Shown piece by piece: positions 1-64,000 of a DNA stretch of 64,000 nucleotides. Numbering within the stretch: the first letter of the stretch is position 1; each line of letters begins with the position of its first letter. The notes beneath the pieces were generated by a model. It was not told the origin of the DNA. It worked only from the letters and a program-made list of their open reading frames with translations, and searched no databases. The stretch is from the IMG/VR virus record IMGVR_UViG_3300018432_000014, positions 1 to 64,000 of that record; one strand, written 5' to 3'. This DNA comes from a virus. The position numbers and the translations under genes were made by a program.

Positions 1-123
1 AGTCGATCGGAACAGAGGTGTATGGCCACGGTTGTAAACGCCCTCGTAAGGCAGTGCTGCGAGCTATTGCGGCTGCGAGGTCTCTTGTAGATTCACCCAG
101 CTGTGCGCGAAGGAAAACTCAGG

Positions 124-1380
124 ATGCCGACCACAAAGAAGCCAGAGAAGAAGCCATCACGATCACCTACGCGAGGCGCCAGCGTGCGGCCGGGCCGAGC
201 GTCTGAAGCACCTAACCTCACGCTGGTCCGAGGCAGCAAGGCCAAAGGGGCCGGCATGCTGCTCGAAGACAAGAAGACGAAAGCGAATCCAGCGGTGATG
301 CGGCGAGCGGCGAAGGTCCTCGGCATCAACACGCCGAAGGCGACTGGCGCTGCGGCCGATCAGGAACTGCTCGGCAAGCTGCGCATGGAGATCGCAAAGC
401 GCACGGCGACGCTCACGCAGGAACAGATGTTCGAGTGCGTCGAGTGCAAAGAGATCTCGACCGATGACACCGAGTTCTGCCCGTTCTGCGGCGACGAAGG
501 TGTTTCTTCTGATGAGAACATCGCAGAGGTTGTCGGCGCGGTGCCGGCGAACGCTCGCCAAGCGACGTCGATCCCGCCGCCGAAGAAGTCGTCGAAGCCC
601 GCAGCGGCGGAGGTCGAAGAAGTCGAAAAAGTCGAAGAGGTCGAGGCGGTGGTCGTGACACCGCCGACGAAGCGACGCGGCGTCGGCATCACTCGAACGC
701 CGGTGCCGGTTGTTGTCGATGTCGATGCTCGGTTGGCCGAGGTCGAGCAGGAGCTAGAGGCCGTGCTGCAGCGTCTCGACGTGCTGAAAAACAGCGCGGT
801 CGGGATGTCCTACGACGTTGGTCTCGAGCTGAAGAAGATCCGGGATCAACAGCTCTTCAAGGCGCGCGGATACACGACGTTCAAAGACTTCGCGCTCAAC
901 GAGCTGCCGATGAAGCGAGAGTCAGCGTTGCACCTCTGCTCGATCGTCGACACGTGGTCGCGCGAAGACTACCTGCAGATGGGCTACTCGAAGATCCGGC
1001 TGATCACGGCGATCACCGATCCAGTCGTGAAAGAGGAGCTGATCGCTGCAGCGAAGGGCGGCGCGACGCGCGCAGAGCTTACCGAACGAGCGATGCGCGG
1101 CAGCACCCCTCCGCCGAACAAGCCCGCGGTCGAGAAGGGCGAGAAGATCACTCTGCTCGGAAAGATCGGCGCGCGTAAGCAGGCCGTGAAGTTTCACGAT
1201 GCGTCGACCGGTGAGGTGCTCGACCATGCGGGCACGTTCAAGAACTACAAGCCCGAGATCTACGGCGAGCTAGAGATCTCCGATGGCGTCTTCGTGCGTT
1301 TCGGCTTGCGCGTCAACGGGTCGAATCAGCTCGAAGGTTTGACAGTCAAATTTGTCCGCGCAGGCGACGGCGCCGAATAA
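124..1380 (+). CDS. Hypothetical phage protein with Zn ribbon and probable DNA-binding helical domain
   Basis: ATG at 124 after a purine-rich RBS-like stretch; CVEC..CPFC Zn ribbon; LKKIRDQQLFKARGYTTFKDF segment typical of phage DNA-binding proteins. Confidence 0.6.
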   Translation: MPTTKKPEKKPSRSPTRGASVRPGRASEAPNLTLVRGSKAKGAGMLLEDKKTKANPAVMRRAAKVLGINTPKATGAAADQELLGKLRMEIAKRTATLTQEQMFECVECKEISTDDTEFCPFCGDEGVSSDENIAEVVGAVPANARQATSIPPPKKSSKPAAAEVEEVEKVEEVEAVVVTPPTKRRGVGITRTPVPVVVDVDARLAEVEQELEAVLQRLDVLKNSAVGMSYDVGLELKKIRDQQLFKARGYTTFKDFALNELPMKRESALHLCSIVDTWSREDYLQMGYSKIRLITAITDPVVKEELIAAAKGGATRAELTERAMRGSTPPPNKPAVEKGEKITLLGKIGARKQAVKFHDASTGEVLDHAGTFKNYKPEIYGELEISDGVFVRFGLRVNGSNQLEGLTVKFVRAGDGAE

Positions 1381-1387
1381 CCCGTGA

Positions 1388-4201
1388 GTGGAACTTGTAT
1401 CTGGTTGGTCTGACGATAAGTACGTCTATCTAGTTGAGCGTCTGTCTGGCGACAGCGACGTTCGGGTCCGACGAGTGCGCGCCAAGTGGTCGGCGTTCTT
1501 CGTCGGGCTCGATGACGACGATCGCCACGCTCTGCAGCGTACTCGCGAAGTCATCGGGCTCTCGGTGCGAGGCAAGCACACGCGGGTCGACTTCCGGAAC
1601 AAGTGGGACCGACTCTCGGTCTGCAACCGACTCGGATCGTTGATCGAGGGTGCGCGCGCGGCGGCGTCGGGCGATGAGTTTGCGCTCGGTGAGTCGATCC
1701 CGGATCCGCCTGCGATACTCGAGGCCGACGTCAACCCGCTTCGTCGGCTACTCAGTGATCACGGCAGCCTGAACATTTCGACGAATCCTCGGCTCGCGTG
1801 GTTCGACCTCGAGACCGACAGCCGGTGTTCCTTCGTCGAGGCAGTCGAGCACGGGCGCGCTCGCATTCTGTGCTGGTCACTCACGGTGATCCGAGACGGC
1901 GAGGCTGTGCTTGTCGCGAGCGAACTGCTCGAGGCCGATACCGACGCGGCCGAGCGCGCGTTGATAGAGCACTTTCTCGAGGCGTGCAGGCCTTACGACG
2001 TGCTCATGGCTTGGTCGGGCGACGGCTTCGATTTTCCGGTGATGGAGAAGCGTGCCGACAAGATGCGCGCGCGACCGGGCGGCAAGGTGCCGCTTTGGAA
2101 TCGGTGGTGTTGGCTCGACTGCATGGAGCTTTTCAAGAAGCTGCATGCACACGTGCACGAGTCGGGCGAGGAAAAGATGAGCTTCAAGCTCAACTCGATC
2201 GCTCAGGTGATCGTCGGCGAGGGCAAGCGAGAGTTCGAGGTGTCGCGCACTTGGGAGAGCTGGGTTGCGGGCGGTGCCGAGCGACAGCGGCTGCTCAAGT
2301 ACAACGAGGTCGATGCTCTGCTCATGCCCAAGATCGAGTTGAAAACGGGGTACGTCGCGCTGCATATCGCGGTGTGCTCGGTCACTCGATGCTTTCCAGA
2401 CAGTCGATCGTTGATGGCCTCGCAGCAAGGCGACGGCTTCTTGTTGCGGCTCGGTGAAATTCACGGGCATCGATGGCCGACGAAGCAGATGGTGTCCGAG
2501 GTTGCGCAGTATGCCGGCGCGTATGTGATGGAGCCGACTCGCACGGGGATCATCGAGAACGTGCACGTCGCAGACTTTGCCGCGCTGTACCCCTCGATCA
2601 TGCGCAGCTGGAACATTTCGCCTGAGACGACGCTCGGGCGCCTCGAGCCCGATCCTGCAGAGGGCAGCTGCACACTGCCGTACACCGACAGTCTTCGATT
2701 CTCGCTCGCGCAACGCGGGATGTTCCCGAGAGCGCTCGACGAGCTGGTTGCCAGACGTGCCGAGTATTCGCGCAAGGGCGACGAAGCCGAGCCGGGGAGC
2801 GAGGATTGGGATCACTATCGGCGACTGAGCGGCGCCTACAAGATTGTCGCGAATTCGTTCTATGGGATCATGGGCTCGCCCTATGCTCGCTTCTTCTCGG
2901 CGTCTGCAGCCGAGGCCGTAACGCAGACCGGTGCATGGCTGATCAAGCGAGTCGCGGCGGAGAGCAAAGCGGTCGGGCTCGATCCGTTCTACGGCGACAC
3001 CGATAGCGTTCTCGTGTCCGGTGAGTCGGAGCGTTTCGCGGCGGTCGTGCGTGATCTCAACGCGAAATGGAAGCCGTTGCTGACGTCGTTCGGCTGCGTT
3101 GAGTGTCACGTCAAGCTCGAGTTCGAAAAGTCGTACTCGCGATTCGTGCTCGTGAGTGCGAAGCGCTACGTCGGGCGATACGCGGTCTTCAAGGGCAAGC
3201 CGGTCGCGAACAAAATCGAGGTCAAGGGGCTCGAGTACAAGCGAGGCGACACGATGCGCATGACACGCGCGATGCAGAAGGAGCTGATCGATCTGTTGCT
3301 CGGGCCCGAGGTGCCGACGATCGATGTGATTCGCTCGTTCGTCGCGGGTTGGAAAGAGCACGTGCTCACGGGCGAGCTGTCGATCGAAGACGTCGTGCTG
3401 AGTCAGTCGGTGAAAGGGCTCACCGAATACGCGGACAAGTACACGACTCGGAAGTGTTCCGGGCCCGACAAGCGAAAGTGCGAGTACACGTTTCCGTCGA
3501 CCGATGTTGGTGCTCGCGGCGAGGATGTCTGCCCGAGATGCAAGACCGCTCGCAAGCGTCTCTCGCCTCCAGTGCACGTGCGAGTTGCGAAGATCCTAGC
3601 CGAGCGGGGCGAAGAGATCCGAGCGGGCACCCGAGTCGAGTACCTGATTGTCAGCGACGAGGGCGCCAAGCTTGAGGCGGTGCCGGCGCGTGACCCGGGC
3701 GCGCTCGACTTGATCAATCGTCAATACTACTGGACCACCCGCATCTATCCGCCGACCGCTCGCGTGCTCGAGAAGGCGTTCCCGGGCGATGTGTGGACCG
3801 AGACGTCGCACGAAAAGAAGGCGCGGCGACATCAGGAGAAGGTCGACCGCTTTCGTGGCGTGATCACGGATCTGCCGTTGTTCGCAAGCCTCGAGCCACC
3901 GGCGCAGATCGTGATCACGCTCGACGCGGATCTTGATGCGCCTGTCGACGTAGCCAAGCTCAAGAGGGTGCTCGCGACGTGTGCGGGTGATCGGTCGGTC
4001 GAGCTGCGAATGGTCGGTCGCGATGGTGTCGTCACGACTGATCTCGGGCAGTGCAACGGCGCGAAGACGACAATCGCTGCGATCGAATCACTATGCGGCG
4101 TCGGATCCGTGTCCGCAGATGCAGTTGGCAGCAATCAGTCTCGGTATGGTTCAGCGCCGACGAAAAATACAGCCGCCCGAGGTCGAAGCAGAAGCTTGTA
4201 G
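1388..4201 (+). CDS. polB: Family B DNA polymerase with 3'-5' exonuclease
   Basis: Exo motifs FDLETD, SGDGFDF, YNEVD; polymerase motifs DFAALYPSI, KIVANSFYG, YGDTDS, KRY. Confidence 0.96.
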   Translation: MELVSGWSDDKYVYLVERLSGDSDVRVRRVRAKWSAFFVGLDDDDRHALQRTREVIGLSVRGKHTRVDFRNKWDRLSVCNRLGSLIEGARAAASGDEFALGESIPDPPAILEADVNPLRRLLSDHGSLNISTNPRLAWFDLETDSRCSFVEAVEHGRARILCWSLTVIRDGEAVLVASELLEADTDAAERALIEHFLEACRPYDVLMAWSGDGFDFPVMEKRADKMRARPGGKVPLWNRWCWLDCMELFKKLHAHVHESGEEKMSFKLNSIAQVIVGEGKREFEVSRTWESWVAGGAERQRLLKYNEVDALLMPKIELKTGYVALHIAVCSVTRCFPDSRSLMASQQGDGFLLRLGEIHGHRWPTKQMVSEVAQYAGAYVMEPTRTGIIENVHVADFAALYPSIMRSWNISPETTLGRLEPDPAEGSCTLPYTDSLRFSLAQRGMFPRALDELVARRAEYSRKGDEAEPGSEDWDHYRRLSGAYKIVANSFYGIMGSPYARFFSASAAEAVTQTGAWLIKRVAAESKAVGLDPFYGDTDSVLVSGESERFAAVVRDLNAKWKPLLTSFGCVECHVKLEFEKSYSRFVLVSAKRYVGRYAVFKGKPVANKIEVKGLEYKRGDTMRMTRAMQKELIDLLLGPEVPTIDVIRSFVAGWKEHVLTGELSIEDVVLSQSVKGLTEYADKYTTRKCSGPDKRKCEYTFPSTDVGARGEDVCPRCKTARKRLSPPVHVRVAKILAERGEEIRAGTRVEYLIVSDEGAKLEAVPARDPGALDLINRQYYWTTRIYPPTARVLEKAFPGDVWTETSHEKKARRHQEKVDRFRGVITDLPLFASLEPPAQIVITLDADLDAPVDVAKLKRVLATCAGDRSVELRMVGRDGVVTTDLGQCNGAKTTIAAIESLCGVGSVSADAVGSNQSRYGSAPTKNTAARGRSRSL

Positions 4202-4946
4202 CCCCGGGGCCACATCTGATGATGATGCGAGCGAGGATCGCTTTGCCGGCGATCCAGAAGAGCCCGGGCCTGTGCCGCAGACCGAGCTGCAAGAGTCGTT
4301 TGCGCCGGTGCCTTCGAAGCCGGTGCCTCGCTCGGATGCTGCCGAGAAATACTCGGTCGCTCGGTTCCCTGCGAAGGCCGTGATCCCATCAAAGGAGCAA
4401 GCGATGCAGGCTGCCGCGAAAGGCGAGCCGCAGCAGAGCCCGATCCCGTCTGCGAAAGATCGGCATCCGATGCCTTGGGGGTTGGTGATCACCGATGTTT
4501 TCAACATCGATGTGCACAAGACTTATGCTCGGCTAGAGCAAGAGCTGTCGCTCGGTGACGGCGCGACCGAATACGGCACGGTGTTGCATGCGGTCGACGC
4601 GAGCGCGCGCAATCTTTACGAGGCCGCTCGTCTCGCTCGCAAGGCCAAGCTCGCGGACGAAGGTTTCTCGGTCGAGTTGGACAAGCGGCTCGAGGTGCTG
4701 CGTACGGCTGCGATCAATGCGCTCGAGGTCGAGAAGAGTTCCGGCGCGCGTAGCAAAGCGCCGACGATCAAAGACATCGACGATCGCATGCTCTCGAGCT
4801 GGCCAGACGAGGTGACGTCGATTCGAGCACGCAAGCTCGAGATGCATGGTGCCTTGCGCGCGATCGAGGCTCTCGAGCAAGCGTGGCGTGATCGCTGTCA
4901 GTCGCTGCGAACGATGGCTCAACAATTCAATCGAGCCGGCGCCTGA
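4146..4946 (+). CDS. Hypothetical protein, possibly UvsY-like recombination mediator
   Basis: ATG at 4146 inside ORF 3981..4946; helical C-terminal half; position between polymerase and SSB-like gene; family call is inference. Confidence 0.4.
   Translation: MVQRRRKIQPPEVEAEACSPGATSDDDASEDRFAGDPEEPGPVPQTELQESFAPVPSKPVPRSDAAEKYSVARFPAKAVIPSKEQAMQAAAKGEPQQSPIPSAKDRHPMPWGLVITDVFNIDVHKTYARLEQELSLGDGATEYGTVLHAVDASARNLYEAARLARKAKLADEGFSVELDKRLEVLRTAAINALEVEKSSGARSKAPTIKDIDDRMLSSWPDEVTSIRARKLEMHGALRAIEALEQAWRDRCQSLRTMAQQFNRAGA
4197..4214. repeat. Dispersed palindrome copy (TGTAGCCCCGGGGCCACA)
   Basis: Overlaps the polB stop codon. Confidence 0.8.
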
Positions 4947-4964
4947 GCCGGGAAAGGTTTCGAC

Positions 4965-6554
4965 ATGGCTGGCGGATTAGGTATTGCGGGTTTCTTGAAG
5001 CATAGCGACAGCGTCTCGAGCGGCGGTGGTAAGTGGCTCCGCACGTGGAAAAAGAAGGGCGTCGGCGAGGTCGTTGTTTGGCTGCATACGCGCGCGACGA
5101 TCGTGCCGTGCCTGAGTCACAGCTTCATGAACGAGGACACTTTCGAAGACAAGGACACCGGGCGACCGGTGCCGGTGTTGCGCTATCCGCGATTCGTCTC
5201 GCCGGATGCCGAGGTCGTGCACAAGAATCAGTATTTTCGAAACGACGATGGCACGCTGCAGGTCCCGCCCGATCTCGATCCGTTTCTGCTTCTTCGCGAG
5301 TGGCTTCGCTTCGCGGATCATCTCGCTCTCGATCAACCCATCTTCAAGTGGGAGAACCCAAAAGAGCGCGACACGATTCGGTGGTATCGCGGCGAGTTGA
5401 GCGGGCTCGAGAAGCGCGGCAAGAAGAACTTCGGGCACTCGCTCGATACGAAGTTCGAGTATCTCTATGTCGTCGTCGACAACGAGGATGTAGATACAGG
5501 GCCGGTGCTTGCGCGCGAGGGCAAGCTACTCAGTCAGAAGATCGTCGAGGTCATCAAGCAACAGCAAAAGATGCTTGGCGAGGCGGGCGGCGATCCGGCA
5601 CAGCATCCGTACGCGTTCGAGTGGCGTGCCGAGGATGCCTCAAGCCCGATGAATGCATACAAGGCATTCAAGCGAGAGGATGCCGAGTTGACCGATGAGA
5701 TCTGGGAAAAGATCTCGTCAGACGAGTTTCCGGATCCTGAGCCACACGGATCGGTCGCGGACGGCGACATGGAAAAGATCCGGCAGGCGTTCGAAGCGGC
5801 GGCGCAGATCGATCTGCCGCTCGACGAGATCTTCTCGGACGACCCTGCAACGCGTCGGGCTCTGTCGCGACCGGGCGGCTCTGCCAAACGAGAGCCGGCG
5901 CGGCCGTCGCGCGCGGCACAATCCCGCGGTCCGGTGAATCCACCCGCGCCGACGACGCGAGCGACCGCGCCAGCGGCTACCAGCGGCTCTAAGCCGGTTG
6001 CAGCGACCGGGGCGGCTAGGCAACCCGCGCCGGCTGCATCGCCAGTCGCAGGAGGCCCGCAGCAACGTCGTCGCAAGGTCGGGGTGCCGGAGCCCGAGCC
6101 TGAGCCCGAACCGGAGCCAGAGGTCGAGGGCGAGATGATCGGCTGCGACGATTGCGGGATCGCGATGCTCGCGACCGATACCAAGTGCCCGAATCCTGAA
6201 TGCGGGGCCGAGTACGAACCGATCATCGATCCCGCGCCGGTAACGAAGCCTGCAGCTGTTACCAAGCCGAAGCCTGCAGGGGTACCGAAGCCCGCAACGG
6301 CGCCGAAGCCAACGGCGTCGAGAGGTGGGCTACCTTCAACGGCTGCAGCCGAGCCGGCCGAACAAGCGCCGAATTGTTGGTCGTGTGGAACAGCACTCGG
6401 CGGCGCTGAGATGTGCCCGAGCTGCGGCATCGATCAGGGCGACGAAATTCCGTTCATTCATAACGAGCTTGTGAGCGGTTGGGATTCGGGCGTTGGAATC
6501 GGCGGGATCGGTGAGCGATGGAATCGCAAGCGCACGGCTCGTCGGATCATCTGA
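4965..6554 (+). CDS. Putative single-stranded DNA-binding protein with Pro/Ala linker and two Zn ribbons
   Basis: Replication operon context; SSB-type acidic GDEIPF motif near the C-terminus; CxxC pairs. Confidence 0.5.
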   Translation: MAGGLGIAGFLKHSDSVSSGGGKWLRTWKKKGVGEVVVWLHTRATIVPCLSHSFMNEDTFEDKDTGRPVPVLRYPRFVSPDAEVVHKNQYFRNDDGTLQVPPDLDPFLLLREWLRFADHLALDQPIFKWENPKERDTIRWYRGELSGLEKRGKKNFGHSLDTKFEYLYVVVDNEDVDTGPVLAREGKLLSQKIVEVIKQQQKMLGEAGGDPAQHPYAFEWRAEDASSPMNAYKAFKREDAELTDEIWEKISSDEFPDPEPHGSVADGDMEKIRQAFEAAAQIDLPLDEIFSDDPATRRALSRPGGSAKREPARPSRAAQSRGPVNPPAPTTRATAPAATSGSKPVAATGAARQPAPAASPVAGGPQQRRRKVGVPEPEPEPEPEPEVEGEMIGCDDCGIAMLATDTKCPNPECGAEYEPIIDPAPVTKPAAVTKPKPAGVPKPATAPKPTASRGGLPSTAAAEPAEQAPNCWSCGTALGGAEMCPSCGIDQGDEIPFIHNELVSGWDSGVGIGGIGERWNRKRTARRII

Positions 6555-6970
6555 AGGCGTGCTTCGTCTGCAGCAGGTCGTTGCCGCTAGATGAGTTCTA
6601 CAAGCACCCGAGGATGTCAGATGGCCGTCTCGGGAAATGCAAAGCGTGCACCAAGCAGCATGTGCGGGAAAACTATCGCCAGCGACGCGAGCAGTACAGA
6701 GAGTATGAACGCGTTCGATTTCAAGAGCCGGAGCGCAGAGCCTATGTCTACCGAGCAGCGGCCAAACATCGAACAAACAACCCGATCAAAGCTCGGGCGA
6801 GAACAGCTGTCGCTAGAGCAATACGGAGCGGTCGTTTGGTTCGCATGCCCTGCGAGGTCTGCGGAATGAAAGCCGAGGCTCATCATGGTGACTACACCAA
6901 GCCGCTCGAGGTTCAGTGGCTCTGCAAGGAGCACCATTGGGCGCATCACAACGAAAGAGCGAACGGTTGA
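6518..6970 (+). CDS. HNH-like / Zn-finger phage endonuclease
   Basis: CFVC..EFYK..CKAC followed by CEVCG..AHHGDY.KPLEVQWLCKEHH. Confidence 0.7.
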   Translation: MESQAHGSSDHLKACFVCSRSLPLDEFYKHPRMSDGRLGKCKACTKQHVRENYRQRREQYREYERVRFQEPERRAYVYRAAAKHRTNNPIKARARTAVARAIRSGRLVRMPCEVCGMKAEAHHGDYTKPLEVQWLCKEHHWAHHNERANG

Positions 6971-7230
6971 TGTCGGACCTCATCAATCATCCGGCGCACT
7001 ACGTGTTCAGTGCGATCGAGCCGATCGACGCGATCGAGGCGTGGCAGCTCGGCTTCTGCCTCGGCAACGCGGTCAAGTACATCGCTCGGGCCGCGCACAA
7101 GGGGCGACTGCTCGAGGATCTCAACAAAGCGAGATGGTACCTCGAGCGAGAAATCGCTCGGTTGGAAGCGAAAGAGTTGAAGGCCCATGAAGCAACGGCG
7201 CAAGAAGTCTGCGGCAGTCGATCCGATTGA
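6970..7230 (+). CDS. DUF3310 family protein (T7 gp1.7-like nucleotide kinase family)
   Basis: INHPAHY..IEPID..FCLGNAVKYIARA.HKG..EDLNKARWYL. Confidence 0.85.
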   Translation: MSDLINHPAHYVFSAIEPIDAIEAWQLGFCLGNAVKYIARAAHKGRLLEDLNKARWYLEREIARLEAKELKAHEATAQEVCGSRSD

Positions 7231-8323
7231 AGCCGATTCGGTTGCGGCTCCACGCCGAACGCCGATCCCGTTGCCGAAGGGTTGGAAGCGGGCCGAGGAT
7301 GCGCTCGATCGCGTCGAGTCAGTCTCGACGATCTTCCCTGACTTCAATCGAGCGACTCGCTGCGGCGGGTTGCCGATCAACCGCATGCACGTGATCCACG
7401 GCGAGACACACGGCGGCAAAAGTCTCTTCGTGCTTGGGTTGATCAAAAGCTTTCTCGACGGCGGACATGTGGCTGCGTACGTCGATGCCGAACACTCGAC
7501 ACCTCACGAGTTTGCCGAAGAGCTGATCGGCGACTTGTCGAAGTGCGAGGGCTTTTTCGGAAGTCGACCGGATACCTACGAAGACACGATCGACGCGGTC
7601 AACGAGTTCCTAAGCATGATGGTCACGCTACGTAAGACGCATCCGGAAAAGAAGGCGATCGTCGTGATCGACTCCATCAATAAGCTCACGCCAGCACGCG
7701 AGCTAAAGAACGTACTGAAGAGCGGCGGCGAAGAAGTCAGCAAGGGCCACGCGGGCCGGTATCGAGCGGCCGTCAATCAAGCGTGGCTCAACCATCTCTC
7801 GCCGCGACTCAAGCCCGCGGGTTGCGCGATGGTGTTCATTGCGCAGGAGCGTGTTGGTGCTGACGACGCACCATGGCAGCCCGACGGCGGCGTGCAGATC
7901 AAGGGCGGGCAGGCGTTGAGCTTCGATGCGTCTCTCTTGATCCGTGTGTCCAAGTCGATGCCGATGCGAGACACGACGAGCGTGACGAAGGAAGCGCCGA
8001 AGGGCGAGATCGTTGGCTGGGCTCACCGAGTGCGGATCTACAAGTCGAAGGTGGCGCACATGGACGGCGCTCAGTCGGATTGCGCGTTTCACTTCTCGAA
8101 CGGCAAGCAAACACCGGCCGGCTTCGACACGTCGCGCGACGCACTGCATCTCGCGAAGAAGCTCGGTCTCTTGCAGGTCAACGGATCGTGGCTTTCGTGG
8201 CGCAAGCGTCGTTGGCAAGGCGAGATGCGCGCGGCTCAGTGGCTCTCCGAGAAGCCAGAGGTTCTCGCCGAGTTGATGCAAGAGATCGAGTCACGTCTCG
8301 CGACGAATCGTGGCGCGGCCTGA
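7187..8323 (+). CDS. recA: RecA/UvsX-like recombinase
   Basis: GGLP.NR, Walker A GETHGGKS, YVDAEH, VVIDS, GGQAL.FDAS, GSW motifs. Confidence 0.92.
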   Translation: MKQRRKKSAAVDPIEADSVAAPRRTPIPLPKGWKRAEDALDRVESVSTIFPDFNRATRCGGLPINRMHVIHGETHGGKSLFVLGLIKSFLDGGHVAAYVDAEHSTPHEFAEELIGDLSKCEGFFGSRPDTYEDTIDAVNEFLSMMVTLRKTHPEKKAIVVIDSINKLTPARELKNVLKSGGEEVSKGHAGRYRAAVNQAWLNHLSPRLKPAGCAMVFIAQERVGADDAPWQPDGGVQIKGGQALSFDASLLIRVSKSMPMRDTTSVTKEAPKGEIVGWAHRVRIYKSKVAHMDGAQSDCAFHFSNGKQTPAGFDTSRDALHLAKKLGLLQVNGSWLSWRKRRWQGEMRAAQWLSEKPEVLAELMQEIESRLATNRGAA

Positions 8324-8324
8324 A

Positions 8325-8486
8325 CTACAGGCGGCCGAGTACAACGAGCACGAGCACGATCACAAAGACAATGCCGAGGGCACTGCTCGGGCCGTATCCC
8401 CAACTGCGCGAGTGATTCCATCGCGGCGCGGAGCCGAACACGAGAAATAGGATGACGATGAGCAGGACCCAACCGAGCGTCGACAT
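8325..8486 (-). CDS. DUF3309-like small membrane protein (53 aa)
   Basis: MSTLGWVLLIVILFLVFGSAPRWNHSRSWGYGPSSALGIVFVIVLVLVVLGRL: two TM helices with HSRSWGYGPS signature; fills the recA-sbcD gap exactly. Confidence 0.8.
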   Translation of the reverse strand: MSTLGWVLLIVILFLVFGSAPRWNHSRSWGYGPSSALGIVFVIVLVLVVLGRL

Positions 8487-8516
8487 GCGGAAGACTCTAC
8501 AAGGAAACGGGGCCCG

Positions 8517-9284
8517 ATGAAGTTTCTGGCGATCAGTGACTTGCATCTCGACGCGGTAACGGCCGGCCGACCTCGCAGAGCCGAGGTGGTCGAGTACCTG
8601 CGAGATGCGCATGCTGCGGCGGTTCGAGAGGACGTCGACGCGGTCATCTTCTCGGGCGATGCGTTCGACCCGGGCGGGCCGCTCGAGGCGTACAACAGCG
8701 CATTGCTGATCTCGGCGTTGATGGCATTCACAGCGCAGCGGCGGCTGATCGCGATTGCTGGCAATCACGACGTGCTCGACACGTCGGAGCTTTTCGAGGG
8801 TTCGCCGATCACGACGCTCACCCCGCTGCGCGTGGCGGCTCACTATTCAGAAGACGTCGGGTTAGTGAACGTCTTCGAGTATCCATGCTTCGAAGAGATC
8901 GACGATTACGGCGTGCTCGCGTTGCCGTATGTGTCGCGAGCGCATTCCGCTCGGATGCCGAATTGGGTCGAAGAAGCGTTCGGCGCAGCGGCTCGGTTTG
9001 CAGCACTCGGCGGGCGGATCATCGTGGTCGCTCATCTCGTGATCCCGGGCGCGACGCTCGGCAGTGAGTCGATCGAGATGGCTCGCGGGCAAGATCAGGT
9101 TTTCCCGTTCGAAGCGGTCGCTGTGCTCAAGCCGGCGCTCGTGATCAATGGCCACTACCACGCTCGGCAAGAAGTGCTCGGACCGAGCGACGTGCTGATC
9201 CAGATTCCGGGCTCGCCACTGAGATTCACGTTTGGCGAGGTCGAAGACGAGCGTAAGGGAATCCTAATCGCAGAGGTCACATGA
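8517..9284 (+). CDS. sbcD: Mre11/SbcD-like metallophosphoesterase nuclease
   Basis: SDLH, GDAFD, GNHD, AH, GHYH, PGSP motifs; upstream of SbcC. Confidence 0.9.
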   Translation: MKFLAISDLHLDAVTAGRPRRAEVVEYLRDAHAAAVREDVDAVIFSGDAFDPGGPLEAYNSALLISALMAFTAQRRLIAIAGNHDVLDTSELFEGSPITTLTPLRVAAHYSEDVGLVNVFEYPCFEEIDDYGVLALPYVSRAHSARMPNWVEEAFGAAARFAALGGRIIVVAHLVIPGATLGSESIEMARGQDQVFPFEAVAVLKPALVINGHYHARQEVLGPSDVLIQIPGSPLRFTFGEVEDERKGILIAEVT

Positions 9285-9697
9285 AAGCTCGCACTCGAGT
9301 GAAGAAGCCGATTCCGATGCTGATTGGCGCGACGGTTCGGTTTGTGGGTCGACCCGATGCAGGCATGCTAGTCATTCGCGAGCCCGCCGAAGTCGACACG
9401 GCCGATGTCTGCGGCGCTTACGTAAAATTCATGCCGACGATTCGCGTGTCCGAGAGAGCCTCTCTCGACTCGACTGGCATTGCGGCTCGTCTACGAGAGC
9501 GAGGCGCGATCGCGGTGGTCGTTGTGCCGGTCGTGATCGCGGATCGCGGGCCGAGCAAGGCAGACGAGAAGCGAGTGCATAAGAGTGCCGAGCAGTGGAT
9601 CAGTGCGTGGCTCGATGCCGTGCGCGGTGTCGAGCGTGAGGTTGCGCTGAGAGCGCTTGCCGAAGCCATGGCGAGCGCAGATGAGGCTGGCTTGTGA
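9281..9697 (+). CDS. Hypothetical protein between sbcD and sbcC
   Basis: ATGA/GTGA overlaps with both neighbours. Confidence 0.55.
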   Translation: MKARTRVKKPIPMLIGATVRFVGRPDAGMLVIREPAEVDTADVCGAYVKFMPTIRVSERASLDSTGIAARLRERGAIAVVVVPVVIADRGPSKADEKRVHKSAEQWISAWLDAVRGVEREVALRALAEAMASADEAGL

Positions 9698-11634
9698 GAA
9701 TCGAACGACTCTACATCGCGGGGTGGATGCCGTTTGCGGGCGAGCACGACATCGTGCTTCCGGCAGGCCCGATCGCGGTCGTAGGGGAACACAACGGCGA
9801 TCCTCGCCGCTCGAATCGAGCCGGCAAGACGGCTCTGCTCGAGGCGATCACGTGGTGCTTGTTCGGCGTGCATCGCAAGCGGCTCGACGATGCGATCATC
9901 AATCGAGGTGCGGACCTCTGCGAGGTCACGGTCGATCTCGGCGGGTTGGGCGTGACTCGTAGCAGAGCGCGCGGCAAGGGCTCGACGAAGCTGCAAGTCA
10001 ATCTCGGCGGAACATCTCTCGTCGGCGAGTCGGCTCAAGCGAAGGTCAACGAGCATCTCGGGCTCGGGCTCGACGACTATCTTGCAACGGCGTGTTTTCG
10101 ACAGGGCGACGTGGAGAGCATCGTGTCGAGAACGGCGGGCGATCGGCTTGCGCTCGTGAGTGAGTGGCTGCAGCTCGGGCGATGGGCCGTCGCGAAGAAG
10201 GTCCAGGCGGCGAAGGTCAACGCAGCCGATGCAGCACTTGGCGCGAAGCGGTCATCGCTCGCGACACTCGAGGCGACCACGCTCACCGAGGCTCGGCGAC
10301 TGGAGCTGCAAGAGACCGAGACCCGGTTGACGGCCGACGGTGAGCGCGGGCAGAGGCGGCTCGCATCGATGCAAGCTCGGTCGGGTGAGGCCGCAAATGC
10401 GCGGATCGCTCTAGAGCAGCATCTCGAGATCGAGAACCTGCGAACACGGGCGGGCGAGCTTCGAACACAGCTTGCAGGCAAGCGAGCGGCCGACGGTGAG
10501 ACCGAGGCAAAGTTGCGGGCTGTTGAAGAAGCGGCTCAGGCGGAGCAAGCCGCTCGCAAGTTGGTCGATGAGGTCGCGACGATCGCGTCTAGCGGTTTCG
10601 ATGGCATCTGCCCGGTGATGTGCGAGGCATGCCCGGTTGCGCCCGACGTAGAGGCTGCAGTGCGCTCCAACACCGAGCTTTACGAGGTCCGTAGCAAAGA
10701 GATGAGGGCATGCAGCGCGACGACTCGCGAGCGGCGCGGTGATGCAGTGCTTGCGCGGGCGGCGTCGACGCAGCTCGATCGAGCGTCCGCCGAGTACGCT
10801 GAGATCGTGCGACGCGGTAAAGAGCTTGCTGCGTCCGTGGTGTTGAGCGTCGACGAAGCGACCGAGCGTCTCAAGGACGGCGAAACCATCGAGGCCGGTT
10901 TCGCAGAGGCGCAAGCCGAAGTCTCTGCGGCGGCGGTGCAACTCGGCAACGTGCAGCGCTTGCTTTCGGCCAGCGTTGAATCGGAGCTGCAGTGCCGAGC
11001 GTTGCGCGACAGTGTGGCGATTCTCGAAGAGTCGGCGCGCGTGAGTAGTTTGGCACTGCGCGCGATCTGCCAAGTACCGGCTGACATCGCTCGTGACGAG
11101 CTGATCGTGCTCGAGGCTGACGCGAATCACTTGCTGCAAGGCACGGGCGTCAGTCTGCGATTTTCGTGGGCGCGAGAGCTAGCCGAGAAGTCGCCAGCCT
11201 GCGACGAGTGCGGGCACGTCTTCGCCTCGAAGCGAGGCGATGCATGTCCACGGTGCAGCGCGGCTCGAGGTAAGAAGCGGGCGCAAGAGCTAGAGATCCT
11301 CTGCGACGATGGGTCGGGGCTCGAAGAAGATGTCCGATTCAATAGCGGAGGAACACGGGCGATCGTGGGCGCGTCGATTCGACTCGCGGCGTCGGCTCTC
11401 TTGCGACGGCTACGCGGCGCTCCTGCAGCTTGGGCGATTGTCGACGAGCCATTCGGTCCGCTCGACAGCGAGAACCGAGAACAACTCGCGAGAAGCTTCG
11501 CGGGCATGCTCAACAGCGTGGGTCTCGAGCAAGCGCTCGTCGTGTCACACGACATGGTTTTACTCAGTGGTCTGCCGAGCAAGCTCGTGATCAACAAGAC
11601 CGGTTCCGGATCCAAAATCAGATTGGAGATGTGA
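9694..11634 (+). CDS. sbcC: Rad50/SbcC-like SMC ATPase
   Basis: Walker A NRAGKT, Q-loop FRQG, coiled coil with CPVMCEAC hook, signature NSGG, Walker B IVDEPFGPLD, VSHD. Confidence 0.92.
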   Translation: MRIERLYIAGWMPFAGEHDIVLPAGPIAVVGEHNGDPRRSNRAGKTALLEAITWCLFGVHRKRLDDAIINRGADLCEVTVDLGGLGVTRSRARGKGSTKLQVNLGGTSLVGESAQAKVNEHLGLGLDDYLATACFRQGDVESIVSRTAGDRLALVSEWLQLGRWAVAKKVQAAKVNAADAALGAKRSSLATLEATTLTEARRLELQETETRLTADGERGQRRLASMQARSGEAANARIALEQHLEIENLRTRAGELRTQLAGKRAADGETEAKLRAVEEAAQAEQAARKLVDEVATIASSGFDGICPVMCEACPVAPDVEAAVRSNTELYEVRSKEMRACSATTRERRGDAVLARAASTQLDRASAEYAEIVRRGKELAASVVLSVDEATERLKDGETIEAGFAEAQAEVSAAAVQLGNVQRLLSASVESELQCRALRDSVAILEESARVSSLALRAICQVPADIARDELIVLEADANHLLQGTGVSLRFSWARELAEKSPACDECGHVFASKRGDACPRCSAARGKKRAQELEILCDDGSGLEEDVRFNSGGTRAIVGASIRLAASALLRRLRGAPAAWAIVDEPFGPLDSENREQLARSFAGMLNSVGLEQALVVSHDMVLLSGLPSKLVINKTGSGSKIRLEM

Positions 11635-12140
11635 TGGTCGTCATTGGGATCGACAACGGGCTCGATGGCGGTCTAGTGGCACTCTCGTCGAAGGGTGTTG
11701 TTTGGATGGAGGTGACGCCGACGATCGGCAAGGGCAAGCGTTCGTTCGATCTCAGCGGCATGAGGCGCAGCCTGGTCGTGCTCAAGAGCGATGCGCGTGG
11801 CGATCTCATCGTCGGTCTCGAGCGCGCGCAAGCGATGCCGGGGCAAGGCGTCTCGTCGACGTTTTCGACCGGTTTTGGACACGGATTGTGGCAAGGCTTG
11901 CTCGTCGGGATCGGCATTCCGTTCGAGTTGGTGTCGCCTCAAAAGTGGCAACGCACGATGTTCGAGGGCATCAACCGGACCGACACGAAGGCAGCATCGG
12001 CGCTCGTCGCACAACGCTTGCGGCCTGACGTGGATTGGCGAGCGTCGCCCCGGTGTCGCAAGTCGCACGACGGTTTGACCGATGCGTTTTGCATTGCCGA
12101 GTTTCTTCGCAGGCGACTCGTTTCGGAGAGCGCCGAATGA
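11634..12140 (+). CDS. RuvC-like Holliday junction resolvase
   Basis: VIGIDNGLDGG, ERAQAMPGQGVSSTFSTG, PQKWQ, DGLTDAFCIA. Confidence 0.85.
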   Translation: MVVIGIDNGLDGGLVALSSKGVVWMEVTPTIGKGKRSFDLSGMRRSLVVLKSDARGDLIVGLERAQAMPGQGVSSTFSTGFGHGLWQGLLVGIGIPFELVSPQKWQRTMFEGINRTDTKAASALVAQRLRPDVDWRASPRCRKSHDGLTDAFCIAEFLRRRLVSESAE

Positions 12141-12856
12141 CTCTCGCTCGGATCAAGAAGCTCGGCTCGGCAGAGGTGCGCGTCGGTCGATGGCAAGACG
12201 TGCTCGCAGACGTCTTGCCGGATGTGCTCGTGTCGGATCCGCCGTACTCAGAGAAGACGTGCTCCGGGCACGATGCGGCAGACACGATGATCCGGGACGG
12301 CAAGGCTCGTCGAACGATGGGCTATCCAGCGTGGTCCCGAGACGACGTCGCGGAGTTCTGTCAGTGGTGGGCACCTCGCACTCGAGGATGGTTCGTCGCG
12401 TTCACTGATGACGTGCTGTTCCCTGTCTATCGTGAGGTGCTCGGGGATCTCGGGCGCTTCGTGTTTGCGGCAGTGCCCTCGGTGCAACGCGGCATGACGG
12501 TGAGACGACAGGGCGACGGGCATTCGAGTTGGACCACGTGGATCGTCGCGGCTCGACCGCGCACAAAGGAGTTCGCAAAATGGGGCACGCTACAGGGCGC
12601 GTATATCCTCCCACCAGGATTCAAAGAGAAGGGGCAGAAGGTCACGGGCCAGAAGACGCTATGGGTGATGGATCAGGTGGTACGCGATCACTCGAGAGCG
12701 GGGGATCTGGTTGTCGATCCGTGCTGCGGGTCGGGGACCACGTTGCTAGCGGCGGCACGCGCCGGACGAAACGCGCTCGGCTGCGATCAGAGCGAGGGGG
12801 CTGTATCGATCGCGCGAGAGCGTTTGTTCGGTACACAAGTCAGCGCCGGAGAGTGA
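12137..12856 (+). CDS. N6-adenine/N4-cytosine DNA methyltransferase
   Basis: SDPPY catalytic motif preceding VDPCCGSGTT SAM-binding motif (beta order). Confidence 0.85.
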   Translation: MTLARIKKLGSAEVRVGRWQDVLADVLPDVLVSDPPYSEKTCSGHDAADTMIRDGKARRTMGYPAWSRDDVAEFCQWWAPRTRGWFVAFTDDVLFPVYREVLGDLGRFVFAAVPSVQRGMTVRRQGDGHSSWTTWIVAARPRTKEFAKWGTLQGAYILPPGFKEKGQKVTGQKTLWVMDQVVRDHSRAGDLVVDPCCGSGTTLLAAARAGRNALGCDQSEGAVSIARERLFGTQVSAGE

Positions 12857-14047
12857 TGCAGATGGCGAGCGGTAAAGCTGTGCAAGAGGTGGTCGAGTTC
12901 GCACGGAGGTGGTCGGGCGCCGGGCCTCTCGTCGTGCAAGCGTGGGATTCGTGGGAGGCGATTGCGTGCGAGTTTTTCGGCGTGTCGGCGGCGGACTCTG
13001 CGGGCGAGATGCATGCGGTGATGTCGATCGTCGAGAGCGTTGCATTCGGTTCGCCCGAGGACGTCAAAGCTGCAGTGCGCGAGGCGCGGCCCGATGCGGT
13101 CGAGATCGCGCACGAGCTGCTCGCGCATCTGCCGCAGTTCGATGTGGTGCTCGAGGCCGAGATCAGATTTCGTGCGGGTGATCTGTGTTCGGATTGGTCA
13201 CTTCAGCTCGTTGACGGGAAGTTGGTAGCACGTTCGGAATTTCGAGCGGGGCACGACACCCATTGATCGAGGTGACCATGACTGAGGACAAAGACATCGA
13301 CACGCTACGGCGCGAGCTAGAGCAGTTGCGAGGCAACGCCCAAGAGAGCCCGACGGCTTCGAGTCTTGTGAAGGGGCTCGAGGATCGATGCGAGTCGTTG
13401 ACGAAGGAGCTTGCGAAAGCCGACGTCGAAAACGAGAGGCTGCGAGTCGAGTCTTTGAAGGCTCGACGCGCAGTGACGCTCGCGGGCAAAGAAGCCGAGG
13501 CGAGCATTGCCGTGATCGCGGCCGAGCTGGCACACGAGCGGCTCGAGAAAGAGCGCGCGTTAGGCGAGCTGGCGCGCGCTCGATGGCTTCTCGATGGCTC
13601 GCCAGACCCGACTGCGGCAGTGGACTCCAAGACGAACGGCGCCGAGTCTGTCGAGCCTGCCTCTACGGAACACAGGTGAGCGCTCGGGTGCAAGTCGTCG
13701 CGGCGTTCGTGACGACGGGTTGGACCGATGTGTCGCGCTTGCGACTTTGGGCAAAGCAGGTGCCGACCTCGTTCTGCATCCTGCTTACCGACGATGTCAC
13801 CGAGGCGAATACGGTGCTTGCGCGGCAGCTCAAGTGCTCGGAGGTCACGGTCGGGCTCATCCGGCTACCCGGGGCCTTACGATCGGCCGAGGCCCTCTGG
13901 AAGGCTCGAGTGCGGCGCGATGAGGTGATGGTAGCGGTCGCAGATGAGGTCGTTGTGTTCGGAGCCGATCCGCGCGACCTCGAGACGTGGCGGCGCGTCG
14001 AGGCGACGGCTTTGAAGACAGTGACGATTTTTCATGCTGTCGAGGGC

Positions 14048-14067
14048 GTGTAATCCCGGGGCCACAC
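14048..14067. repeat. Dispersed palindrome copy (GTGTAATCCCGGGGCCACAC)
   Basis: Overlaps a stop codon, 1 nt before the next ATG. Confidence 0.8.
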
Positions 14068-16611
14068 GATGACGGAGCGAGAGTATTGCCAGGCGGCGGC
14101 GGACGCGTTCTACCGGTCAGACGTGCTAGCGGCCGACTGGATCCTGCGAGAGCGCGATCAGGCGCGCAGAGACGTCGAGGCCCGATACTGCGAGTTGCTT
14201 GCGGCGGCGCGGGCGGTGATCGAGTTCATCCCGCTACCGGTCGAGCATCGTGCCGCAAAGGTGTTCCGCTCGTTGAGGGCATGCATCGCCCGATTCACGA
14301 ACTAGAGCAGTATGCTCACAAACATCGGTCCGTCTGCGTTGAATGAAAAGTTCGTCGAGCGCGAAGAGTCGCGCGAGAAGCTGCTCGAGTTGAGGCGCTC
14401 ACTCGCTGGCAAGCGAGGCGAGCACGAGCTGCTCGGCAAAGAGATCGCGGCGATGGAGAAGCAGATCGCCAAAGAGCAGCAGAAGCTGGTCGACGCGACC
14501 AACGAGGTCTCGAAGCTTCTGCACTCGGACTTGGCTGGCATCGTGCCGAAGGCACCGACGACGATCCCGCCTGAGCCCGACAGGAGGGCGACATGAGTAA
14601 GGCGCCGTCGATCGAGACTCAGCTCAAGACAGCGCTTCGAGACCTCAAGCGGTGGAAGGCGAAGGCGTTCGAAGCCGAGCAACGAGAGCGAGGTCTGCGA
14701 AGCCATCTCAAGGCTTTGAATAGCTCGTACGATGAGTGCGAGAAGGAGCGCGCACTGCTCGTGATCGCGGTGGCCAAAAAGCTGACGGATGGGTGAAACA
14801 CCGAGCGAGAAGAGAAGACTTCGCGAAGCCGAAAAGCGTCACGGGCGCCGGCACTGTGTTCTCTCGGATCGCGCGTGTTGCGTCTGCGGTGAGCTTGCGG
14901 CGGATCCTGAGAGTGCGTGCCCGGGCCCGGGATCATTCGAGGCGAACGATGGATGCGAAGAAGCCAACGGCGGTCGGTGACCTGCAGGAACAACGCAAGC
15001 AACACGATCAACGTGAGGCGTGGTTCAAGACGTACCGCGCTGCGATCGCGGGCGCTGCAGGTCGCATCGCAACGAGTGCCGGCACGGTCGACGATGCCGG
15101 GGAGATGATCAAACTCGCGGGTGCGTCGGCGACGATGCTTGCGGATGCCGTGCACGGAAAACTCGACGCATGAAGATTCTCACTCGAGACGAGCAGACCT
15201 ATCAGGCGATCGCGTCAACGCAGCTCTGGCGCGACATCGTGATGCGCGCCGACCGGATGAAGGTCGCGGGCGTTGGCGCGATCGATCTCGAAGCGATGAG
15301 TGATGCAGAGCACGAGCGGATCCGAGGTTGGGCGAGCGGTGGCGCTCGCATCGAGGGCGCCCCTGCAGTGATCCTCGATTACTTTGCTCGGCTCGAGAAA
15401 TGAGAGGCGGCTGCGAATGATTGGCAGAGAAGAGCAAGAGCATGTTGGCAAGGTCTCGGTTGATTTCGAGCTTGCGAAGACGACGCCGGAGATCTGCGAT
15501 CTCATCATGCGTGAGCGAGAGCAAGTGCGGATGGAATGCACCGGGCTGATCCTTGAGGCGCTCAGAGAGCGCGATCGTTGGGTCGAGCGAGTGCGAGTGC
15601 TCGAGGATCGTCTTTCAGCGATTCGATTGATGTGCGGGTGACCATGGTCGCGCTCGGCAGTTGCGACTAACACATCGACACATGAAACGAGAGACAGAGA
15701 CGAAGACAGAGGCGCGCACCCGAGTCGAAACGATGTTGTTCGCTGAGGTGCGAGTGTTTCTCGATGCGCTCGAGAAGGCTAACCCGATGTGGGAGGACGG
15801 TGATTCGCACACGCTCGAGATCGAGGGCGGTTTCGACGGTTACGACGATGCCGATTCGTATCGGTACAGCTTTCGAGTGAAGCGCACTCAAGAGGAGGCG
15901 TTGTGAGCGCTCCGATAAACGCGCCGCTCTCGCCCGAGCATGAGCGGGTGTTGAGTGAGTGTCTTGATTTTTACGATCTGCTTTCCGACGACGAGAATGA
16001 AGTGGAGTTCGACTCGTTGTACAACTTCGTACTTGAGCAACGTGCGGACGCGGTGGTTCAGGCTGCAGATGAAGCACTGCAGCGATCCGAGGATCTGCTC
16101 TCGCGGTTCGAAGAGTTGCGCAGTCTCTTCAACCATGCGGAACAGATCGCGGGATCGTGGCCCGACCGAGACGCGGTGCGTAAGGCTCTCGACGCGAAAG
16201 AGACCAAGCGAGAGCCGACAGCAGAACCGTTCTCGGTCGCGCTACGCACCGAGTTGGAACAGCTGCGGTACACGGAGCAGCTCATGTGCGCGCTCTACGC
16301 TGAGAAGACCGAGGGCATCGCGGCTCTCGACCAACCGAGGTTTACGCCACGCGAGCTAAAGACGGTGTTGCTTGCGCGGGTGCCTGCAAACGACAACAAC
16401 AATCGTGATGGAGGTCGCTCGTGAGAGAGATGAAGCTAGGCGATCGCGTGCGAGACGTTTTCACAGGATTCTCTGGCGTGCTGGTTGCGCGGACCGAGTG
16501 GCTCAACGGCCCGATCCAGCTGACGATCGAGAGCACGCAGTTGTACCGAGGCAAGCCGATCGGGCGGCAGACGTTCGACGAGGTGCGGCTCGAGTTTTGG
16601 AACGAAGACGA

Positions 16612-16848
16612 GTGAAGAAGAAGATCGGCAGACCGAGCCGCGGGCTCGAGGCTGTGCTCTTCATTCGAGTCGATCAACCGTTGCTCGACCGACTCGACGC
16701 GTTGCTCGAGATGCGGCGCGTGCAGAACGCGTCTCGTACGTACTCGCGATCGGATGTCGTGCGCGAGCTTCTGCAAGCGGCGCTCGACAAGGATGAGCTG
16801 CAGGCGCGCGCGTTACAGATCGCTACAGCGAGGGAGTTCTTTCGATGA
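16612..16848 (+). CDS. Ribbon-helix-helix (CopG-like) DNA-binding protein
   Basis: KKKIGRP..LFIRVDQPLLDRLD..SRSDVVRELL. Confidence 0.7.
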   Translation: MKKKIGRPSRGLEAVLFIRVDQPLLDRLDALLEMRRVQNASRTYSRSDVVRELLQAALDKDELQARALQIATAREFFR

Positions 16849-17809
16849 TCGTGGTCAAGGTCGAGCTGCATAGCGCCATCACGGGACGAGTCAGCGAGAT
16901 CGCACGAGCCGAGATCTGCAACGTGGGCGGCACGCGCGATAGTGGTGAATACGAAGCTGATCTGAAGTGGCGCAACAGTGAGTTCGGCAGTTGGCTGTCC
17001 CTTGCGAGAAAAGGCCGTGTGCGTGGCTATCCTCGGCTCAGCTCGAACATTTGGGTCCTCGTGATGCGTGCGCTACGGTCGGCGTTTCCAGAGGAAACGT
17101 GACCAGCTATCAAATCAGCTTTATTCCGATGTCTTGGGCGATCGGCGTGTGGCGCAGACAGCACAAGACGACGCTCGCGATCGGACCGTTGCGCTTCTCG
17201 GTGTCGCGTGGCTTGCGCGGCTGGAAAGAGCCGGGTGGTCGATGACGCAAGACGACATCGCGAAGCAACTCGCTCTCGAGAAGAAGGCTCTCGCGTTGCT
17301 CATTCAAGCGGTCGACACCGCGCTCGGGCACGTCAACAAAAAGCATCCGAGCGTGATGGCAGCGCCCGACGTGATGAAGCTTCGAATCTACCTAGCAGCA
17401 CTCAAGCTCAGACATCCACCGGAGCCGAAGACATGAGCCACGATCCAGACGGCGAGTATCGAGACGATGTGCCCGGGCGCACCCCGGCAGAGCAACAGCT
17501 CGCGATCAGCCGAGCGCAACTCGATCTGCAACAGACGCTTGCTCGGGCGTTGATCAAGTGGCTGGAAGACTCGGCGCGAGAGGTGGCGACGAACCGCGCA
17601 GAGGTGCAAGCCGAGACTGAGATGCTCAAGGCTCAACAGCCAGATCCGTGGGTCGAGGAATACCGAGAGCTGTTCCGCGAGACGACTCGCAACGATCGTC
17701 GACAAGCGCTGGCGCTCGAGAGCATCGCGGTAGCGCTTCATTCGCTCGAGACTATCGTCGTCGAGTCGATCAAGGCAGACACGGCGAGGCAAGCCGAGGC
17801 GAGTAGTTG

Positions 17810-17829
17810 ATGTGGCCCCGGGGCCACAC
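17810..17829. repeat. Dispersed palindrome copy (ATGTGGCCCCGGGGCCACAC)
   Basis: Immediately after a stop codon. Confidence 0.85.
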
Positions 17830-19143
17830 GGGGCGATCCGAATGACGGACAACGATGCCGAGCGCAAGCACTGCGAAGAAGCGATCTTCGCGTGCGGTGG
17901 CTACTACGTCGATCCGAATGGCGGCGCAGATACGGTCGATGCCGAGGATGCGATCGAGTGCCTGATCCGAGAGCGCGCGGCGGCGCTCGCTGCAGGCTTG
18001 GACCGTCGTGCTGCGAAGGTCGCGTGCGTAACGCTGGCCTCTCATCGACGGGTGCAGAAACAGCTTCGCGAGCTGCATCGCAGACACGAAGCGTTGTTCG
18101 CTGCAGCTGATCGAGTCGATCAGGCTTGGTATGAGGGGACGGACAACTCGACTCGGATTGCTATCGAATCGATGCGGCGGACGATGGATGCCGAGAAGAG
18201 AGAGCCGAGCGAATGACAGATCACGTCTACATGGTCCCGATCCCGAAACAACCGACGACGCCGATCTTCATGCTCGTGCTGGAGCCTGACGCGCGAGTGC
18301 TTGGCGTCGTGGCGTCGGCGTGGCACGGATGCTTTTGCTTTGTTGTGCAAGCCGAGTGCGGTGCGCCAAAGACGAGTCATCGGCGCTTCTACTTCGCGTT
18401 CGATCAGACGCTCGTCGTGAACGGGGCGAGGTACCTCGGCACGATGGCTGAAGCCGAGGTCGATCGCGATGTCATGAGCGACGGGCTCGTTCGAGACCGA
18501 CGTCGCGACTTGCACGTGTTCGAGGAGCCGCGCAAGTGACCAAAGAGCAACAGCACTGCTTACTCGTCGCGATCGAATGGCTCGATCAGGCGTGGCTCAA
18601 AGACCAAATCGGCGGGTCGCTTGCCGAGCTGATCCACAGAGAGCGTTCTGCCGCTCGAGTGAGCGTCGTACAGAGCCTGCAGCCGGTGCTCGACTTCAGA
18701 ACGATCCTCTTGCAGGGTCGACGCTACGTGGCCGTGTCCGACCTGCGAGAGGCCTTGCAGACGGGCTCTCGGGAGGGCTAAACCGCGATCATGACGACAC
18801 TGCCCAAGCACACGGCTCGCGTGCATGCCGATCACACCGAGTGAAATCGAGAGGCGACCATGCGAACGATTCGACTCGAGTATGAAGCGCTACTCAATGC
18901 CGTGATCGACGAGCTGCAGCTCGATCCGAGCGACCCGCGATTCGCGGCGGCGCGAGACAAGCTTCGAGCGCTGGTAGCGATCGGCCTCGAGAGACAACAA
19001 GGCTACGAGCATCTCTGCAGAGCCGCTCGAGGGCGAGTCGATGGCGGGCTTGTCGTTGCCAAAGTCGATCCCGAGCAGATCGGGATCGAGTCGATTGTCC
19101 CCGAACGGATTTGACCGAGTCACCCCAACCGAGAGGAACACCC

Positions 19144-19278
19144 ATGACCGAGAGCACGAAGACGACCGAGAGCGAGACGCACAAAGACCCGGTACCCGAG
19201 AAGACGACCGAGAAGACGACCGAGAAGACGGAACCGGCAGAGCACACGACCGAGAAGACGACCGAGACCAAACGCTAG
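19144..19278 (+). CDS. 44-aa Thr/Glu/Lys repeat peptide (EKTT repeats)
   Basis: GAGAGGAA RBS; ATG 19144 to TAG 19278; 12-bp GAGAAGACGACC tandem repeats; below the ORF-track cutoff. Confidence 0.55.
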   Translation: MTESTKTTESETHKDPVPEKTTEKTTEKTEPAEHTTEKTTETKR

Positions 19279-19906
19279 CGCGATGCAGGTTCGGCACACG
19301 GCTCACCTCGTGTGCCGAACCGCTCGACTCGAGAGACAGCATGCCCAAGCAACAGCCGAAGTACCGACAGGGATCGACGCTCGTCGACATCCCGTTTCGA
19401 CTCGAGTCAGAGGGCCAGTGGTGGGATCGCTTCTACCGCTTGCAGCTTCGCGGCGTGTCGGTCGCGACGATGGTGTGCCGAGGCATCGAGGCGATCGAAT
19501 CCGAACCGGATGGAGACACATGACAGGCTTCCCCGAGGTCCATCGCTGCGACTGCTACGACACGTTCGGTGAGCCCAAGCCCGGCTGCATCTTTCATCGC
19601 ACGGGCACGACACCGAGCCCCGCTTGCCTCGAGCGATGGGAGCGCTACAGCAACGCTCAGGCCCTCGAGCCCGAGTGCAACCCGTCGGTGTGTCTCGGAG
19701 AGGATTGACCCATGAAAGCTTTCATTCGACCTGCCAACGATCGCTCTCTATTGGTCAAAGCAACCGAGGTCACGAGCCTCGAGATGCTCGTCGGTGTGTT
19801 GCGCGGCAAGCGAGCGCGCATCTCGGCCGAATGCGTCGAGTTCGAATACACGCTCTTGATCGAGGTCGACGACGACGCGTCCTTCGCAACGCTCGAGTCA
19901 GCGTGA

Positions 19907-21079
19907 TCACGACTCGCTCGGGACCTTTCGTAATGCAGCTTGCAACTCGGCCTGCAGCTCGACCGAGCGAGCCAGTAGATAGGCATTCTCTTTCTCAGCG
20001 GCCCGCGTGTGCACGCGCAAGCTCTCGAGCGCTGCAGTCAACGACTCGACCGTAGGCGCAGACGGCGCAGCATCGGCCGAGGCTGCAGAGGCCATGTCGC
20101 TTGGCTCGGCTGCCGAGCATGCCGGGCAGATGTGCACGGGGAGGGTTGCACCGTTGGCCAACCAGCATGTGGCAACGACACGCTCGCAGGCCCGGCACCG
20201 GGCCTCGTGCTGCGTGACCTCGAGAGGCATGTCCCCGAGCTTGCGCGCGCGAGCCTCGTCGATCGGGATGACATCGGCGATGTCGGCTCGCTTCGAGATC
20301 AGCGGGTAGAGATGCTCACGAACGAATGCAGCGTTGCGCCGACGAGCCTCGCCGATCGGCACGACCTCCGGATCGTCAGGCCGGCGCGCTTGCGGGATCA
20401 GACCCACGCTAGGCTCTGTGACCGTCTCGAGCATCGACTTGAGCAAAGCGATCTCGTCGATCGTGATCACAGCATGGCGACCATCGAGCATGTACCGCTC
20501 GTGCAGCGTGTCGGCGAGATGCCTGGCCACCTGCAGCACCAACCGCGTTTGCGGGTCGAGACCCTGATGCTCGACCATCTGCAATGCAGCATCGCGCTCG
20601 ACTACGCACCGATCGTACCGAGCCAGTAGCATGGCCTTACCGGCAGCCAACTCGCGACGGCGTTCGAGCAACTGCACGACCGCATCGACAAGCACAACGA
20701 CGCATCGGGTCTCGGGCATCGGCAGAGCCGTGAGCAAGGCGCTGGCAACAGGGAAGTCATTGAACGCACGCAATCGATCGAACGTCGCAGTCCATGCAGG
20801 GGCCGGGCTCAGAGGCAACTCACTGAAGGCAGAGAGAGCCGAGGTAAAGCGGTCGAGAGAAGCGAACACGGCCCGATGAAATGCCTCGGGCGTGGTCGAT
20901 GGATGAGAGAGGGCCTCGACGAGGCTCGTCTTTAGAAAGCTATGCGCAGAACGAGCGCGAGCGAGTGTGGCCGCAGAGAGGACCGAGCCGCTCGACTGCT
21001 CGTACTCCAAGAGGCGCTCATCGGCCAGATCGAGCAAGACGTGCACGCCGTCGAGAGGGGACGCAGGAGAGGTGTTCAT
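19907..21079 (-). CDS. Hypothetical protein with C-terminal Zn ribbon and coiled coil
   Basis: Long minus-strand ORF, probable ATG at 21079; CRAC..CPAC. Confidence 0.55.
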   Translation of the reverse strand: MNTSPASPLDGVHVLLDLADERLLEYEQSSGSVLSAATLARARSAHSFLKTSLVEALSHPSTTPEAFHRAVFASLDRFTSALSAFSELPLSPAPAWTATFDRLRAFNDFPVASALLTALPMPETRCVVVLVDAVVQLLERRRELAAGKAMLLARYDRCVVERDAALQMVEHQGLDPQTRLVLQVARHLADTLHERYMLDGRHAVITIDEIALLKSMLETVTEPSVGLIPQARRPDDPEVVPIGEARRRNAAFVREHLYPLISKRADIADVIPIDEARARKLGDMPLEVTQHEARCRACERVVATCWLANGATLPVHICPACSAAEPSDMASAASADAAPSAPTVESLTAALESLRVHTRAAEKENAYLLARSVELQAELQAALRKVPSES

Positions 21080-21243
21080 CCGGGCCACGTAGCGCACGAG
21101 GGCCGATTGCTCAAGTGACCTGCAAGGGGGATCGCGAGAGCCGACACAAGGGCCAGCAAGCGATCGAGAACGACCTTCAACAGATCGCCCGATGCCCTCA
21201 AGCGGCCTCAACAGATCCAGAATTGTAGCCGCACCCCGGTGAG

Positions 21244-22263
21244 ATGAGCGAGCCTCTAGGAATGCCGATCGCAGCAATCAGTCCTGAGAGGTGGGAAGCC
21301 ATCTGCGAGATCTACCAGCACCACGCCGGGCCGAGCTTGCACGCCGCTCGCGACTTGGGTTGGCCCGCGGCGAGAACGCGACGAGTCTGGAATCGAGGCT
21401 ATCCGTCGCAAGGCTTGCCCCCGGTCAAGACGGTGGTCGCGTCGACGGCCGAGAAGGTCGCTGCGATCCGAGCGGGTCGAGCTGAGATCGAAGCGAGAGA
21501 GCGGGCGCAGAGCGAGGCGATGACTCGACCGAGCGATGCAGACGAGGCGGTCGAGCGCGCGGGGCACAACGTCGAGGTCGTGCAACCGGCAGAGCAACGT
21601 CGCATCGAGATGATGTTGCGACGAGAGAGCGACAGAGAGAAAGCCAGACAGGATGCGATCAAGAGTCGGTCTGAAGAAGCGGCCCTTGTCTCGCATGCCA
21701 GGCGCAACTCGCTCGCACTCAACGTCGTCACGGCTCAGATACTGCGCGGCGCGCAAGCGCTCGCAGGTCGGATACAACTGCAGCTCGAGAGAGAAGCGAC
21801 GTCCGACAAGCCACTCACGATCGCAGAGCAGCTCGCACTCGTGCGACAGGCTGCAGCGATCGCTCGCTTCAACAGCGAGGCCGCAATGATGGCGGTCAAG
21901 ACCGAGCGCATGGTGCTCGGCACGAGTGAGCAAGCCGAGTCGAGCGAGCCGAATGGCTCGCTCGAAGAAGCCGCGCAATGGATCGAGTCGTCGGTCAAGG
22001 CAGTGCAACGCGCCAGACAGCGAGGCATGCTCGTGATCGTCGCGGGCGAGCAGACGCCGACGGTCGCGCACGGGCGTGTGGCCCCGGGGCCACAACCATC
22101 CCAGCTACCCGAGGATGCGACCGAGCCCGACGACGATGATGATGATGAGAGCGAGGGCGAGCGGGCCGAGCTGCCGACCGCGAAGGAACAAGCCAAGCTC
22201 GGCGGGCCGAGCGACGAAGTGCTTCGAGCCAGAGTGCGAAAGCTCACGATGAGAAGCGTCTGA
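21244..22263 (+). CDS. Putative terminase small subunit
   Basis: N-terminal HTH-like segment plus helical region and acidic tail; position upstream of terL; positional inference. Confidence 0.4.
   Translation: MSEPLGMPIAAISPERWEAICEIYQHHAGPSLHAARDLGWPAARTRRVWNRGYPSQGLPPVKTVVASTAEKVAAIRAGRAEIEARERAQSEAMTRPSDADEAVERAGHNVEVVQPAEQRRIEMMLRRESDREKARQDAIKSRSEEAALVSHARRNSLALNVVTAQILRGAQALAGRIQLQLEREATSDKPLTIAEQLALVRQAAAIARFNSEAAMMAVKTERMVLGTSEQAESSEPNGSLEEAAQWIESSVKAVQRARQRGMLVIVAGEQTPTVAHGRVAPGPQPSQLPEDATEPDDDDDDESEGERAELPTAKEQAKLGGPSDEVLRARVRKLTMRSV
22076..22095. repeat. Dispersed palindrome copy (GTGTGGCCCCGGGGCCACAA)
   Basis: Within the low-complexity tail of ORF 21244-22263. Confidence 0.85.
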
Positions 22264-22299
22264 GTAACATGCACCCTCCGGTGTGTGTTATACTTGAGC

Positions 22300-22992
22300 A
22301 TGATACGTCGACGAAGTCGCAAGACGGGCGGCAGCTCAAGAGTCGCCATCGCATACCTACGAGTCTCGACCTCGGATCAACGCGTCGAGCAACAGCGTGA
22401 CGCGATCGAGCGTTGGGCTGCGGCGTCGGGCGTCACGGTGGTCGCGTGGTGCGAGGACATCGGCGTGTCGGGTGCAGCACCCATCGACGAGCGACCGGGC
22501 TTGCTCGAGGCGCTCGCAGCCTTGCGTGAGCACAAGGCAGGTGTGCTCGTCGCGGCGAAGCGAGACCGACTCGCTCGAGACGTAGCGACCGCGGCGGCGA
22601 TCGAACGGTTGACCATTGAGGCCGGCGCTCGAGTCGTGACGAGTGACGGCCTCGACTCGAGCGACACGCCAGAGGGCGCGTTGATCCGGGCGATCATCGA
22701 CGCGATGAGCCAATACGAGCGAGCGCTGATCCGAGCGCGCACGAAAGCCGCGCTGCGAGCGAAAGCCGCTCGAGGGGAACTATGCGGCGAGGCGCCTTTC
22801 GGTTTTCGCGCTCGAGAGGGCAAGCTCGTCGAGGATCCGGCCGAGCAACGAGCGCTGCGCAGCATGCGGGAACACCGAGCGGCGGGAATGACGCAACACG
22901 CGATCGTCGCCAAGCTCACGGCCGAAGGACACAAGCCGCGCGGCGCGCGATGGCATGCGACCACGATCGGGCGACTCGTCAGAGACATCTGA
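22300..22992 (+). CDS. Serine recombinase (resolvase/invertase family)
   Basis: AYLRVSTSDQ, GVSG..ERPGL, KRDRLAR, ER.LIRART; TATACT -10 box 5 nt before the ATG. Confidence 0.92.
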   Translation: MIRRRSRKTGGSSRVAIAYLRVSTSDQRVEQQRDAIERWAAASGVTVVAWCEDIGVSGAAPIDERPGLLEALAALREHKAGVLVAAKRDRLARDVATAAAIERLTIEAGARVVTSDGLDSSDTPEGALIRAIIDAMSQYERALIRARTKAALRAKAARGELCGEAPFGFRAREGKLVEDPAEQRALRSMREHRAAGMTQHAIVAKLTAEGHKPRGARWHATTIGRLVRDI

Positions 22993-25075
22993 TAACGTCG
23001 ACGTCGTGACTGATGACGCACACACCCATACGCGCGCGCGCATAGAAGGCACCCCTTCGAAAAGAGGCCGGCCTCGCATACGGGTGAAACGGGCGCCAGA
23101 GCACACCCCTGCGAGCCCGGCGACAAGCCCCGTCGAACGGCGCCCCTTAGACACCCCGGTGCCGACCCTAGGCGTCGACGACAGGGCCGGCTTTGAAGGG
23201 CTGCTATCTCAGGGCACCCCTACGCTAGAGGGCGACAGCGAGGCGCAGAGGAGCCCTGATGCAGAGGGCGCTCACGACGAGCACGGCGCTCAAGGGCAGG
23301 GGCTCGGGCCTAGCGCACACGTCGGGGACACCGATGTGCGCAGAGCATCCGACATGGAGGGGGGCGGGGGTTTTTCTCCACTTTTCTCCCCCTCTGAAAT
23401 GCAGCCCTGCCAATCTCCTACGATCGATCAAAAAATCTCGGAATCGGCCGATCAAAAAATCTCGGAATCGATCGATCAAAAAATTCCAAAACTAGGGGTT
23501 GAGTCGGTTGAGTCGGTTGAGTCGGTTGAGCTGCAAACCTCGGTTGCGTCGGTTGCGCCGCACGACGAAGCCCCGCTCAGCGATCAAGAAGTCGCCATTT
23601 CGCTCAAGCAACGTGCGGCCGAGGCGCGTGCTCAACTGCACGAGCTGTGTCGGCAAGACATCAACGCGTTTGCCGAGTACGTGCTCAAAGACGACGAGAC
23701 CGGGCTGCCGCTAGAGCAGGCGGATTTCCATGTGCGCGCGCAGCACGCGCTGACCGAGCACCGGCAGATCGTCGTGATGTCGCATCCCGAATCGGGCAAG
23801 ACGACGAACATCGCGGTGGGTCGTGTGCTTTGGGAGCTGGGGCGCAATCCGAATCTGCGCGTGATGCTGCTTTACAACGCCGAAGACTCAGCGGCGAAGA
23901 CGCTCGGTGCGATCAAGCGCTACATCGAGACGAGCCGCGAGCTACACGCGGTATTCCCATTACTAAAACGCGGGTCGATCTGGAAAGACGATCAGATTTT
24001 CGTGCAGCGCTCCGCTTACGATCGGAACCCGTCGATCGTCGCGGTCGGATACAACTCGAGGCGCATCGGCGGTTCGCGTGTTGACCTACTGATCGTCGAC
24101 GACTTGCTCGATGCGATCGTGACGGCGACCGAGGCGCAGCGGCGCAAGCTTTCATCGTGGGTCAAGAACACGGTCTTTACCCGTCTGTCGGCGAATGCTC
24201 TCGTCGCGTTTCTGACGAATGCGTGGCACCCGCGTGATCTCGCGCATGAGCTGATCAAAGAGCGCGGTTGGTTTCTCATCTGCCGACCGATACGCAATCC
24301 AGACGGCACGATTTCGTGGTCGCGTTGGACCGAAAAGCGACTCAAGCAAAAGCGCAAAGACTTGGGTCCGCTCGAGTACGCTCGATCGTTCGAGTGCAAT
24401 CCGCGCGACGATGAGGCGCGCGTGTTTCGGCCCGAGCACATCGAGCAAGCGCTCAAAGCGGGTAAGGGGTACGGGTTTCTGTCGGGCATCGATGTGATGC
24501 CGCAAAACTGCCTGATCGTGACGGGCATCGATCTCGCGGCGGGCGACGACACGAAAACGAAGGGCGCGCGGACCGTCTTGTCGAGCGTGTTCTTTCATCC
24601 CAACCAGCAACGGCAGCTCGTGCGCATGCGCTCGGGTCGCTGGCGTGCCCGGCAGATCCTCGATCATGTCGCGGCGGTCGGGCAGCTGTTCCCGACCAAC
24701 CATTGGATCGTCGTCGAGAACAACGGTGTGCAGCGTTACATTTTGGATCTCGCGCACGAGAACGGTGTCGACGTCGGCGTGGCCCTCGTGCCATTCACGA
24801 CGGGCCGCAACAAGGCCGATCCCCGATTCGGGATCGCCTCACTCGCCGCCGAGTTCGAGGGCCGCCGATGGATCCTGCCGAGCGACTGCGATGCCGACGA
24901 TCAAGAGGAGGTCGAGGGCCTCGTCTCTCAGCTCATCGACTACGTGCCGGAGGCCCATACAGGGGATAGACTTATGGCTACGTGGTTCGCGCGCGAGATC
25001 GGCCGGCGCATCTTTGCCCGGTTTTTCGGCAGCGGGCGTTTTTACTCGGGCTCGTCTGTACGCGCTATCGGTTAG
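22955..25075 (+). CDS. terL: Terminase large subunit (true start uncertain, probably downstream of 22955)
   Basis: Walker A HPESGKTT, Walker B LLIVDD, LTNAWHPRDL, nuclease motifs TGIDLA and DRLMA. Confidence 0.85.
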   Translation: MRPRSGDSSETSDNVDVVTDDAHTHTRARIEGTPSKRGRPRIRVKRAPEHTPASPATSPVERRPLDTPVPTLGVDDRAGFEGLLSQGTPTLEGDSEAQRSPDAEGAHDEHGAQGQGLGPSAHVGDTDVRRASDMEGGGGFSPLFSPSEMQPCQSPTIDQKISESADQKISESIDQKIPKLGVESVESVESVELQTSVASVAPHDEAPLSDQEVAISLKQRAAEARAQLHELCRQDINAFAEYVLKDDETGLPLEQADFHVRAQHALTEHRQIVVMSHPESGKTTNIAVGRVLWELGRNPNLRVMLLYNAEDSAAKTLGAIKRYIETSRELHAVFPLLKRGSIWKDDQIFVQRSAYDRNPSIVAVGYNSRRIGGSRVDLLIVDDLLDAIVTATEAQRRKLSSWVKNTVFTRLSANALVAFLTNAWHPRDLAHELIKERGWFLICRPIRNPDGTISWSRWTEKRLKQKRKDLGPLEYARSFECNPRDDEARVFRPEHIEQALKAGKGYGFLSGIDVMPQNCLIVTGIDLAAGDDTKTKGARTVLSSVFFHPNQQRQLVRMRSGRWRARQILDHVAAVGQLFPTNHWIVVENNGVQRYILDLAHENGVDVGVALVPFTTGRNKADPRFGIASLAAEFEGRRWILPSDCDADDQEEVEGLVSQLIDYVPEAHTGDRLMATWFAREIGRRIFARFFGSGRFYSGSSVRAIG
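23423..23530 (+). repeat. Three 24-bp repeats (CGATCAAAAAAT core) followed by GTTGAGTCG x3.7
   Basis: Read directly: 23423-23446, 23447-23470, 23471-23494; 9-mers at 23498-23530. Confidence 0.9.
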
Positions 25076-25101
25076 TGTTCCGGCCGTGGTATGTGTCCCG
25101 G

Positions 25102-27313
25102 ATGAACGCGCCGATCAAGCCCGTCGACACGAGTACACTCGAGGGGTACGTCGCGCAAGCCGCGAGCCTGATCGTCTCGCGCCGGGCAGAGACGGCCGAG
25201 GATTGGCGACTGCTCTTCATTTGGTTGCTCGGTTTCAGCTCGGGGCATGTGCTGCGATTGCGCGCGATGCTCAAGCAAGGCCGCTTGAATGATCCGGCTG
25301 CGATCGAGGCCGCGCTCGACGAGCTGCAGGTCGAGCTAGAGCAGATCCGAAAGGCGCATCTATGAGCGCCAAACCTGAATCGACGGTCGAGGCGGACGGC
25401 GGCAAGCGCACGCTCTCGATCTTTTACAAAGAGCTGCCCGATGGTCACGACGTCACGGTCTACCGCATGGCGCTCGGGCGCGCGCGCATCTGTCTGGGTT
25501 GGGTCGACGACGAGGTCAACGTGCTCGATGCGTATTGCTACGACGATCCGGCGCTTGCCTGCGTGGCGGCCGAGCGTTGGTCGGGCGAGGGCGATCCGAT
25601 CGATGGCTGGACCCGACACATCAACTCGGGTCGCAGGCGAATCGATGGCGACCCGAACAAAGAGAGCGTGCGTTGGTGATGGCGCTTGGCCCTGGAAAAT
25701 ACGATCACATCTGCACTCGGATCATGGAGGTGTACGGCGCGGAGGTCGCGATGGCGATCGTAGTCGGCGGTACCAACGGGACCGGGTTTAGCTGTCAGTT
25801 TCGGATCGGCTCGCGCGACGAGCTGCCTGATGTCGTGAGTGCTGCAGTGCATGCGCTTCGCACCGTGGCCGACGAGATCGAGGCCGACGCATCTCGAGGA
25901 TTAGCCGATGCATGACAATTGGTTCGAGATGATCGAGCTGGTGCGTGTGGATGAAGCCGACTCTAGATCAAGTGAATGAAGTGTTCTTATGGCTTGTATT
26001 CATGCGAGTTCTGCGCGGCATGCCGCCCGTCGATCTCGAGACCGTTTTACTTGGGGGATTTGCGTTGATGGTAGTCGCGTTGTCTCATGCGGTGAGATCC
26101 AAATGTTAGCGGTGAGAGTATGACGCGGCGTCAATGCAAACTATGCCCGTGGAAGGTGTCGACCGATCCGCTCGACATACCGGGCGGCTACGAGGTCGCG
26201 TTGCACGAGCATCTACGTAGGACGATCGCCGATCGCGCTCGATTCGAAGATCTGTTGAGCGACAAGCCTCTGCGCATCATGGCGTGTCACGAGAGCAATC
26301 CAGATCGCCCGATCCCGTGCGTGGGTTGGCTCGTGAATCAACTCGAGCGGAACAACTTGCCGCTGCGGTTTGCGATGATCAAGGGTCGGATTGATTGCGA
26401 CGTCGAGTTGGTCGGTCCGCAGCACGAGAACTTCGAAGACACTTTGCCAAAGAGGCGTACTTGATTGATCGCAACCGGGCTCTCGACATTTCGAACGACG
26501 TCGATTGCTTTCTGAAAGAGCTGTGCGCGCGCTACCCCGAGTACGCGATCCTCGTCGTGGTCGCGGACCTCGACGATGGCAACGTGTTCGTGACTACGCC
26601 CGTAGTCGCAGAGACGACGGCTGTATTACTTCGCGCTGCAGCAAACCAGATGCTCAACACGCCTATCGATCTAAGTGATAACGACGAGGTTAGTTAGATG
26701 CCGATGCTGCGAATGCTAATGAAACCAGATGAGGTCAACTCGTATCTCCTCGAGCATCATTTGACCCGGGGCTACGCGACGATCGACGTCGCGTTGATGC
26801 AGAGCGGCGGTATGGGCAGCGGACAACCGGCCGTGTTGCTCGTGCTCGAGGTCGACGGGCGAAAGGTTGTCGCCAAGACGTCGCTGCAGATCCTCGAGAC
26901 GATGACGAGCGCGATGTGCGCCGCGTCGGGCGTGAAACGAGCGCCATGAGTGAGGTCGGCAAGCGCTTGCTCGCAGCGGTCGGCGTGTTGTCACTCGCGC
27001 CGATCATCTTGCCGCGCGTCGAGCTGAATACGACTCAAGCGTTCGGTTTCGGTTGGTGTTGCGCGTGCCTCGTCGTGTTCGGTCGCATCGTCCGCCCGGT
27101 CGAGAAGCGATGACGCCGGGGGAACATGTTCGGCAAGTCGAGCACGCTCGCGAATGCGTGATTTCGGCGCTCGTGTGCATTGAGCAGCGCGAGTTCATCG
27201 GCGCTTTCATTCTGTCGGCTGCCGCGGTTGTTGCGCTGTCGCATGTCGTCGGCAAAGCCGGGCTTGGCGCCGCTCGAGTGATCGTGGCAAAAGAGTTCAG
27301 CTCGCGCGCATGA
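25102..27313 (+). other. Run of small hypothetical genes downstream of terL
   Basis: ORFs 25102-25365, 25362-25679, 25679-25915, 26120-26464 (CxxCPW..MACHES..CVGWL), 26461-26697, 26698-26949 and others. Confidence 0.6.
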
Positions 27314-27524
27314 GTCGCAGTCGGCGGCGTATCGTGCCGACCGAGCAACCGAGTCGCAGCGCAAGTTGCACGGCTGTCATTTGCCCGGTGAGCACGCGTG
27401 CGAGATCGCTCGGCTGAATCACGAGCGTCGGTCGACCGACGTGCACGCCATTCGCCCGAGCTTTGCGAATGCCCTTTTTCGTGGCATCGGAGATCGCGTT
27501 TCGGCATTGGTCGCAGATGCTCAT
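27297..27524 (-). CDS. Small HTH protein resembling a resolvase C-terminal DNA-binding domain
   Basis: TKKGIRKARANGVHVGRP..TAVQLALRLGCSVGTIRRRL. Confidence 0.65.
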   Translation of the reverse strand: MSICDQCRNAISDATKKGIRKARANGVHVGRPTLVIQPSDLARVLTGQMTAVQLALRLGCSVGTIRRRLRLMRAS

Positions 27525-28123
27525 GATCCGGATGCTTTGCGATACGATGGAGCGTGAGTGTTGATCGGGTCGTGTTCCCTTACCAAGCCGAAGACCTCGG
27601 CTCGGTCAACGCTCACTTGCTTGCGCGCGCGCCGAGTCGCGAGCGTGAGCGCCCGGATGCAGGCGCGATGCTTCGTGCTGCCGTGGCGTAGCGGCTGCAG
27701 TGGTGACGGGCAGTGCTCGTAATCGCACCAATGCAGGGTCCTCGGCTTGGGCTCTCGAGGCCGCAGCCGAGCACGAGCCTCGGCTACGGCAGCTCGTGCG
27801 CGCGCGGCCCGCATTTCGGCCAGTCGCGCCGCTCGGGCTGCCATGATGTCGTCGTGAGCAAGCACGCGTTGCAACTCGACGATTGCGAGCCGCTTGGCCC
27901 TGCCTGCGGCCTCGGGCGTGTCACCGAGTAGCTCACCAGCCTCGGCCGCAGTGAAGCCGCCTAGCGCCAGCCAGAGGGCACGACGGGCCCCTTCTGACAG
28001 GCGCCGGAGCGTCGAGTAGAAGTGCAGCGCATCCTCGGGCGACAGGCTTTCACGCCACGTCGACCCGAGAGATGCGATGGCGAGCGGTGGTCTGATGCGC
28101 ATGAGGACCCTGATCCACGTCAC
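27521..28123 (-). CDS. Protein with sigma70 region 4 (ECF-like) HTH
   Basis: LRRLSEGARRALWLALGGFTAAEAGELLG.T. Confidence 0.55.
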   Translation of the reverse strand: MTWIRVLMRIRPPLAIASLGSTWRESLSPEDALHFYSTLRRLSEGARRALWLALGGFTAAEAGELLGDTPEAAGRAKRLAIVELQRVLAHDDIMAARAARLAEMRAARARAAVAEARARLRPREPKPRTLHWCDYEHCPSPLQPLRHGSTKHRACIRALTLATRRARKQVSVDRAEVFGLVREHDPINTHAPSYRKASGS

Positions 28124-30680
28124 GACTTGTCGGCTTGTTCACTCTCGAGCTGCGCCAGATGGTTTTTTAGCATGGCGATTTGGCTAAGCCGATCGATCGA
28201 AGACGAGTGATAGACGCTATCGAGGCGATGGTCTGTGATCAGCAACAGAAACGACTCGGTTCTGTAGAGCATCTGCATCACGGTGTCCGAGATCGCGCGC
28301 AACTTGCTTGAGAGAGCATCTGGACTGTCGGGCTCGTGCGAGCTGGTAGACTTGCCTTCTTTGCGGATGAGCCATTCGTTGATCTGTCGGATGCGGTTGA
28401 CCGGATACGCTCGCGGGTGATCGGCCGCCTGAACGTGCGCGAGAGCTGCGACGAGTAGCTCGTCGATGAGAATGGTCTCCATGCCAAATTCCTCACCCGC
28501 GAGGCTGGCGATCTTCTGTGCACGGACGATCGTCTCGTTGAAATCCTCGGGGGCGCGCCCGAGGATCGCGTTGACGTAGTCGTCTTTTGCATTCGGGCGC
28601 CAGAGCTTTCGCTTGCTCATGACGACTGCTCCGGCACCTTGATCGGCATCGGTCCCATAGGCCCGACCTTCGCATCACGATTGCGCTCGTCGTGCTTGTC
28701 GAGCAACTCGAGGGCCTTGCGTACGCGATCGGGATCGCTCTGGATCAACTCCTCGAGCTGCAGCGATGCGATCTGCGTTTTGATCTCGGCGATCGAGGCT
28801 TCGTGCTCGCGTTGCTTCGCGGTCAGTAGCTCGATCTCGCGAGCGGCGTTGCGCGGCTCGGCTGCGATGACAGCCACTCGTGTCCGTGGTCGATACGCGC
28901 GCTCGCGTGGCGCTCGAGGCGCTCGAGGCGCTCGAGCTGTTCCCGTGCGAGCTTTGGGTTTGGCAGTAAAGTACGCCTCGGCTTCGCGGTCGAGCGCGAT
29001 GCGCTCGCTCTGGCTCAACGCGGTTCGGCTGATCGCCTGCTTCGCGATCCCGACCGTTGCGTAGGTGCCGGACGTGATCTTCGCGTGCATGGTCTTGAAC
29101 GTCATGAGTGGCTTGCTCTTCATGGCTTGCTCTTTTCGGTTGAGTTGGACTCGGGGTTACGATTGTTGCTCGGTGAGTTGTCGCGCCAGCGTTGCAGCGC
29201 TTCGTCTTCGGTCGTGCCGCGACCGGGGGCTCGATACGAATCGTCTCTTGACGAGACCATGCTGCATGCACACCAAGCCGCGAAGTTGCCGCCCGCTTCG
29301 CGCACGACGGTGACAGCGTGCGCGCATCGCGGACAGCGGGCTTTCATGACTTGCGGTGCTTCTTGCCTGGCTTCTTGGGCCGCGCACTCTCGATCCTCGA
29401 GAGCGTCTCGACGAACGTAGCGTGAGCGAGTTTGGCATCAGCGATGCTTGAGGTTGCGATCGAGCTTTCCTCGGACGGTAGCCATTCGGCGGCGTTGAGC
29501 ACGCGGGTCTCGAATACGAATCGACCGCGACCGACGCTGCTATCGACGCCAGTCCAGATCGTCGAGACGCAAATTTCGCCGATCATGGTCGACTCGATCT
29601 GAGTGTAACTTTTGTCCGCGTGCAGCTCGCGCCACGTCTCGAAGTCGATCGGGATGAGGTCGCGATCGTAGAAGTCGAGCGTGCTCGTGCGCTTCAACTC
29701 TGAGCTGATCCGTTTGACCTCTCGCTCGAAGAGAGTCGCGGGTTGAGCCGCAGCCGCCTCGGTTTCGCACAATAGCTCGAGACCGCCGAAGATCGTCGAG
29801 TCGCGCATACGACTGTGTTCCAATTCGTTGAGGTAGCCTCGAGTCACAACCAGGATGTCGGGCGAATCGGGTTCGAAAAACTCTTCGAATGCGGATTCGA
29901 CCGCAGCCTCTCGCGATCCGAACATGTCTTGCAGGGTCGGCAGCCCAAGCCCGCCGAGTGGGCCTCGCTCGTGCTGCTCCCACCGATCGATCCTCTCGGA
30001 TGCGAGGATGCGCGCGCGTTGCTCGGTGAGGTCGACGAAAATGCGATCGCCTACCTCGGGCGTGTGTTGCGGTCTGTAGTCGGGTTGTAATCGCGCCGGC
30101 TCGGCTTCGACCACCATCAGATCGCCAGACATCGAGGGGATCTCGATCGGCACTGCACCATCGCGACTGTTCCAAAGCGACTCGCGTTGCCCGTCTTCGC
30201 TGACGTAGGTGACGAAGCAATAGGCCAACGAGTGCTTGTGCCGCCCGCGAATCATTTCGCGCTCACGCGGGCACCGACGTTGTGCATCGTCTCGACGCGC
30301 ACGATGCCGCGCGTTTTCGGCGCGTCTCCGCAGAGCGAGCGATACTCGTCAACCCACGGGCCGAAATGCAGGGTCCGCTCGTTTTCGATCCGAGCTTGCA
30401 CGTGCGTGTAACGCGTAAAGCGCTCGACGCTCATCTGCAGCATGAATCGCGCTCGCGGCATCGAATGCCAGACGATCACCGGCGCGTTGTCGGGATAGGC
30501 GCTCTGCAGCACGGCATCATCGGTCTCGATCCACGCGTGCGCGAATCGGACGCCGTTCATTACGCAGATGCCATGCACGAGATAGAACCGCTCACGCATG
30601 GCGTGCGGTACGTCAGTCATGAAATCGAGCGTGTCGTCGAAGCAGGTGTGCGTCGGCCGCAGAGTGTGCATGTCGCGCAC
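28120..30680 (-). other. Leftward operon of hypothetical genes
   Basis: Coupled ORFs 30252-30680, 29344-30255, 29120-29347 (Zn ribbon), 28617-29123, 28120-28620. Confidence 0.65.
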
Positions 30681-30749
30681 CGTACGGCAGTGGACACAGC
30701 CGCGACAACCGGCTTCTTTCAGCTAACCCATAGTCCCGTATGCGGGACG

Positions 30750-30781
30750 ATCGGTTACGTGAGGCGCCTCACGTAACCGAT
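30750..30781. repeat. Perfect 32-bp palindrome ATCGGTTACGTGAGGCGCCTCACGTAACCGAT
   Basis: Read directly; intergenic. Confidence 0.9.
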
Positions 30782-30825
30782 GATCGCTCGATGTCCTCGA
30801 ATCGGGACTAGAATTCTTGCGAGTC

Positions 30826-30852
30826 GACACGAGCCCCGCTCGGGCTCGTGTC
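30826..30852 (-). terminator. Hairpin GACACGAGCCC-N5-GGGCTCGTGTC, possible terminator
   Basis: 11-bp stem just downstream of the minus-strand ORF ending at 30871; no U-tract. Confidence 0.45.
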
Positions 30853-30870
30853 TCATCGGCAGATTTCAAA

Positions 30871-31146
30871 TCAGCGGCTCGTGTGCCTGCAGGATTCCGT
30901 TGCGCCCCGCGCTATCGAGTCGCTGTCGCCAAGCTTGAGAATGACGGCGCGTTGATGGTCCTCATGAAAGATGCCGACGCTGTAGCTGAGCGAGCGCAGA
31001 GCACATGCGCGAGCGTTGCTCTCGTTGCCGGCTGCCAAGCATCGCTCGGCATCGTCGAGGCAGAGTCGCGCGCTCGAGGCCATCGCGGCGCCGTTGCTGA
31101 CGTGCTTGCGTGCGAGGTCGAGAATCTGCGAGGTCGAGGTCGTCAT
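30871..31146 (-). CDS. Cassette gene, hypothetical 91 aa
   Basis: GGAG RBS; downstream of class I element 31196-31234. Confidence 0.7.
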   Translation of the reverse strand: MTTSTSQILDLARKHVSNGAAMASSARLCLDDAERCLAAGNESNARACALRSLSYSVGIFHEDHQRAVILKLGDSDSIARGATESCRHTSR

Positions 31147-31195
31147 CTGAGAGGCTCCGGGTCGGTCGGTCGCGGTGTGCGACCTGACAACTCAC

Positions 31196-31234
31196 ATCCT
31201 AGCTCGGTCTTTGAAAAGCGCTAGCGGTATTTCA
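31196..31234 (-). promoter_or_regulatory. Class I repeat element copy 1
   Basis: TGAAATACCGCTAGCGCTTTTCAAAGACCGAGCTAGGAT on the minus strand. Confidence 0.85.
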
Positions 31235-31244
31235 CAAGTGCGCG

Positions 31245-31460
31245 TTACTCTGCAGGAACCTCGATCGGCAATCCGAGCCGCTGTCGCATGTAGTACGAGA
31301 GCGTCAAGTTGAGCGCGCGAGCTTCTTTCTTCAGCTGCGCCTTCTCGCTGACGGTCAACCCGATGAAAGCCGGAGAGCCCTTGCGTTTTTTGCCGAGACG
31401 CGGTCGACCCGCGCCCTCACGTGCTCCGCCTTGTCCGGCGTGAGCGATTTTCTTAGTCAT
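31245..31460 (-). CDS. Small RHH-like DNA-binding protein, candidate regulator of the class I element
   Basis: GGAREGAGRP..FIGLTVSEKAQLKKEARALNLTLSYYMR; ATG 45 nt from class I copy 2. Confidence 0.7.
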   Translation of the reverse strand: MTKKIAHAGQGGAREGAGRPRLGKKRKGSPAFIGLTVSEKAQLKKEARALNLTLSYYMRQRLGLPIEVPAE

Positions 31461-31466
31461 GCTCAA

Positions 31467-31505
31467 CCCTGGATCGTGCCAATGAAAAGCGCAAGCGGTA
31501 TTTCA
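31467..31505 (-). promoter_or_regulatory. Class I element copy 2 (degenerate -10)
   Basis: TGAAATACCGCTTGCGCTTTTCA, 45 nt before ATG 31460. Confidence 0.8.
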
Positions 31506-31509
31506 GACT

Positions 31510-31800
31510 GCCCGGATTCGCGGCCCGGATGTGCGAAGAAGGGCAGCATGTGCGCGCGCGAGAGAGGATCCGAGCGGGATCCCCGTCGGCGGGCCCGCGC
31601 CGCTCGAGACCGCGCCGGGGGAACATCCGATCGCGGCCGAGCACGGGCCCTCGAGCCCGCGTGCGACCTGCGACCGCGCCGACCTTGCCGAGCCCGCGCC
31701 GGCTTGTGCCCGGGCCCCTCGAGCCCGCACGGGCCCGCGCCGGGGCATCTTGCGACCGCGCCGCTCGAGAGGCCCGCGCCCCTCGAGCCCGGGGCTCGTC
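31510..31800. repeat. Non-coding GC-rich tract of GGCCCGCGCCG / CTCGAG units
   Basis: Many degenerate copies; the same units recur at 33915-34070, 35710-35800, 47340-47390 and 50670-50830. Confidence 0.75.
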
Positions 31801-32043
31801 TCAGACCGCCTTGAGCTTGCGGCCGACCGCGATCACCTCTTGACGCATGCCGTATCGCAGTTGCGAGAGCAGATTGCGCGACCATTCGGTATCGCGAATC
31901 GCGAGCAACGTCGCTGCGAGCTTCTCGACCGAGGCGTAACCCGCGCCGCTTCCGTCGCCCTCGCCATCCTCGCCCGCTGCGTTGACGCATCCGACGAGAT
32001 TCGTTGCCGTGTTCTTGAGAGCGTTGAGGTTCGTCTTGTTCAC
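31801..32043 (-). CDS. Cassette gene, hypothetical 80 aa
   Basis: GTG start 6 nt after the class II -10 box. Confidence 0.7.
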   Translation of the reverse strand: MNKTNLNALKNTATNLVGCVNAAGEDGEGDGSGAGYASVEKLAATLLAIRDTEWSRNLLSQLRYGMRQEVIAVGRKLKAV

Positions 32044-32049
32044 ACCCTA

Positions 32050-32078
32050 AGCATGCCGGATCCGGGACACTAAGACAA
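32050..32078 (-). promoter_or_regulatory. Class II promoter
   Basis: TTGTCT-17(tagtgtcccggatccgg)-CATGCT-6-GTG. Confidence 0.65.
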
Positions 32079-32123
32079 GAGCAGAGGCCCGATCCCGAGC
32101 CGATCATGCGGGTCGTGTAGGTA

Positions 32124-32162
32124 TGAAATACCGCTTGCGTCTTTCAAGGCCGGAGCTAGAGT
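32124..32162 (+). promoter_or_regulatory. Class I element copy 3
   Basis: TGAAATACCGCTTGCGTCTTTCAAGGCCGGAGCTAGAGT; ATG 48 nt from its start. Confidence 0.85.
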
Positions 32163-32171
32163 CAAAAACAG

Positions 32172-32474
32172 ATGGACACCAACGAAACAACGCAGTCGTT
32201 TGAGGCAACTGTCGAGGCATATGTTGCCGCTCTCAATGCTCGTGCGAACGAGCTGATCGCAGCCGGAAAGGCGCCTCTTTACCTGAGCTTCGGCTTCACG
32301 ATGGGGCCAAAGCACGCGCGGATCTTCGCGAATCACGGCGGCACGAGCCGCAGCTCGCGCGCCTTTTTCAGCCGAGACGGCCTGATCCGTCGCGCCGACA
32401 GCTGGAAAGCGGCGGGTCGGATCCTCGGCAAGCATGACAGCGCCGACGCTTTCGCCTACATCTTCGGTCGTTGA
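32172..32474 (+). CDS. Cassette gene, hypothetical 100 aa
   Basis: Follows class I copy 3; GLIRRADSWKAA motif. Confidence 0.75.
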   Translation: MDTNETTQSFEATVEAYVAALNARANELIAAGKAPLYLSFGFTMGPKHARIFANHGGTSRSSRAFFSRDGLIRRADSWKAAGRILGKHDSADAFAYIFGR

Positions 32475-32527
32475 TCCGCGCCGGGGCCCTCTTGAGAGGG
32501 CCCGCGCAGACAATCGACCCGCGCCGG

Positions 32528-32566
32528 TGAAATACCGCTAGCGCTTTTCAAGCGCTCAGCTAGAGT
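32528..32566 (+). promoter_or_regulatory. Class I element copy 4
   Basis: 45 nt before GTG 32573. Confidence 0.9.
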
Positions 32567-32572
32567 CAAGAC

Positions 32573-32860
32573 GTGGACAAGAAGACGACAACGAAATCGA
32601 AGAAGTTGCAGATCGTGCTCGCGAAACTCGTCGACGATGTGCGGGTGATTGATCCCGGTGCTCGCGACCTCGGGATCGGGCCGAAGTTCGAGGCGATCAA
32701 GCGGCCTGTCGCGCTAGTTTGGATTCGCAGCGGCACCGGCGCCGACCTCGAAAAGGCGCAGAAGTTCGCGCCGACCGAGGGTTACACGGTCTTTGTGTAC
32801 GCGCCGACCGAGCGCAACCCGCTCGACCGAGCCCGCGCCGACATTGCGGCGACCGCCTGA
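32573..32860 (+). CDS. Cassette gene, hypothetical 95 aa
   Basis: Start fixed by the class I spacing. Confidence 0.75.
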   Translation: MDKKTTTKSKKLQIVLAKLVDDVRVIDPGARDLGIGPKFEAIKRPVALVWIRSGTGADLEKAQKFAPTEGYTVFVYAPTERNPLDRARADIAATA

Positions 32861-32872
32861 GCCGAGGCCCGC

Positions 32873-32895
32873 GCCGCTCGAGATTCTCGAGCGGC
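32873..32895. repeat. Linker hairpin GCCGCTCGAGA-W-TCTCGAGCGGC (also at 34432-34454 and 51457-51479)
   Basis: 11-bp perfect arms; lies between a stop codon and the next class I element in all three copies. Confidence 0.85.
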
Positions 32896-32907
32896 TGCCG
32901 GGAGTTG

Positions 32908-32946
32908 TGAAATACCGCTAGCGCTTTTCAAGATGCGAGCTAGGAT
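32908..32946 (+). promoter_or_regulatory. Class I element copy 5
   Basis: -10 box TAGGAT; 45 nt before ATG 32953. Confidence 0.9.
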
Positions 32947-32952
32947 CTAGGC

Positions 32953-33102
32953 ATGGACAACGCAGTAACACGGTACGAGATCGCGGTCGCCAAGATGAAA
33001 GACGCGGAAGCGCGCAACCTGTCACGCACGACGATCGCCAAGCGTTGGCGCGAAGTTTTCGCGGCAGAAGACGCTCTGAAAGCTCGCGATTTCTACCGCT
33101 GA
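32953..33102 (+). CDS. Cassette gene, 49 aa (MDNAVTRYEIAVAKMKDAEARNLSRTTIAKRWREVFAAEDALKARDFYR)
   Basis: Translated by hand; missing from the ORF track; start at the conserved 45-nt position. Confidence 0.75.
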   Translation: MDNAVTRYEIAVAKMKDAEARNLSRTTIAKRWREVFAAEDALKARDFYR

Positions 33103-33139
33103 AAACACCGGGGCCCTCTCGAGGGCCCGCGCCGCTCGG

Positions 33140-33159
33140 GTGTAGCCCCGGGGCCACAC
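33140..33159. repeat. Dispersed palindrome copy (GTGTAGCCCCGGGGCCACAC)
   Basis: Inside a cassette linker. Confidence 0.85.
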
Positions 33160-33181
33160 GGCAGCAATCGACCCGCGCCGG

Positions 33182-33220
33182 TGAAATACCGCTAGCGCTT
33201 TTCAAGACCTGAGCTAGAGT
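33182..33220 (+). promoter_or_regulatory. Class I element copy 6 (consensus)
   Basis: TGAAATACCGCTAGCGCTTTTCAAGACCTGAGCTAGAGT; 45 nt before ATG 33227. Confidence 0.9.
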
Positions 33221-33226
33221 CAAAAC

Positions 33227-33457
33227 ATGGAAACGAAATCGACCCGCGCCGCTAGGTTCGACGCTCTTCTTGCGGCAGCTGCCGCCCGCACACCGGGATA
33301 CGCTGCAGCCGCCGCCCGTTGCGCGGCAGAAAACGCCGCTCTCAAGACGCGCGACCTCGCCGACGCACATCGTGCGAGCCGTAGCCCGCGACCCGACGGC
33401 GGCGAGGATGACGGTTGGGGTGACTATTGCTCGCCCCGATCGGCTTTCGAGGTGTGA
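33227..33457 (+). CDS. Cassette gene, hypothetical 76 aa
   Basis: Its TGA stop is the first triplet of class I copy 7. Confidence 0.7.
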   Translation: METKSTRAARFDALLAAAAARTPGYAAAAARCAAENAALKTRDLADAHRASRSPRPDGGEDDGWGDYCSPRSAFEV

Positions 33458-33493
33458 AATACCGCTAGCGCTTTTCAAGACCTGAGCTAGGAT
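33455..33493 (+). promoter_or_regulatory. Class I element copy 7
   Basis: 45 nt before ATG 33500. Confidence 0.9.
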
Positions 33494-33499
33494 CTGAGC

Positions 33500-33721
33500 A
33501 TGGACACGAAGCAAGCCCTCAAGTTGATTTACCGCCACACACACCGCGATTCGCGCGGAACACTCTCGGATTGCAAGACGATCCTCGTCTACCGCAACGG
33601 GACCTGCCTCGTGCCGCTCGAGGCCCTCACGGCTGCCGAGATTGCCGAGCGCTTGCCGCTCGCAGAACGCCGCGAAGCCGAGCGGCTCGAGAAGATCGCA
33701 GCGAAAAAGGCGGCGAAATGA
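33500..33721 (+). CDS. Cassette gene, hypothetical 73 aa
   Basis: Start fixed by the class I spacing. Confidence 0.75.
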   Translation: MDTKQALKLIYRHTHRDSRGTLSDCKTILVYRNGTCLVPLEALTAAEIAERLPLAERREAERLEKIAAKKAAK

Positions 33722-33912
33722 TCACCCGCGCACAACTCGACTCGCACGTCTGCGACCGATCGCGATCGTGGTGGGCACACGACGCACAAGGGATCCCGCT
33801 CTGTCGGGTCTGCGACACCTGCGAGCGTGCCAAGCTCTCGCGATACCGGCCCGAGATCCTGAGCGGATACGATCAATCTGACGTCGACGAGCCGATCGAG
33901 GCAGACGACTGA
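33718..33912 (+). CDS. Small Cys-rich protein (64 aa)
   Basis: ATGA overlap with the previous gene; DAQGIPLCRVCDTC..RYRPEIL. Confidence 0.7.
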   Translation: MITRAQLDSHVCDRSRSWWAHDAQGIPLCRVCDTCERAKLSRYRPEILSGYDQSDVDEPIEADD

Positions 33913-34072
33913 TCCCGGGGCCCTCGAGCCCGTGCCGGGCCCGGCAATCGGAGCCCGGCCCTCGAGCCCGTGCCCGGCGACCCGCGCCGCTCGAGAGCTG
34001 CAGCTCGGGCCCGTGCCGACTCGAGGGCCCGCGCCGCTCGAGAAGCCCGCGCCGACAATCGACCGGGGCCGT

Positions 34073-34111
34073 TGAAATACCGCTAGCGCTTTTCAAGGCC
34101 TGAGCTAGATT
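34073..34111 (+). promoter_or_regulatory. Class I element copy 8
   Basis: -10 box TAGATT; 45 nt before ATG 34118. Confidence 0.9.
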
Positions 34112-34117
34112 CAAAAC

Positions 34118-34423
34118 ATGGCAAACGAAGTCGCAAACACCATCGTCGCGCAACTCAGCAATCGCGGTCTTTTCATGCTTGGCGCGAAAGACCTCGTCGC
34201 AGGCGAAAACAGCCTCACCTTCAAGATCGGCCGGAACAGCAAGACGATCTCGCACATCCGGATCACGCTCGATGCGAGCGACACCTACACGGTCGAGTCG
34301 ATCCGAGTGCGCAAGAGTGCGGGCGTGCCGGTCGTGCGGATCGTCGAGACCTGCGGCGACGTGTATGCGGACAGTCTCAAGCGCACGATCGAGACGTTTA
34401 CCGGCATGTACATGAGCTTGTGA
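34118..34423 (+). CDS. Cassette gene, phage-type hypothetical 101 aa
   Basis: VANTIVAQL..MLGAK..DTY..DVYAD.L..IE..TGMY.SL. Confidence 0.8.
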   Translation: MANEVANTIVAQLSNRGLFMLGAKDLVAGENSLTFKIGRNSKTISHIRITLDASDTYTVESIRVRKSAGVPVVRIVETCGDVYADSLKRTIETFTGMYMSL

Positions 34424-34466
34424 GAGGCCGCGCCGCTCGAGAATCTCGAGCGGCTGCCGGGGCTTG

Positions 34467-34488
34467 TGAAATACCGCCAGCGCTTTTC
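34467..34488 (+). promoter_or_regulatory. Class I element copy 9, truncated (palindrome only, no -10)
   Basis: TGAAATACCGCCAGCGCTTTTC runs directly into GGGCCCGCGCCG. Confidence 0.75.
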
Positions 34489-34519
34489 GGGCCCGCGCCG
34501 AAAATCGGCTCGATGGCCC

Positions 34520-34548
34520 TGGACATCAGGGCCTGCATCCGGGACCAC
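34520..34548 (+). promoter_or_regulatory. Class II promoter
   Basis: TGGACA-17(tcagggcctgcatccgg)-GACCAC-6-ATG 34555. Confidence 0.6.
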
Positions 34549-34554
34549 TAAACG

Positions 34555-34815
34555 ATGGCAAGCAAGAAAAAACCGACGGACCTCACGACTCAGATACTGA
34601 TCCAAATTCGCGATGAGATCCGGCAGACAAACGAGCGACTCGAGCGACTCGAGCGCCGGCAGACCGACTCGGAAACGCGATTGGCGACCGAGCTTGTCGC
34701 GCTCGCGAAAGCCGTCAACGATGTACGCGTGCTGATCATCGACATGCGTCAGGATCAGCGCCGCATGGAAGCGCTCGAGGAACGCGTGCTCCATGTCGAG
34801 CGCAAGGTGAGCTGA
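34555..34815 (+). CDS. Small coiled-coil protein, 86 aa
   Basis: Heptad pattern; class II promoter upstream. Confidence 0.75.
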   Translation: MASKKKPTDLTTQILIQIRDEIRQTNERLERLERRQTDSETRLATELVALAKAVNDVRVLIIDMRQDQRRMEALEERVLHVERKVS

Positions 34816-34839
34816 TTCTCGAGCGGTCTCGAGCGGTTG

Positions 34840-34878
34840 TGAAATACCGCTAGCGCTTTTCAAAGACCGAGCTAAGCT
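34840..34878 (+). promoter_or_regulatory. Class I element copy 10
   Basis: -10 box TAAGCT; 45 nt before ATG 34885. Confidence 0.9.
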
Positions 34879-34884
34879 CTGGTT

Positions 34885-35061
34885 ATGACAACGACGAGCA
34901 ACGCGAAGACCTGGATTGTGGCCGAGTATCGCAACGACGACTTTTTCGGGCAGACCGAGAACCTCACTCAGAAAGAGGCGACCGACCTCGCAAACAAGAT
35001 GAGGGCAGCCGGTCTCGAGGTGACGATCGCAGACGGCCCGGGCGACCTCGAGAGCTTCTGA
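34885..35061 (+). CDS. Cassette gene, 58 aa (MTTTSNAKTWIVAEYRNDDFFGQTENLTQKEATDLANKMRAAGLEVTIADGPGDLESF)
   Basis: Translated by hand; missing from the ORF track. Confidence 0.75.
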   Translation: MTTTSNAKTWIVAEYRNDDFFGQTENLTQKEATDLANKMRAAGLEVTIADGPGDLESF

Positions 35062-35123
35062 GACCCGATCGGGCCCGGCAAACACCGGGCCCGCGCCGTT
35101 TCCGAGCCGCGCAGACGACCTCG

Positions 35124-35162
35124 TGAAATACAGCTAGCGCTTTTCAAGACTTGAGCTAGAGT
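35124..35162 (+). promoter_or_regulatory. Class I element copy 11 (TACAGC variant)
   Basis: 45 nt before ATG 35169. Confidence 0.9.
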
Positions 35163-35168
35163 CAACTC

Positions 35169-35708
35169 ATGGACAGCAACGCAACCGAGATGTCGACCGA
35201 GGCCAAAAAGATTCACCCTTTCGAGCGCAACGGTCTCGGGATCGCGCCCTTCAAATACGTAGGGTTCTACGTCTCGAAATACCAGGCGATCCCGGGCGAC
35301 CCGAGCTGCCCGATTCAGCCCGGCAGCTCGTGCGACCATTGCGGCACGGCGATCATGAATGTCTGCCGGATCAAGTCGGCCGACGGTCGCGAATTCAAGG
35401 TCGGATCCGACTGCGTTGGCAAGGTCGGGCGCGCGCACGATGCCGCTCTCTTGACCGCCGTCGAGGCCGCCGCCCGGAAACGTGCCGGCGCCGCTCGTAA
35501 GAGCCTCGCAGCGGCCCGCGCTGCAGAGCTGGCGACCTTGCTCGCAACCGAGACGGTCCGGGCGACCCTGGCCCTGCAGCCGCACCCGCACCCCTACCGC
35601 GCCGGGCTCGGTGACACGCTTCTCGACGCGATCGAGTTCTCGGTCAAGCGCAGCGGCGCCGCTGGCATCGCTCGCACGCTCAAGACGGTCAAGGCGCAGA
35701 TCGCCTGA
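35169..35708 (+). CDS. Cassette gene, Zn-binding hypothetical 179 aa
   Basis: CDHCGTAI..FKVGSDCV. Confidence 0.8.
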   Translation: MDSNATEMSTEAKKIHPFERNGLGIAPFKYVGFYVSKYQAIPGDPSCPIQPGSSCDHCGTAIMNVCRIKSADGREFKVGSDCVGKVGRAHDAALLTAVEAAARKRAGAARKSLAAARAAELATLLATETVRATLALQPHPHPYRAGLGDTLLDAIEFSVKRSGAAGIARTLKTVKAQIA

Positions 35709-35830
35709 CCGGGGCCCCTCTCGAGGGCCCGAGCGGCTCGAGGGCAGGAGGCCCGCTGCCCGAGCATGTCGCTCGAAATCCGCGCCGCTCGAGGGCTGCA
35801 GCGGTTCGCAGAGAAATCGACTCGGTCAGA

Positions 35831-35869
35831 TGAAATACCGCTAGCGCATTTCAAGACCTCGGCTAGGCT
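35831..35869 (+). promoter_or_regulatory. Class I element copy 12
   Basis: -10 box TAGGCT; 45 nt before ATG 35876. Confidence 0.9.
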
Positions 35870-35875
35870 CTAGAC

Positions 35876-36667
35876 ATGGACACGAACAAACCGACTCTCA
35901 GCGTGAATCTCATCGCAATCGTCGACGGCTACCTCAGCGGCAAGCGCCGCGAGAAGTTTCGCGACAGCATCTCGATTCTCAACCGCTCGCTCGCACAAGG
36001 TGCCTGGACACCGCGGGGCTCGGTCAAGGCGAGCGCTGGTTTCTATCAGGGTCTCGCGAAAAAGATCGGCAATCTTCAACCTTACGAGCTTGACGCATGC
36101 GTACGCTACGGCCAGCCGATGCGGTCGGTGACACTTACAGACGAGATGTGCATGCAACTGTCGTCGTCTCGCGTGTTGCGCGCTTGGGTCACGCTCTGCT
36201 CGGAAGTCGCTGCAGCTCGCGCGTTTCTCGATGCGGCCCGCCCGACGCCGGTTGTCACGGCGATCGGTCTCTCGCCGAAAGTCACGAAGACTCTGAAAGA
36301 CTGCAATCTCGACATCGATCTCGCGACGATCAAGCCCGCGAAGATCAGCTTTTACGAAGTGCAGGCGCGCGATAAGGCCGGCGAATTGCGGGTTGATCGC
36401 GACGGTAAGCCGGTGATGGAGCGAGTCTATTTCGTCGACTGGAGCGCGGGTTGCCTTTTCAACCGGTCGCGGTTTGCGATGGGTGACGGCTGCCACGCTT
36501 GCGGCAAGACGATCCCGAGCGGCCGATTCGTGCCGATCGAGGCGAGCTGCAAGAAGCTCGGGCAGAAGGTCGCCCTCTGGCTCGGCTGCGACTGCGCGCG
36601 GAACATCTTTGGCGTCAAGGACATCGGCATCGACAAGAATGCGAAAGCGCCGACCGCGGGCGAGTGA
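35876..36667 (+). CDS. Cassette gene, hypothetical 263 aa with C-terminal Zn motif
   Basis: CHACGKTI..WLGCDCA. Confidence 0.8.
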   Translation: MDTNKPTLSVNLIAIVDGYLSGKRREKFRDSISILNRSLAQGAWTPRGSVKASAGFYQGLAKKIGNLQPYELDACVRYGQPMRSVTLTDEMCMQLSSSRVLRAWVTLCSEVAAARAFLDAARPTPVVTAIGLSPKVTKTLKDCNLDIDLATIKPAKISFYEVQARDKAGELRVDRDGKPVMERVYFVDWSAGCLFNRSRFAMGDGCHACGKTIPSGRFVPIEASCKKLGQKVALWLGCDCARNIFGVKDIGIDKNAKAPTAGE

Positions 36668-36708
36668 AACTTTCTCGAGGGCTCGGGTCGAATATCGGCC
36701 CGAGCCTA

Positions 36709-36737
36709 TTGCATACGGGTCCCGCATCCGGGACACT
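36709..36737 (+). promoter_or_regulatory. Class II promoter
   Basis: TTGCAT-17(acgggtcccgcatccgg)-GACACT-6-ATG 36744. Confidence 0.7.
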
Positions 36738-36743
36738 AAAGGT

Positions 36744-37052
36744 ATGGATTACGTCAGCAAGACGGGGCTCGCGAAAATGCGCAAGGTCGTGAGAGAGACT
36801 CGAGCGCTTTATGCGGAGGCCCGATGGGTTGCGCTCGCAGCCGGCAGACAGGCTCGGTCGCGTGACACGAGCCGAGCCCGGCTGATCCTCGAAGACGCAC
36901 TCGACGCGGCTCTCGAGGCTCGCCAGACCATGCGGCATTACGCAGGCGTGCTTGCCAAGATGGAGGCTCTCCCGATCGAGCCGCATGCAGGTCGAGTGAG
37001 CCCGGCTGCGCTCGCTCGGCTGCGCTCGCTCGGCCGACTCAATCCGGCTTGA
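36744..37052 (+). CDS. Hypothetical 102 aa
   Basis: ATG at the class II position. Confidence 0.7.
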   Translation: MDYVSKTGLAKMRKVVRETRALYAEARWVALAAGRQARSRDTSRARLILEDALDAALEARQTMRHYAGVLAKMEALPIEPHAGRVSPAALARLRSLGRLNPA

Positions 37053-37134
37053 CCGTACACCGGACAAGGGTACACTCAATGAGTTACCGGTGTCACGGGC
37101 GTCGACAAACACCTCTACTGAAAATGAGGACGGC

Positions 37135-37500
37135 ATGACTGCAAAGAAGACTGAATCGAAGCTCAAGCCGGGCGATCGCGAAGCAGGCGAGTTTCTCGAC
37201 GAGCTTTTGGGAGGCCCGCTGACGTTTGGTGCGATGGTTCGCTCGACTCGAATGACAGACAATTTCACGCTCGCGACGTTCGCGAAGAAGCTCGGTGTGT
37301 CGCGGCAATTCGTGTGTGATGTGGAACAGGGGCGGCGCGCTGTGTCGGCTGTTACGGCTGCGAAATGGGCTCGGTTGCTTGGCTACGCAGAGGCCGTATG
37401 GATTGCGCTTGCGTTGCAAGCGTCTCTCGATGCATCCGGCCTCAAGTATCGTGTGCGCGTTGAATCAATCGCACGCTCGCGAATGCGCAAGGCGTCGTGA
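37135..37500 (+). CDS. XRE/HigA-like HTH regulator
   Basis: TLATFAKKLGVSRQFVCDVEQGRRAVS; GAGGA RBS; TTGACC-16-TACACT promoter at 37049-37076. Confidence 0.8.
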   Translation: MTAKKTESKLKPGDREAGEFLDELLGGPLTFGAMVRSTRMTDNFTLATFAKKLGVSRQFVCDVEQGRRAVSAVTAAKWARLLGYAEAVWIALALQASLDASGLKYRVRVESIARSRMRKAS

Positions 37501-37504
37501 TCCA

Positions 37505-38542
37505 GTGAGCACGCCAGCGAACATGTTCGACGCGACTCGGCTCAGTGCGAGCTACGCGTTGCAGTTTTCGAAAGCATGGTTGAGCGATCCTCTTTCGACG
37601 GCGTCTGCTCTCACCGAGCGGATTTGCGAGCGCATGCATTTCCGAAAGCCGAAGGACGATCCCGAGGCGGACGGCGCCTATCACACCGTGCTGATGAACA
37701 CGCTCATTTGCGGTCGGTGGGCCATGGCTGGGCTACCGGTTGTGACTCTCGGGCATCGTACGGCGGCGGCTCTCATGGCGACTCGGATGAAGCCGGAGGA
37801 TGCTGAGGAATTCGTGCGCGCGCCGTGGCCCGCATTCGCGATCCGGCTGCCGGTGCCGTTGCTCACGATCGAAAAGCAGGGAGTGCTACTCGACGCGAAT
37901 CTCGTGATGGTGACGAGTGTGCCGAGAGAGCATGTGCACGCGAGCGACGGCCTGCCCGGGCGCGAGAGGTGGTGGTACAAGCTCGTCGCGCTCGATTCTG
38001 AAGATCTGCCCGACGTTGCGATGATGCCGCCCGAGACGATCGGGTTTCTAGGCGGCCTCAACATTTGGGGCTTCAACATGCCGACTCGGTATCTCGCGAC
38101 GCCCGACACGAGTGACGAAGAAGGTTTCACGAGATGGGATCTTCGCGAGACGGTCTCGAGCGACCAACGCTCGGATCAGATGGTGCGATCGTTGATCATC
38201 GCATGCTGTCTGTATCTCAGCGGCGACCCGCTCTCGAGGGCCGCTCGGACAGAGGGCGAGGGCGCAGTCACGATCACGACTCGCTCGAGGGCGCAGCGAC
38301 ACGGCGACGATCTGCCGGGCTACACCGAGCACGAGATCCGATCGTCGATCAAGATCAACCTGCATCACGCGATCCGCGACTACGTCAAGCACGGCGGCGG
38401 CACACCATCGGTGCAGACGCTCGTCGCTGGCCACTGGAAACGCCAAGCTCACGGCCCGGGCCGGACCGAGCGCCGGATCATTCACGTGCAACCGTATTGG
38501 CGAGGTCCGATCGACGCGCCGGTCTCGATTCGGATCAAGTGA
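37505..38542 (+). CDS. Hypothetical phage protein
   Basis: C-terminal VAGHWKRQAHGPG..VQPYWRG motif. Confidence 0.65.
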   Translation: MSTPANMFDATRLSASYALQFSKAWLSDPLSTASALTERICERMHFRKPKDDPEADGAYHTVLMNTLICGRWAMAGLPVVTLGHRTAAALMATRMKPEDAEEFVRAPWPAFAIRLPVPLLTIEKQGVLLDANLVMVTSVPREHVHASDGLPGRERWWYKLVALDSEDLPDVAMMPPETIGFLGGLNIWGFNMPTRYLATPDTSDEEGFTRWDLRETVSSDQRSDQMVRSLIIACCLYLSGDPLSRAARTEGEGAVTITTRSRAQRHGDDLPGYTEHEIRSSIKINLHHAIRDYVKHGGGTPSVQTLVAGHWKRQAHGPGRTERRIIHVQPYWRGPIDAPVSIRIK

Positions 38543-38715
38543 CGGCCGAGATCGAAGACTCGGTGCAACCTCGTGAGTAAGGTCTCGGACGATGTGGCGG
38601 CATGGTACGCGGGGAGATCCCGCGGCGCCTCTGTCAGGTGGGTCATGAAACACCGCTGCATCGTTCTCGGCTGGCCAAGACAGGCGATCGACTTCCCGTG
38701 AATCCGTGGGCCCGC

Positions 38716-38735
38716 GTGTGGCCCCGGGATTACAC
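38716..38735. repeat. Dispersed palindrome copy (GTGTGGCCCCGGGATTACAC)
   Basis: Intergenic; exact reverse complement of the 14048 copy. Confidence 0.85.
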
Positions 38736-38766
38736 GCTCGGTTACCCTCTCGAGAGAGGTGACACC

Positions 38767-39555
38767 ATGAGCAAGGATCTGCGGTCGATCAACGAAGTAA
38801 ATGCATTGGGCGATCGCGTGTTCGGCGATCCCGGTACGACTCAGCGTGAGTGCGGAACAGTCGTCGAGGTCGACAAGACCACTCGACGGTGCCGAGTGCA
38901 GTGGGATTCGGGGCTGTCGACGTATGCCGAGCACGAGAACCTCGAGCCCGAGGATCTCAACAAGGTCGCTCGACGGCCGCTCGTACGAGCGGGCAACGTG
39001 CTCAAAGACAAGGGCCCCGACACGGCGGTTGCGACACCGACCGCGACGAAGCCCCGTGAGACGCTAGGCGGCGTCGTGCACGTCTCGGTCGGCGAAGTAC
39101 CTGCGGTCGGCGACGAGTCGGGTGTGCCGCCCGTGCAGGTCAGCAATCGGCGTGTTTCGGAGAGGCCGCGCGCAGAGGCCGCGATCGACGACGAGACCGA
39201 CTCGATTGTGCAGGGGCAACACGAGCGCGACGACGAGACGCTTCGCAAGCTCGAGGCCGGCGCCTCGAAGGGCGAGACCTCGAAGACGTCGACGGGTGAG
39301 CCTTGGAAGCCCGGCGCCGAGACCGCGAAGCTCGACACCGCGAAGGTCGAGACCGACGGCAACGTGCAGGCGCGCGAGACGCCCGACGGTGTGCAGGTGC
39401 GGAACACCCCGGACGCTCCGAATGCTGCAGCGCCCGAGGCTCAGCCGCTCGGCAAGGTCGCGATCGAAAAAGACGACGACGAGGCTGATGACGAAGACGA
39501 CGACGAGAGCACAACCGTAGTCGACGCGTCCAAGAAGCCCGCCTCGGCCGAATAG
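38767..39555 (+). CDS. Acidic, largely low-complexity protein
   Basis: GAGGT RBS before ATG 38767. Confidence 0.6.
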   Translation: MSKDLRSINEVNALGDRVFGDPGTTQRECGTVVEVDKTTRRCRVQWDSGLSTYAEHENLEPEDLNKVARRPLVRAGNVLKDKGPDTAVATPTATKPRETLGGVVHVSVGEVPAVGDESGVPPVQVSNRRVSERPRAEAAIDDETDSIVQGQHERDDETLRKLEAGASKGETSKTSTGEPWKPGAETAKLDTAKVETDGNVQARETPDGVQVRNTPDAPNAAAPEAQPLGKVAIEKDDDEADDEDDDESTTVVDASKKPASAE

Positions 39556-40248
39556 GGTCGAGAGAGTTCGGCCCGTTGCCGGGCGAGTGAACCGGCCAAC
39601 TCACGAACGGGCCTAGCCGTTGATCCCAACCCGGGATCTCTGGCGACGAAACAACATGGGTGACAGTCGGGAGAGACCGGCATTCAATCCGAGCGGCGTC
39701 CGTGCTTATCTTGCGGGGTACTAGTGCAGACTGTCACCTCGAGCGAGCCCATGACGAACGACCGAGCCAGCAACGTCATCCGGGCTCTAGCGGGCGCGTG
39801 GTGCCTGCTCATGTTGCTCGGCATACTCGCGGGCGTGCTGCGGCAGCTCGACGGCTCTGCGAGCCTCGAGCGGCGCACTGCAGCCATGATCGAGCCCGAG
39901 CCCGAGTCGCTGCGACAGGCGCGACGGCGGATCCGATCTCAAGCGGTGGTCAATGCTCGACTCGCACCCGAACTAGGTGCGAGCGAGGTGACTGCACATG
40001 AGGATCGACGACGCTGAAACGACCGACACGTTGCGCCGAGAGCGCAACGTGTATCGTGAGCTTGCAGAGCAGCAAGAGGCTGCGACCGTGAGACTCGTGA
40101 GCCATTGGCGCTCGGTTGCCGACAAGCTCTCGATATTCGAGTCGTTCGACAGAGGGGCGACGGCTGCATATCGATGCGCTGCGAACGAGCTTAGCGAAGA
40201 GTTCTCGAGTCTCAAGCCAGTCAAGGACAAGCCACTCGAGGGCAAGTC

Positions 40249-40884
40249 ATGAGGATCGACGCCGACCGCTGGCCCCTTGATTGGCCTACTGACTGGCCAC
40301 GCACGACACGCCGCGAAAACACCGCTCGCTACAGTCTTTCGTTCGATGCGAGTCGCGAGCGTCTAGTCCGACACCTGAAGATGCTCGGTGCGACCGAGTT
40401 CGTTCTCTCGACGAATGTTCCGTTGCGCAAAGATGGCTTCCCGCGCACGACGACTGAGCCGCGCGATCCGGGCGTCGCGGTCTATTGGGTCGAGGCGTAC
40501 GCGCAGCCTGCGAACGGTAAGCCCTCGACTCGAGCGTACCGATCGAAGGTGATTGCGTGCGACCACTGGACTCGCGTCCGAGACAACTTGCGTGCATGCG
40601 GCATGGCGATCGAAGCGCTGCGCGCGCTGCAGCGATCGGGCGCGACTCAGGTGATCGACCGCGTGTTCACGGGCTTCGCGGCGTTGCCTGCGAATGCGAG
40701 TAAGAGCAACTGGCGAACGGTGCTCGGCTTCGATCCTGAGATCGAGATCGTCTCGCCCGAGATCCTCAAGGCCGCATACTTCGCGGCGTCGCTTGCTGCA
40801 CATCCGGATCGCGGCGGCAGTCACGAGGAACAATCCCGCGTCAACCAAGCGCATGTCGACGCGCGACGGGAGCTTGGTCTATGA
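40249..40884 (+). CDS. Phage protein with C-terminal DnaJ J-domain
   Basis: WPLDWP..WPRT N-terminus; WRTVLG..AY..HPDRGGS C-terminus. Confidence 0.85.
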   Translation: MRIDADRWPLDWPTDWPRTTRRENTARYSLSFDASRERLVRHLKMLGATEFVLSTNVPLRKDGFPRTTTEPRDPGVAVYWVEAYAQPANGKPSTRAYRSKVIACDHWTRVRDNLRACGMAIEALRALQRSGATQVIDRVFTGFAALPANASKSNWRTVLGFDPEIEIVSPEILKAAYFAASLAAHPDRGGSHEEQSRVNQAHVDARRELGL

Positions 40885-41333
40885 CCGAGTGGCAACGCAT
40901 GCAGTGCGCACGCTCGGGTTGCTCGAACGAGTTCACGCCGGACCGATCGTCGCAGCGCTATTGCTCGAGATCGTGCCTGCATCGCAGACGCAACGCAGAG
41001 CCGCTCGACGCGCGCGAGTGCAAGGCATGCTCGCGATCGTTTCGCCCGCGGACGGTGCAAGGTCTCTACTGCAGCCCGCGCTGTCAGGTGTCCGCTGCAC
41101 AGAAAGCCTACGCGCGCCGGCTGCCGCTACCCGAGAAGAGCGAGCCCGAGCGCACCGGTGTTCCCCGGACCATCACGCTCGAGGCCGATGTGTTTGCAGA
41201 GCTGGAGTTTCAAGCCGAGCGCTTGGATCGCTCGGTGTCTTGGATCGTCTCGCGTTGCTTGGATATCGCGATGCCATCGATCTACGAGCTGCCCACCATG
41301 CCCGAGCCGGAGATTTGGAGAGGATCGCGATGA
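40881..41333 (+). CDS. Zn-finger repeat plus RHH protein
   Basis: Two CxxC..YCSxxC units, then TITLE..AERLDRSVSWIV. Confidence 0.65.
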   Translation: MTEWQRMQCARSGCSNEFTPDRSSQRYCSRSCLHRRRNAEPLDARECKACSRSFRPRTVQGLYCSPRCQVSAAQKAYARRLPLPEKSEPERTGVPRTITLEADVFAELEFQAERLDRSVSWIVSRCLDIAMPSIYELPTMPEPEIWRGSR

Positions 41334-42144
41334 ATCAGACGAACACCGAATGTTACGAGTGCGGTGGCACGGATGCGCAGCGACCGGGTTTGCCATGCGA
41401 TGCGTGCATGGAGCGAGCTATTCCGGGTTGGCTGCGTCTCCGAGACGATCACGAGCGGCTTCTCGCTGCGGGCGTGCATCCGGACATCGCATCGCGTCGT
41501 CTGTGCGTGGCGGTCGAGCACGGAGATTACGACTGATGAATCACTCGAGCAGACCCGCAGAGCCAGAAGAGATGAGCCCGTTTCGCTCGAGGCTTGAATC
41601 GGCAGCCGTCAGGCTCGAGGTGCTCAGGTCACGATCGAGCCCGACGGTCGCCATGGACATCTTGCGCGAGATCGTCGCGGTTCGCGAGGCCGCGACACGA
41701 CTCGAGGGCGAGCCCTGCCACGCATGCGCAACGCTCGCCTCTGCGAAATGCAGATGGTGCGCGGGCAAGGGGGCGCTATGAGCGCACGACAGTTGCTCGA
41801 GGTGCTCGGTGTCTACGCGTTTCGACGCGCGCGTTTCGGGCGACAGGAACACACGCGTCGCCCGATCATCTTCACTGGCGTTAGCGTCGGTTGGTTCGCG
41901 TTCGGTCGATTCAAGCTCGACACCGAGTGGCAACCAGAGCCTCGACCGCCGATCGATTTCGACGAGATGCTTGCCGAGGTCGACCCGAAAGAGGGGACGA
42001 CGTGATCCTCGATTCGGTACGTCTGCCGATGAGGTCCGTGGAAAAATCGGCGGTTCGACGCGTCTTGACGCTTTTCCTCTTGATCAAGCGTCGGTTCCGA
42101 GTATGGACGCCTTTCTCGAGCGCATGCCTTGTCGGCGGTAGCAC

Positions 42145-42561
42145 GTGAGCCAGATCCCTCGACTGGTCTCGCCGACAGAGGTCATGCGAGTGCTGAGTTG
42201 CGGGCGCAGAAATGCGTATGTCGTGATGGCGCGTCTTGGCGGTCACAAGATCGAGGGCATCGGCTGGCGTGTGTCTGAGAAACGACTGCGTGAATACGTT
42301 TGTAAACTCGAGCGAGGATGTAGCGACGAATGGAAACCAAATCTCGAAAGCGAAAGAACGGCAAACGATTCTGGTACGCAACCATCCATTGGTCCGATGG
42401 ACAACGGATGTGCAGCAAGCTCGTCGCAACCCACGTTGCAGACGATGGAACTGCAGCCTCAAGAAAAGCAGCCGAGCAAAACGGCAGAGAGATCCAAAAT
42501 ACATTCGCGAATCGTCGTAGCAGCAAAGAGAGCACGCTCCTTACGCTCGAAAAGGCGATAG
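42145..42561 (+). CDS. Excisionase-like HTH protein overlapping the integrase
   Basis: LVSPTEVMRVLSCGRRNAY..WRVSEKRLREY. Confidence 0.55.
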   Translation: MSQIPRLVSPTEVMRVLSCGRRNAYVVMARLGGHKIEGIGWRVSEKRLREYVCKLERGCSDEWKPNLESERTANDSGTQPSIGPMDNGCAASSSQPTLQTMELQPQEKQPSKTAERSKIHSRIVVAAKRARSLRSKRR

Positions 42562-43454
42562 CTGATCTCGTTTTGGCAAAAACGCTTGCAGGGAAGTCAG
42601 ATGCCACTCTCGAGATCATTGCAGACAAGGCAGCTCGTCTCTTCGAGGTGTTCGGGCCCGACTGCAGGATGTACGCGATCGATCGACAGGCTGCTAAAGC
42701 CTATCTCGAGGAGAGATCGAAGCCGGATGAAAACGGAAACGTGCCAGCGGCGACGACGTTGTATCGCGAGTTTCTGATCCTCAAGCAAGCGTTCAACGAA
42801 GCCGGCATACCGCATCCCGAATGGCCCGAGATACCAGACGCGCCGCCATCACGTGATCGTATTCTTGAGGTACCTGAACAGATCAAGTTGCTTGCGGCGG
42901 TCGCACCTCAACGACGAGTGCTTGTCCAAGCGTATCTGCAGCTCGGGGGCATGCGTAAGAGCGAGCCAGAGACGATCAGTCGCGTGAATTGGAAAACACG
43001 CATGGCCACTATCAACGGCACGAAGACTAGACGATCGGTCCGTGAGGCGCCGATCCCGGATGGTCTTTATGAGTTGATGAAGGAAATGGGCGATCCGTTT
43101 CCTGGATTCGAGCCATGGGCAAACGCTGATCGTGATTTGCGTGCGGCGTGCGTGCGAGCTGAGATCCCGATCGTGAGCTTCAATGATCTGCGGCGTACAT
43201 ACGCGACGTTTATGGCGCGCTCAGGATGCCCTCAACTCTTGCTTGCTCGGTACATGGGAACAAGCGTCAAGATGATCGACGAGGTCTATGCTCGGCTCGA
43301 GGCAGAGGGCGAGCATCATCTCGCATCGGTTCGAAAGGGCGTGCCCGACCTCGAGCGACACAAGCGCAAGGCGAGCAAAGCAATCCGGGCTCGAGAGGCA
43401 CTCGCTGCGCCAATCGCGAAAGCCGTCGACAAGGCACGTGCGAAGACACCCTAG
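42330..43454 (+). CDS. int: Tyrosine integrase
   Basis: N-terminal arm-binding-like segment; GMRKSE, GTKT, NDLRRTYAT, MGTS..MIDEVY. Confidence 0.88.
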   Translation: METKSRKRKNGKRFWYATIHWSDGQRMCSKLVATHVADDGTAASRKAAEQNGREIQNTFANRRSSKESTLLTLEKAIADLVLAKTLAGKSDATLEIIADKAARLFEVFGPDCRMYAIDRQAAKAYLEERSKPDENGNVPAATTLYREFLILKQAFNEAGIPHPEWPEIPDAPPSRDRILEVPEQIKLLAAVAPQRRVLVQAYLQLGGMRKSEPETISRVNWKTRMATINGTKTRRSVREAPIPDGLYELMKEMGDPFPGFEPWANADRDLRAACVRAEIPIVSFNDLRRTYATFMARSGCPQLLLARYMGTSVKMIDEVYARLEAEGEHHLASVRKGVPDLERHKRKASKAIRAREALAAPIAKAVDKARAKTP

Positions 43455-43672
43455 CGAGCCTCGTGTTCGACGCACCATCGGATCAACTCGCTTCGCGGTA
43501 TGATGAGTCGCGAAGCGCCCGACAGCTTGGATCGCATCGCTCTCAACTCACCGGCTGCGATCAAGCGCTGCAACGACCTCGGGTGCATGCACAGTGCGCG
43601 CGCTGCATCTCGCAGGCCGACCGTTGCGGGCAGTGACGATTCGAGATCGCGCAGATGAGGGGCGATCGCTAC
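43451..43672 (-). CDS. MerR/Xis-type HTH protein (start uncertain)
   Basis: GLRDAARALCMHPRSLQRLIAAGELRA..IIPRSEL. Confidence 0.6.
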   Translation of the reverse strand, partial: VAIAPHLRDLESSLPATVGLRDAARALCMHPRSLQRLIAAGELRAMRSKLSGASRLIIPRSELIRWCVEHEAR

Positions 43673-44401
43673 GGGTACCCTCGACGGGCTCGACGTGCTG
43701 CGACCTCTGCGATGTCTGCCTCGCTCGGCTGAACCTCTGAGCGAGGCAGTGCTTTTTTTGCGAGAGGCTTTTCGTCGAGTGTGGGTCGAGCCGCAAACTT
43801 TTGAGCGAGTAGCACTGCCACGCGACGAGCAATGCGCTCGATGTCTTCGTCGCTGAGCTTGACGTCGATCATGGCTTGGCCCGTTTGCGCAACGTCTGGC
43901 GCGCGTCTTTGAGAGCAGCTGCAGCTTCGTCGGGTCGCAGCTTTGCAAGCTCAGTTTTTGCGGTGCGCTGCACACGGGCGGCGATCGTTTGCATGCGTTT
44001 GGCTGCGGGGCTCAGGTCGAGCCGGTCGTATGGTCCTTGCGCGCGGCGCTTGCCCTCGACCGCTCGCACGAGCTGAGCGAGCAGAGCCTCGATTGCGCAG
44101 AGCCGAGCGTTGAGTTCCGGGTCCATGGTCAATCCGCTAGCACGGTTGGCACGAGGCCCGTACACGGCCCGGGCGAATCGCACAGGGCCCGAATCTTCCA
44201 GAGACGGCAGAATCTCAGATCTGACGACTAGCATAGTCCCAAAACAGTCGAGGTTTACAGCGTGATCAGCATGCTAAGAGATCGCGACCTCAACACGTCC
44301 CGCATCCGGGGCGCACTTCTCTGCAGTTTGAGGGCCAAAGTGACACTATCAAAAGTGTGTAGTGTTGGATCTGCGACACAACACAATTTCGATTTTAGGT
44401 C

Positions 44402-44621
44402 TGGGCTCGCTCTGGGCTCCGAAAACGACCCCTGCGAGACCTAAAGGAACAGGTGCGCGCGAATCCTACACTGTCTTTTGCCGTGAAATCATTGGATAAA
44501 ATAGTGGAGTCAGGGGGGATCGAACCCCCGGCCTCCGCACTGCCAGTGCGAAAGTCATTCCGAAATCCCCTGTGATTGCAGCTAGTTACAGCCGCGAAAT
44601 TCTTGGGCTCGCTCTGGGCTC
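44402..44621. mobile_element. attP region: tRNA-derived core flanked by 18-bp direct repeats
   Basis: TGGGCTCGCTCTGGGCTC at 44402-44419 and 44604-44621; lower-GC non-coding DNA about 1 kb from int. Confidence 0.75.
44505..44550 (-). other. 3' half of tRNA-Ala(GGC), attP core
   Basis: Minus strand CGCA-CTGGCAG-TGCG GAGGCC GGGGG-TTCGATC-CCCCC TGACTCCA: anticodon arm, T arm and acceptor 3' strand; 5' half absent. Confidence 0.85.
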
Positions 44622-44827
44622 AGGCTGCCGCGGGGTTGTGGGCCGTTTGAGCCCGTCCTGCCTACCAGCGCCGTGCTCGGGCTTTCTGAGCCCGAGCCTC
44701 TCAGCGGTCTTACCACGGCAGGGCCCGACCGACCTAGCGGCCTGCCCGAGACCGCCCCTATGGCGAGCCCGAGGGGCCTGCGATTGGGCTTCTCCCGAGC
44801 CCGTCTCGAGGGCTACCGTCGGGCCCC

Positions 44828-45085
44828 GTGGCCACCTCTCGACGAGACGACAGCATCGCGCCCGGATTCGGCTTACGCGTTCAAGAAGCACGGCAGCGGC
44901 TATGGATGTCGCAAGCCGCTCTCGGTGAGGCGATCGGCGGCGACACGGCGACCATCTATCGGACCGAGGCAGGCGACAATCTGCCGCAGCTCGCAACGTT
45001 TGCAGCGTTGTGCATCGCGCTCGACGTCTCGGCCGACTTTCTGTTGTTCGGCGACAGTGGGCGCCCTCGAGTCTTGAAGCGATAG
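44828..45085 (+). CDS. XRE-family HTH repressor
   Basis: FGLRVQEARQRLWMSQAALGEAIG..TIYRTEAG..P.L..LC.ALDVSADFLLFG. Confidence 0.85.
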   Translation: MATSRRDDSIAPGFGLRVQEARQRLWMSQAALGEAIGGDTATIYRTEAGDNLPQLATFAALCIALDVSADFLLFGDSGRPRVLKR

Positions 45086-45086
45086 C

Positions 45087-45106
45087 GTGTGGCCCCGGGG
45101 TTACAT
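45087..45106. repeat. Dispersed palindrome copy (GTGTGGCCCCGGGGTTACAT)
   Basis: 1 nt after the repressor stop codon. Confidence 0.8.
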
Positions 45107-45537
45107 CGCGTGTCTCACGAGGCCCGCTTGAGGCAACCTCGTGAGCATGCCCGACGCAACCGTACTCTGCGAGCACCATTGGTCGAGACACAAGTACGAG
45201 CCCGAGGTCGAGCGCGAAACGCGCTACTGCATGCGGTGCGGCCGATGCCAGCAACGAGAGGGCAACGGCAGCAACCATTTCGCTCGGTGGCGGAACAATC
45301 GGCAACGCGCCGGTCGCTACGTTCGGCCGATTCAGATCACGTGACGATTCGCGTGAGCAAGCATCGCCTCCCAAACGGCCGACTGCAGCTCGGGCACGTG
45401 AGCAAGGCTGCGTCGAGTGCGTCGTGCCAACTCGACGCCCGCGCGAAACCGAAACCGCGGATTGAGATCGGCGTTGTTCGTCATGCGAAAGAGTTCCTCG
45501 CTCTCGAGAAACTCGATCTCGATTTCGAGAGACTCGT

Positions 45538-45855
45538 TCACGACGCACCCGCTTGCAGCTCGAAGAGATCGCGAGCGAGCTTCTCGTCTGCATCGGTGAT
45601 CGAGACGTACTCGGTACCGAGTGCGCGCACGACGAAGAATGTTCCGACGAGGTCGCTCCGATTCGGCGGCAGACCGATCAACCGACCTTCTTCGTTGCAG
45701 ATCACGAAGAGCCAATGCTTGGCGAGCGCCGGGATGTGCACTTGCTCGATGTAGCCGCCGACGATCCGCTGCATGGCTTTCAGCTCGTCGTCGATCTCGA
45801 TCATCTCGCCCGGCTTGCTCGGCTCGTAGACGAGCACCTTGATCTGCTTGCTCAC
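45538..45855 (-). CDS. DUF3846-like hypothetical protein
   Basis: LKAMQRIVGGYIE..ICNEEG.L.GLPPNR. Confidence 0.75.
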   Translation of the reverse strand: MSKQIKVLVYEPSKPGEMIEIDDELKAMQRIVGGYIEQVHIPALAKHWLFVICNEEGRLIGLPPNRSDLVGTFFVVRALGTEYVSITDADEKLARDLFELQAGAS

Positions 45856-46097
45856 TCGCTGGTCTCGTATACGAACCGCGAGTCAATGCGAGATGTGATG
45901 CCGAGGAACCGATCGCCAAGCTCTTCGGCCAACTCGAGCGCGCGTTTTCGGTTGCAGTATCGCGACACGCAGAGCTGTCGATCCTCGTCGAGGTAATGAA
46001 CGTCGTACGGCAAAGACTTCGTAAGTCGACGAAGCGAATTGAACGCGACGTTCGATGAGTGTTTTCGCGCCGCATCGGGATCGGTAAACTTGATCAT
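45852..46097 (-). CDS. Hypothetical 81 aa
   Basis: ATG 46097 at the class II position. Confidence 0.65.
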   Translation of the reverse strand: MIKFTDPDAARKHSSNVAFNSLRRLTKSLPYDVHYLDEDRQLCVSRYCNRKRALELAEELGDRFLGITSRIDSRFVYETSE

Positions 46098-46103
46098 CGG
46101 CCG

Positions 46104-46132
46104 GCAGTCCCGCATCCGGGTCTTGTTGTCAA
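46104..46132 (-). promoter_or_regulatory. Class II promoter
   Basis: TTGACA-17(acaagacccggatgcgg)-GACTGC-6-ATG. Confidence 0.7.
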
Positions 46133-46208
46133 GAGTCGTCGGGCTCTCGAGATGCCATTCACGATCTGGCAAGGTCAGGTTTCCCTTTCGGCCGAATCGA
46201 GTTGAGCT

Positions 46209-46751
46209 ATGGGCGTGCAACACGAGATGTTCCCCGATCACGTGCAACCGCTGGCTCCGAGAGACGAGCCCGCGCCGGGCGAGCCGCAGGTAGCGGCACC
46301 CTCCGGCCGGCGCCGCTTGAAGGCTGCAGGGCTCGCGGACAAGCCGTCTGCGGTCGAGTTCGATGTGGTCGCCGCAAGCGAGGGCCGTGGCCCGTGGTCG
46401 ACACGCACGAGAGCTTCGACCGAGGCCTATCACGCGAAGACGATCGCAGCCGAGCCCGCGCCGGTGTGCATGGTCTCGGTCCAGATCACTCGAGGCTCGC
46501 CCGAGCCGTTACCCGATCGGGTCGAATCGCTGCAGGCTGCGCTCGCGAAAGCCAAGCAAACGATCACCGAGCTACGCGCGCGCATCATCCGAGCCGATAC
46601 GGTCGCCGAGATGTGGCGGTCGGCCTCGGATCCGGAAAATCTCGAGCGTCGAAAGTGCGGGCTCGTGATCCGACAGATCCTGCAGACCGACGGCGATCAA
46701 AGTCTCAAGACGGCACTCGCAGAGCTTGCGCGCGAAAGGGGCGAGACATGA
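46209..46751 (+). CDS. Hypothetical 180 aa
   Basis: ORF with coiled coil; coupled to the next gene. Confidence 0.5.
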   Translation: MGVQHEMFPDHVQPLAPRDEPAPGEPQVAAPSGRRRLKAAGLADKPSAVEFDVVAASEGRGPWSTRTRASTEAYHAKTIAAEPAPVCMVSVQITRGSPEPLPDRVESLQAALAKAKQTITELRARIIRADTVAEMWRSASDPENLERRKCGLVIRQILQTDGDQSLKTALAELARERGET

Positions 46752-47029
46752 AAGCAGAGACGACAGCGGCACCGACTCGGCGCGTGCTGAAACGACGCGA
46801 GGCGATCGAGGTGTTCCAAGCCGAGCCGCAACGCGAGATGACAAGCGCCGATCTCGCGAGAGCGCTCTGTTGCTCGAGGGCCGACGCGATCGCGACGTTG
46901 CGATCGCTCGAGACCGCTCTCACGATCACGAGCCGGCTCGTCTCGAGCCCGCACCGAGAGGGCCTCGGTCGACGGCGGCGGTTCTACCGCCTGCATCGGC
47001 GAGTCGCTGCAGCCCCGCGTCTCGCGTGA
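46748..47029 (+). CDS. Winged-HTH protein
   Basis: MTSADLARALCCSR..LRSLE..GRRRRFYRL. Confidence 0.6.
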   Translation: MKAETTAAPTRRVLKRREAIEVFQAEPQREMTSADLARALCCSRADAIATLRSLETALTITSRLVSSPHREGLGRRRRFYRLHRRVAAAPRLA

Positions 47030-47110
47030 CTCTCAATCGGTCACAACAGTCACTCTAGCTGAGACGTTGAAACGTACAAGCTGTATTTCAGCCGCCCGGG
47101 CCCGCGCCGC

Positions 47111-47293
47111 TCAGACCTTGACGGTGCACGCGACAGGATACTGCCCGGCAGTCTGCGACATCCAACGGCCCGCGCCGACCTCGTACACGTGCAAGCCGCG
47201 AAGCACGTACGTATGCGGCGCCTCGCCCGGGCCGACCGAAAACGTGTTGCGCACTTCCATCCACTGCCCGTTGACTCTGATCTGTTTCGCCAC
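47111..47293 (-). CDS. Hypothetical 60 aa
   Basis: GTG 47293 at the class II position. Confidence 0.65.
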   Translation of the reverse strand: MAKQIRVNGQWMEVRNTFSVGPGEAPHTYVLRGLHVYEVGAGRWMSQTAGQYPVACTVKV

Positions 47294-47299
47294 ACAACA

Positions 47300-47328
47300 A
47301 CCGTAGCTCATCCGGGACACTAACGCAA
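47300..47328 (-). promoter_or_regulatory. Class II promoter
   Basis: TTGCGT-17(tagtgtcccggatgagc)-TACGGT-6-GTG. Confidence 0.65.
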
Positions 47329-47483
47329 GAGGCTAGGCTCGAGATTCAACCGGCGCCGCTCGAGGCCCGCGCCGCTCGAGGCGAGCCCGAGCAGACCGGA
47401 TCGCGTATCCGCGGAAGACTAGAGAAGCGCCGGGCGCTATCCGGGACACTAGCGCCCGATTCCCGAGGCGCTGTCGCAAGTTA

Positions 47484-47522
47484 TGAAATACCGCAAGCGC
47501 TTTTCAGGACCCGAGCTAGAGT
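47484..47522 (+). promoter_or_regulatory. Class I element copy 13
   Basis: TGAAATACCGCAAGCGCTTTTCAGGACCCGAGCTAGAGT; GTG 46 nt from its start. Confidence 0.85.
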
Positions 47523-47529
47523 GTCTGTT

Positions 47530-48459
47530 GTGAGCACGACGATGAAAACGCTTGGTTTCGGGATTGAGATTGAGACCGTAGGTCTCCGCCGCACGGCGAT
47601 TGCCGCTGCGATTGCATCGGTGCTCGGCACCGACTCGCACGGCGGCGAGACGGCGACCGACTCGCTCGGTCGCACTTGGAAGGTTGTGCCCGATGGCAGC
47701 CTTGCAGGCGGCTACGACAACAGCGGCGAGATCGTCTCGCCCAAACTCACCTACGCCGACCTCGACACGTTGCAGGCGATTGTGCGTGCAGTGCGCGCAG
47801 CTGGCGCGCGGGTCGATGCCTCTTGCGGCATTCACGTGCACATCGACAGCTCGGTCTTTACGGCTAAGTCGGTCGTGAATCTCGTCAAGATCGTGCACAA
47901 GCAAGAGCGCTTGATCGAGCATGCCTTGCGCATCGCGCAAAGCCGTCTCGAGCGCTACTGCCTGCCGATCGATGCTGGTTTTATTCAGCGGCTCGAGGCG
48001 AGCCCGGTTCGCACGATGGCCGACGTCTCGCGCGCTTGGTACGGCTACGACAACTCGAGCCCGACGCGCTACGACTCGAGCCGCTACCACGGCCTCAACC
48101 TCAACAGTCACTTTTTCCGCGGCACCGTTGAGTTTCGCTACTTTACGGGCTCGTTGCATGCGGGCGAGGTCAAGGCGTATGTGCAGTTTTCGCTCGCACT
48201 CGCGGCCCGCGCGCTCACGACGAAATCGGCCTCGAGCAAGCGCCGCGAATTCAACGTGTCGACCGCGAAGTACGACTTTCGCGTGCTCATGATCAAGCTC
48301 GGCCTCATCGGTGACGAGTTCAAAACGTGCCGCCTACACCTCTCGAAGCATCTCGAGGGTACGAGCGCGACGAAGCGCGCCGCGGTTGTCGCGGTTGCCG
48401 CGCCCGAGGCCGCTGCAGCCTCCGAGTCGACCGACAACGGTGCGAACCATGGCTCATAA
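47530..48459 (+). CDS. Putative amidoligase (COOH-NH2 ligase, Amidoligase_2-like)
   Basis: FGIEIE, DGSL, EIVSP, SCGIHVH, RY.GLNL, TVEFR. Confidence 0.88.
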   Translation: MSTTMKTLGFGIEIETVGLRRTAIAAAIASVLGTDSHGGETATDSLGRTWKVVPDGSLAGGYDNSGEIVSPKLTYADLDTLQAIVRAVRAAGARVDASCGIHVHIDSSVFTAKSVVNLVKIVHKQERLIEHALRIAQSRLERYCLPIDAGFIQRLEASPVRTMADVSRAWYGYDNSSPTRYDSSRYHGLNLNSHFFRGTVEFRYFTGSLHAGEVKAYVQFSLALAARALTTKSASSKRREFNVSTAKYDFRVLMIKLGLIGDEFKTCRLHLSKHLEGTSATKRAAVVAVAAPEAAAASESTDNGANHGS

Positions 48460-48949
48460 GCCCCGCGGCAAGCGGCCGACAGCGGCCCGCAAGCTCGGTC
48501 GTGACGCACTCTACTTTGCGTATGGCTCGAACCTGAGCGCGGCTCAGATGCAGGCGCGATGTCCCGGCGCCGTGATCGAGGCCCGCGCCACGTTGACCGA
48601 CTACACGATCGCATTCGGTGGTTTCTCTGCGCGTTGGGGCGGCGGTGTCGCGAGCCTCGTACGAGTGCGCGGCGCATGCACAGAAGGTCTGATCTACCGA
48701 ATCGACCGAGACCTCATGCGCCAGCTGGATCAGTACGAGGGTGTTCCCCGCTCGTACGTACGCATCGCGAAAGAGGTACTCGACGAGCACGGCCGCCGAC
48801 GTCGCGCGCAAGTGTATCTGCAGACCGACGACGCATTCACATCCGAGTGTCTGCCCTCTGCGAGGTACTTCGCGCAGATCCTCGCCGCATACGACCGACT
48901 AGGTTTCGACACCGATCCGCTACGCGCCGCCATTGGAGGCTATCAGTGA
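48449..48949 (+). CDS. Gamma-glutamylcyclotransferase family protein
   Basis: YFAYGSNL..QM.ARCP..LDQYEG. Confidence 0.88.
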   Translation: MAHKPRGKRPTAARKLGRDALYFAYGSNLSAAQMQARCPGAVIEARATLTDYTIAFGGFSARWGGGVASLVRVRGACTEGLIYRIDRDLMRQLDQYEGVPRSYVRIAKEVLDEHGRRRRAQVYLQTDDAFTSECLPSARYFAQILAAYDRLGFDTDPLRAAIGGYQ

Positions 48950-49314
48950 CGACGATCGTGTTTGTGTACGGCTCGCTCCTTGCAGGGCAGGGCAATCACC
49001 GAGTGCTGCGCACGGCTCGCTTCGTCGGGCGCGCGCAGACCGCGCCCGAGTACACCATGCATTCGCTAGGCGGGTTTCCGGGCGTTGTGAGCGGCGGCAG
49101 CACCCCGATCGAGGGCGAGTGCTACGAGGTCGACGGCCCGACGCTCGAGGCTTTAGACCGGCTTGAGGGACACCCAAGTTTCTACCGCCGAACGCGGATT
49201 GTGCTAGAGGACAAGATGTCGGTTGAAATCTACTTGCTCACTTCCGAGCAAGTCGACGAGCTGCCGATCGTGGTTTCGGGTTGCTGGTTACAGTACCGAC
49301 AGGGGCAAAGATGA
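48946..49314 (+). CDS. Gamma-glutamylcyclotransferase (AIG2-like) protein
   Basis: VFVYGSL..GECYEV..LDRLEGHP..Y.R. Confidence 0.88.
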   Translation: MTTIVFVYGSLLAGQGNHRVLRTARFVGRAQTAPEYTMHSLGGFPGVVSGGSTPIEGECYEVDGPTLEALDRLEGHPSFYRRTRIVLEDKMSVEIYLLTSEQVDELPIVVSGCWLQYRQGQR

Positions 49315-49556
49315 GAATCGAAATTCGTGATGGTCGCGTGCTGCAGGGCACGGCATTGCAGATTGTAAAAGCGATGCAGGATCTGGCATTCGGCGTCGAC
49401 GATTTTACGGTTGCGCAGTACGTCGCTTGGGTTGTCGACAACACGCTGCGCATCGAAGAGCTAGCGCTCGACGTCAAGGGCGAGACAGACGACGAGCTTG
49501 CGCAGTCGCTCGTCGACGAGATGCTGCGGCACAACTTCGCGCGAAAGCTCGACTGA
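49311..49556 (+). CDS. Hypothetical 81 aa
   Basis: ATGA-coupled to GGCT. Confidence 0.65.
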   Translation: MRIEIRDGRVLQGTALQIVKAMQDLAFGVDDFTVAQYVAWVVDNTLRIEELALDVKGETDDELAQSLVDEMLRHNFARKLD

Positions 49557-49562
49557 GACGAG

Positions 49563-49591
49563 TTGACAACGAGGCCCGCATCCGGGACACT
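49563..49591 (+). promoter_or_regulatory. Class II promoter
   Basis: TTGACA-17(acgaggcccgcatccgg)-GACACT-6-ATG 49598 (61-aa Cys-rich ORF 49598-49783). Confidence 0.75.
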
Positions 49592-49763
49592 ATAAGCATG
49601 GCTGCGAAACGTCGTCGTCGGTGTGTAGTGTGCGAGCGAGAATGCGTGCTTCTTTTGTGCGCGCGATGTTCGCGCTCATACGACAGGTCTTGTCGGAGAG
49701 ACGACTCGACGCTCGCAGCTGTCATCGAATGGGCCGCGACACGAGCCCGCAGGTTTGTGAAAG

Positions 49764-50669
49764 GTGATCCACGTGGCCAGTAAACAGTTTCGCCCGATGC
49801 TCGCAGAGACGCTCGAGTCAGTGACTCAGCTTCGTTTTCCGGTGCTCGTGTCACCCAAGCTCGACGGCATTCGGTGCGTGATCCGAGAGGGCAAAGCTCT
49901 GAGCCGGAGCCTCAAACCGATCCCGAACGAAGCCGTGCGGAAGTTTCTCGAGGGCCGCCCGGAACTTGAGGGCCTCGACGGCGAGTTGATGGTCCACGGC
50001 GCGACGTTTCAGACCGTCACGAGCACGTTTATGAGCCGCTCGGGCGCGTTGCCGGGAGGTTGGTATTTCGGCGTGTTCGATGCTCTGCCGATTGTCGAGC
50101 GCGAGCCCTACACGACTCGGTTGATTCGAGCGACGGCTGCGGTCGCTGCAGCGGGCCCGCACATCGTGCTTGTCGAGCAGAGCGAGATCGCGAATGCGGA
50201 TCAGCTCGATACGTACGAGGCGAAAGCTCTCGAGCTTGGCTTCGAAGGCGTGATGATTCGTCGCGCTGCAGCGTTCTACAAGCACGGCCGTTCGACCGCG
50301 ACCGACGGCGCCTTGCTCAAGCTCAAGCGCTTTGCCGACGGCGAGGCGACGGTAATCGGCTTTGCCGAGCGCATGCACAACGGCAACATTGCGACGACGA
50401 GCGCGATCGGTCGCACGCAACGATCATCAGCGAAAGCAGGCAAGTCGCAGACGGGCTCGCTCGGTGCGTTGCTTGTGCGTGAGTGCGCGACCGGGATCGA
50501 GTTTGAGGTCGGCACCGGTTTCACCGAGTCGCAACGCCAGTCATTTTGGCGCGAGCAGACCGAGTTGCTCGGTCGCACGATCAAGTACAAGCATTTCGTG
50601 ATCGGCGCGATGCTCAAGCCGCGGTTCCCGACCTTCGTCGGCTTCCGAGCGGCCGAAGACATGGGCTAG
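49764..50669 (+). CDS. lig: ATP-dependent DNA ligase
   Basis: PKLDGIR, LDGEL, FGVFD, FEGVMIR, LKLKRF, VGTGF, PRFP. Confidence 0.93.
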   Translation: MIHVASKQFRPMLAETLESVTQLRFPVLVSPKLDGIRCVIREGKALSRSLKPIPNEAVRKFLEGRPELEGLDGELMVHGATFQTVTSTFMSRSGALPGGWYFGVFDALPIVEREPYTTRLIRATAAVAAAGPHIVLVEQSEIANADQLDTYEAKALELGFEGVMIRRAAAFYKHGRSTATDGALLKLKRFADGEATVIGFAERMHNGNIATTSAIGRTQRSSAKAGKSQTGSLGALLVRECATGIEFEVGTGFTESQRQSFWREQTELLGRTIKYKHFVIGAMLKPRFPTFVGFRAAEDMG

Positions 50670-50834
50670 CGCGTCGCTCGAGGGCCCGAGCTGCCCGATC
50701 GCCTCGAGGCCGCTACGTCGACGAGCCCGCTCGAGGCCCGCGCCACTCAGAGCCTGCAGGCTACCGCCGATCGGCAGCTCGAGGCCCGCGCCGACCTGCA
50801 GCCCGCGCCGCTCGAGACCGCCGATCGGCTCTCG

Positions 50835-50873
50835 TGAAATACAGCTAGCGCTTTTCAAGACCTGAGCTAGAGT
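50835..50873 (+). promoter_or_regulatory. Class I element copy 14 (TACAGC variant)
   Basis: 45 nt before GTG 50880. Confidence 0.9.
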
Positions 50874-50879
50874 CTTGGT

Positions 50880-51143
50880 GTGGCGAGCAAGAACAAAGAC
50901 GACGGTTATCGAGATTCGATCGACACTGCCGCGTATGAATGCGATCAGGCGAAAGCAGGTCGACCTGAGCGCAGTTGGGCAGATGCAATCGATGCGCGTG
51001 CTGATCAGGTTGAGGCTGAACAACTTCTTCCCGAGCTATCTAGCGCCAAACGGATCCGCGTCGTTCGGCACATGCGCGACACTGCCGAGGCGAAACGTCG
51101 GCCGGTTGCCGAAGGGCTGACGTGGTTGAGAAAACGACAGTAA
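50880..51143 (+). CDS. Cassette gene, hypothetical 87 aa
   Basis: Start fixed by the class I spacing. Confidence 0.7.
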   Translation: MASKNKDDGYRDSIDTAAYECDQAKAGRPERSWADAIDARADQVEAEQLLPELSSAKRIRVVRHMRDTAEAKRRPVAEGLTWLRKRQ

Positions 51144-51156
51144 TCGCGAGCGGTTG

Positions 51157-51195
51157 TGAAATACCGCTAGCGCTTTTCAAGACCTGAGCTAGAGT
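51157..51195 (+). promoter_or_regulatory. Class I element copy 15 (consensus)
   Basis: 45 nt before GTG 51202. Confidence 0.9.
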
Positions 51196-51201
51196 CTTGG
51201 T

Positions 51202-51447
51202 GTGGGCAACAAAACGAAAACGAAACGAATCTCACCAACGTACAAAGACCGTGGAATCGTGGCGCATGTGACGATCGTCGCGCGTCGGGGCAGTCAGCGA
51301 GGGCTCGGCACGGGCTCGCGATACAACGTATGCGGCGCAGAGCTAACCGCCTACGACATGAGCGTTGCAGAAGCCAAGGGCGAGAAGCTCGCAGGCATGC
51401 TCGAAGAGTGGCTCACATGCCCGGCATGTCGTGCGCTCGAAAAGTGA
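51202..51447 (+). CDS. Cassette gene, hypothetical 81 aa
   Basis: H..CG..TCPAC Zn motif. Confidence 0.7.
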   Translation: MGNKTKTKRISPTYKDRGIVAHVTIVARRGSQRGLGTGSRYNVCGAELTAYDMSVAEAKGEKLAGMLEEWLTCPACRALEK

Positions 51448-51491
51448 GAGGCCCGCGCCGCTCGAGATTCTCGAGCGGCTGCCGGGGCTTG

Positions 51492-51530
51492 TGAAATACC
51501 GCTAGCATTTTTCAAGACCTGAGCTAGAGT
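51492..51530 (+). promoter_or_regulatory. Class I element copy 16
   Basis: TGAAATACCGCTAGCATTTTTCAAGACCTGAGCTAGAGT. Confidence 0.9.
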
Positions 51531-51568
51531 CTTGTTGTGGGCACGAGAGCCCCGAGACGGAGTCGAAG

Positions 51569-51817
51569 ATGTCGGAACAGAGCAACTATTACGAGAACTA
51601 CTGCCGCGCCGGTGCTTTTGCGAGCGAGGATGCCGACGAGTGCGGTTGTCGCGGATCAGGTTGGTTTCTGTCGGAGGTCGACACGTGGCACGAGTGCCCG
51701 GTGCATTACGTAGCCGGTCAACGTCACCCCGAAGACGGTGATGTCTTCGAGGGCCCGACACAAGCTGCCCCGGTCGCGGTCGCGGTTGCTGCAAACGACG
51801 ACGACATCCTGTTTTGA
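51569..51817 (+). CDS. Cassette gene, acidic Cys-rich 82 aa ending in DDDILF
   Basis: GGAG RBS; CGCRGSGW..WHECP.H. Confidence 0.7.
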   Translation: MSEQSNYYENYCRAGAFASEDADECGCRGSGWFLSEVDTWHECPVHYVAGQRHPEDGDVFEGPTQAAPVAVAVAANDDDILF

Positions 51818-52500
51818 GATTTTGCCGACGGGCCGGGGAACACCCCGGCTCTCTGGCGAACACTCAGGAGCAAGACGACATGAGCAAGAATCGCAGAGCG
51901 TTTTTCGTACGGTCGACGACTCGGATCGATCGACCCGAGCTGCGAGGCCCGACATTCTACCCTGTCGTGCCTGGCACGCGTTGCCAGAACCTTGACCGGT
52001 TCTCGACCGCAAAGGCAGCTCGTGAGCGCATGGTCGCATTGCTCGCAGGCATCGACGACTCGGCGGGCGAGTACATCTCGAGCGTCGACGCGTACTCGGT
52101 TGAGATTCGGACCACGATCAACGAGCACGGTCGTGAGGTCGTGACGGAGATTGGTAGGCGGCATTACCTTTGCCCGATGCAGTTGCGAGCGCGCGCAGAC
52201 GGCACCGAGCAAGTGACTGCCTAAGCACCGACATCTCGGTTCGAGTGATCGACCCGTTCGTTTTACCGCAAGCACTGGATCGTCTGACGTCGGTAGGTGT
52301 CCCGGATACGGTTTGCATGACGTCGATCAACTAGGGCTCGGATCGTAATCGCGATCCGATCGTTTGTTGCCTTGACCCTGTCGCGCGATCGTCGGTAAAC
52401 CGCAGAGCAGTCGCGCCGGTGTTAGCGTGGCCACGGATCGCGGGTCGTGGTGATCCTCGCGGTTGCAGCGAATACATCCGAGCAACGGAGATCGTTGATC

Positions 52501-53481
52501 ATGGCGAGAGCAAAGCTGCCGACGGGCATGTTTGGTTCCGAGGCAGAGCTGTGCGAGTTGCTCGCGAAGGTAGCTCGCGCCGCAGGGTTTCTCGTGCACG
52601 CCGAGGTCGGCTGTTGGGACATGGTCATCGTGTCGCGCGAGACCGGTCTGCAGTGCGGCGTTCAGGCGAAGTTGAGACCGAGCGTTGATGTCTTGGCTCA
52701 GGCGTTCGGTACCGATTCGCACGAGCCCGGGCCCTCGGTGCATGCGGTGCTCGTACCGGTGCCCTCGAGAGCATTCCTGCAGGTCGCAGCGCGGCTCGAC
52801 GTGATGGTGATCCAAGGCGTGACGCTCGACCGCTTCGACTTGGCGAGCGCAGTCTCGAGGGCGCCTCGTTGGCAGCACAAGGCGCCGCTCTGGGTGCCCG
52901 ACGTCGAGATCATCACGCCGGCCGGGGTAGCGAGCCCGCGCAAGGTCACCGAATGGAAGGTCAACGCGGTCAAGTTGTGCTTGCTGCTTCGCGAGCGCGA
53001 ATACGTGACGACGTCAGACATGCGGCGACTCGGACAGAATCGATCGTGGTGGTTCATGCGATCGGCGCCGATCCTCGTGCGCTCGGAACACGAGTCGCGA
53101 CAAGCCCGCTATGTCTTCGCGGATCCCTCGAGCCCTCTCGTGCCGGATCTTCGCTGGCCCGAGATCGTGACAGCTCTGCAGATCGGTGAGCGCAACCTTC
53201 GCGACCGAGAGGCGCGCGAGCTGGAGATCATCGAGTCGATCGCCGCTCACGCGTTGCCGCCGCAATCGTCGACGCCATCGCCTGTCATCGTGCCGAGAGG
53301 TCGACCGCGAGTGCGCACGAAGGTCGAACAAAATGTTCCCCGGCAGTCGATGCTGCCGCCGCCGATGGGCAACGCGTCAGACTTCGAGCCCGTCTCGGAG
53401 CGGATCCTCAAGCCGCCCGCGAATGCTCGGCACGCACTCGCATGTGTCGAGCCTCTCGCCAAGCGACGCGCGCGCGCCTGA
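52501..53481 (+). CDS. Hypothetical protein (possible PD-(D/E)XK-like N-terminus)
   Basis: EAELC..EVGCWDMVIV..GVQAKL. Confidence 0.55.
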   Translation: MARAKLPTGMFGSEAELCELLAKVARAAGFLVHAEVGCWDMVIVSRETGLQCGVQAKLRPSVDVLAQAFGTDSHEPGPSVHAVLVPVPSRAFLQVAARLDVMVIQGVTLDRFDLASAVSRAPRWQHKAPLWVPDVEIITPAGVASPRKVTEWKVNAVKLCLLLREREYVTTSDMRRLGQNRSWWFMRSAPILVRSEHESRQARYVFADPSSPLVPDLRWPEIVTALQIGERNLRDREARELEIIESIAAHALPPQSSTPSPVIVPRGRPRVRTKVEQNVPRQSMLPPPMGNASDFEPVSERILKPPANARHALACVEPLAKRRARA

Positions 53482-53559
53482 GATTGCGCGCGAGCATGTC
53501 TGCGTCGCCACTCTGATCGGAATACCGTGCAAGGGACCCTCCTAGGTCTCGGGTGATCG

Positions 53560-54042
53560 GTGCGTGATTGGCGAGGCCCTTTTCAGACAAGGGCCTCGCC
53601 TGTCATTTCGATCGGGAGGTCGTTTGTGAAACGTCGACATGCGGTCAACATCGACGATCGCCGTTGGGGCCGAGTGCCTCGCTTCCAATGCAGCGGCAAG
53701 ATCCTGCGAGACGCGCGCGAGAGCGCATCGCTCACGTTGCGAGTCGTGAGCGACAGCACGGGGATCGCAGGCTGCTCAATCAGCGACATGGAGCGCGGCA
53801 TCGTGGCAACGCCTCTGCATCACGTGCACGTGCTCTGTCGCAGTCTGAAGCTCGATCAGGCGAAGCTCGTCGAAGCCATTTTGCAAGACAAACTTTTCGA
53901 GGTCGGGTTGCTCGGCTTCGAGGTGCGTGTGGCCCCGGGGCCACACGGCCCGATCGCAGCGCCCGAGCCGACCGAGGTGGTTGACCGGCCCGGCTCATCT
54001 GAGCCCGCTAGCGGCTCGCAGACGGGCTCGAGGAGGTCGTAG
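53560..54042 (+). CDS. XRE-like HTH protein (start uncertain)
   Basis: GKILRDARESASLTLRVVSDSTGI..ISDMERG. Confidence 0.65.
   Translation: MRDWRGPFQTRASPVISIGRSFVKRRHAVNIDDRRWGRVPRFQCSGKILRDARESASLTLRVVSDSTGIAGCSISDMERGIVATPLHHVHVLCRSLKLDQAKLVEAILQDKLFEVGLLGFEVRVAPGPHGPIAAPEPTEVVDRPGSSEPASGSQTGSRRS
53927..53946. repeat. Dispersed palindrome, perfect copy (GTGTGGCCCCGGGGCCACAC)
   Basis: In the tail of the XRE-like ORF. Confidence 0.9.
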
Positions 54043-54134
54043 CGCTAGGTCGCCACGTCTACCAGGCTGCAGCCGTCAAAACGTCTCGCAGAGGCCCGGT
54101 GAGCCGATGTGGGACATGGCTATGCTGAGAGCGC

Positions 54135-54163
54135 TAGACAGCGGGCCCCTGATGCGGGACACT
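54135..54163 (+). promoter_or_regulatory. Class II promoter pointing antisense into the sigma-like gene
   Basis: TAGACA-17(gcgggcccctgatgcgg)-GACACT-6-GTG 54170. Confidence 0.55.
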
Positions 54164-54184
54164 AATGGTGTGACGGGACTACGT

Positions 54185-54766
54185 TCAGCCTTGCGCAACG
54201 CTAGCAGGCGCAGCCGCTTGTGCAGCACGCAACCAAGCTGCCGCGGCGGCACTCGGGCGCTTGCGTCGACGCGTGCTCTCGCAGACGGCGCAGAGAGTCT
54301 GTCGCCCGGTCTTGCGTACGTAAGCCTCGCCACACTTGCGACAATCAGGCGTTGCGATCGTTTGAGTACCGAGCCAAGTGACATCGCCTCCGGTGTTGTC
54401 GGCGATTTTACTCAGAGCCATGTTTTCGATCTGCCGCACTCGCTCGCGTGTGATGCACATGACACGGCCAATTTCTTCGAGCGTCATGCCGAAAGGGTGC
54501 TCGCTTACGGCACGTTGCGCGGCGGGGTGCATTTCCCATTCGAGATCCGACCACGGATCGGGTATGTGCGCCGGGGCTCGACCGCGTCTCGGTGCGGGTC
54601 TTTGGGGACAGACCTCTGGCACGGATTGAGATGTCGCAGCGATCGGCGTTTTTCGGATGCGAATCTTGTACGGCACGTCAGACGTTTTAGTGGCTACCGC
54701 AATGTGGGAGCTAGGTGCTCCAGCTATTGCGCGGGCGATTTTGGTTGCACATAAACGAGTCTTCAA
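54185..54766 (-). CDS. Sigma70 region 4 domain protein with Zn ribbon
   Basis: MTLEEIGRVMCITRERVRQIENMALSKI; CRKC..CAVC. Confidence 0.8.
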   Translation of the reverse strand: MKTRLCATKIARAIAGAPSSHIAVATKTSDVPYKIRIRKTPIAATSQSVPEVCPQRPAPRRGRAPAHIPDPWSDLEWEMHPAAQRAVSEHPFGMTLEEIGRVMCITRERVRQIENMALSKIADNTGGDVTWLGTQTIATPDCRKCGEAYVRKTGRQTLCAVCESTRRRKRPSAAAAAWLRAAQAAAPASVAQG

Positions 54767-54809
54767 GAGGGACGCCTAACGGCCCGCATCGGGCACGAGA
54801 CGAAAGATC

Positions 54810-55157
54810 ATGAGAAAAGTATTGTTGTTGAGTGCGATTCGGATGGTGCGCGGCGACAAGGCGGCTTTAGAAGAGATTCTGCGCGCTCTGCGCAAGACGT
54901 CCGGAAATATGCGGCAAGCCTGTGAGCAACTCGGGCTCGGCAAATCGTCGATGTACCGGCTCATCGAAGAGCTTGGTGCGCGAGACGCGGTCGACGCTCT
55001 GATCGAAGCGAAGGGCTACAAGATCAAGGGCCGCGACAAGGATCGCGCAGTCGAGCCGGCTCGTAAGCGCAAGGCTTCTGTGACGACTCTCAAGACGAAG
55101 CCCGAGCCCGTAGCTGCACCGGGCCCGCGCGCTCGCGTCAAAAAGGCGTCTGCGTGA
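54810..55157 (+). CDS. Fis-type HTH protein
   Basis: ILRALRKTSGNMRQACEQLGLGKSSMYRLIEELG. Confidence 0.8.
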   Translation: MRKVLLLSAIRMVRGDKAALEEILRALRKTSGNMRQACEQLGLGKSSMYRLIEELGARDAVDALIEAKGYKIKGRDKDRAVEPARKRKASVTTLKTKPEPVAAPGPRARVKKASA

Positions 55158-56144
55158 GCTTGTCTGACAAAACCTGTCGAACGTTCGCGATCAACACTCG
55201 AACGTTCGTGCTGCAGTCGGCCCCGGAGGTCTCGCCAAGCGAGAAGCTGATCAGTAGCGCGACGGTGCTAGCGATTGGCTCGCACGAGCACGTCAGCATT
55301 TGGAATCGAGGCTGCCACGCGGGCGATCTCGTGATGAAAGAGGGCGACGGCGTGCCATTCGCGATCGCACTCGGGTTGGTCGAGGTCGACAAGTGAGATG
55401 CAACTTCTGCAACCTGCGAGACGTCCGACGTTGGGCTGAGTTGAAAGGGCAAGTCGTGCACCTCGTCGACAACAAGCTCGACGGCGGCGTTACGGTTATC
55501 GTGTGTCGGCCCGACGAAACGCCGACACACCCCGATCACTTCGTCGCGTGGTTCATGGCTCTGCCGGATGCTTGCGCATGTTGACCTTGCTCGAGGGCCG
55601 GGTCCGAGTGCCCGATCTCTGGCGTGGCTATCGCGTGCTCTCGTGCGATCCACATCCCGACTTCGCAAACAACTACGAGTTGATCATGACCGATGGTGAC
55701 CACGTCGCGTTTCAGCTCATCAGCAACGTGTGTCTCGAGCGTGCATACAATCCGCAACCGTTCATCATCAGCGCGTTAAATCGCTGCGCCGATCTGCTCG
55801 ATCAACAAAGGCGTAAGCGCACAAAGACGTGATAGGCCTCGCGAGTGCTCTGCACTCGGTGTCACAAGCAAGCCGCTGTCGAGGGAACACGTCGCTGCGA
55901 TTCGTGTCGCGCGTACTCGAACGCTCGACAACGCGAGCAACGCATCCGACGCGAGCGCGAAGCCAGATGCCTCTGCGGGCAACCGTGCGGCGAGTACCTC
56001 ACTCGGTGCGATGCATGTCTCGACGAAGAAATGCGCGCTCGCGAAGAGTTGCAGGCCCGACGCGAGCGCGAGCATGCGTGCATCTTGTGCGGCAAACGTA
56101 GCCCTACAGCCGGCCTCAAGACGTGCCGAGTCTGTATCGACCGG

Positions 56145-57359
56145 CTACTGCGGCGTTGAGACCGCTGCGGCCCGCACGCGCGCTCGAGGGCCGGTCGTAC
56201 GCTTCGCTTTGCCTGACGTGAGTCTTTCCCAGCGCTCGACGATGACGTCGCAGTATTCGGGCGACAGCTCGATCGATGTGCAGGAGCGTCCGAGCTGTTC
56301 CGCTGCGATGAGAGTCGAGCCCGAGCCTGCAAACGGGTCGAGGACCGTGCCCTCGCTGAAACCCAAACACCAAGCCATCAGAGCGACAGGCTTTTGAGTC
56401 GGGTGCTGCCGCTTCTCGGATTCGCCCGCGCGAATCATGCCATTCCAGAGCTGCCGATGAATGCGAGCGGGCCCGGGCCGATTCGACCAAGCAAGCTCGG
56501 CATCTGCAAAGTTGTTTTGGATCTCGGTGTCGACTCGCTTGTCCCAAATCAACCAGCCACCGACGGGCGGCAGCTGATCGGCGAAGTAGTTGCCTCCCCA
56601 AATCGTGACGACATCAGCGAGCGCGATGAGCCATCGGACCTCGGGCGTTTTGCCGTCGCCTGCGATCGGCGTGTACTTGCCCTTCTTCGCTTTGTGCCAC
56701 GGCCCATCGATGCAACCGACGACGCCCTTTTGCACAACGGCAATGCCGTATGGCGGATCAGCCAACACGGCGCCGAATCGATCCGCATGTTTCACGGTCA
56801 ACGCATCGCCACAAATCAGCCGATGCTTGCCGAGCGTCCACACATCCCCGAGCTTGCTGACCGGCTTGCCTTTCGGCAGCTCGGGGACCTCGTCTTCGGT
56901 GATCTCGCTGCGAGCTTCGCGATCGGCATCGGCGATCAGCTTCTCGACCTCGGCAGCCGTCCAACCGGTGCCGGGCAGATCGTCGGTATGCTTCGACATC
57001 AACGCGGCGAGTTCGGTGTCATTCCAACCGCCTTTGATCACGAGTTGATTCGAGGTGACTAGGTACGCCTCGGCTTCGTGCTCGTTGCGGAAGTTCACGC
57101 CGCGCACGACGGGAACACACCATGTGCCGTCTGCAGAGACCTCGATGCGATCGGGCGGCGGCTGGCCCATGGCTTTCTTCGCAAGCAACTTCTCGAGGCG
57201 ACCATGCCCCGCAACGATGCGCTGCGTACCCTCGTCGAAGCAGATCGGCTCGACGTAGCCGAACCGATCGAGCGACTCACCGAGCCCGTCGAGGTCGTGC
57301 TCTTTGGGGTTGCCTGGCCATGTCGCCAGCTCTTCGAGGGGCACCCACTCGAGGCGCAT
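56145..57359 (-). CDS. ParB-like domain plus N6/N4 DNA methyltransferase
   Basis: NPKEHD..FGYVEPI..IVAGHGRL; GDVWTLG.HRLICGD; DPPYG; HPTQKP; DPFAGSGST. Confidence 0.9.
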   Translation of the reverse strand: MRLEWVPLEELATWPGNPKEHDLDGLGESLDRFGYVEPICFDEGTQRIVAGHGRLEKLLAKKAMGQPPPDRIEVSADGTWCVPVVRGVNFRNEHEAEAYLVTSNQLVIKGGWNDTELAALMSKHTDDLPGTGWTAAEVEKLIADADREARSEITEDEVPELPKGKPVSKLGDVWTLGKHRLICGDALTVKHADRFGAVLADPPYGIAVVQKGVVGCIDGPWHKAKKGKYTPIAGDGKTPEVRWLIALADVVTIWGGNYFADQLPPVGGWLIWDKRVDTEIQNNFADAELAWSNRPGPARIHRQLWNGMIRAGESEKRQHPTQKPVALMAWCLGFSEGTVLDPFAGSGSTLIAAEQLGRSCTSIELSPEYCDVIVERWERLTSGKAKRTTGPRARVRAAAVSTPQ

Positions 57360-57365
57360 CTTGCT

Positions 57366-57385
57366 TTGTGGCCCCGGGGCCACAC
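57366..57385. repeat. Dispersed palindrome copy (TTGTGGCCCCGGGGCCACAC)
   Basis: Intergenic, just upstream of the ParB-MTase start. Confidence 0.85.
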
Positions 57386-57403
57386 GGGTGTTCCGACGTT
57401 GAG

Positions 57404-57814
57404 TCAAAGGCCAGCAACCTTTCCGTTGTTCCAACCGGCATGAAAGCCGGGCGTGCTGCCGATCCTGGGATCTTGCTCGGTCCAATCGCGCCCGAGCGTT
57501 CGATACTGCACCGGGATGTCGTGATCGCCCGCAAGCTGGACCGCGATCAGCATGCCGTCGCTGACGCCGAGATCGGTGCAGACGATCACGGTTTCCGCGA
57601 GTAGCAGCCAAGCACAATGCGATGCGATGCCGTGCGTGCGATCGGCGTCTCGTGTGTCGTCGAGGACTCTCGGATAGAGCAGATGGCCCAAGAATGGCGC
57701 CTCGCCTCGACGAAGCGAATCGAGCATGCACGCGTCCGCATATTGGAGGTTGAGCTTGAGATCACCTCTGAAGGGCGACTCAATGCAGACGGGCTTCGCG
57801 GTCGGTAGGATCAT
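57404..57814 (-). CDS. Conserved phage protein, nucleoside deoxyribosyltransferase-like fold
   Basis: IESPFRGD..N..YA..DSLRRGEAPF.GHLLYP..DLGVSDGM. Confidence 0.6.
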   Translation of the reverse strand: MILPTAKPVCIESPFRGDLKLNLQYADACMLDSLRRGEAPFLGHLLYPRVLDDTRDADRTHGIASHCAWLLLAETVIVCTDLGVSDGMLIAVQLAGDHDIPVQYRTLGRDWTEQDPRIGSTPGFHAGWNNGKVAGL

Positions 57815-57894
57815 TTCGATTGGCTCGGCTATCCGACGATCGGGTTGGTCTTGAGATACGCTGCGGGCAGTTACGAGAGCAAGTTGAGGGATCG

Positions 57895-58176
57895 ATGAGC
57901 CTGCAGCTTCTACAACTAGCAGTTCCCGCGAGTGGCGATACCGGACCCGGCGCCGGTCGAAGCGTTCGCGATCTCAGTCACAAGACCCTGCAGATCGTCG
58001 GCGGCGAGGGATCGTGGGATGTCCAAATCTCGCTGAATGGCACCGACTTCTCGACGATACTCAGTGGCGTCGACCCGGGCGGGATCTACATTCTCGAGCA
58101 CGCGTGCTCGCACGTTCGAATCAACGCTCTCGTCAACACGGTCGCGCCGGTCGTGTGGCTCGCGGGCCACAACTAA
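57895..58176 (+). CDS. Hypothetical beta-rich protein
   Basis: GAGGG RBS before ATG 57895. Confidence 0.6.
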   Translation: MSLQLLQLAVPASGDTGPGAGRSVRDLSHKTLQIVGGEGSWDVQISLNGTDFSTILSGVDPGGIYILEHACSHVRINALVNTVAPVVWLAGHN

Positions 58177-58188
58177 AGACTGGATCCG

Positions 58189-61100
58189 ATGGCCCCTCGA
58201 GACGGCGAGATCAGCGCGGAGCAGCGCATCGAGAGTGTCGCGCAACAGCGCGACACCGTGGTCAAGGCGTACGAGATCGGGCGCGACTACGCCGGGCTCG
58301 AGAAAGCAGAGCAGCAGAGCGAGTCGTCTGACGACACGATCATGAGCATCTCGACGGCGTTCGCTCGAGACCAGATCGAGCCGCCATACAGCCCGGATCA
58401 CCTCTGCAAGTTGTTCGAGCATTCGGCGTCGTTGCGACAGAACGTCGACGCGTACATGACGAACATCGACGGGTTTGGACACACGTTCGATCCGGTGATT
58501 CAGCTGAAAGAAGCCGCGGGCCGCGACATGGTGCGCGACGCGATTTTCATCGAGCGATACGAGGCCGCGCATAGCGGCTCGGTGCGGCAACCGGGCGGGC
58601 CTGTGACACCGACGCCGGGCACGCCCGCGAAGCCGACGCCGGAAGTGCTGATGCCGACCGATGAAGACATCGAGGCTCGGATCGAGCAGTTGCGGGCACA
58701 GATGCGCATGGAGCGCGCGCGAGTCGAGAGCTTCTTCTCGTACTGCGTTGCCGAAGAGAGTTTCACGAGCTTGCGGCGCCGCACTCGCCAAGACATCGAG
58801 GTCACCGGGAACGGCTATTGGGAAGTGATCCGCAACGGTGTCGGCGAGATCTCGCAGTTCGTACACATCCCGTCGCGGTCGATGCGCGTGACCTCGAAGA
58901 AGGCGCACTCGGTCGAGGTGCCGCAGCTCGTGCGATTCGGTTCGCTCGCCCATCGCAAGGAAACGTTTCGCCGCAAGTTTCGCCGCTACCTGCAGACGGG
59001 CGGCGATCATCCGATCTGGTTCAAGGAGTTCGGCGACCCGCAGATCCTCAGCTCGAAGACGGGCAAGTCATACGACTCGGTGCCAGCGCTCGAGGCCGCC
59101 GAAGTAGGCGTCCCGGAAGCAACCGAGGTGTTCCATTTCAAGATTCATGCGCTCACGACGAGTGCCTACGGTGTTCCGCGGTGGATCGGGAACCTGCTCT
59201 CGGTGCTCGGCTCGCGAGCTGCCGAAGAAGTGAACCTCGCCTATTTCGACAACAAGGCGATCCCGCCGATGGCGATCCTCGTGAGCGGCGGTCGACTCGG
59301 CGAAGAGTCAGTCAAGCGCATCGAGGATTTCGTCGAGATCCAGATCAAGGGCCGCAAGAACTTTCACAAGATCCTCGTGATCGAAGCTGAGACGACACAG
59401 GGCGCGATCGGGCTCGGCAGCGAGAACGCCGGGCACATGCGGGTCGAGATCAAGACGTTGACAGACGCGCAACTCAAAGACGGTCTGTTCCTCGCCTACG
59501 ACAGCGCGAACATGGACAAGGTCGGGATGGGTTTCCGGCTGCCCCGATTGCTACGTGGCGACATTCGCGATTTCAACCGCGCATGTTATTCGGGCGACAC
59601 TGAGACGCTCACCGAGGATGGTTGGAAGCTGCATCGCGAGATCGAACCTCACGAGAAAATCGCGGTTTATGATCCCGAGGCCGCAGAACTGCGGTTCGAA
59701 GTGCCAGCTGCGAAGCATGTGTACGAGGTCGACGAGGACCTCTATCGGTTCGAAAGCCAACACACGGACGCTCGTGTCACCGGCAATCACAAGATGCTCG
59801 TGCGCTGTCCGCAACGCGGTTGGCAGCAAGAGCCGGCTGCATTCGCGGCAACGCGAAGCCGGCTCGAGGTGATCAGTGCGCCCGAGGTCGACCGGCACGG
59901 TTGCGCGCTCTCGAATTTCGTGTTGCCAAAGCAGTGTCAGATCGAGCGAGGGCATTCGCATGAACCGATCGCTGCGAGCGATTGGCTCGAATTTCTCGGC
60001 TACTACCTCTCCGACGGCGGTCTGCTCGAGACCGACAACCCCGGAGCCCCGTATGTCGTGTTCCTGCGACAGAAAAAAGAGCCGTTTCGAACGCAGATGC
60101 AGGCGTGTCTCGATCGCATCGGTTGGCACTATTCGACGCAGATCAAGGCCGACGGGACGAGCGTGTTCTGCATCTCGAACCGCTGCCTGCGATCGTGGTT
60201 GATCGAGGCTTGCGGAGGTCGCTCTGCAGGCCGGCGCATGCCAGAGGGTTACGCGACCGGCTTGCCTCGAGAGCAACTCAAAATCCTCTGGACTGCGATG
60301 CAGGCAGGCGATGGCTCGAGGGGCCGGCAAGACACGAACGGTGGATATTACTCGGCGTCGAAAGCGTTGATCGACGACACTCAAATCGTCGCGCTGCGGC
60401 TCGGTTTGCGGACGGTCGTTCGATGGTCGGAGAGCGCCCGAGTGTTCCAGCTCGGTTGGTCGAGCTGGAAAACGGCTCAGCTCCGTGACAGTCATGTCGA
60501 GCGAGAGCGCTACGTCGGCGAGGTGTTTTGCTTCGAGTGCCCGGGCGCTGGATTCTTCGTCACCCGACGCAACGGCAAGATTGCGATCCAGGGGAACAGT
60601 GCAGAGGCCGCGCTCGACTTTGCTGAAAGCCAAGTCTTCGGGCCCGAGCGTAACGACTTCGACTTCTCGATGAACAGACACGTGCTCCCGGCGCTCGGGA
60701 TCCACCACTGGCAATTCAAAAGCAACGGCCCGCGCCTGAGCGACTCGCAGAGCTGGGGGGACATGATCATCAAGCTCACGACCGCTGGCATTCTGACGCC
60801 CGAGGATGCGCGCGCGCTCACGGGCACGAAGGTGCTCTCGCAAGAGTTGCCTCTCATCACGGCCGACTGGATTCGCCAGCCTCTGCCTCTGACGATCGCA
60901 GGCGTGCAGCTCGACACCTCGCTCGACAACAACATCCCGCTAGCCGCGGCAGAGGGCGCTGGAGGCGCTGGGTTGCCCGATACGACCACGGGCCCGACGC
61001 CAGCACCGGGACTCGTCTCGGCTGCCAAAGCGCGGTTGCTGGCGCGCGCGAAAGACATGATCCGGCTGCGAGACGCGTTTCGTAAACAAGAGACCGCTCA

Positions 61101-61227
61101 GGCGGTGGCCACGCACAAGAAACTGCAGGCTGCGGTCGAGGCTCAACCCGCAGACGACGAGATCGTGATCCGTATGACGGCCGAAGAGCTGGCGACGAAT
61201 TTCGGAATCACACGCAAAGACTCATGA
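58189..61227 (+). CDS. Phage portal protein (PBSX-like) interrupted by an intein
   Basis: D.EVTGNGYWEVIRN..G, EVFHFK, YGVPRW, YFDN.AIP, FRLPRLLRG..FNRA|SAEAA. Confidence 0.88.
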   Translation: MAPRDGEISAEQRIESVAQQRDTVVKAYEIGRDYAGLEKAEQQSESSDDTIMSISTAFARDQIEPPYSPDHLCKLFEHSASLRQNVDAYMTNIDGFGHTFDPVIQLKEAAGRDMVRDAIFIERYEAAHSGSVRQPGGPVTPTPGTPAKPTPEVLMPTDEDIEARIEQLRAQMRMERARVESFFSYCVAEESFTSLRRRTRQDIEVTGNGYWEVIRNGVGEISQFVHIPSRSMRVTSKKAHSVEVPQLVRFGSLAHRKETFRRKFRRYLQTGGDHPIWFKEFGDPQILSSKTGKSYDSVPALEAAEVGVPEATEVFHFKIHALTTSAYGVPRWIGNLLSVLGSRAAEEVNLAYFDNKAIPPMAILVSGGRLGEESVKRIEDFVEIQIKGRKNFHKILVIEAETTQGAIGLGSENAGHMRVEIKTLTDAQLKDGLFLAYDSANMDKVGMGFRLPRLLRGDIRDFNRACYSGDTETLTEDGWKLHREIEPHEKIAVYDPEAAELRFEVPAAKHVYEVDEDLYRFESQHTDARVTGNHKMLVRCPQRGWQQEPAAFAATRSRLEVISAPEVDRHGCALSNFVLPKQCQIERGHSHEPIAASDWLEFLGYYLSDGGLLETDNPGAPYVVFLRQKKEPFRTQMQACLDRIGWHYSTQIKADGTSVFCISNRCLRSWLIEACGGRSAGRRMPEGYATGLPREQLKILWTAMQAGDGSRGRQDTNGGYYSASKALIDDTQIVALRLGLRTVVRWSESARVFQLGWSSWKTAQLRDSHVERERYVGEVFCFECPGAGFFVTRRNGKIAIQGNSAEAALDFAESQVFGPERNDFDFSMNRHVLPALGIHHWQFKSNGPRLSDSQSWGDMIIKLTTAGILTPEDARALTGTKVLSQELPLITADWIRQPLPLTIAGVQLDTSLDNNIPLAAAEGAGGAGLPDTTTGPTPAPGLVSAAKARLLARAKDMIRLRDAFRKQETAQAVATHKKLQAAVEAQPADDEIVIRMTAEELATNFGITRKDS
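59584..60597 (+). mobile_element. Intein with LAGLIDADG homing endonuclease (338 aa)
   Basis: Starts CYSGDTETLTEDGW; block B VTGNHKM; FLGYYLSDG and AMQAGDG; ends VTRRNGKIAIQGN followed by Ser. Confidence 0.92.
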
Positions 61228-63065
61228 GCATCTGGTCACGCGGTGTGGCAGCAGCCGAGGACCTTGCGACCGAGCTGCTCGGCGTGAGCGTGCACAAGGC
61301 CATCGACCCGCTCGACCCGGACGGTTTCGTCGTGATCGGCGATCGCGTGGCCGCTGCGTTGCGCAAGGCGGTTCGAGGCGGCGAGGCCGACGTCGTGCGC
61401 GGCGCCCTCGATGCGCTCAACATCGATTGGAACAAGGCCTCTCCGAACGCAGTCGACCGGGCGATCGAAGCCGCGAAAGTTTCGATCAAAGCGCACTACG
61501 AAAAGTTCGTGCTGCCGAAGGTCAACGACACGCTCGAGTTACAGGGTCCGATCCTGATGAAGGGCGTCAAGCGGGCCGTGATCGCTCGCGAGCAGATCGA
61601 GATAGCCCCGGTGCTCACGCTGCGAGATGAGGGCGCCGAGACCGCGATCCGACGGCAGCACGTCAACTTCATTCGCAACGGCGCGGGCAAGCGGCTCGAG
61701 AGGATGAGTGAAGAAGCCAGAGCCATCGTTGCTCGAGGCTTTTCGGAGGGCCTCGGTCGCAACGTCATCGGGCGAGACCTCAAAGACCATTTCACTGATC
61801 GGATCGTGCGACCCGACTCGTATTGGAACGTCGTAGCGAGCGCGTACATCGGTCGAGCACGGTCGACGTCGCAGGTCTACGCGTACGAGGATGCGGGGAT
61901 CCAGACGTTCGAGGTCGTCGCGGTGCTCGACGAGGTGACGACCGATCAGTGCCGATTCATGGACGGCAAGGTGTTCACGATCCGATCGGCTCGCCAGATC
62001 CTCGATACGGTCGAAGACATCGAGGATCCCGAGGACGTCGTGCTCGCGAATCCGTGGATTCGAAAGGGCCGAGATCCCGCAGGTGGTATGCGGCTCTTCG
62101 TGCCGACGAAAGGCGGGGGAACAGAAACGCTGGCGAAGATCGATCGCAGCGGCCTCGGCAAGCTCGACGACAAGGGCTCATTCTCGGGCGGCAAGAGCGC
62201 TGCCGGCATGAGCAAGCTCGGTGTTTCGATGCCGCCTTATCACGGGCTCTGCCGAACGGTGATCGTCGCTGGCGCAGAGATGTCCGAAGAGAAGCCGGTG
62301 CGTGCGCCGAGAGCGAAGCCAGCGCCGAAACCGAAACCGAAGCCGCCGCCCGGTGCCATGGGTGCCGGTGTGTTGCCAGATGTTCCGAGACCGTCTGCAG
62401 CTCTGAAGAAGAAAGCTTCGACATTGCATACTGAGTCACCGCGTTTCTACTACGACAGCAAGAACACGCCGACCTCGCCAGAAGCGTTGCTCGAGTTTCG
62501 AGCTGGTAAGTGCATGGCGTTGATGTCTTCGCCAGAGACCAAACGCGAGTACGCAGATTGGATGTCTTCGTGGGTCGGTCGAAGCACAAAAGAGCTTGCG
62601 ACGAAGGCGCGAAAAGGCGTGCTCGTCGAGAAGACAGCTGCGCAAGATGGCTATCTCGCAACGCAGGCCTGGATCGAAGCGCACATGCCCGAGTTGCGGA
62701 AGCCGCGCGTGATCAACGGCGTGGATGCTCCGCCGCTCATCGACGAAGACGGGTTTGTAACGCTCTTTCGAGGCGTGCACGGGCAGCCTGCACGAGAGTG
62801 CCGCAAGGCTCACTCGAAGAAGGAAACCCCCAAGCTCGAGATTCGCGATGCTGCGTCATGGTCGGAGGATCGCGATATCGCTCGCAGCTTCACTTTCGGC
62901 GGTGATGACGGTGTCGTGTTGATGCAAAAAATCCACTACACGCGTGCTTTCAGCTGCTTTCGCGCAAATGGGTCGGGTTGGATCGGCAACAACGAGCAAG
63001 AGTGGACGATGCTGCATGACGACGACTTTATTGAGGTAAATGTCGTAGAACTGATGACACGTTGA
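61224..63065 (+). CDS. MuF / SPP1 gp7 head morphogenesis protein with C-terminal ADP-ribosyltransferase-like domain
   Basis: AVLDEVTTDQCRFMDGK and PPYHGLCRT (MuF); Pro/Lys linker; LFRG..ASWS..EQE. Confidence 0.8.
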   Translation: MSIWSRGVAAAEDLATELLGVSVHKAIDPLDPDGFVVIGDRVAAALRKAVRGGEADVVRGALDALNIDWNKASPNAVDRAIEAAKVSIKAHYEKFVLPKVNDTLELQGPILMKGVKRAVIAREQIEIAPVLTLRDEGAETAIRRQHVNFIRNGAGKRLERMSEEARAIVARGFSEGLGRNVIGRDLKDHFTDRIVRPDSYWNVVASAYIGRARSTSQVYAYEDAGIQTFEVVAVLDEVTTDQCRFMDGKVFTIRSARQILDTVEDIEDPEDVVLANPWIRKGRDPAGGMRLFVPTKGGGTETLAKIDRSGLGKLDDKGSFSGGKSAAGMSKLGVSMPPYHGLCRTVIVAGAEMSEEKPVRAPRAKPAPKPKPKPPPGAMGAGVLPDVPRPSAALKKKASTLHTESPRFYYDSKNTPTSPEALLEFRAGKCMALMSSPETKREYADWMSSWVGRSTKELATKARKGVLVEKTAAQDGYLATQAWIEAHMPELRKPRVINGVDAPPLIDEDGFVTLFRGVHGQPARECRKAHSKKETPKLEIRDAASWSEDRDIARSFTFGGDDGVVLMQKIHYTRAFSCFRANGSGWIGNNEQEWTMLHDDDFIEVNVVELMTR

Positions 63066-63090
63066 CGACGTGTCCCGGATATGGGATTAT
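63062..63090 (+). promoter_or_regulatory. Class II-like promoter
   Basis: TTGACG-17(acgtgtcccggatatgg)-GATTAT-6-GTG 63097. Confidence 0.55.
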
Positions 63091-63096
63091 TGCTCA

Positions 63097-63357
63097 GTGG
63101 GGATTCTCAAAATGACCGACGTGATCAAACTGCCCGACGAGCAACACGACTGGCTCGGCTCGATGCGACTCAACGCGTTGCGCGAGCGAGGTTGGACAGG
63201 GTCGGCTCTTGAGTTTCGTGTGATGGCAGATCGGCTCAATGCGGACCCGATCGCAGGCGGTTTCACAGAGCCGGCAGAAGAAGACCGGATCGAAGCCGAG
63301 CGAATCGAAGCGGGCGCGTTGCAGATCTCGGACCCGCATTCCGACGACGATAGCTGA
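63097..63357 (+). CDS. Small acidic protein, candidate immunity protein
   Basis: Directly after the MuF-toxin gene, with its own promoter. Confidence 0.5.
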   Translation: MGILKMTDVIKLPDEQHDWLGSMRLNALRERGWTGSALEFRVMADRLNADPIAGGFTEPAEEDRIEAERIEAGALQISDPHSDDDS

Positions 63358-63442
63358 ATCGAGGGACACAAGCGCTGGCGATGTGGGCGGATAGTGCGCC
63401 TGGAAATCGACAGCGAGTGCGCGAGCCCGGTAGGGCTTTCGT

Positions 63443-63742
63443 ATGGCCGGTGAGCTGATCGAGTTGTTCGTCGACAAGACGCTCGGGCGTCGCGTGTTGA
63501 CGAAAATCCAAGACGTGATCTCGACCTCGTTCGTCGACGATCGTTCTCGCATCACTCGAGCTGAGACGATACGGCGATTCAAGATCGTCGAGACGCTGTT
63601 CCGCGAGTTGCGGGCCGAGGGTTGGCCTCATCAACGCATCCTCGATGTGATGCCCGAGGCTCTGCGAAGCAAGCTCGACGGCACGCCATGGGAGCCAGAC
63701 TTCACTCGCAACGTTTGGATGCCGAGCGGTAGTCGCGGTTGA
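63443..63742 (+). CDS. Hypothetical 99 aa
   Basis: Clean ORF in the head module. Confidence 0.6.
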   Translation: MAGELIELFVDKTLGRRVLTKIQDVISTSFVDDRSRITRAETIRRFKIVETLFRELRAEGWPHQRILDVMPEALRSKLDGTPWEPDFTRNVWMPSGSRG

Positions 63743-63811
63743 CGGACGCGTCACAAGTTGCGCCGGTCAGTCGATCGAGCATCTACTTGCCGGCTAAGGG
63801 AGCCCGACAGA

Positions 63812-64000
63812 ATGCCGACCTTTGCAGAGCAGATCGCCGCTACGAACGCCAAACTCGACGCACTGATCGCCGGGCCGCCGCCGCCCGCGCCGCCTGCACC
63901 CGAAGAGTTGAAGCTCACTCCTGCAGAGGCGCTCGCGACGATCACGGCCGAGCTGAACAAGAGTGACACGACGCCAGATCGCGCGACTTACCTCAAGTCG
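63812..64000 (+). CDS. Hypothetical head-module protein, truncated by the window edge
   Basis: AAGGGAG RBS; MPTFAEQIAATNAKLDAL.. open to the end. Confidence 0.55.
   Translation, partial: MPTFAEQIAATNAKLDALIAGPPPPAPPAPEELKLTPAEALATITAELNKSDTTPDRATYLKS

Follow-up and report, generated by a model that had tools for sequence, protein, structure and literature searches.

Regulator sites or promoter types that recur in many copies before small early gene blocks are represented by the conserved inverted repeats and early promoters of phiC31, and the Cluster A stoperators, the T4 MotA boxes, and the SPO1 host-takeover module bear the same broad likeness; we treat these cases as leads only. The closest described systems include the PeSLs (promoter-early stem-loops) of T4-type phages, short repeated units that, in the parts of the reports concerned with them, combine a promoter with a stem-loop, lie mainly in the hyperplastic region directly upstream of ORFans, and, where close relatives differ by an insertion, a deletion, or a replacement, bound the altered stretch (Arbiol et al., 2010, PMC2839356; Comeau et al., 2014, PMC4122927). 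The repeat unit of the uncultured soil phage studied here (G000) resembles them in these traits. However, the same parts of these reports give PeSLs a full sigma-70 −35/−10 consensus with an AT-rich part upstream, together with a leader and a Shine-Dalgarno sequence, whereas the G000 unit has a 23-bp dyad site, no leader, no Shine-Dalgarno sequence, and, as in its relative G001, no −35 element. The phage itself (high GC, ~110 kb, from soil) is unrelated to T4. For halovirus HF2, the relevant part of the report describes promoter-carrying intergenic repeats (Russ et al., 2021, PMC8707807). In HF2 and G000 alike, near-identical intergenic repeats of two classes precede genes, acting as promoters in HF2 and predicted to do so in G000; however, the HF2 promoters are archaeal and AT-rich, and their positions are highly conserved across the genus (PMC8707807), whereas those of G000 have bacterial sigma-70-type geometry (TTGACA in class II) and a fluid content and order. 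The start-associated sequences (SAS/ESAS) of Cluster K mycobacteriophages, as treated in the corresponding part of Pope et al. (2011, PMC3203893), likewise recur in one orientation, a constant short distance ahead of the starts of non-structural genes from unrelated families, but they are 13-bp asymmetric sequences that contain AGGAG, lie 3–7 bp before the start, and have a proposed role in translation, whereas the G000 unit contains no ribosome-binding sequence and its −10 box ends 6 nt before the start. Finally, dyad repeats of 17 bp occur alongside leaderless SigA promoters in Cluster O mycobacteriophages (Cresawn et al., 2015, PMC4351075). Many dyad-symmetric sites with predicted binding of a dimeric protein and promoters predicted to yield leaderless mRNAs are common to both; however, according to the part of that report on these repeats, most Cluster O sites lie off promoters and few, if any, take part in rearrangements, whereas the G000 site belongs to the predicted promoter and marks breakpoints.

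The window analyzed is the first 64,000 nt of the 73,487-bp G000 record. The 23-nt core TGAAATACCGCTAGCGCTTTTCA has 16 matches at ≤3 mismatches in the window (14 on the plus strand and two on the minus strand), which recovers all 16 repeat positions of a preliminary description of this DNA, and no further copies in the whole 73,487-bp record. Zero matches were obtained in 100 dinucleotide-preserving shuffles and with a backwards control pattern of the core, and the full 39-mer at ≤3 mismatches gave nine matches in the window versus 0 expected. Eight copies of the core have no mismatch, five have one, two have two, and one has three. Successive copies in the main array are 273–707 bp apart, and every copy points the same way as its downstream gene. 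The element is composed of two conserved blocks with a variable spacer between them. As read from the sequence, the outer palindrome arms TGAAA/TTTCA are centered at position 12 and the inner palindrome CGCTAGCG at position 12.5, hence an imperfect dyad, in agreement with the imperfect palindrome noted earlier in the first 23 nt. No RNA fold is predicted for the element (z ~0), which fits a double-stranded protein site.

A TAnnnT hexamer is found at unit positions 34–39 in 14 of the 16 copies, the exceptions being 31505(−) and the truncated copy at 34467; only 6 nt separate it from the start codon, which leaves no space for a Shine-Dalgarno sequence. An ATG or GTG begins exactly at +45 from the first T in 12/16 copies; both counts bear out the geometry first described. 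Four copies deviate from +45 and by their position would not be leaderless: 32124 (+48), 47484 (+46), the truncated 34467, which lacks a real ORF, and 31234(−), where a leader of 43 nt precedes the ATG. In G001, the hexamer is present in 21 of 23 copies and the +45 start codon in 17 of 23. The hexamers seen are TAGAGT, TAGGAT, TAGATT, TAAGCT, TAGGCT, TAGTCT, TAGGTT, and TAGTGT, with TAGAAT in a third relative; variation is confined to the inner positions, and T-12, A-11, and T-7, the classical −10 signature, are fixed. No −35 element is recognizable in the G000/G001 module (CTAGCG occupies the 17-nt position), and a simple sigma-70 scan calls no copy of the unit; thus, unaided host polymerase may not use the module, which would favor an activator or a phage sigma factor. 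The homologous module of another relative, G003, has a −35-like TTGCAC 16 nt upstream of TAnnnT. Of the initial proposal that each unit joins an operator to a leaderless promoter, the promoter geometry and the conserved dyad block stand, and promoter activity is a prediction from these sequence features.

A second promoter class in G000 (class II) has a canonical −35 (TTGACA/TTGCAT), a 17-nt spacer, nAnnnT, and again 6 nt to the ATG, so that the −10-to-start geometry is common to both classes. Class II and class II-like sites head an 80-aa gene at 31801..32043(−) (TTGTCT-17-CATGCT-6-GTG, read by eye); an 86-aa coiled-coil ORF (34555–34815, within 34519..34815(+)), which is found in G000 only when compared with G001 and has a homolog in G003; a 102-aa ORF (36744–37052, within 36710..37052(+); TTGCAT-17-GACACT-6-ATG), whose G001 counterpart (6272) has a class I unit in front; and a 60-aa gene at 47111..47340(−) (TTGCGT-17-TACGGT-6-GTG), whose G001 ortholog is under a class I unit (18034−).

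The class I array begins with two leftward copies. The unit at 31196..31234(−), with no core mismatches and the box TAGGAT, heads a leftward operon whose ATG lies at 31146, and has an orthologous copy in G001 at 109830(−). The core at 31467..31505(−), with one mismatch and without the GCTAGnnT box, has its ATG at 31460, exactly +45, and heads a ribbon-helix-helix (RHH) gene, the same arrangement being found in G001 at 110102(−). Between the divergent promoters, 31530..31790 is filled by GC-rich imperfect repeats, and the equivalent repeat, with a 15-bp period, is where the G001 contig breaks. The rightward cassettes follow. Cassette 1 (32124..32474) combines a unit with three core mismatches and an ATG at +48 with a 100-aa ORF (32172–32474); its ortholog is G001 645 (dN/dS 0.20), and its G002 homolog has the other promoter class in front. 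Cassette 2 (32528..32860; 95-aa ORF 32573–32860) has a G001 ortholog (ATG 1882) behind a class II promoter. Cassette 3 (32908..33102) contains a 49-aa ORF (32953–33102), and cassette 4 (33182..33457), which has no counterpart in G001, a 76-aa Ala-rich ORF (33227–33457) that terminates at the TGA belonging to the following unit. In cassette 5 (33455..33912), a 73-aa ORF (33500–33721), found at a different place in the G001 array (3670), is overlapped by a 64-aa Cys-rich ORF (33718–33912). Cassette 6 (34073..34423) encodes a 101-aa protein (34118–34423) of phrog_9437 (unknown function). It is followed by the truncated core at 34467..34489(+), with two mismatches and no box, inside which the G000/G001 homology block stops. 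Cassettes 8 (34840..35061; box TAAGCT, 58-aa ORF 34885–35061), 9 (35124..35708; 179-aa ORF 35169–35708), and 10 (35831..36667; 263-aa ORF 35876–36667) complete the array, the last being second in the G001 array. Outside it, class I units precede an amidoligase gene (47484..48459(+), GTG at +46, gene 47530–48459), an 87-aa ORF (50835..51143(+), ORF 50880–51143), and an 81-aa ORF (51157..51447(+), ORF 51202–51447), the latter two being present in G000 only when compared with G001; a unit with two core mismatches at 51492..51530(+) lies upstream of a rightward block starting at 51569, to which it may supply a 32-nt leader. All ORFs behind the units are present in the mechanical ORF list.

The cassettes are real genes under purifying selection, with dN/dS of 0.16–0.33 in 9/9 pairs common to G000 and G001. 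The preliminary description had called them unrelated at the DNA level, and no cassette protein matches another within the genome at E ≤ 1e-3. Its suggestion that the genes are early finds no support here, nor does that of host-takeover or anti-defense roles, to which no family matches of the cassette proteins point. The spacer at 32863..32907(+) carries the hairpin GCCGCTCGAGATTCTCGAGCGGC straight after a stop codon, with 13 nt separating it from the unit that follows, and junctions of this type recur at 34425–34466 and 51448–51491 (folding z of −3.0, −3.3, and −4.5 for the three). Only 5/10 spacers fold better than shuffles (z ≤ −2.4), and the spacer hairpins have no U-tracts and are not among the eight terminator-like sites found (5.1 expected). 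GC-rich stem-loops at or near most cassette ends may attenuate read-through.

The exact motif is carried by only two full genomes and one fragment. G001, a complete 110-kb relative, has 23 copies with geometry as in G000, and the core is kept within ≤3 mismatches in 38/39 copies of the two phages, with dS of the cassette genes at 0.36–1.65; the 23-bp dyad block remains near-invariant despite diverged synonymous sites and is of the kind that a dimeric regulator would bind. G003 keeps the architecture with a different inner palindrome, and G002 with another promoter class; no class I module was found in G002, which is 75% complete. Between G000 and G001, cassettes have been gained, lost, and moved, homology blocks start at a unit or a start codon, and three orthologous genes differ in promoter class, with a class I promoter in one phage and a class II promoter in its relative, the start codon being the point of junction. 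Upstream junction flanks are homogenized within each genome. Comparison of cassette content and order between relatives had been proposed as a check on cassette shuffling; both differ, with breakpoints at the unit or start codon, which favors shuffling. The same breakpoints and the repeat-gene-repeat-gene layout could suggest an element that serves chiefly in mobility or structure (attC-like, MITE/REP-like), or else a start signal acting at the RNA level, as proposed for SAS, with an incidental likeness to a promoter. This is highly improbable: the unit has a fixed orientation and start-codon distance, no stable single-strand fold, and no Shine-Dalgarno-like sequence; no recombinase is found at the array, and the only integrase (42330–43454) is absent from G001, G002, and G003. 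Moreover, the same three deviations occur at 32124 and G001 645, and a CAAGCG variant at both 47484 and G001 18426, so that variant copies were inherited at orthologous places, which argues against frequent transposition.

A candidate binder of the 23-bp site is the 71-aa NikA-like RHH protein encoded at 31245..31460(−). It matches the Pfam NikA-like family (E 5e-4; 35/38 family members matching) and, by profile, NikA in PDB 2ba3 (E 2e-4); its AF2 model (pLDDT 79) has two helices, and the top Foldseek rows are RHH proteins with weak E-values. It is 90% identical to its G001 counterpart, and in both G000 and G001 the gene adjoins the array with its own core copy. The G003 homolog (36% identity) differs in the β-strand and has the same GGAREGAGRP arm; no homolog was found in the 75% complete G002. 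The link to the motif thus draws on adjacency and four genomes. RHH proteins are mostly repressors, and possession of the site without a consensus −10 box would fit autoregulation. The distribution and fast evolution of an ECF-like sigma gene (Sigma70_r2) fit the motif as well as the RHH gene does: it occurs in G001, G003, G004, G005, and G006, the G000 contig starts inside it, and the protein is only 40% identical between G001 and G003, lineages with differing first blocks, while it was not found in G002 (75% complete), which is without class I. The element being two-blocked, its blocks could be the −35 and −10 of a promoter for this factor, the cassettes then forming a sigma regulon rather than an operator regulon. 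We regard this as rather improbable, since a 23-bp first block with dyad symmetry is much longer than a −35 element, the −10 has the housekeeping TAnnnT form, in which the inner positions vary freely and from which ECF-type motifs differ, and TGAAAT to TCAAG spans ~13–14 nt (counted), under the usual ECF spacing; distant relatives (TerL 44–49%) also keep the sigma gene without the motif at ≤3 mismatches.

The missing −35 hexamer could alternatively be replaced by an activator site, in the manner of T4 middle promoters with MotA/AsiA or of PhoB-type boxes, so that a phage protein made from the class II promoters would turn on the cassettes as delayed-early or middle genes. MotA and PhoB boxes occupy about −45 to −23, the same region as the 23-bp block, and the class II promoters with TTGACA/TTGCAT could act first. 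We consider such activation unlikely, although less so than a sigma regulon: in G003, the palindrome would occlude the −35-like TTGCAC, as an operator does, the site and poor −10 of the RHH gene read more naturally as autorepression, and no protein related to MotA or AsiA was recognized, since the match of the saddle protein A6 to MotA reaches only Z 5.2–5.8 among many tied rows.

The reading we prefer is that the 39-nt element constitutes a compact transcription-initiation module of three parts: a 23-bp dyad site for a dimeric or tetrameric regulator at unit positions 1–23 (about −45 to −23), covering the place of a −35 element; a variable 8-nt spacer; and GCTAGnnT, a putative sigma-70/SigA-type −10 hexamer (TAnnnT) with G at −14. 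With 6 nt between hexamer and start codon, transcription would be expected to initiate on the A or G of ATG/GTG and yield a leaderless mRNA. The 23-bp site would preferably be a repressor-type operator bound by the NikA-like RHH protein, and since at least 14 G000 genes or operons have the module in front of them, these would form one regulon. With no leader or ribosome-binding site needed, the promoter-gene junction is a single point, and gene gain, loss, movement, and re-heading would most simply proceed via homologous or microhomology recombination between modules. Thus, the unit is probably a leaderless promoter of the sigma-70 type, driven by its −10 and joined to a 23-bp regulator site, and its copies probably form both a regulon and a recombination hot spot. 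The resemblance to a CRISPR array or integron drawn in the preliminary description is an analogy of layout only, the defining features of both being absent; the array is neither of these, and represents a variant, with predicted leaderless transcripts, of the cassettes that PeSLs form in T4-type phages.

The 23-nt core of the repeated element, TGAAATACCGCTAGCGCTTTTCA, occurs in 16 copies at ≤3 mismatches in the window compared with none in 100 shuffled sequences, and the rest of the 73,487-bp record IMGVR_UViG_3300018432_000014 (hereafter G000) contains no extra copy. Every copy faces its downstream gene. The consensus derived from 39 copies in G000 and its 110-kb relative G001, TGAAATACCGCTaGCGctTTTCAAg.cc.gaGCTAGa.TC....caTGGAcA, describes a unit, termed class I, that is built of two conserved blocks with a variable 8-nt stretch between them. 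The core has outer arms, TGAAA and TTTCA, placed symmetrically around position 12, and an inner CGCTAGCG that forms a perfect 8-bp palindrome. Folded as RNA, the unit is no more stable than shuffled sequences (z about 0), thus the dyad symmetry speaks for a dimeric protein that binds DNA and not for a hairpin. The second block terminates in the hexamer T-A-(G/A)-n-n-T, which is present in 14 of 16 G000 copies and 21 of 23 G001 copies, and an ATG or GTG codon is located exactly 6 nt past this hexamer (+45) in 12 of the 16 G000 copies and 17 of the 23 G001 copies. The intervening 6 nt are variable and contain no Shine-Dalgarno sequence. In G000, the copies at 32124 and 47484 have 3 and 1 extra nucleotides, the minus-strand copy at 31234 has a 43-nt leader with GGAG ahead of the ATG at 31146, and the core at 34467 is truncated. 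These data reproduce the preliminary description, which had listed 16 repeats, a start codon at 45 nt in 12 copies and at 46 or 48 nt in two others, and a TAnnnT box 6 nt before the start.

Fixed T-12, A-11, and T-7 with free inner positions constitute the classical -10 signature. The leaderless promoter geometry of the sigma-70/SigA type (T-12, A-11, and T-7, with the box 6 nt before the start codon) is present in the sequence, and a G is conserved at -14. No -35-like hexamer was found 16-18 nt upstream of the class I box, and a simple sigma-70 scan misses these units; the 23-bp block occupies the place of the -35. A second promoter-like element, class II, is composed of TTGACA or TTGCAT, 17 nt holding the palindrome G.CCCGcat.CGGGAC, nAnnnT, 6 nt, and ATG; sites with the class II palindrome are located in the window at 30734, 32054, 34531, 36720, 44311 (minus strand), 46121 (minus strand), 49574, and 54146. 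Since these two unrelated elements share the distance from the -10 box to the start codon, a leaderless start is economical for both, and the class I unit is presumably a leaderless promoter with transcription starting on the start codon. Many of the leaderless genes open with ATGGACA(A/G/C)C (Met-Asp-Asn/Ser/Thr), whichever promoter class precedes them, including genes in the arrays of the more distant relatives G002 and G003, and three otherwise unrelated cassettes (33182 in G000; 3980 and 4323 in G001) have ~15 nt after the ATG in common. Leaderless initiation might require the common ATGGACA start, or this start could be a scar left by recombination.

An exact-pattern scan of IMG/VR revealed one further record, G001 (110,308 bp, rated complete), in which 22 copies lie within 3 mismatches and 23 within 4. 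What this record lists as a "direct terminal repeat" is part of a tandem repeat with a 15-bp period, and thus the record ends may represent an assembly break rather than physical ends. Positions 1-190 and 110190-110308 of G001 hold GC-rich repeats of this period, and GC-rich short repeats resembling CCCGCGCCGCTCGAG are also found between divergent promoters at 31530-31790 of the window. A metagenome scan added a third relative, L032, represented by one fragment that is ~82% identical to G001 and retains a copy with the box TAGAAT ahead of a pentapeptide-repeat gene; the remaining 29 metagenome stretches lack the box and each match the motif once, by chance. Likewise, the 28 singleton matches among 185,579 scanned species genomes all lack a -10 box, are attributed to chance, and identify no host. 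The carriers of the exact motif in these scans are thus two genomes and one fragment, and a search of viral contigs via the neighbouring 415-aa gene found no close relatives.

The G000 and G001 genomes are colinear with 67-92% identity, and their arrays are 69-86% identical and rearranged. For instance, the 263-aa cassette at 35831 is the last in the G000 array and the second in G001 (1005), and the 73-aa gene of 33455 is found two cassettes later in G001 (3670). No G001 counterpart exists for the class I-headed ORFs at 33182, 50835, and 51157 or the class II-headed ORF at 34555, and five G001 array cassettes (2182, 2639, 3980, 4323, and 4731) have no counterpart in G000. The blocks of homology start 2-38 nt upstream of a unit or exactly at the start codon and end near stop codons. 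In one case, the block 33721-34488 (2878-3691 in G001) stops inside the truncated core 34467; beyond this block, the G000 sequence is a different one, and in G001 a complete unit and gene come next. Three orthologous genes are placed under different promoter classes in the two genomes, with similarity beginning at the start codon or a few codons in: a 95-aa gene is headed by class I at 32528 in G000 and by class II at 1858 in G001, a 102-aa gene by class II at 36720 in G000 and by class I at 6272 in G001, and a 60-aa minus-strand gene by a class II-like element at about 47300-47340 in G000 and by class I at 18034 in G001. The mobility of cassettes suggested previously is therefore favoured by content and order, which differ between the relatives with breaks at the units. 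Variant cores are common to orthologous sites (32124 in G000 and 645 in G001; 47484 and 18426), so the copies were inherited vertically and not scattered by transposition. Logan contigs from two soil DNA runs break at each repeat, and two joints with a 21-nt short side in these contigs are indistinguishable from assembly artefacts. A look-up of sequencing runs containing the array listed none of RNA.

The main-array ORFs behind the units encode proteins of 49-263 aa, and no cassette ORF of G000 resembles another, as had been claimed from the DNA sequence. Nine cassette ORFs with G001 orthologs show dN/dS of 0.16-0.33 at dS of 0.36-1.65, and are thus translated and constrained. The core differs at ≤3-4 positions, and since the neutral divergence between G000 and G001 is large, it is under a constraint of its own. 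PHROG searches at E≤1e-4 gave no match for 10 of the 11 main-array ORFs; the exception is the protein A6 (34118-34423), whose match to phrog_9437, a family of undescribed function, is the sole strong one among the cassettes, and all PHROG matches of the cassettes are to families of unknown function. Pfam searches at E≤0.001 returned nothing for the 11 main-array ORFs, the gene at 36744, and two further class I-headed ORFs. The A6 model is a confident alpha-beta5-alpha saddle (pLDDT 91.6), and the protein matches phage proteins without characterisation only, among them those of Mycobacterium and Gordonia phages; in the PDB, nothing scores above Z 6.6, and the weak resemblance to the C-terminal DNA-binding domain of T4 MotA (Z 5.2-5.8) is tied with unrelated folds. 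A protein atlas search with A9 (35169-35708) retrieved viral clusters without names. By eye, the two largest array proteins (35169-35708 and 35876-36667) each hold a C-x-x-C-G ... G-x-D-C stretch, which may be a zinc-binding module common to both.

GC-rich stem-loops follow the stop codons of the cassettes, with folding z-scores between -2.4 and -4.5 for 5 of the 10 spacers. No U-tracts were found after these hairpins, thus they are no more than putative terminators. One type of junction is composed of a perfect 10-11-bp stem, GCCGCTCGAGAWTCTCGAGCGGC, followed by 13 nt and then the unit; G000 has this junction at 32863, 34425, and 51448, and G001 has it at five places. Between stem and unit, the linker reads ...GGGnnTTG in G000 versus ...GCAAGTTA in most G001 copies. 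As the linkers differ by genome even at orthologous cassettes, the junctions have been homogenised within each genome.

For the large terminase (TerL), a cut-off of E≤1e-20 gives 61 homologs, of which many lie on 60-120-kb contigs, and at least 299 related loci are present in IMG/VR. The exact motif at ≤3 mismatches was not found in five records of TerL relatives. Two TerL-related records, G002 and G003, were examined whole. G003 (109.5 kb, TerL 74%) possesses its own array with eight matches to its own motif, six of which are clustered at 25968-28453. The G003 unit, termed class I', TGAAATCGTGTTGCACGGATTCAAGACTGCGCTACAGT-6-ATGGACA, equals class I in length and has the same outer arms, TTCAAGAC block, TAnnnT, and ATGGACA, whereas its inner palindrome differs (CGTG..CACG); it contains a -35-like TTGCAC 16 nt before the box, and the ATG is located exactly 6 nt after the box in four copies. 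In G002 (82 kb, TerL 76%), a class II-type module, TTGCAT-16-TACTCT-6-ATG, whose spacer contains TCTGTCCCGCATCCGG, heads the array throughout, and no class I-like unit was found. Among the 13 array genes of G000, three are detectable in G002 and one in G003. Thus, the architecture of the arrays is a feature of the clade, their recognition sequence is lineage-specific, and their gene content is highly fluid.

A 71-aa gene located between two leftward units (31245-31460, minus strand) encodes a member of the ribbon-helix-helix (RHH) family. Its protein family comprises 40 members at E≤1e-3, and among the 38 aligned, 35 match Pfam NikA-like and three match RHH_1; the family profile matches the ribbon-helix-helix domain of NikA in the PDB (E 2e-4). 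The AlphaFold model contains helices at 37-49 and 54-61 with pLDDT above 90, the strand not being formed in the monomer model, and the best Foldseek rows are NikA, AtaR, KacA, CopG, and Arc, with the weak E-values expected for 45 residues. In both G000 and G001, the 23-bp core precedes the RHH gene with its normal spacing to the ATG, without the GCTAGnnT box. The G003 homolog is 36% identical, has the GGAREGAGRP arm in common and a different strand (NRVTLNLTD against PAFIGLTVS), and belongs to an operon driven by the class I' unit; no homolog is detectable in G002. This circumstantial evidence makes the RHH protein a candidate binder of the 23-bp site. Alternatively, the class I unit could be paired with the ECF-like sigma factor of the clade (Sigma70_r2, E 4.9e-10; 79322-80080 in G001), which is encoded in 5 of 6 related records examined (G001-G006) and inside whose gene the G000 contig starts (window 1-215); its pattern of presence and divergence equals that of the RHH gene, so we retain it as a rival to the RHH protein. 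As to the mode of action of the bound protein, the missing -35 in G000 and G001 would suit an activator; however, we lean towards a repressor, because the G003 palindrome contains a -35-like hexamer and the RHH gene is arranged as though autoregulated.

Among known systems, the closest to the class I array are the PeSL elements of T4-type phages, which had been proposed as a partial analogue. These elements combine a strong sigma-70-like promoter of -35 and -10 consensus with a stable stem-loop that serves as terminator or attenuator and, at the 3' end of the unit, a Shine-Dalgarno sequence and leader; they are concentrated in hyperplastic regions upstream of ORFans, bound the indels and replacements between close relatives, and give rise to excised mini-circles between neighbouring units (PMC2839356, PMC4122927). 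With PeSL so described, the class I units share their position ahead of ORFans in a rearranging array, where the G000/G001 changes are bounded by units. They have a -10 TAnnnT (14 of 16) but, unlike PeSL, no -35-like hexamer at 16-18 nt, and neither a Shine-Dalgarno sequence nor a leader at the 3' end; as to the stem-loop, 5 of 10 spacers fold at z≤-2.4 and a perfect 10-11-bp stem precedes three units by 13 nt, with no U-tracts. The analogy is thus borne out for the hyperplastic region, ORFans, and breakpoints, and not for the full -35/-10 or the Shine-Dalgarno leader. Because the latter two features fail and the phage is unrelated, we file the class I array as a leaderless, operator-bearing variant of PeSL-type cassettes. 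The likeness to integrons and CRISPR arrays seen in the layout did not survive comparison with their defining features. Integrons have IntI with attI and Pc beside promoterless cassettes that each end in a folding attC, whereas here each cassette has its own 5' promoter-like unit, the unit has no attC-like fold, and there is no local integrase, the sole one being encoded ~6 kb from the array. CRISPR arrays have short repeats and short non-coding spacers of similar length; here the spacing is 273-707 bp and the spacers are ORFs under purifying selection. The suggested parallel with the SAS of Cluster K mycobacteriophages, 13-bp asymmetric elements whose AGGAG core lies 3-7 bp ahead of the start codon (PMC3203893), also fails: class I has no such ribosome-binding core, and its conserved part ends with TAnnnT 6 nt before the start. 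In the open-access literature, our searches brought up no account of phage arrays in which leaderless promoter cassettes are repeated.

The G000 record is estimated to be 67% complete, and its first 64 kb, the window, has a G+C content of ~62% and encodes a family-B DNA polymerase, large terminase, portal with a LAGLIDADG insert, ligase, and amidoligase. Intein-type inserts are gained and lost (22955-25075 and 58189-61227 of the window), the portal stretch being of LAGLIDADG type; in G001 and several relatives, TerL has Hint/LAGLIDADG domains and a length of 800-1030 aa, compared with ~570 aa in most. A tyrosine integrase (42330-43454, phrog_1) and a tRNA-Ala(GGC) (44504-44579, minus strand) lie inside a 2.8-kb segment (41969-44782) where the G+C content dips to 0.58; the segment could be either an integration module that was acquired or a small element that inserted into the phage. 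It is found in G000 only and is missing from G001, G002, and G003, and thus gives no ground for calling the lineage temperate or for assuming a lysogeny repressor. A dispersed 20-bp palindrome, GTGTGGCCCCGGGGCCACAC, occurs at approximately 4197, 14048, 17810, 22076, 33140, 38716, 45087, 53927, and 57366, and its 11-mer TGTGGCCCCGG is counted 13 times on both strands; relatives show dispersed palindromes in like manner with other sequence, such as TTGTAACCTCGAGGTTACAA in G003. In G001, a tandem heptamer GGCAGAC in ~7 copies (~18290-18340) is flanked by two class II-type sites and precedes the amidoligase promoter; it is missing at the equivalent place in G000. With regard to the host, TerL has only distant matches in cultured phages (22-27% identity); 31 records match, and 24 of them come from Mycobacterium or Gordonia phages, which is a weak hint at an actinobacterial host. 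No WhiB family match was found, and the ligase retrieved only viral clusters in the protein atlas. The best cultured matches of PolB are Halorubrum viruses (25% identity); we nevertheless reject an archaeal host in view of the sigma-factor gene, the TTGACA-17-nAnnnT promoters, and the proteins, which are non-acidic by eye.

We tentatively propose, as a possible but rather doubtful scheme, that leaderless modules provide recombinase-free gene capture in a large family of ~100-kb soil phages, with lineage-specific palindrome/regulator pairs as specificity groups. Because the module runs up to the start codon, and the first codons ATGGACA are often shared as well, an ORF recombined behind it would be expressed at once; modules of different classes would be swapped in front of one gene; and palindrome/regulator pairs (G000/G001 versus G003) would set regulatory specificity groups comparable to the immunity groups of lambdoid phages. 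For the class I array in general, we infer the regulator identity, the timing, the terminator function, and the recombination mechanism. The array opens no new category of system; it would extend the idea of promoter repeats as sites of modular shuffling, as in PeSL, to an unrelated high-GC lineage with leaderless genes. The placement of one gene behind two promoter classes in sister phages offers a natural experiment on leaderless expression and operator-regulator co-evolution. If the module works as read, ~45 bp would suffice as a portable, minimal unit of expression that needs neither leader nor ribosome-binding site, and the array would represent a regulon comprising some 14-20 small genes of unknown function in a clade of uncultured soil phages with at least 299 TerL-related viral loci.

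What the first reader, a model, noticed from the sequence alone, without database searches (positions are those of the whole stretch)
32861..51530. Whole cassette junctions are shared between two clusters about 15-19 kb apart, suggesting active shuffling
Seen: the linker GAGGCC(C)GCGCCGCTCGAGAWTCTCGAGCGGCTGCCGGG..TTG plus element follows a stop codon nearly identically at 32864, 34424 and 51448, and contains an 11-bp-arm palindrome. The variant CTCG-TGAAATACAGC occurs at 35124 and 50835. GAGCGGTTG-TGAAA occurs at 34840 and 51157. CAATCGACCCGCGCCGG-TGAAA occurs at 32528 and 33182. Linker subtypes are therefore interleaved across both clusters while the cargo differs. Inference: recent recombination or gene conversion among junctions, by the phage RecA or one of its two site-specific recombinases. 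Recombination between direct copies in the two clusters would delete the intervening int-attP-repressor region and give an obligately lytic derivative.
Basis: partly seen in the sequence, partly recalled or inferred. Interest (0 to 1): 0.75.

Follow-up and report, generated by a model that had tools for sequence, protein, structure and literature searches.

The report
Repeated junctions shuffle phage gene cassettes
An uncultured soil phage puts the same short control sequence in front of about sixteen small genes, and a related phage carries those genes in a different order and set, so the repeats work as swap points, as already known for T4-like phages.

Summary
A 25-bp box, followed by a -10-like GCTAGnnT and a start codon about 45 nt from the box start, occurs 16 times in the record (0 expected by chance). 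There is also one decayed, cargo-less copy.

The units are best read as repeated promoters for leaderless small genes. Several are preceded by GC-rich hairpins. This matches the composite terminator/promoter junctions (PeSLs) of T4-type phages.

A complete 110-kb relative (about 80% nt identity) keeps the box almost unchanged but carries the cassettes in another order:
- one cassette has moved;
- at least eight are present in only one genome;
- two are replaced in the second cluster.
Most breakpoints lie in or beside the junctions.

The spacer between hairpin and box is genome-specific, which indicates concerted evolution. Upstream and downstream halves assort independently. Tandem neighbour duplication therefore does not explain the pattern, and recombination at the junctions is supported.

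Not shown: that shuffling is ongoing, which enzyme does it, and the proposed inter-cluster deletion that would yield a lytic derivative. The integrase is an unlikely agent because it differs between the two phages.

This scan has already reported many PeSL-like arrays on other DNA. I rate this a new member of a known kind, of moderate interest.

The parts
31461..31505 (-). junction element (box + -10-like + ATG at offset 45), drives a 71-73 aa gene leftward
   Evidence: orthologue in the relative has 89% aa identity
31190..31234 (-). junction element, leftward; start codon at offset 39/44, not 45
32124..32171 (+). junction element before cassette A (32172-32474); preceded by a class II promoter/operator at 32056-32073
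32528..32572 (+). junction element before cassette B (32573-32860); CAATCGACC linker type
32861..32907 (+). hairpin linker after B (23-bp palindrome)
   Evidence: -28.4 kcal/mol, z -3.0
32908..32952 (+). junction element before cassette C (32953-33102)
33182..33226 (+). junction element before cassette D (33227-33457); D has no orthologue in the relative
33455..33499 (+). junction element before cassette E (33500-33721) plus overlapping second gene E2 (33718-33912)
34073..34117 (+). junction element before cassette F (34118-34423)
   Evidence: F matches phrog_9437
34424..34466 (+). hairpin linker after F
   Evidence: -27.4 kcal/mol, z -3.1; orthologous hairpin follows F in the relative
34467..34488 (+). 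truncated element (first 22 nt only), a recombination scar; downstream is a class II-type promoter and gene 34555-34815, which the relative lacks
34840..34884 (+). junction element before cassette H (34885-35061); GAGCGGTTG linker
35124..35168 (+). junction element (A9 variant, CTCG linker) before cassette I (35169-35708)
35831..35875 (+). junction element before cassette J (35876-36667); in the relative J sits between A and B
36722..36739 (+). class II promoter/operator before gene K (about 36744-37052); K has a class I element in the relative
47045..47090 (-). 17th, decayed copy (6 mismatches in the box, GCTAGAGT intact) followed by only a 3-codon frame; the relative has two minus-strand cassettes here
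47484..47529 (+). junction element before the amidoligase gene (47530-48459)
50835..50879 (+). junction element (A9 variant, CTCG linker) before an 87-aa gene (50880-51143); replaced by unrelated cargo in the relative
51157..51201 (+). junction element (GAGCGGTTG linker) before an 81-aa gene (51202-51447); replaced in the relative
51448..51491 (+). hairpin linker
   Evidence: -31.6 kcal/mol, z -4.1
51492..51536 (+). junction element before gene 51569-51817 (this gene has a GGAG ribosome site, so it is not leaderless)
7187..8323 (+). RecA-family recombinase, candidate catalyst of homologous exchange (inferred only)
   Evidence: PF00154, 5.8e-18
22285..22992 (+). small serine recombinase (resolvase/invertase type), conserved in the relative
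42330..43454 (+). tyrosine integrase, between the two clusters; replaced by a different integrase in the relative

Best explanation
Each junction is a composite regulatory module. After the stop codon of one small gene comes a GC-rich linker. Three linkers hold a strong 23-bp palindromic hairpin and others hold weaker hairpins. The linker probably ends or insulates the upstream transcript.

Next comes a nearly invariant 25-bp box at about -45 to -21, then GCTAGnnT as the -10 region. The start codon lies 6 nt after it, so transcription would begin at the start codon itself (leaderless mRNA). The box lies over the -35 position but has no host-type -35 hexamer. It is most likely read by a dedicated factor. 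Candidates are the sigma-70-family protein this phage lineage encodes, or a dimeric regulator binding the imperfect palindrome.

The same 45-100 bp flanks many unrelated small genes in direct orientation. General homologous recombination between copies therefore deletes, inserts, moves or replaces whole genes from start codon to stop codon, within one genome or between co-infecting relatives. It also homogenises the junctions by gene conversion.

Shown here: the repeats, their conservation, the fixed geometry, the hairpins, the rearranged relative, and concerted evolution. Inferred: promoter and terminator activity, the sigma factor link, and the recombination pathway.
For: Copy number and geometry:
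- 16 copies against 0 expected.
- 12 of 16 have ATG or GTG exactly 45 nt from the box start, and two more at 46 and 48.

Conservation across 39 copies from three genomes:
- 13 of 25 box positions are invariant.
- T34, A35, G36 and T39 are present in 35, 36, 33 and 36 of 39 copies.

Selection on the box and the cargo:
- The box is 21-25 of 25 identical in 9 orthologous junction pairs, while the adjacent coding DNA is 68-87% identical.
- dS is 0.31-1.65.
- Cargo genes have dN/dS of 0.14-0.34 in 10 pairs.

Structure:
- The element itself has no RNA structure (z +1.07).
- The three hairpin linkers fold at -27 to -32 kcal/mol with z -3.0 to -4.1.

Sigma factor: the relative encodes a Sigma70_r2 protein. 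The first ~215 bp of this record match its 3' end.

Rearrangements against the relative:
- Here the order is A B C D E+E2 F g H I J K. In the relative it is A J B X1 C X2+E2 F E X3 X4 X5 H I K.
- X1 is flanked by two junction copies where this genome has one.
- Both cassettes between the ligase gene and the 51492 junction are replaced.
- Two minus-strand cassettes in the relative correspond to one decayed, empty element here.
- 34467 is an element cut after nt 22.

Concerted evolution and mosaicism:
- The spacer between hairpin and box is CCGGGRSTTG in 3 of 3 copies here and CCGCAAGTTA in 4 of 5 copies in the relative.
- Hairpin and GAGCGGTTG linkers each occur both with the cluster-2 downstream half and with another one.
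- Upstream versus downstream similarity gives r = 0.17, p = 0.12. Upstream similarity versus genomic distance gives r = -0.11 (15 of 16 junctions, 34467 dropped because it has no downstream half).

Precedent: PeSLs in T4-type phages (PMC2839356, abstract and sections 13 and 16 read).
Against: - A sigma-70 consensus scan finds none of the elements, because they have no canonical -35. Terminator-like hairpins with a T tail are not enriched, 8 found against 6.3 expected.
- The hairpins have no U tract. Linkers without the 23-bp palindrome fold no better than shuffles by a clear margin (z -0.25 to -2.3).
- No transcription data exist. No RNA run was listed.
- Both genomes are metagenome assemblies. 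Contigs of the likely source run break at every repeat, so cassette order rests on the original assemblies. The longest exact repeat is 42 nt. The J move does not depend on long repeats.
- Not every breakpoint is at an element. The E/E2 boundary is a stop/start overlap, and the right end of the J move lies at a class II promoter.
- About ten indels or replacements of 200 bp or more also lie outside the arrays in the other ~27 kb compared.
- dS of 0.3-1.6 means the two phages are old relatives, so seven or more events need not mean a high rate.
- The host is unknown, so the promoter rules applied are generic.
Confidence: 0.7

Rival explanations
1. Site-specific cassette system. The 24-bp imperfect palindrome in the box is a crossover site for the conserved small serine recombinase (or the integrase). 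Cassettes would be excised and re-inserted as in integrons or multiple-inversion systems.
For: - The box is an imperfect palindrome, 8 of 12 pairs around GCTAGC (read directly).
- A resolvase/invertase-type recombinase is present and conserved in the relative.
- Some breakpoints lie inside the box (34467).
Against: - The box sits at a fixed distance from a -10-like motif and the start codon in 12-14 of 16 copies. A promoter explains this and a crossover site does not.
- With 14 direct copies, an unregulated recombinase would delete the array.
- The shared homology extends well beyond the box, into linkers up to 45 nt and into the downstream half, as expected for homologous exchange and conversion.
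- The integrase differs between the two phages while the junctions do not.
- No attC-like folded site and no IntI-type integrase were seen.
Confidence: 0.06
2. Purely regulatory repeats. The junctions are alike only because one regulator or sigma factor must read them. Cassette differences between the phages arose by ordinary illegitimate recombination filtered by selection, and the repeats play no part in it.
For: - The box is conserved between genomes as strongly as within them (mean pairwise identity 0.92, 0.89 and 0.90), as selection alone would give.
- Indels are also common outside the arrays.
- Some breakpoints are not at elements.
Against: - Selection on a promoter does not explain near-identity of 40 nt of linker upstream of the box in copies 1.5-18.6 kb apart (36-38 of 40).
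- It does not explain the genome-specific spacer shared by non-orthologous junctions.
- It does not explain the X1 cassette being flanked by two junction copies where this genome has one.
- Both translocations lie in the arrays, and none was seen elsewhere.
Confidence: 0.15
3. Assembly artefact. The different cassette orders are mis-joins or strain chimeras made by short-read assemblers at the repeats.
For: - Both records are metagenome assemblies.
- This record is a linear fragment estimated 67% complete.
- Independent contigs of the best-holding run end in every repeat.
Against: - The longest exact repeat is 42 nt, shorter than typical read lengths.
- Many differences are cargo genes present in only one genome, which mis-joining cannot create.
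- The J junction in the relative has its own box variants (TGAAATAGTGC) and follows the stop codon of A directly.
- Orthologous adjacencies such as F-hairpin and H-I are shared by both assemblies.
Confidence: 0.05
4. RNA-level element. The box and GCTAGAG act in a long polycistronic transcript, as a processing site or as a ribosome-binding device (GAG/GGA 7-10 nt before the start), and not as a promoter.
For: - AGAG or AGGA lies 7-10 nt before the start codon in many copies.
- Canonical promoter and terminator scans are negative.
Against: - The element is predicted to be unstructured as RNA (z +1.07).
- The most conserved downstream positions are T, A and T in a TAnnnT pattern (35, 36 and 36 of 39 copies). 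The purines a ribosome site would need are variable (positions 37-38).
- Two copies point leftward at a divergent control region.
- The 51492 unit carries a separate GGAG site further downstream for its gene.
Confidence: 0.08

Closest known systems
PeSLs (promoter-early stem-loops) of T4-type phages (Arbiol et al. 2010, PMC2839356; Comeau et al. 2014, PMC4122927)
   Same: - Repeated intergenic modules that combine a stem-loop with a promoter.
- They sit right before small genes of unknown function in variable regions.
- Insertions, deletions and replacements between close relatives are bounded by the modules.
- An extra gene is flanked by two modules where the relative has one.
   Different: - The promoter is not the sigma-70 consensus (no -35) and may depend on a phage sigma factor.
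- The genes are mostly leaderless and lack a Shine-Dalgarno site.
- Only 3 of 16 junctions hold the strong hairpin, and none has a U tract.
- The phage carries an integrase, has about 110 kb when complete, and is unrelated to T4.
- Promoter and terminator activity and mini-circles were shown by experiment for PeSLs and not here.
Short conserved boundary sequences of lambdoid phages and the ~50-bp repeat exchange in Cluster I mycobacteriophages (as described in PMC3029335, passages read)
   Same: Short conserved intergenic sequences serve as sites of homologous exchange that produce mosaic genomes.
   Different: Here the repeat is a long, many-copy regulatory unit arranged in arrays. It is not an occasional boundary.
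32-bp intergenic repeat around genes 37-41 of Arthrobacter cluster AU phages (preprint 10.1101/2020.01.10.891226, passages read)
   Same: A repeat lies on both sides of each small gene in one array. That array is the only place where relatives show translocations and deletions.
   Different: - Six copies in one 1.5-kb array, against 16-22 copies in two clusters plus single sites.
- The passages read assign no promoter or hairpin anatomy to it.
- There is no sequence relation.
Intergenic repeats of halovirus HF2 (PMC8707807, abstract read)
   Same: Two classes of conserved intergenic repeats carry promoters, and their positions are conserved in relatives. This phage also has two repeat classes.
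   Different: - HF2 is an archaeal virus with archaeal promoters.
- The abstract stresses conserved positions, not shuffling.
- The proteins of this phage are not halophile-like.
Integron gene cassettes (attC / IntI); comparison from general knowledge, no paper read here
   Same: Arrays of single small genes bounded by a repeated, partly palindromic site, with cassette gain, loss and reordering.
   Different: - Integron cassettes are usually promoterless and are moved by a dedicated tyrosine integrase at folded attC sites.
- Here every cassette has its own promoter-like unit.
- No IntI-type integrase is linked to the array, and homology extends beyond any single site.

Membership tests
PeSL-type composite terminator/promoter shuffling modules | Repeated intergenic motif placed immediately upstream of small genes of unknown function in variable regions | tested here: met
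   16 copies, 15 directly before an open frame. 10 of 10 cargo proteins tested have no Pfam family above its cut-off.
PeSL-type composite terminator/promoter shuffling modules | Contains a sigma-70 consensus early promoter (-35 and -10) | tested here: not met
   Only a -10-like TAGnnT is present. The consensus scan finds none of the elements. The region at -35 is GCTAGCG.
PeSL-type composite terminator/promoter shuffling modules | Contains a stable stem-loop that acts as terminator or attenuator | tested here: inconclusive
   A strong hairpin is present in 3 of 16 junctions (z -3.0 to -4.1). Six other linkers were folded and gave z -0.25 to -2.3. No T tract follows. Function is not testable here.
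PeSL-type composite terminator/promoter shuffling modules | Insertions, deletions and replacements between close relatives are bounded by the motif | tested here: met
   X1, X3-X5, D, g, both cluster-2 cassettes and the 47-kb minus-strand cassettes are all bounded by elements. The left end of the J move lies at the first base of the element.
PeSL-type composite terminator/promoter shuffling modules | Excised mini-circles or deletion products detectable in phage DNA | not testable with these tools
   Only assembled contigs of two runs were available, and they end in the repeats.
PeSL-type composite terminator/promoter shuffling modules | Host genome is a T4-type myovirus | tested here: not met
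   No close phage relative was found. The best portal, PolB and RecA matches are 25-36% identical, to Rhizobium, Rhodobacter and Streptomyces phages and halovirus records. A tyrosine integrase is present.
Integron | IntI-type integrase adjacent to the array with attI and a common promoter; promoterless cassettes ending in attC | tested here: not met
   The integrase lies 6.5 kb from cluster 1 and is replaced by a different one in the relative. Each cassette has its own promoter-like unit.

The most novel reading that the evidence does not exclude
The junctions form a dedicated cassette-exchange system and are more than passive homology. The invariant 24-bp imperfect palindrome would be both the promoter of a phage-sigma regulon and the crossover site of the conserved small serine recombinase. 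The strand-polar CCCGCGCCG words packed into the linkers would stimulate exchange. Whole leaderless genes would then be cut out and re-inserted precisely from start codon to stop codon, making this a phage-borne analogue of an integron.
Probability: 0.06. Interest if true: 0.8.

Novelty: new member of a known kind. Interest (0 to 1): 0.4.

Why it matters
This finding shows that the PeSL principle also operates in an unrelated, integrase-bearing soil phage. In that principle, one repeated regulatory junction both expresses small accessory genes and lets them be swapped as whole units. Here the anatomy differs: the starts are leaderless, the promoter is non-consensus and possibly read by a phage sigma factor, and there are two interchangeable promoter classes. 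The finding also gives a clean pair of genomes in which single events can be read base by base: one cassette moved, one inserted between duplicated junctions, one element cut in half, and one left empty. In practice the box is a handle for finding the accessory genes of this phage group. The repeats are also a warning for short-read assembly of such genomes.

Tried and rejected
- Near-identical DNA search of 24 kb against the phage collection: no match.
- Haloarchaeal virus reading. It was prompted by the best PolB matches (25% identity) and by the HF2 intergenic repeats. I rejected it because the proteins are not acidic: D+E 13.2%, K 4.7%, and many have pI above 9.
- Host assignment was left open.
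  - The integrase's nearest Atlas clusters are Planctomycetota, Acidobacteriota and Verrucomicrobiota.
  - Cargo gene F has homologues in Agrobacterium, Rhodobacter, Sinorhizobium, Ralstonia and Vibrio phages.
  - Gene 40249-40884 has homologues in cyanophages, Erythrobacter phages and actinophages.
  - An actinobacterial host, which I first favoured from the TAGnnT plus leaderless pattern, is not supported by these hits.
- Sequencing runs. Two DNA runs were listed and both are held only as contigs. No RNA holder was listed. When laid, the contigs break at the repeats. The three listed joints have 21-24 nt on the shorter side, do not lie at junction elements, and are not counted. No verdict on rearranged molecules.
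- T7-type RNA polymerase family search in both phages: nothing found, but the control genomes also gave nothing, so this is uninformative.
- Single hits of the box pattern:
  - The hit in an Alteromonas chromosome (GC 45%, 4 mismatches to the core, no -10 or start geometry) was taken as chance.
  - L007 is a real third relative, syntenic with the relative's 68-78 kb region.
- L013 (ligase 40% identical) has no comparable repeats. L014 was not examined.
- Pfam and PHROGs searches on cargo proteins gave no functions.
- A literature search for phiC31 early promoters and conserved inverted repeats found nothing usable in the held library. That comparison is recalled only and is left out of Closest known systems. 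Supplementary files of the PeSL papers were not opened.

Full report
WHAT THE RECORD IS. The window is the first 64 kb of a 73,487-bp virus record. The source classes it as a linear fragment, estimated 67% complete. It has 62% G+C. It encodes:
- a family B DNA polymerase, a RecA homologue, an SbcC-like ATPase, an amidoligase, an ATP-dependent ligase and a portal protein with a LAGLIDADG insert;
- a tyrosine integrase;
- a small serine recombinase;
- one tRNA-Ala.

No close relative is in the phage collection. The best protein matches are 25-36% identical. The proteins are not halophile-like. The host is unknown.

The core TGAAATACCGCTAGCGCTTTTCAAG occurs 16 times at three or fewer mismatches, 14 on the plus strand and 2 on the minus strand. 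None was expected in shuffles. No further copy appears at up to five mismatches in the whole record. One decayed copy appears at six mismatches, on the minus strand at 47090. The three hairpin junctions share 36-38 of the 40 nt upstream of the box. The longest exact repeat between junctions is 42 nt. One correction: the copy at 34467 is only the first 22 nt of the element.

ANATOMY OF THE ELEMENT. I aligned 39 copies: 16 from this record, 22 from the relative and 1 from a third contig.
- Positions 1-24 are nearly fixed, and 13 positions are invariant.
- Positions 26-29 are variable.
- G-A-G-C-T-A-G at positions 30-36 and T at 39 are conserved. T34, A35, G36 and T39 are present in 35, 36, 33 and 36 of 39 copies.
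- In 12 of 16 copies of this record an ATG or GTG lies exactly 45 nt after the first base. Two more lie at 46 and 48.

A TAnnnT hexamer six bases before a purine-initial start codon is the geometry of a bacterial promoter that makes a leaderless mRNA. This rule comes from general knowledge and was not tested here. The position where a -35 hexamer would lie reads GCTAGCG. A sigma-70 consensus scan sees none of the elements. The box is an imperfect palindrome around GCTAGC.

The complete relative encodes a protein with a sigma-70 region 2. The first ~215 bp of this record match the 3' end of that gene. A phage sigma factor is therefore a candidate reader of the box. This is an inference.

As RNA the element is unstructured (z +1.07), which fits a function in DNA.

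THE LINKERS. The three hairpin linkers fold at -27.4 to -31.6 kcal/mol with z-scores of -3.0 to -4.1. The other linkers contain shorter GC-rich hairpins that are not clearly better than shuffles (z -0.25 to -2.3). None is followed by a T tract, and T-tailed terminator-like sites are not enriched (8 against 6.3 expected). A terminator or insulator role is therefore plausible only by position and by analogy.

THE CARGO. The genes after the elements are real. In ten orthologous pairs, dN/dS is 0.14-0.34 with dS of 0.31-1.65. Ten cargo proteins gave no Pfam family above its cut-off. PHROGs gave four families of unknown function. The gene after 51492 most likely starts at 51569 behind a GGAG site, so that unit has a leader.

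THE RELATIVE. Exact searches with the box found one complete 110,308-bp viral contig with direct terminal repeats. The same contig is held in two collections. They also found a 36.8-kb metagenome contig that is syntenic with a part of that relative which this fragment lacks. The relative is about 80% identical in DNA over most shared genes. It has 19 copies of the box at three or fewer mismatches and 22 at five or fewer. They lie in the same two clusters plus single sites. Between orthologous junctions the box is 21-25 of 25 identical, while the adjacent coding DNA is 68-87% identical. The box is thus under selection in both lineages.

CASSETTE ORDER DIFFERS. In this record cluster 1 reads A B C D E(+E2) F g H I J K. 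In the relative it reads A J B X1 C X2(+E2) F E X3 X4 X5 H I K. The individual events are these.
- J, with the class II promoter that follows it, sits between I and K here and between A and B in the relative. The left end of the shared block is the first base of the element in both genomes.
- As a result, B has a class I element here and a class II promoter there. K shows the reverse.
- X1 lies between two junction copies in the relative where this genome has one. The left copy keeps only the right arm of the hairpin, so one breakpoint is at the centre of the palindrome.
- D and g occur only here. X1 to X5 occur only in the relative.
- E has moved relative to F.
- In cluster 2, both cassettes between the ligase gene and the 51492 junction are replaced by unrelated ones.
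- At 47.0-47.1 kb the relative has two minus-strand cassettes. This genome has a single decayed element followed by a three-codon frame.

The element at 34467 is cut after nt 22, exactly where similarity to the relative ends. Two boundaries are not at class I elements: the E/E2 stop-start overlap and the right end of the J move. About ten indels or replacements of 200 bp or more also lie outside the arrays in the remaining ~27 kb compared. Both translocations are inside the arrays.

EXCHANGE AMONG JUNCTIONS WITHIN A GENOME. In the alignment of the eight hairpin junctions, the spacer between hairpin and box is CCGGGRSTTG in 3 of 3 copies here. It is CCGCAAGTTA in 4 of 5 copies in the relative. 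This includes junctions that are orthologous by their flanking genes (before C, after B). That pattern is concerted evolution. The two phages differ by 0.3-1.6 substitutions per synonymous site, so the homogenisation is younger than their split.

The linker type and the downstream half of the element also assort independently:
- hairpin linker with the cluster-2 downstream half at 51492, and with another half at 32908;
- GAGCGGTTG linker with the cluster-2 half at 51157, and with another at 34840.

All four combinations exist. Over 15 junctions (34467 left out because it has no downstream half), upstream and downstream similarity are not significantly correlated (r = 0.17, p = 0.12). Upstream similarity does not follow genomic distance (r = -0.11). 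Tandem duplication of neighbours therefore does not explain the pattern.

WHAT IS NOT SHOWN.
- The only runs holding this DNA are kept as contigs. These end in every repeat and cannot show rare rearranged molecules.
- The enzyme is unknown. General homologous recombination is the simplest reading, because homology extends over 45-100 bp and conversion tracts are seen. The phage RecA is a candidate only by its presence.
- The integrase is replaced by a non-homologous one in the relative, while the junctions stay the same. This argues against it.
- The serine recombinase is conserved and cannot be excluded.
- The proposed deletion between the clusters is possible in principle. Both genomes, however, keep the intervening 15-19 kb in synteny apart from the integrase module. 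No such product was seen.

COMPARISON WITH WHAT IS KNOWN. The closest description is the PeSL of T4-type phages. PeSLs are about 100 bp long. They are composite sigma-70 promoter plus stem-loop motifs in front of orphan genes in hyperplastic regions. Recombination between them explains the indels between close relatives and yields mini-circles (PMC2839356, abstract and sections 13 and 16 read; PMC4122927, abstract read).

Related ideas are:
- the short boundary sequences of lambdoid phages and a ~50-bp repeat exchange in Cluster I mycobacteriophages (PMC3029335, passages read);
- a 32-bp repeat flanking a shuffled five-gene array in Arthrobacter cluster AU phages (preprint 10.1101/2020.01.10.891226, passages read);
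- the promoter-bearing intergenic repeats of halovirus HF2 (PMC8707807, abstract read).

This case works like a PeSL but fails two membership features: the consensus promoter and a T4-type genome. Its own traits are leaderless starts, a non-consensus and possibly phage-sigma-dependent promoter, and two promoter classes that swap between the same genes.

This scan has already followed up several PeSL-like arrays on other DNA. The kind is therefore not new to it either.

VERDICT.
- Observation: confirmed.
- First reading: partly supported. Recombination at junctions is supported. Ongoing activity, the enzyme and the lytic-deletion corollary are not shown.
- Novelty: new member of a known kind.
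- Interest: 0.4.

Noticed in passing
window 1-215; L017:1408-2166: The complete relative encodes a 252-aa protein with a sigma-70 region 2. This record begins inside the 3' end of the orthologous gene, so the phage group has its own sigma factor. It may read the repeated box.
   Followed up: partly
window 32056-32073, 34520-34552, 36722-36739, 47306-47323, 49576-49593, 54148-54165: There is a second repeated promoter/operator class (CCG-N4-CGGGACACTAA, then a start codon a few bases on): 7 matches against 0.33 expected. It swaps with the class I element in front of the same genes: B and K carry opposite classes in the two phages.
   Followed up: partly
window 31594-35098, 46269-47374, 50785-51460: The 9-mer CCCGCGCCG occurs 29 times (3.6 expected), 27 of them on the plus strand. 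It is concentrated in the cassette linkers, including next to the minus-strand cassettes. It is strand-polar, unexplained, and could bear on recombination.
   Followed up: no
window 41969-44782 vs L004:429-2970: The integrase module differs between the two phages. Here it is a 374-aa tyrosine integrase plus tRNA-Ala, and in the relative it is an unrelated 440-aa tyrosine integrase with no tRNA. This suggests different integration sites.
   Followed up: partly
L002:11830-11990 and L011:1-200: The relative's contig begins and ends in a 15-bp tandem repeat (CGGCGCCCTCGAGCC)n. It lies in the divergent control region between the leftward and rightward cassettes. The 'direct terminal repeat' call for that contig may rest on this array.
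   Followed up: no
window 58189-61227: The portal gene (1012 aa) carries a LAGLIDADG-type insert, probably an intein or homing endonuclease domain.
   Followed up: no
window 23797-23800 vs L002:3209-4217: The relative has about 1 kb extra inside or beside the gene at 23399-25075. This may be a mobile insert.
   Followed up: no
L007:7920-7965: A third, more distant contig carries one copy of the element (1 mismatch in the box) before a gene related to the relative's 69766 cassette. This lies in a region that the present fragment lacks.
   Followed up: partly
window 31245-31466 (-): The first leftward cassette gene (73 aa, 89% identical in the relative) has a weak match to NikA-like ribbon-helix-helix proteins (E 5e-4, below the cut-off). 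It is a candidate small DNA-binding regulator at the divergent control region.
   Followed up: no
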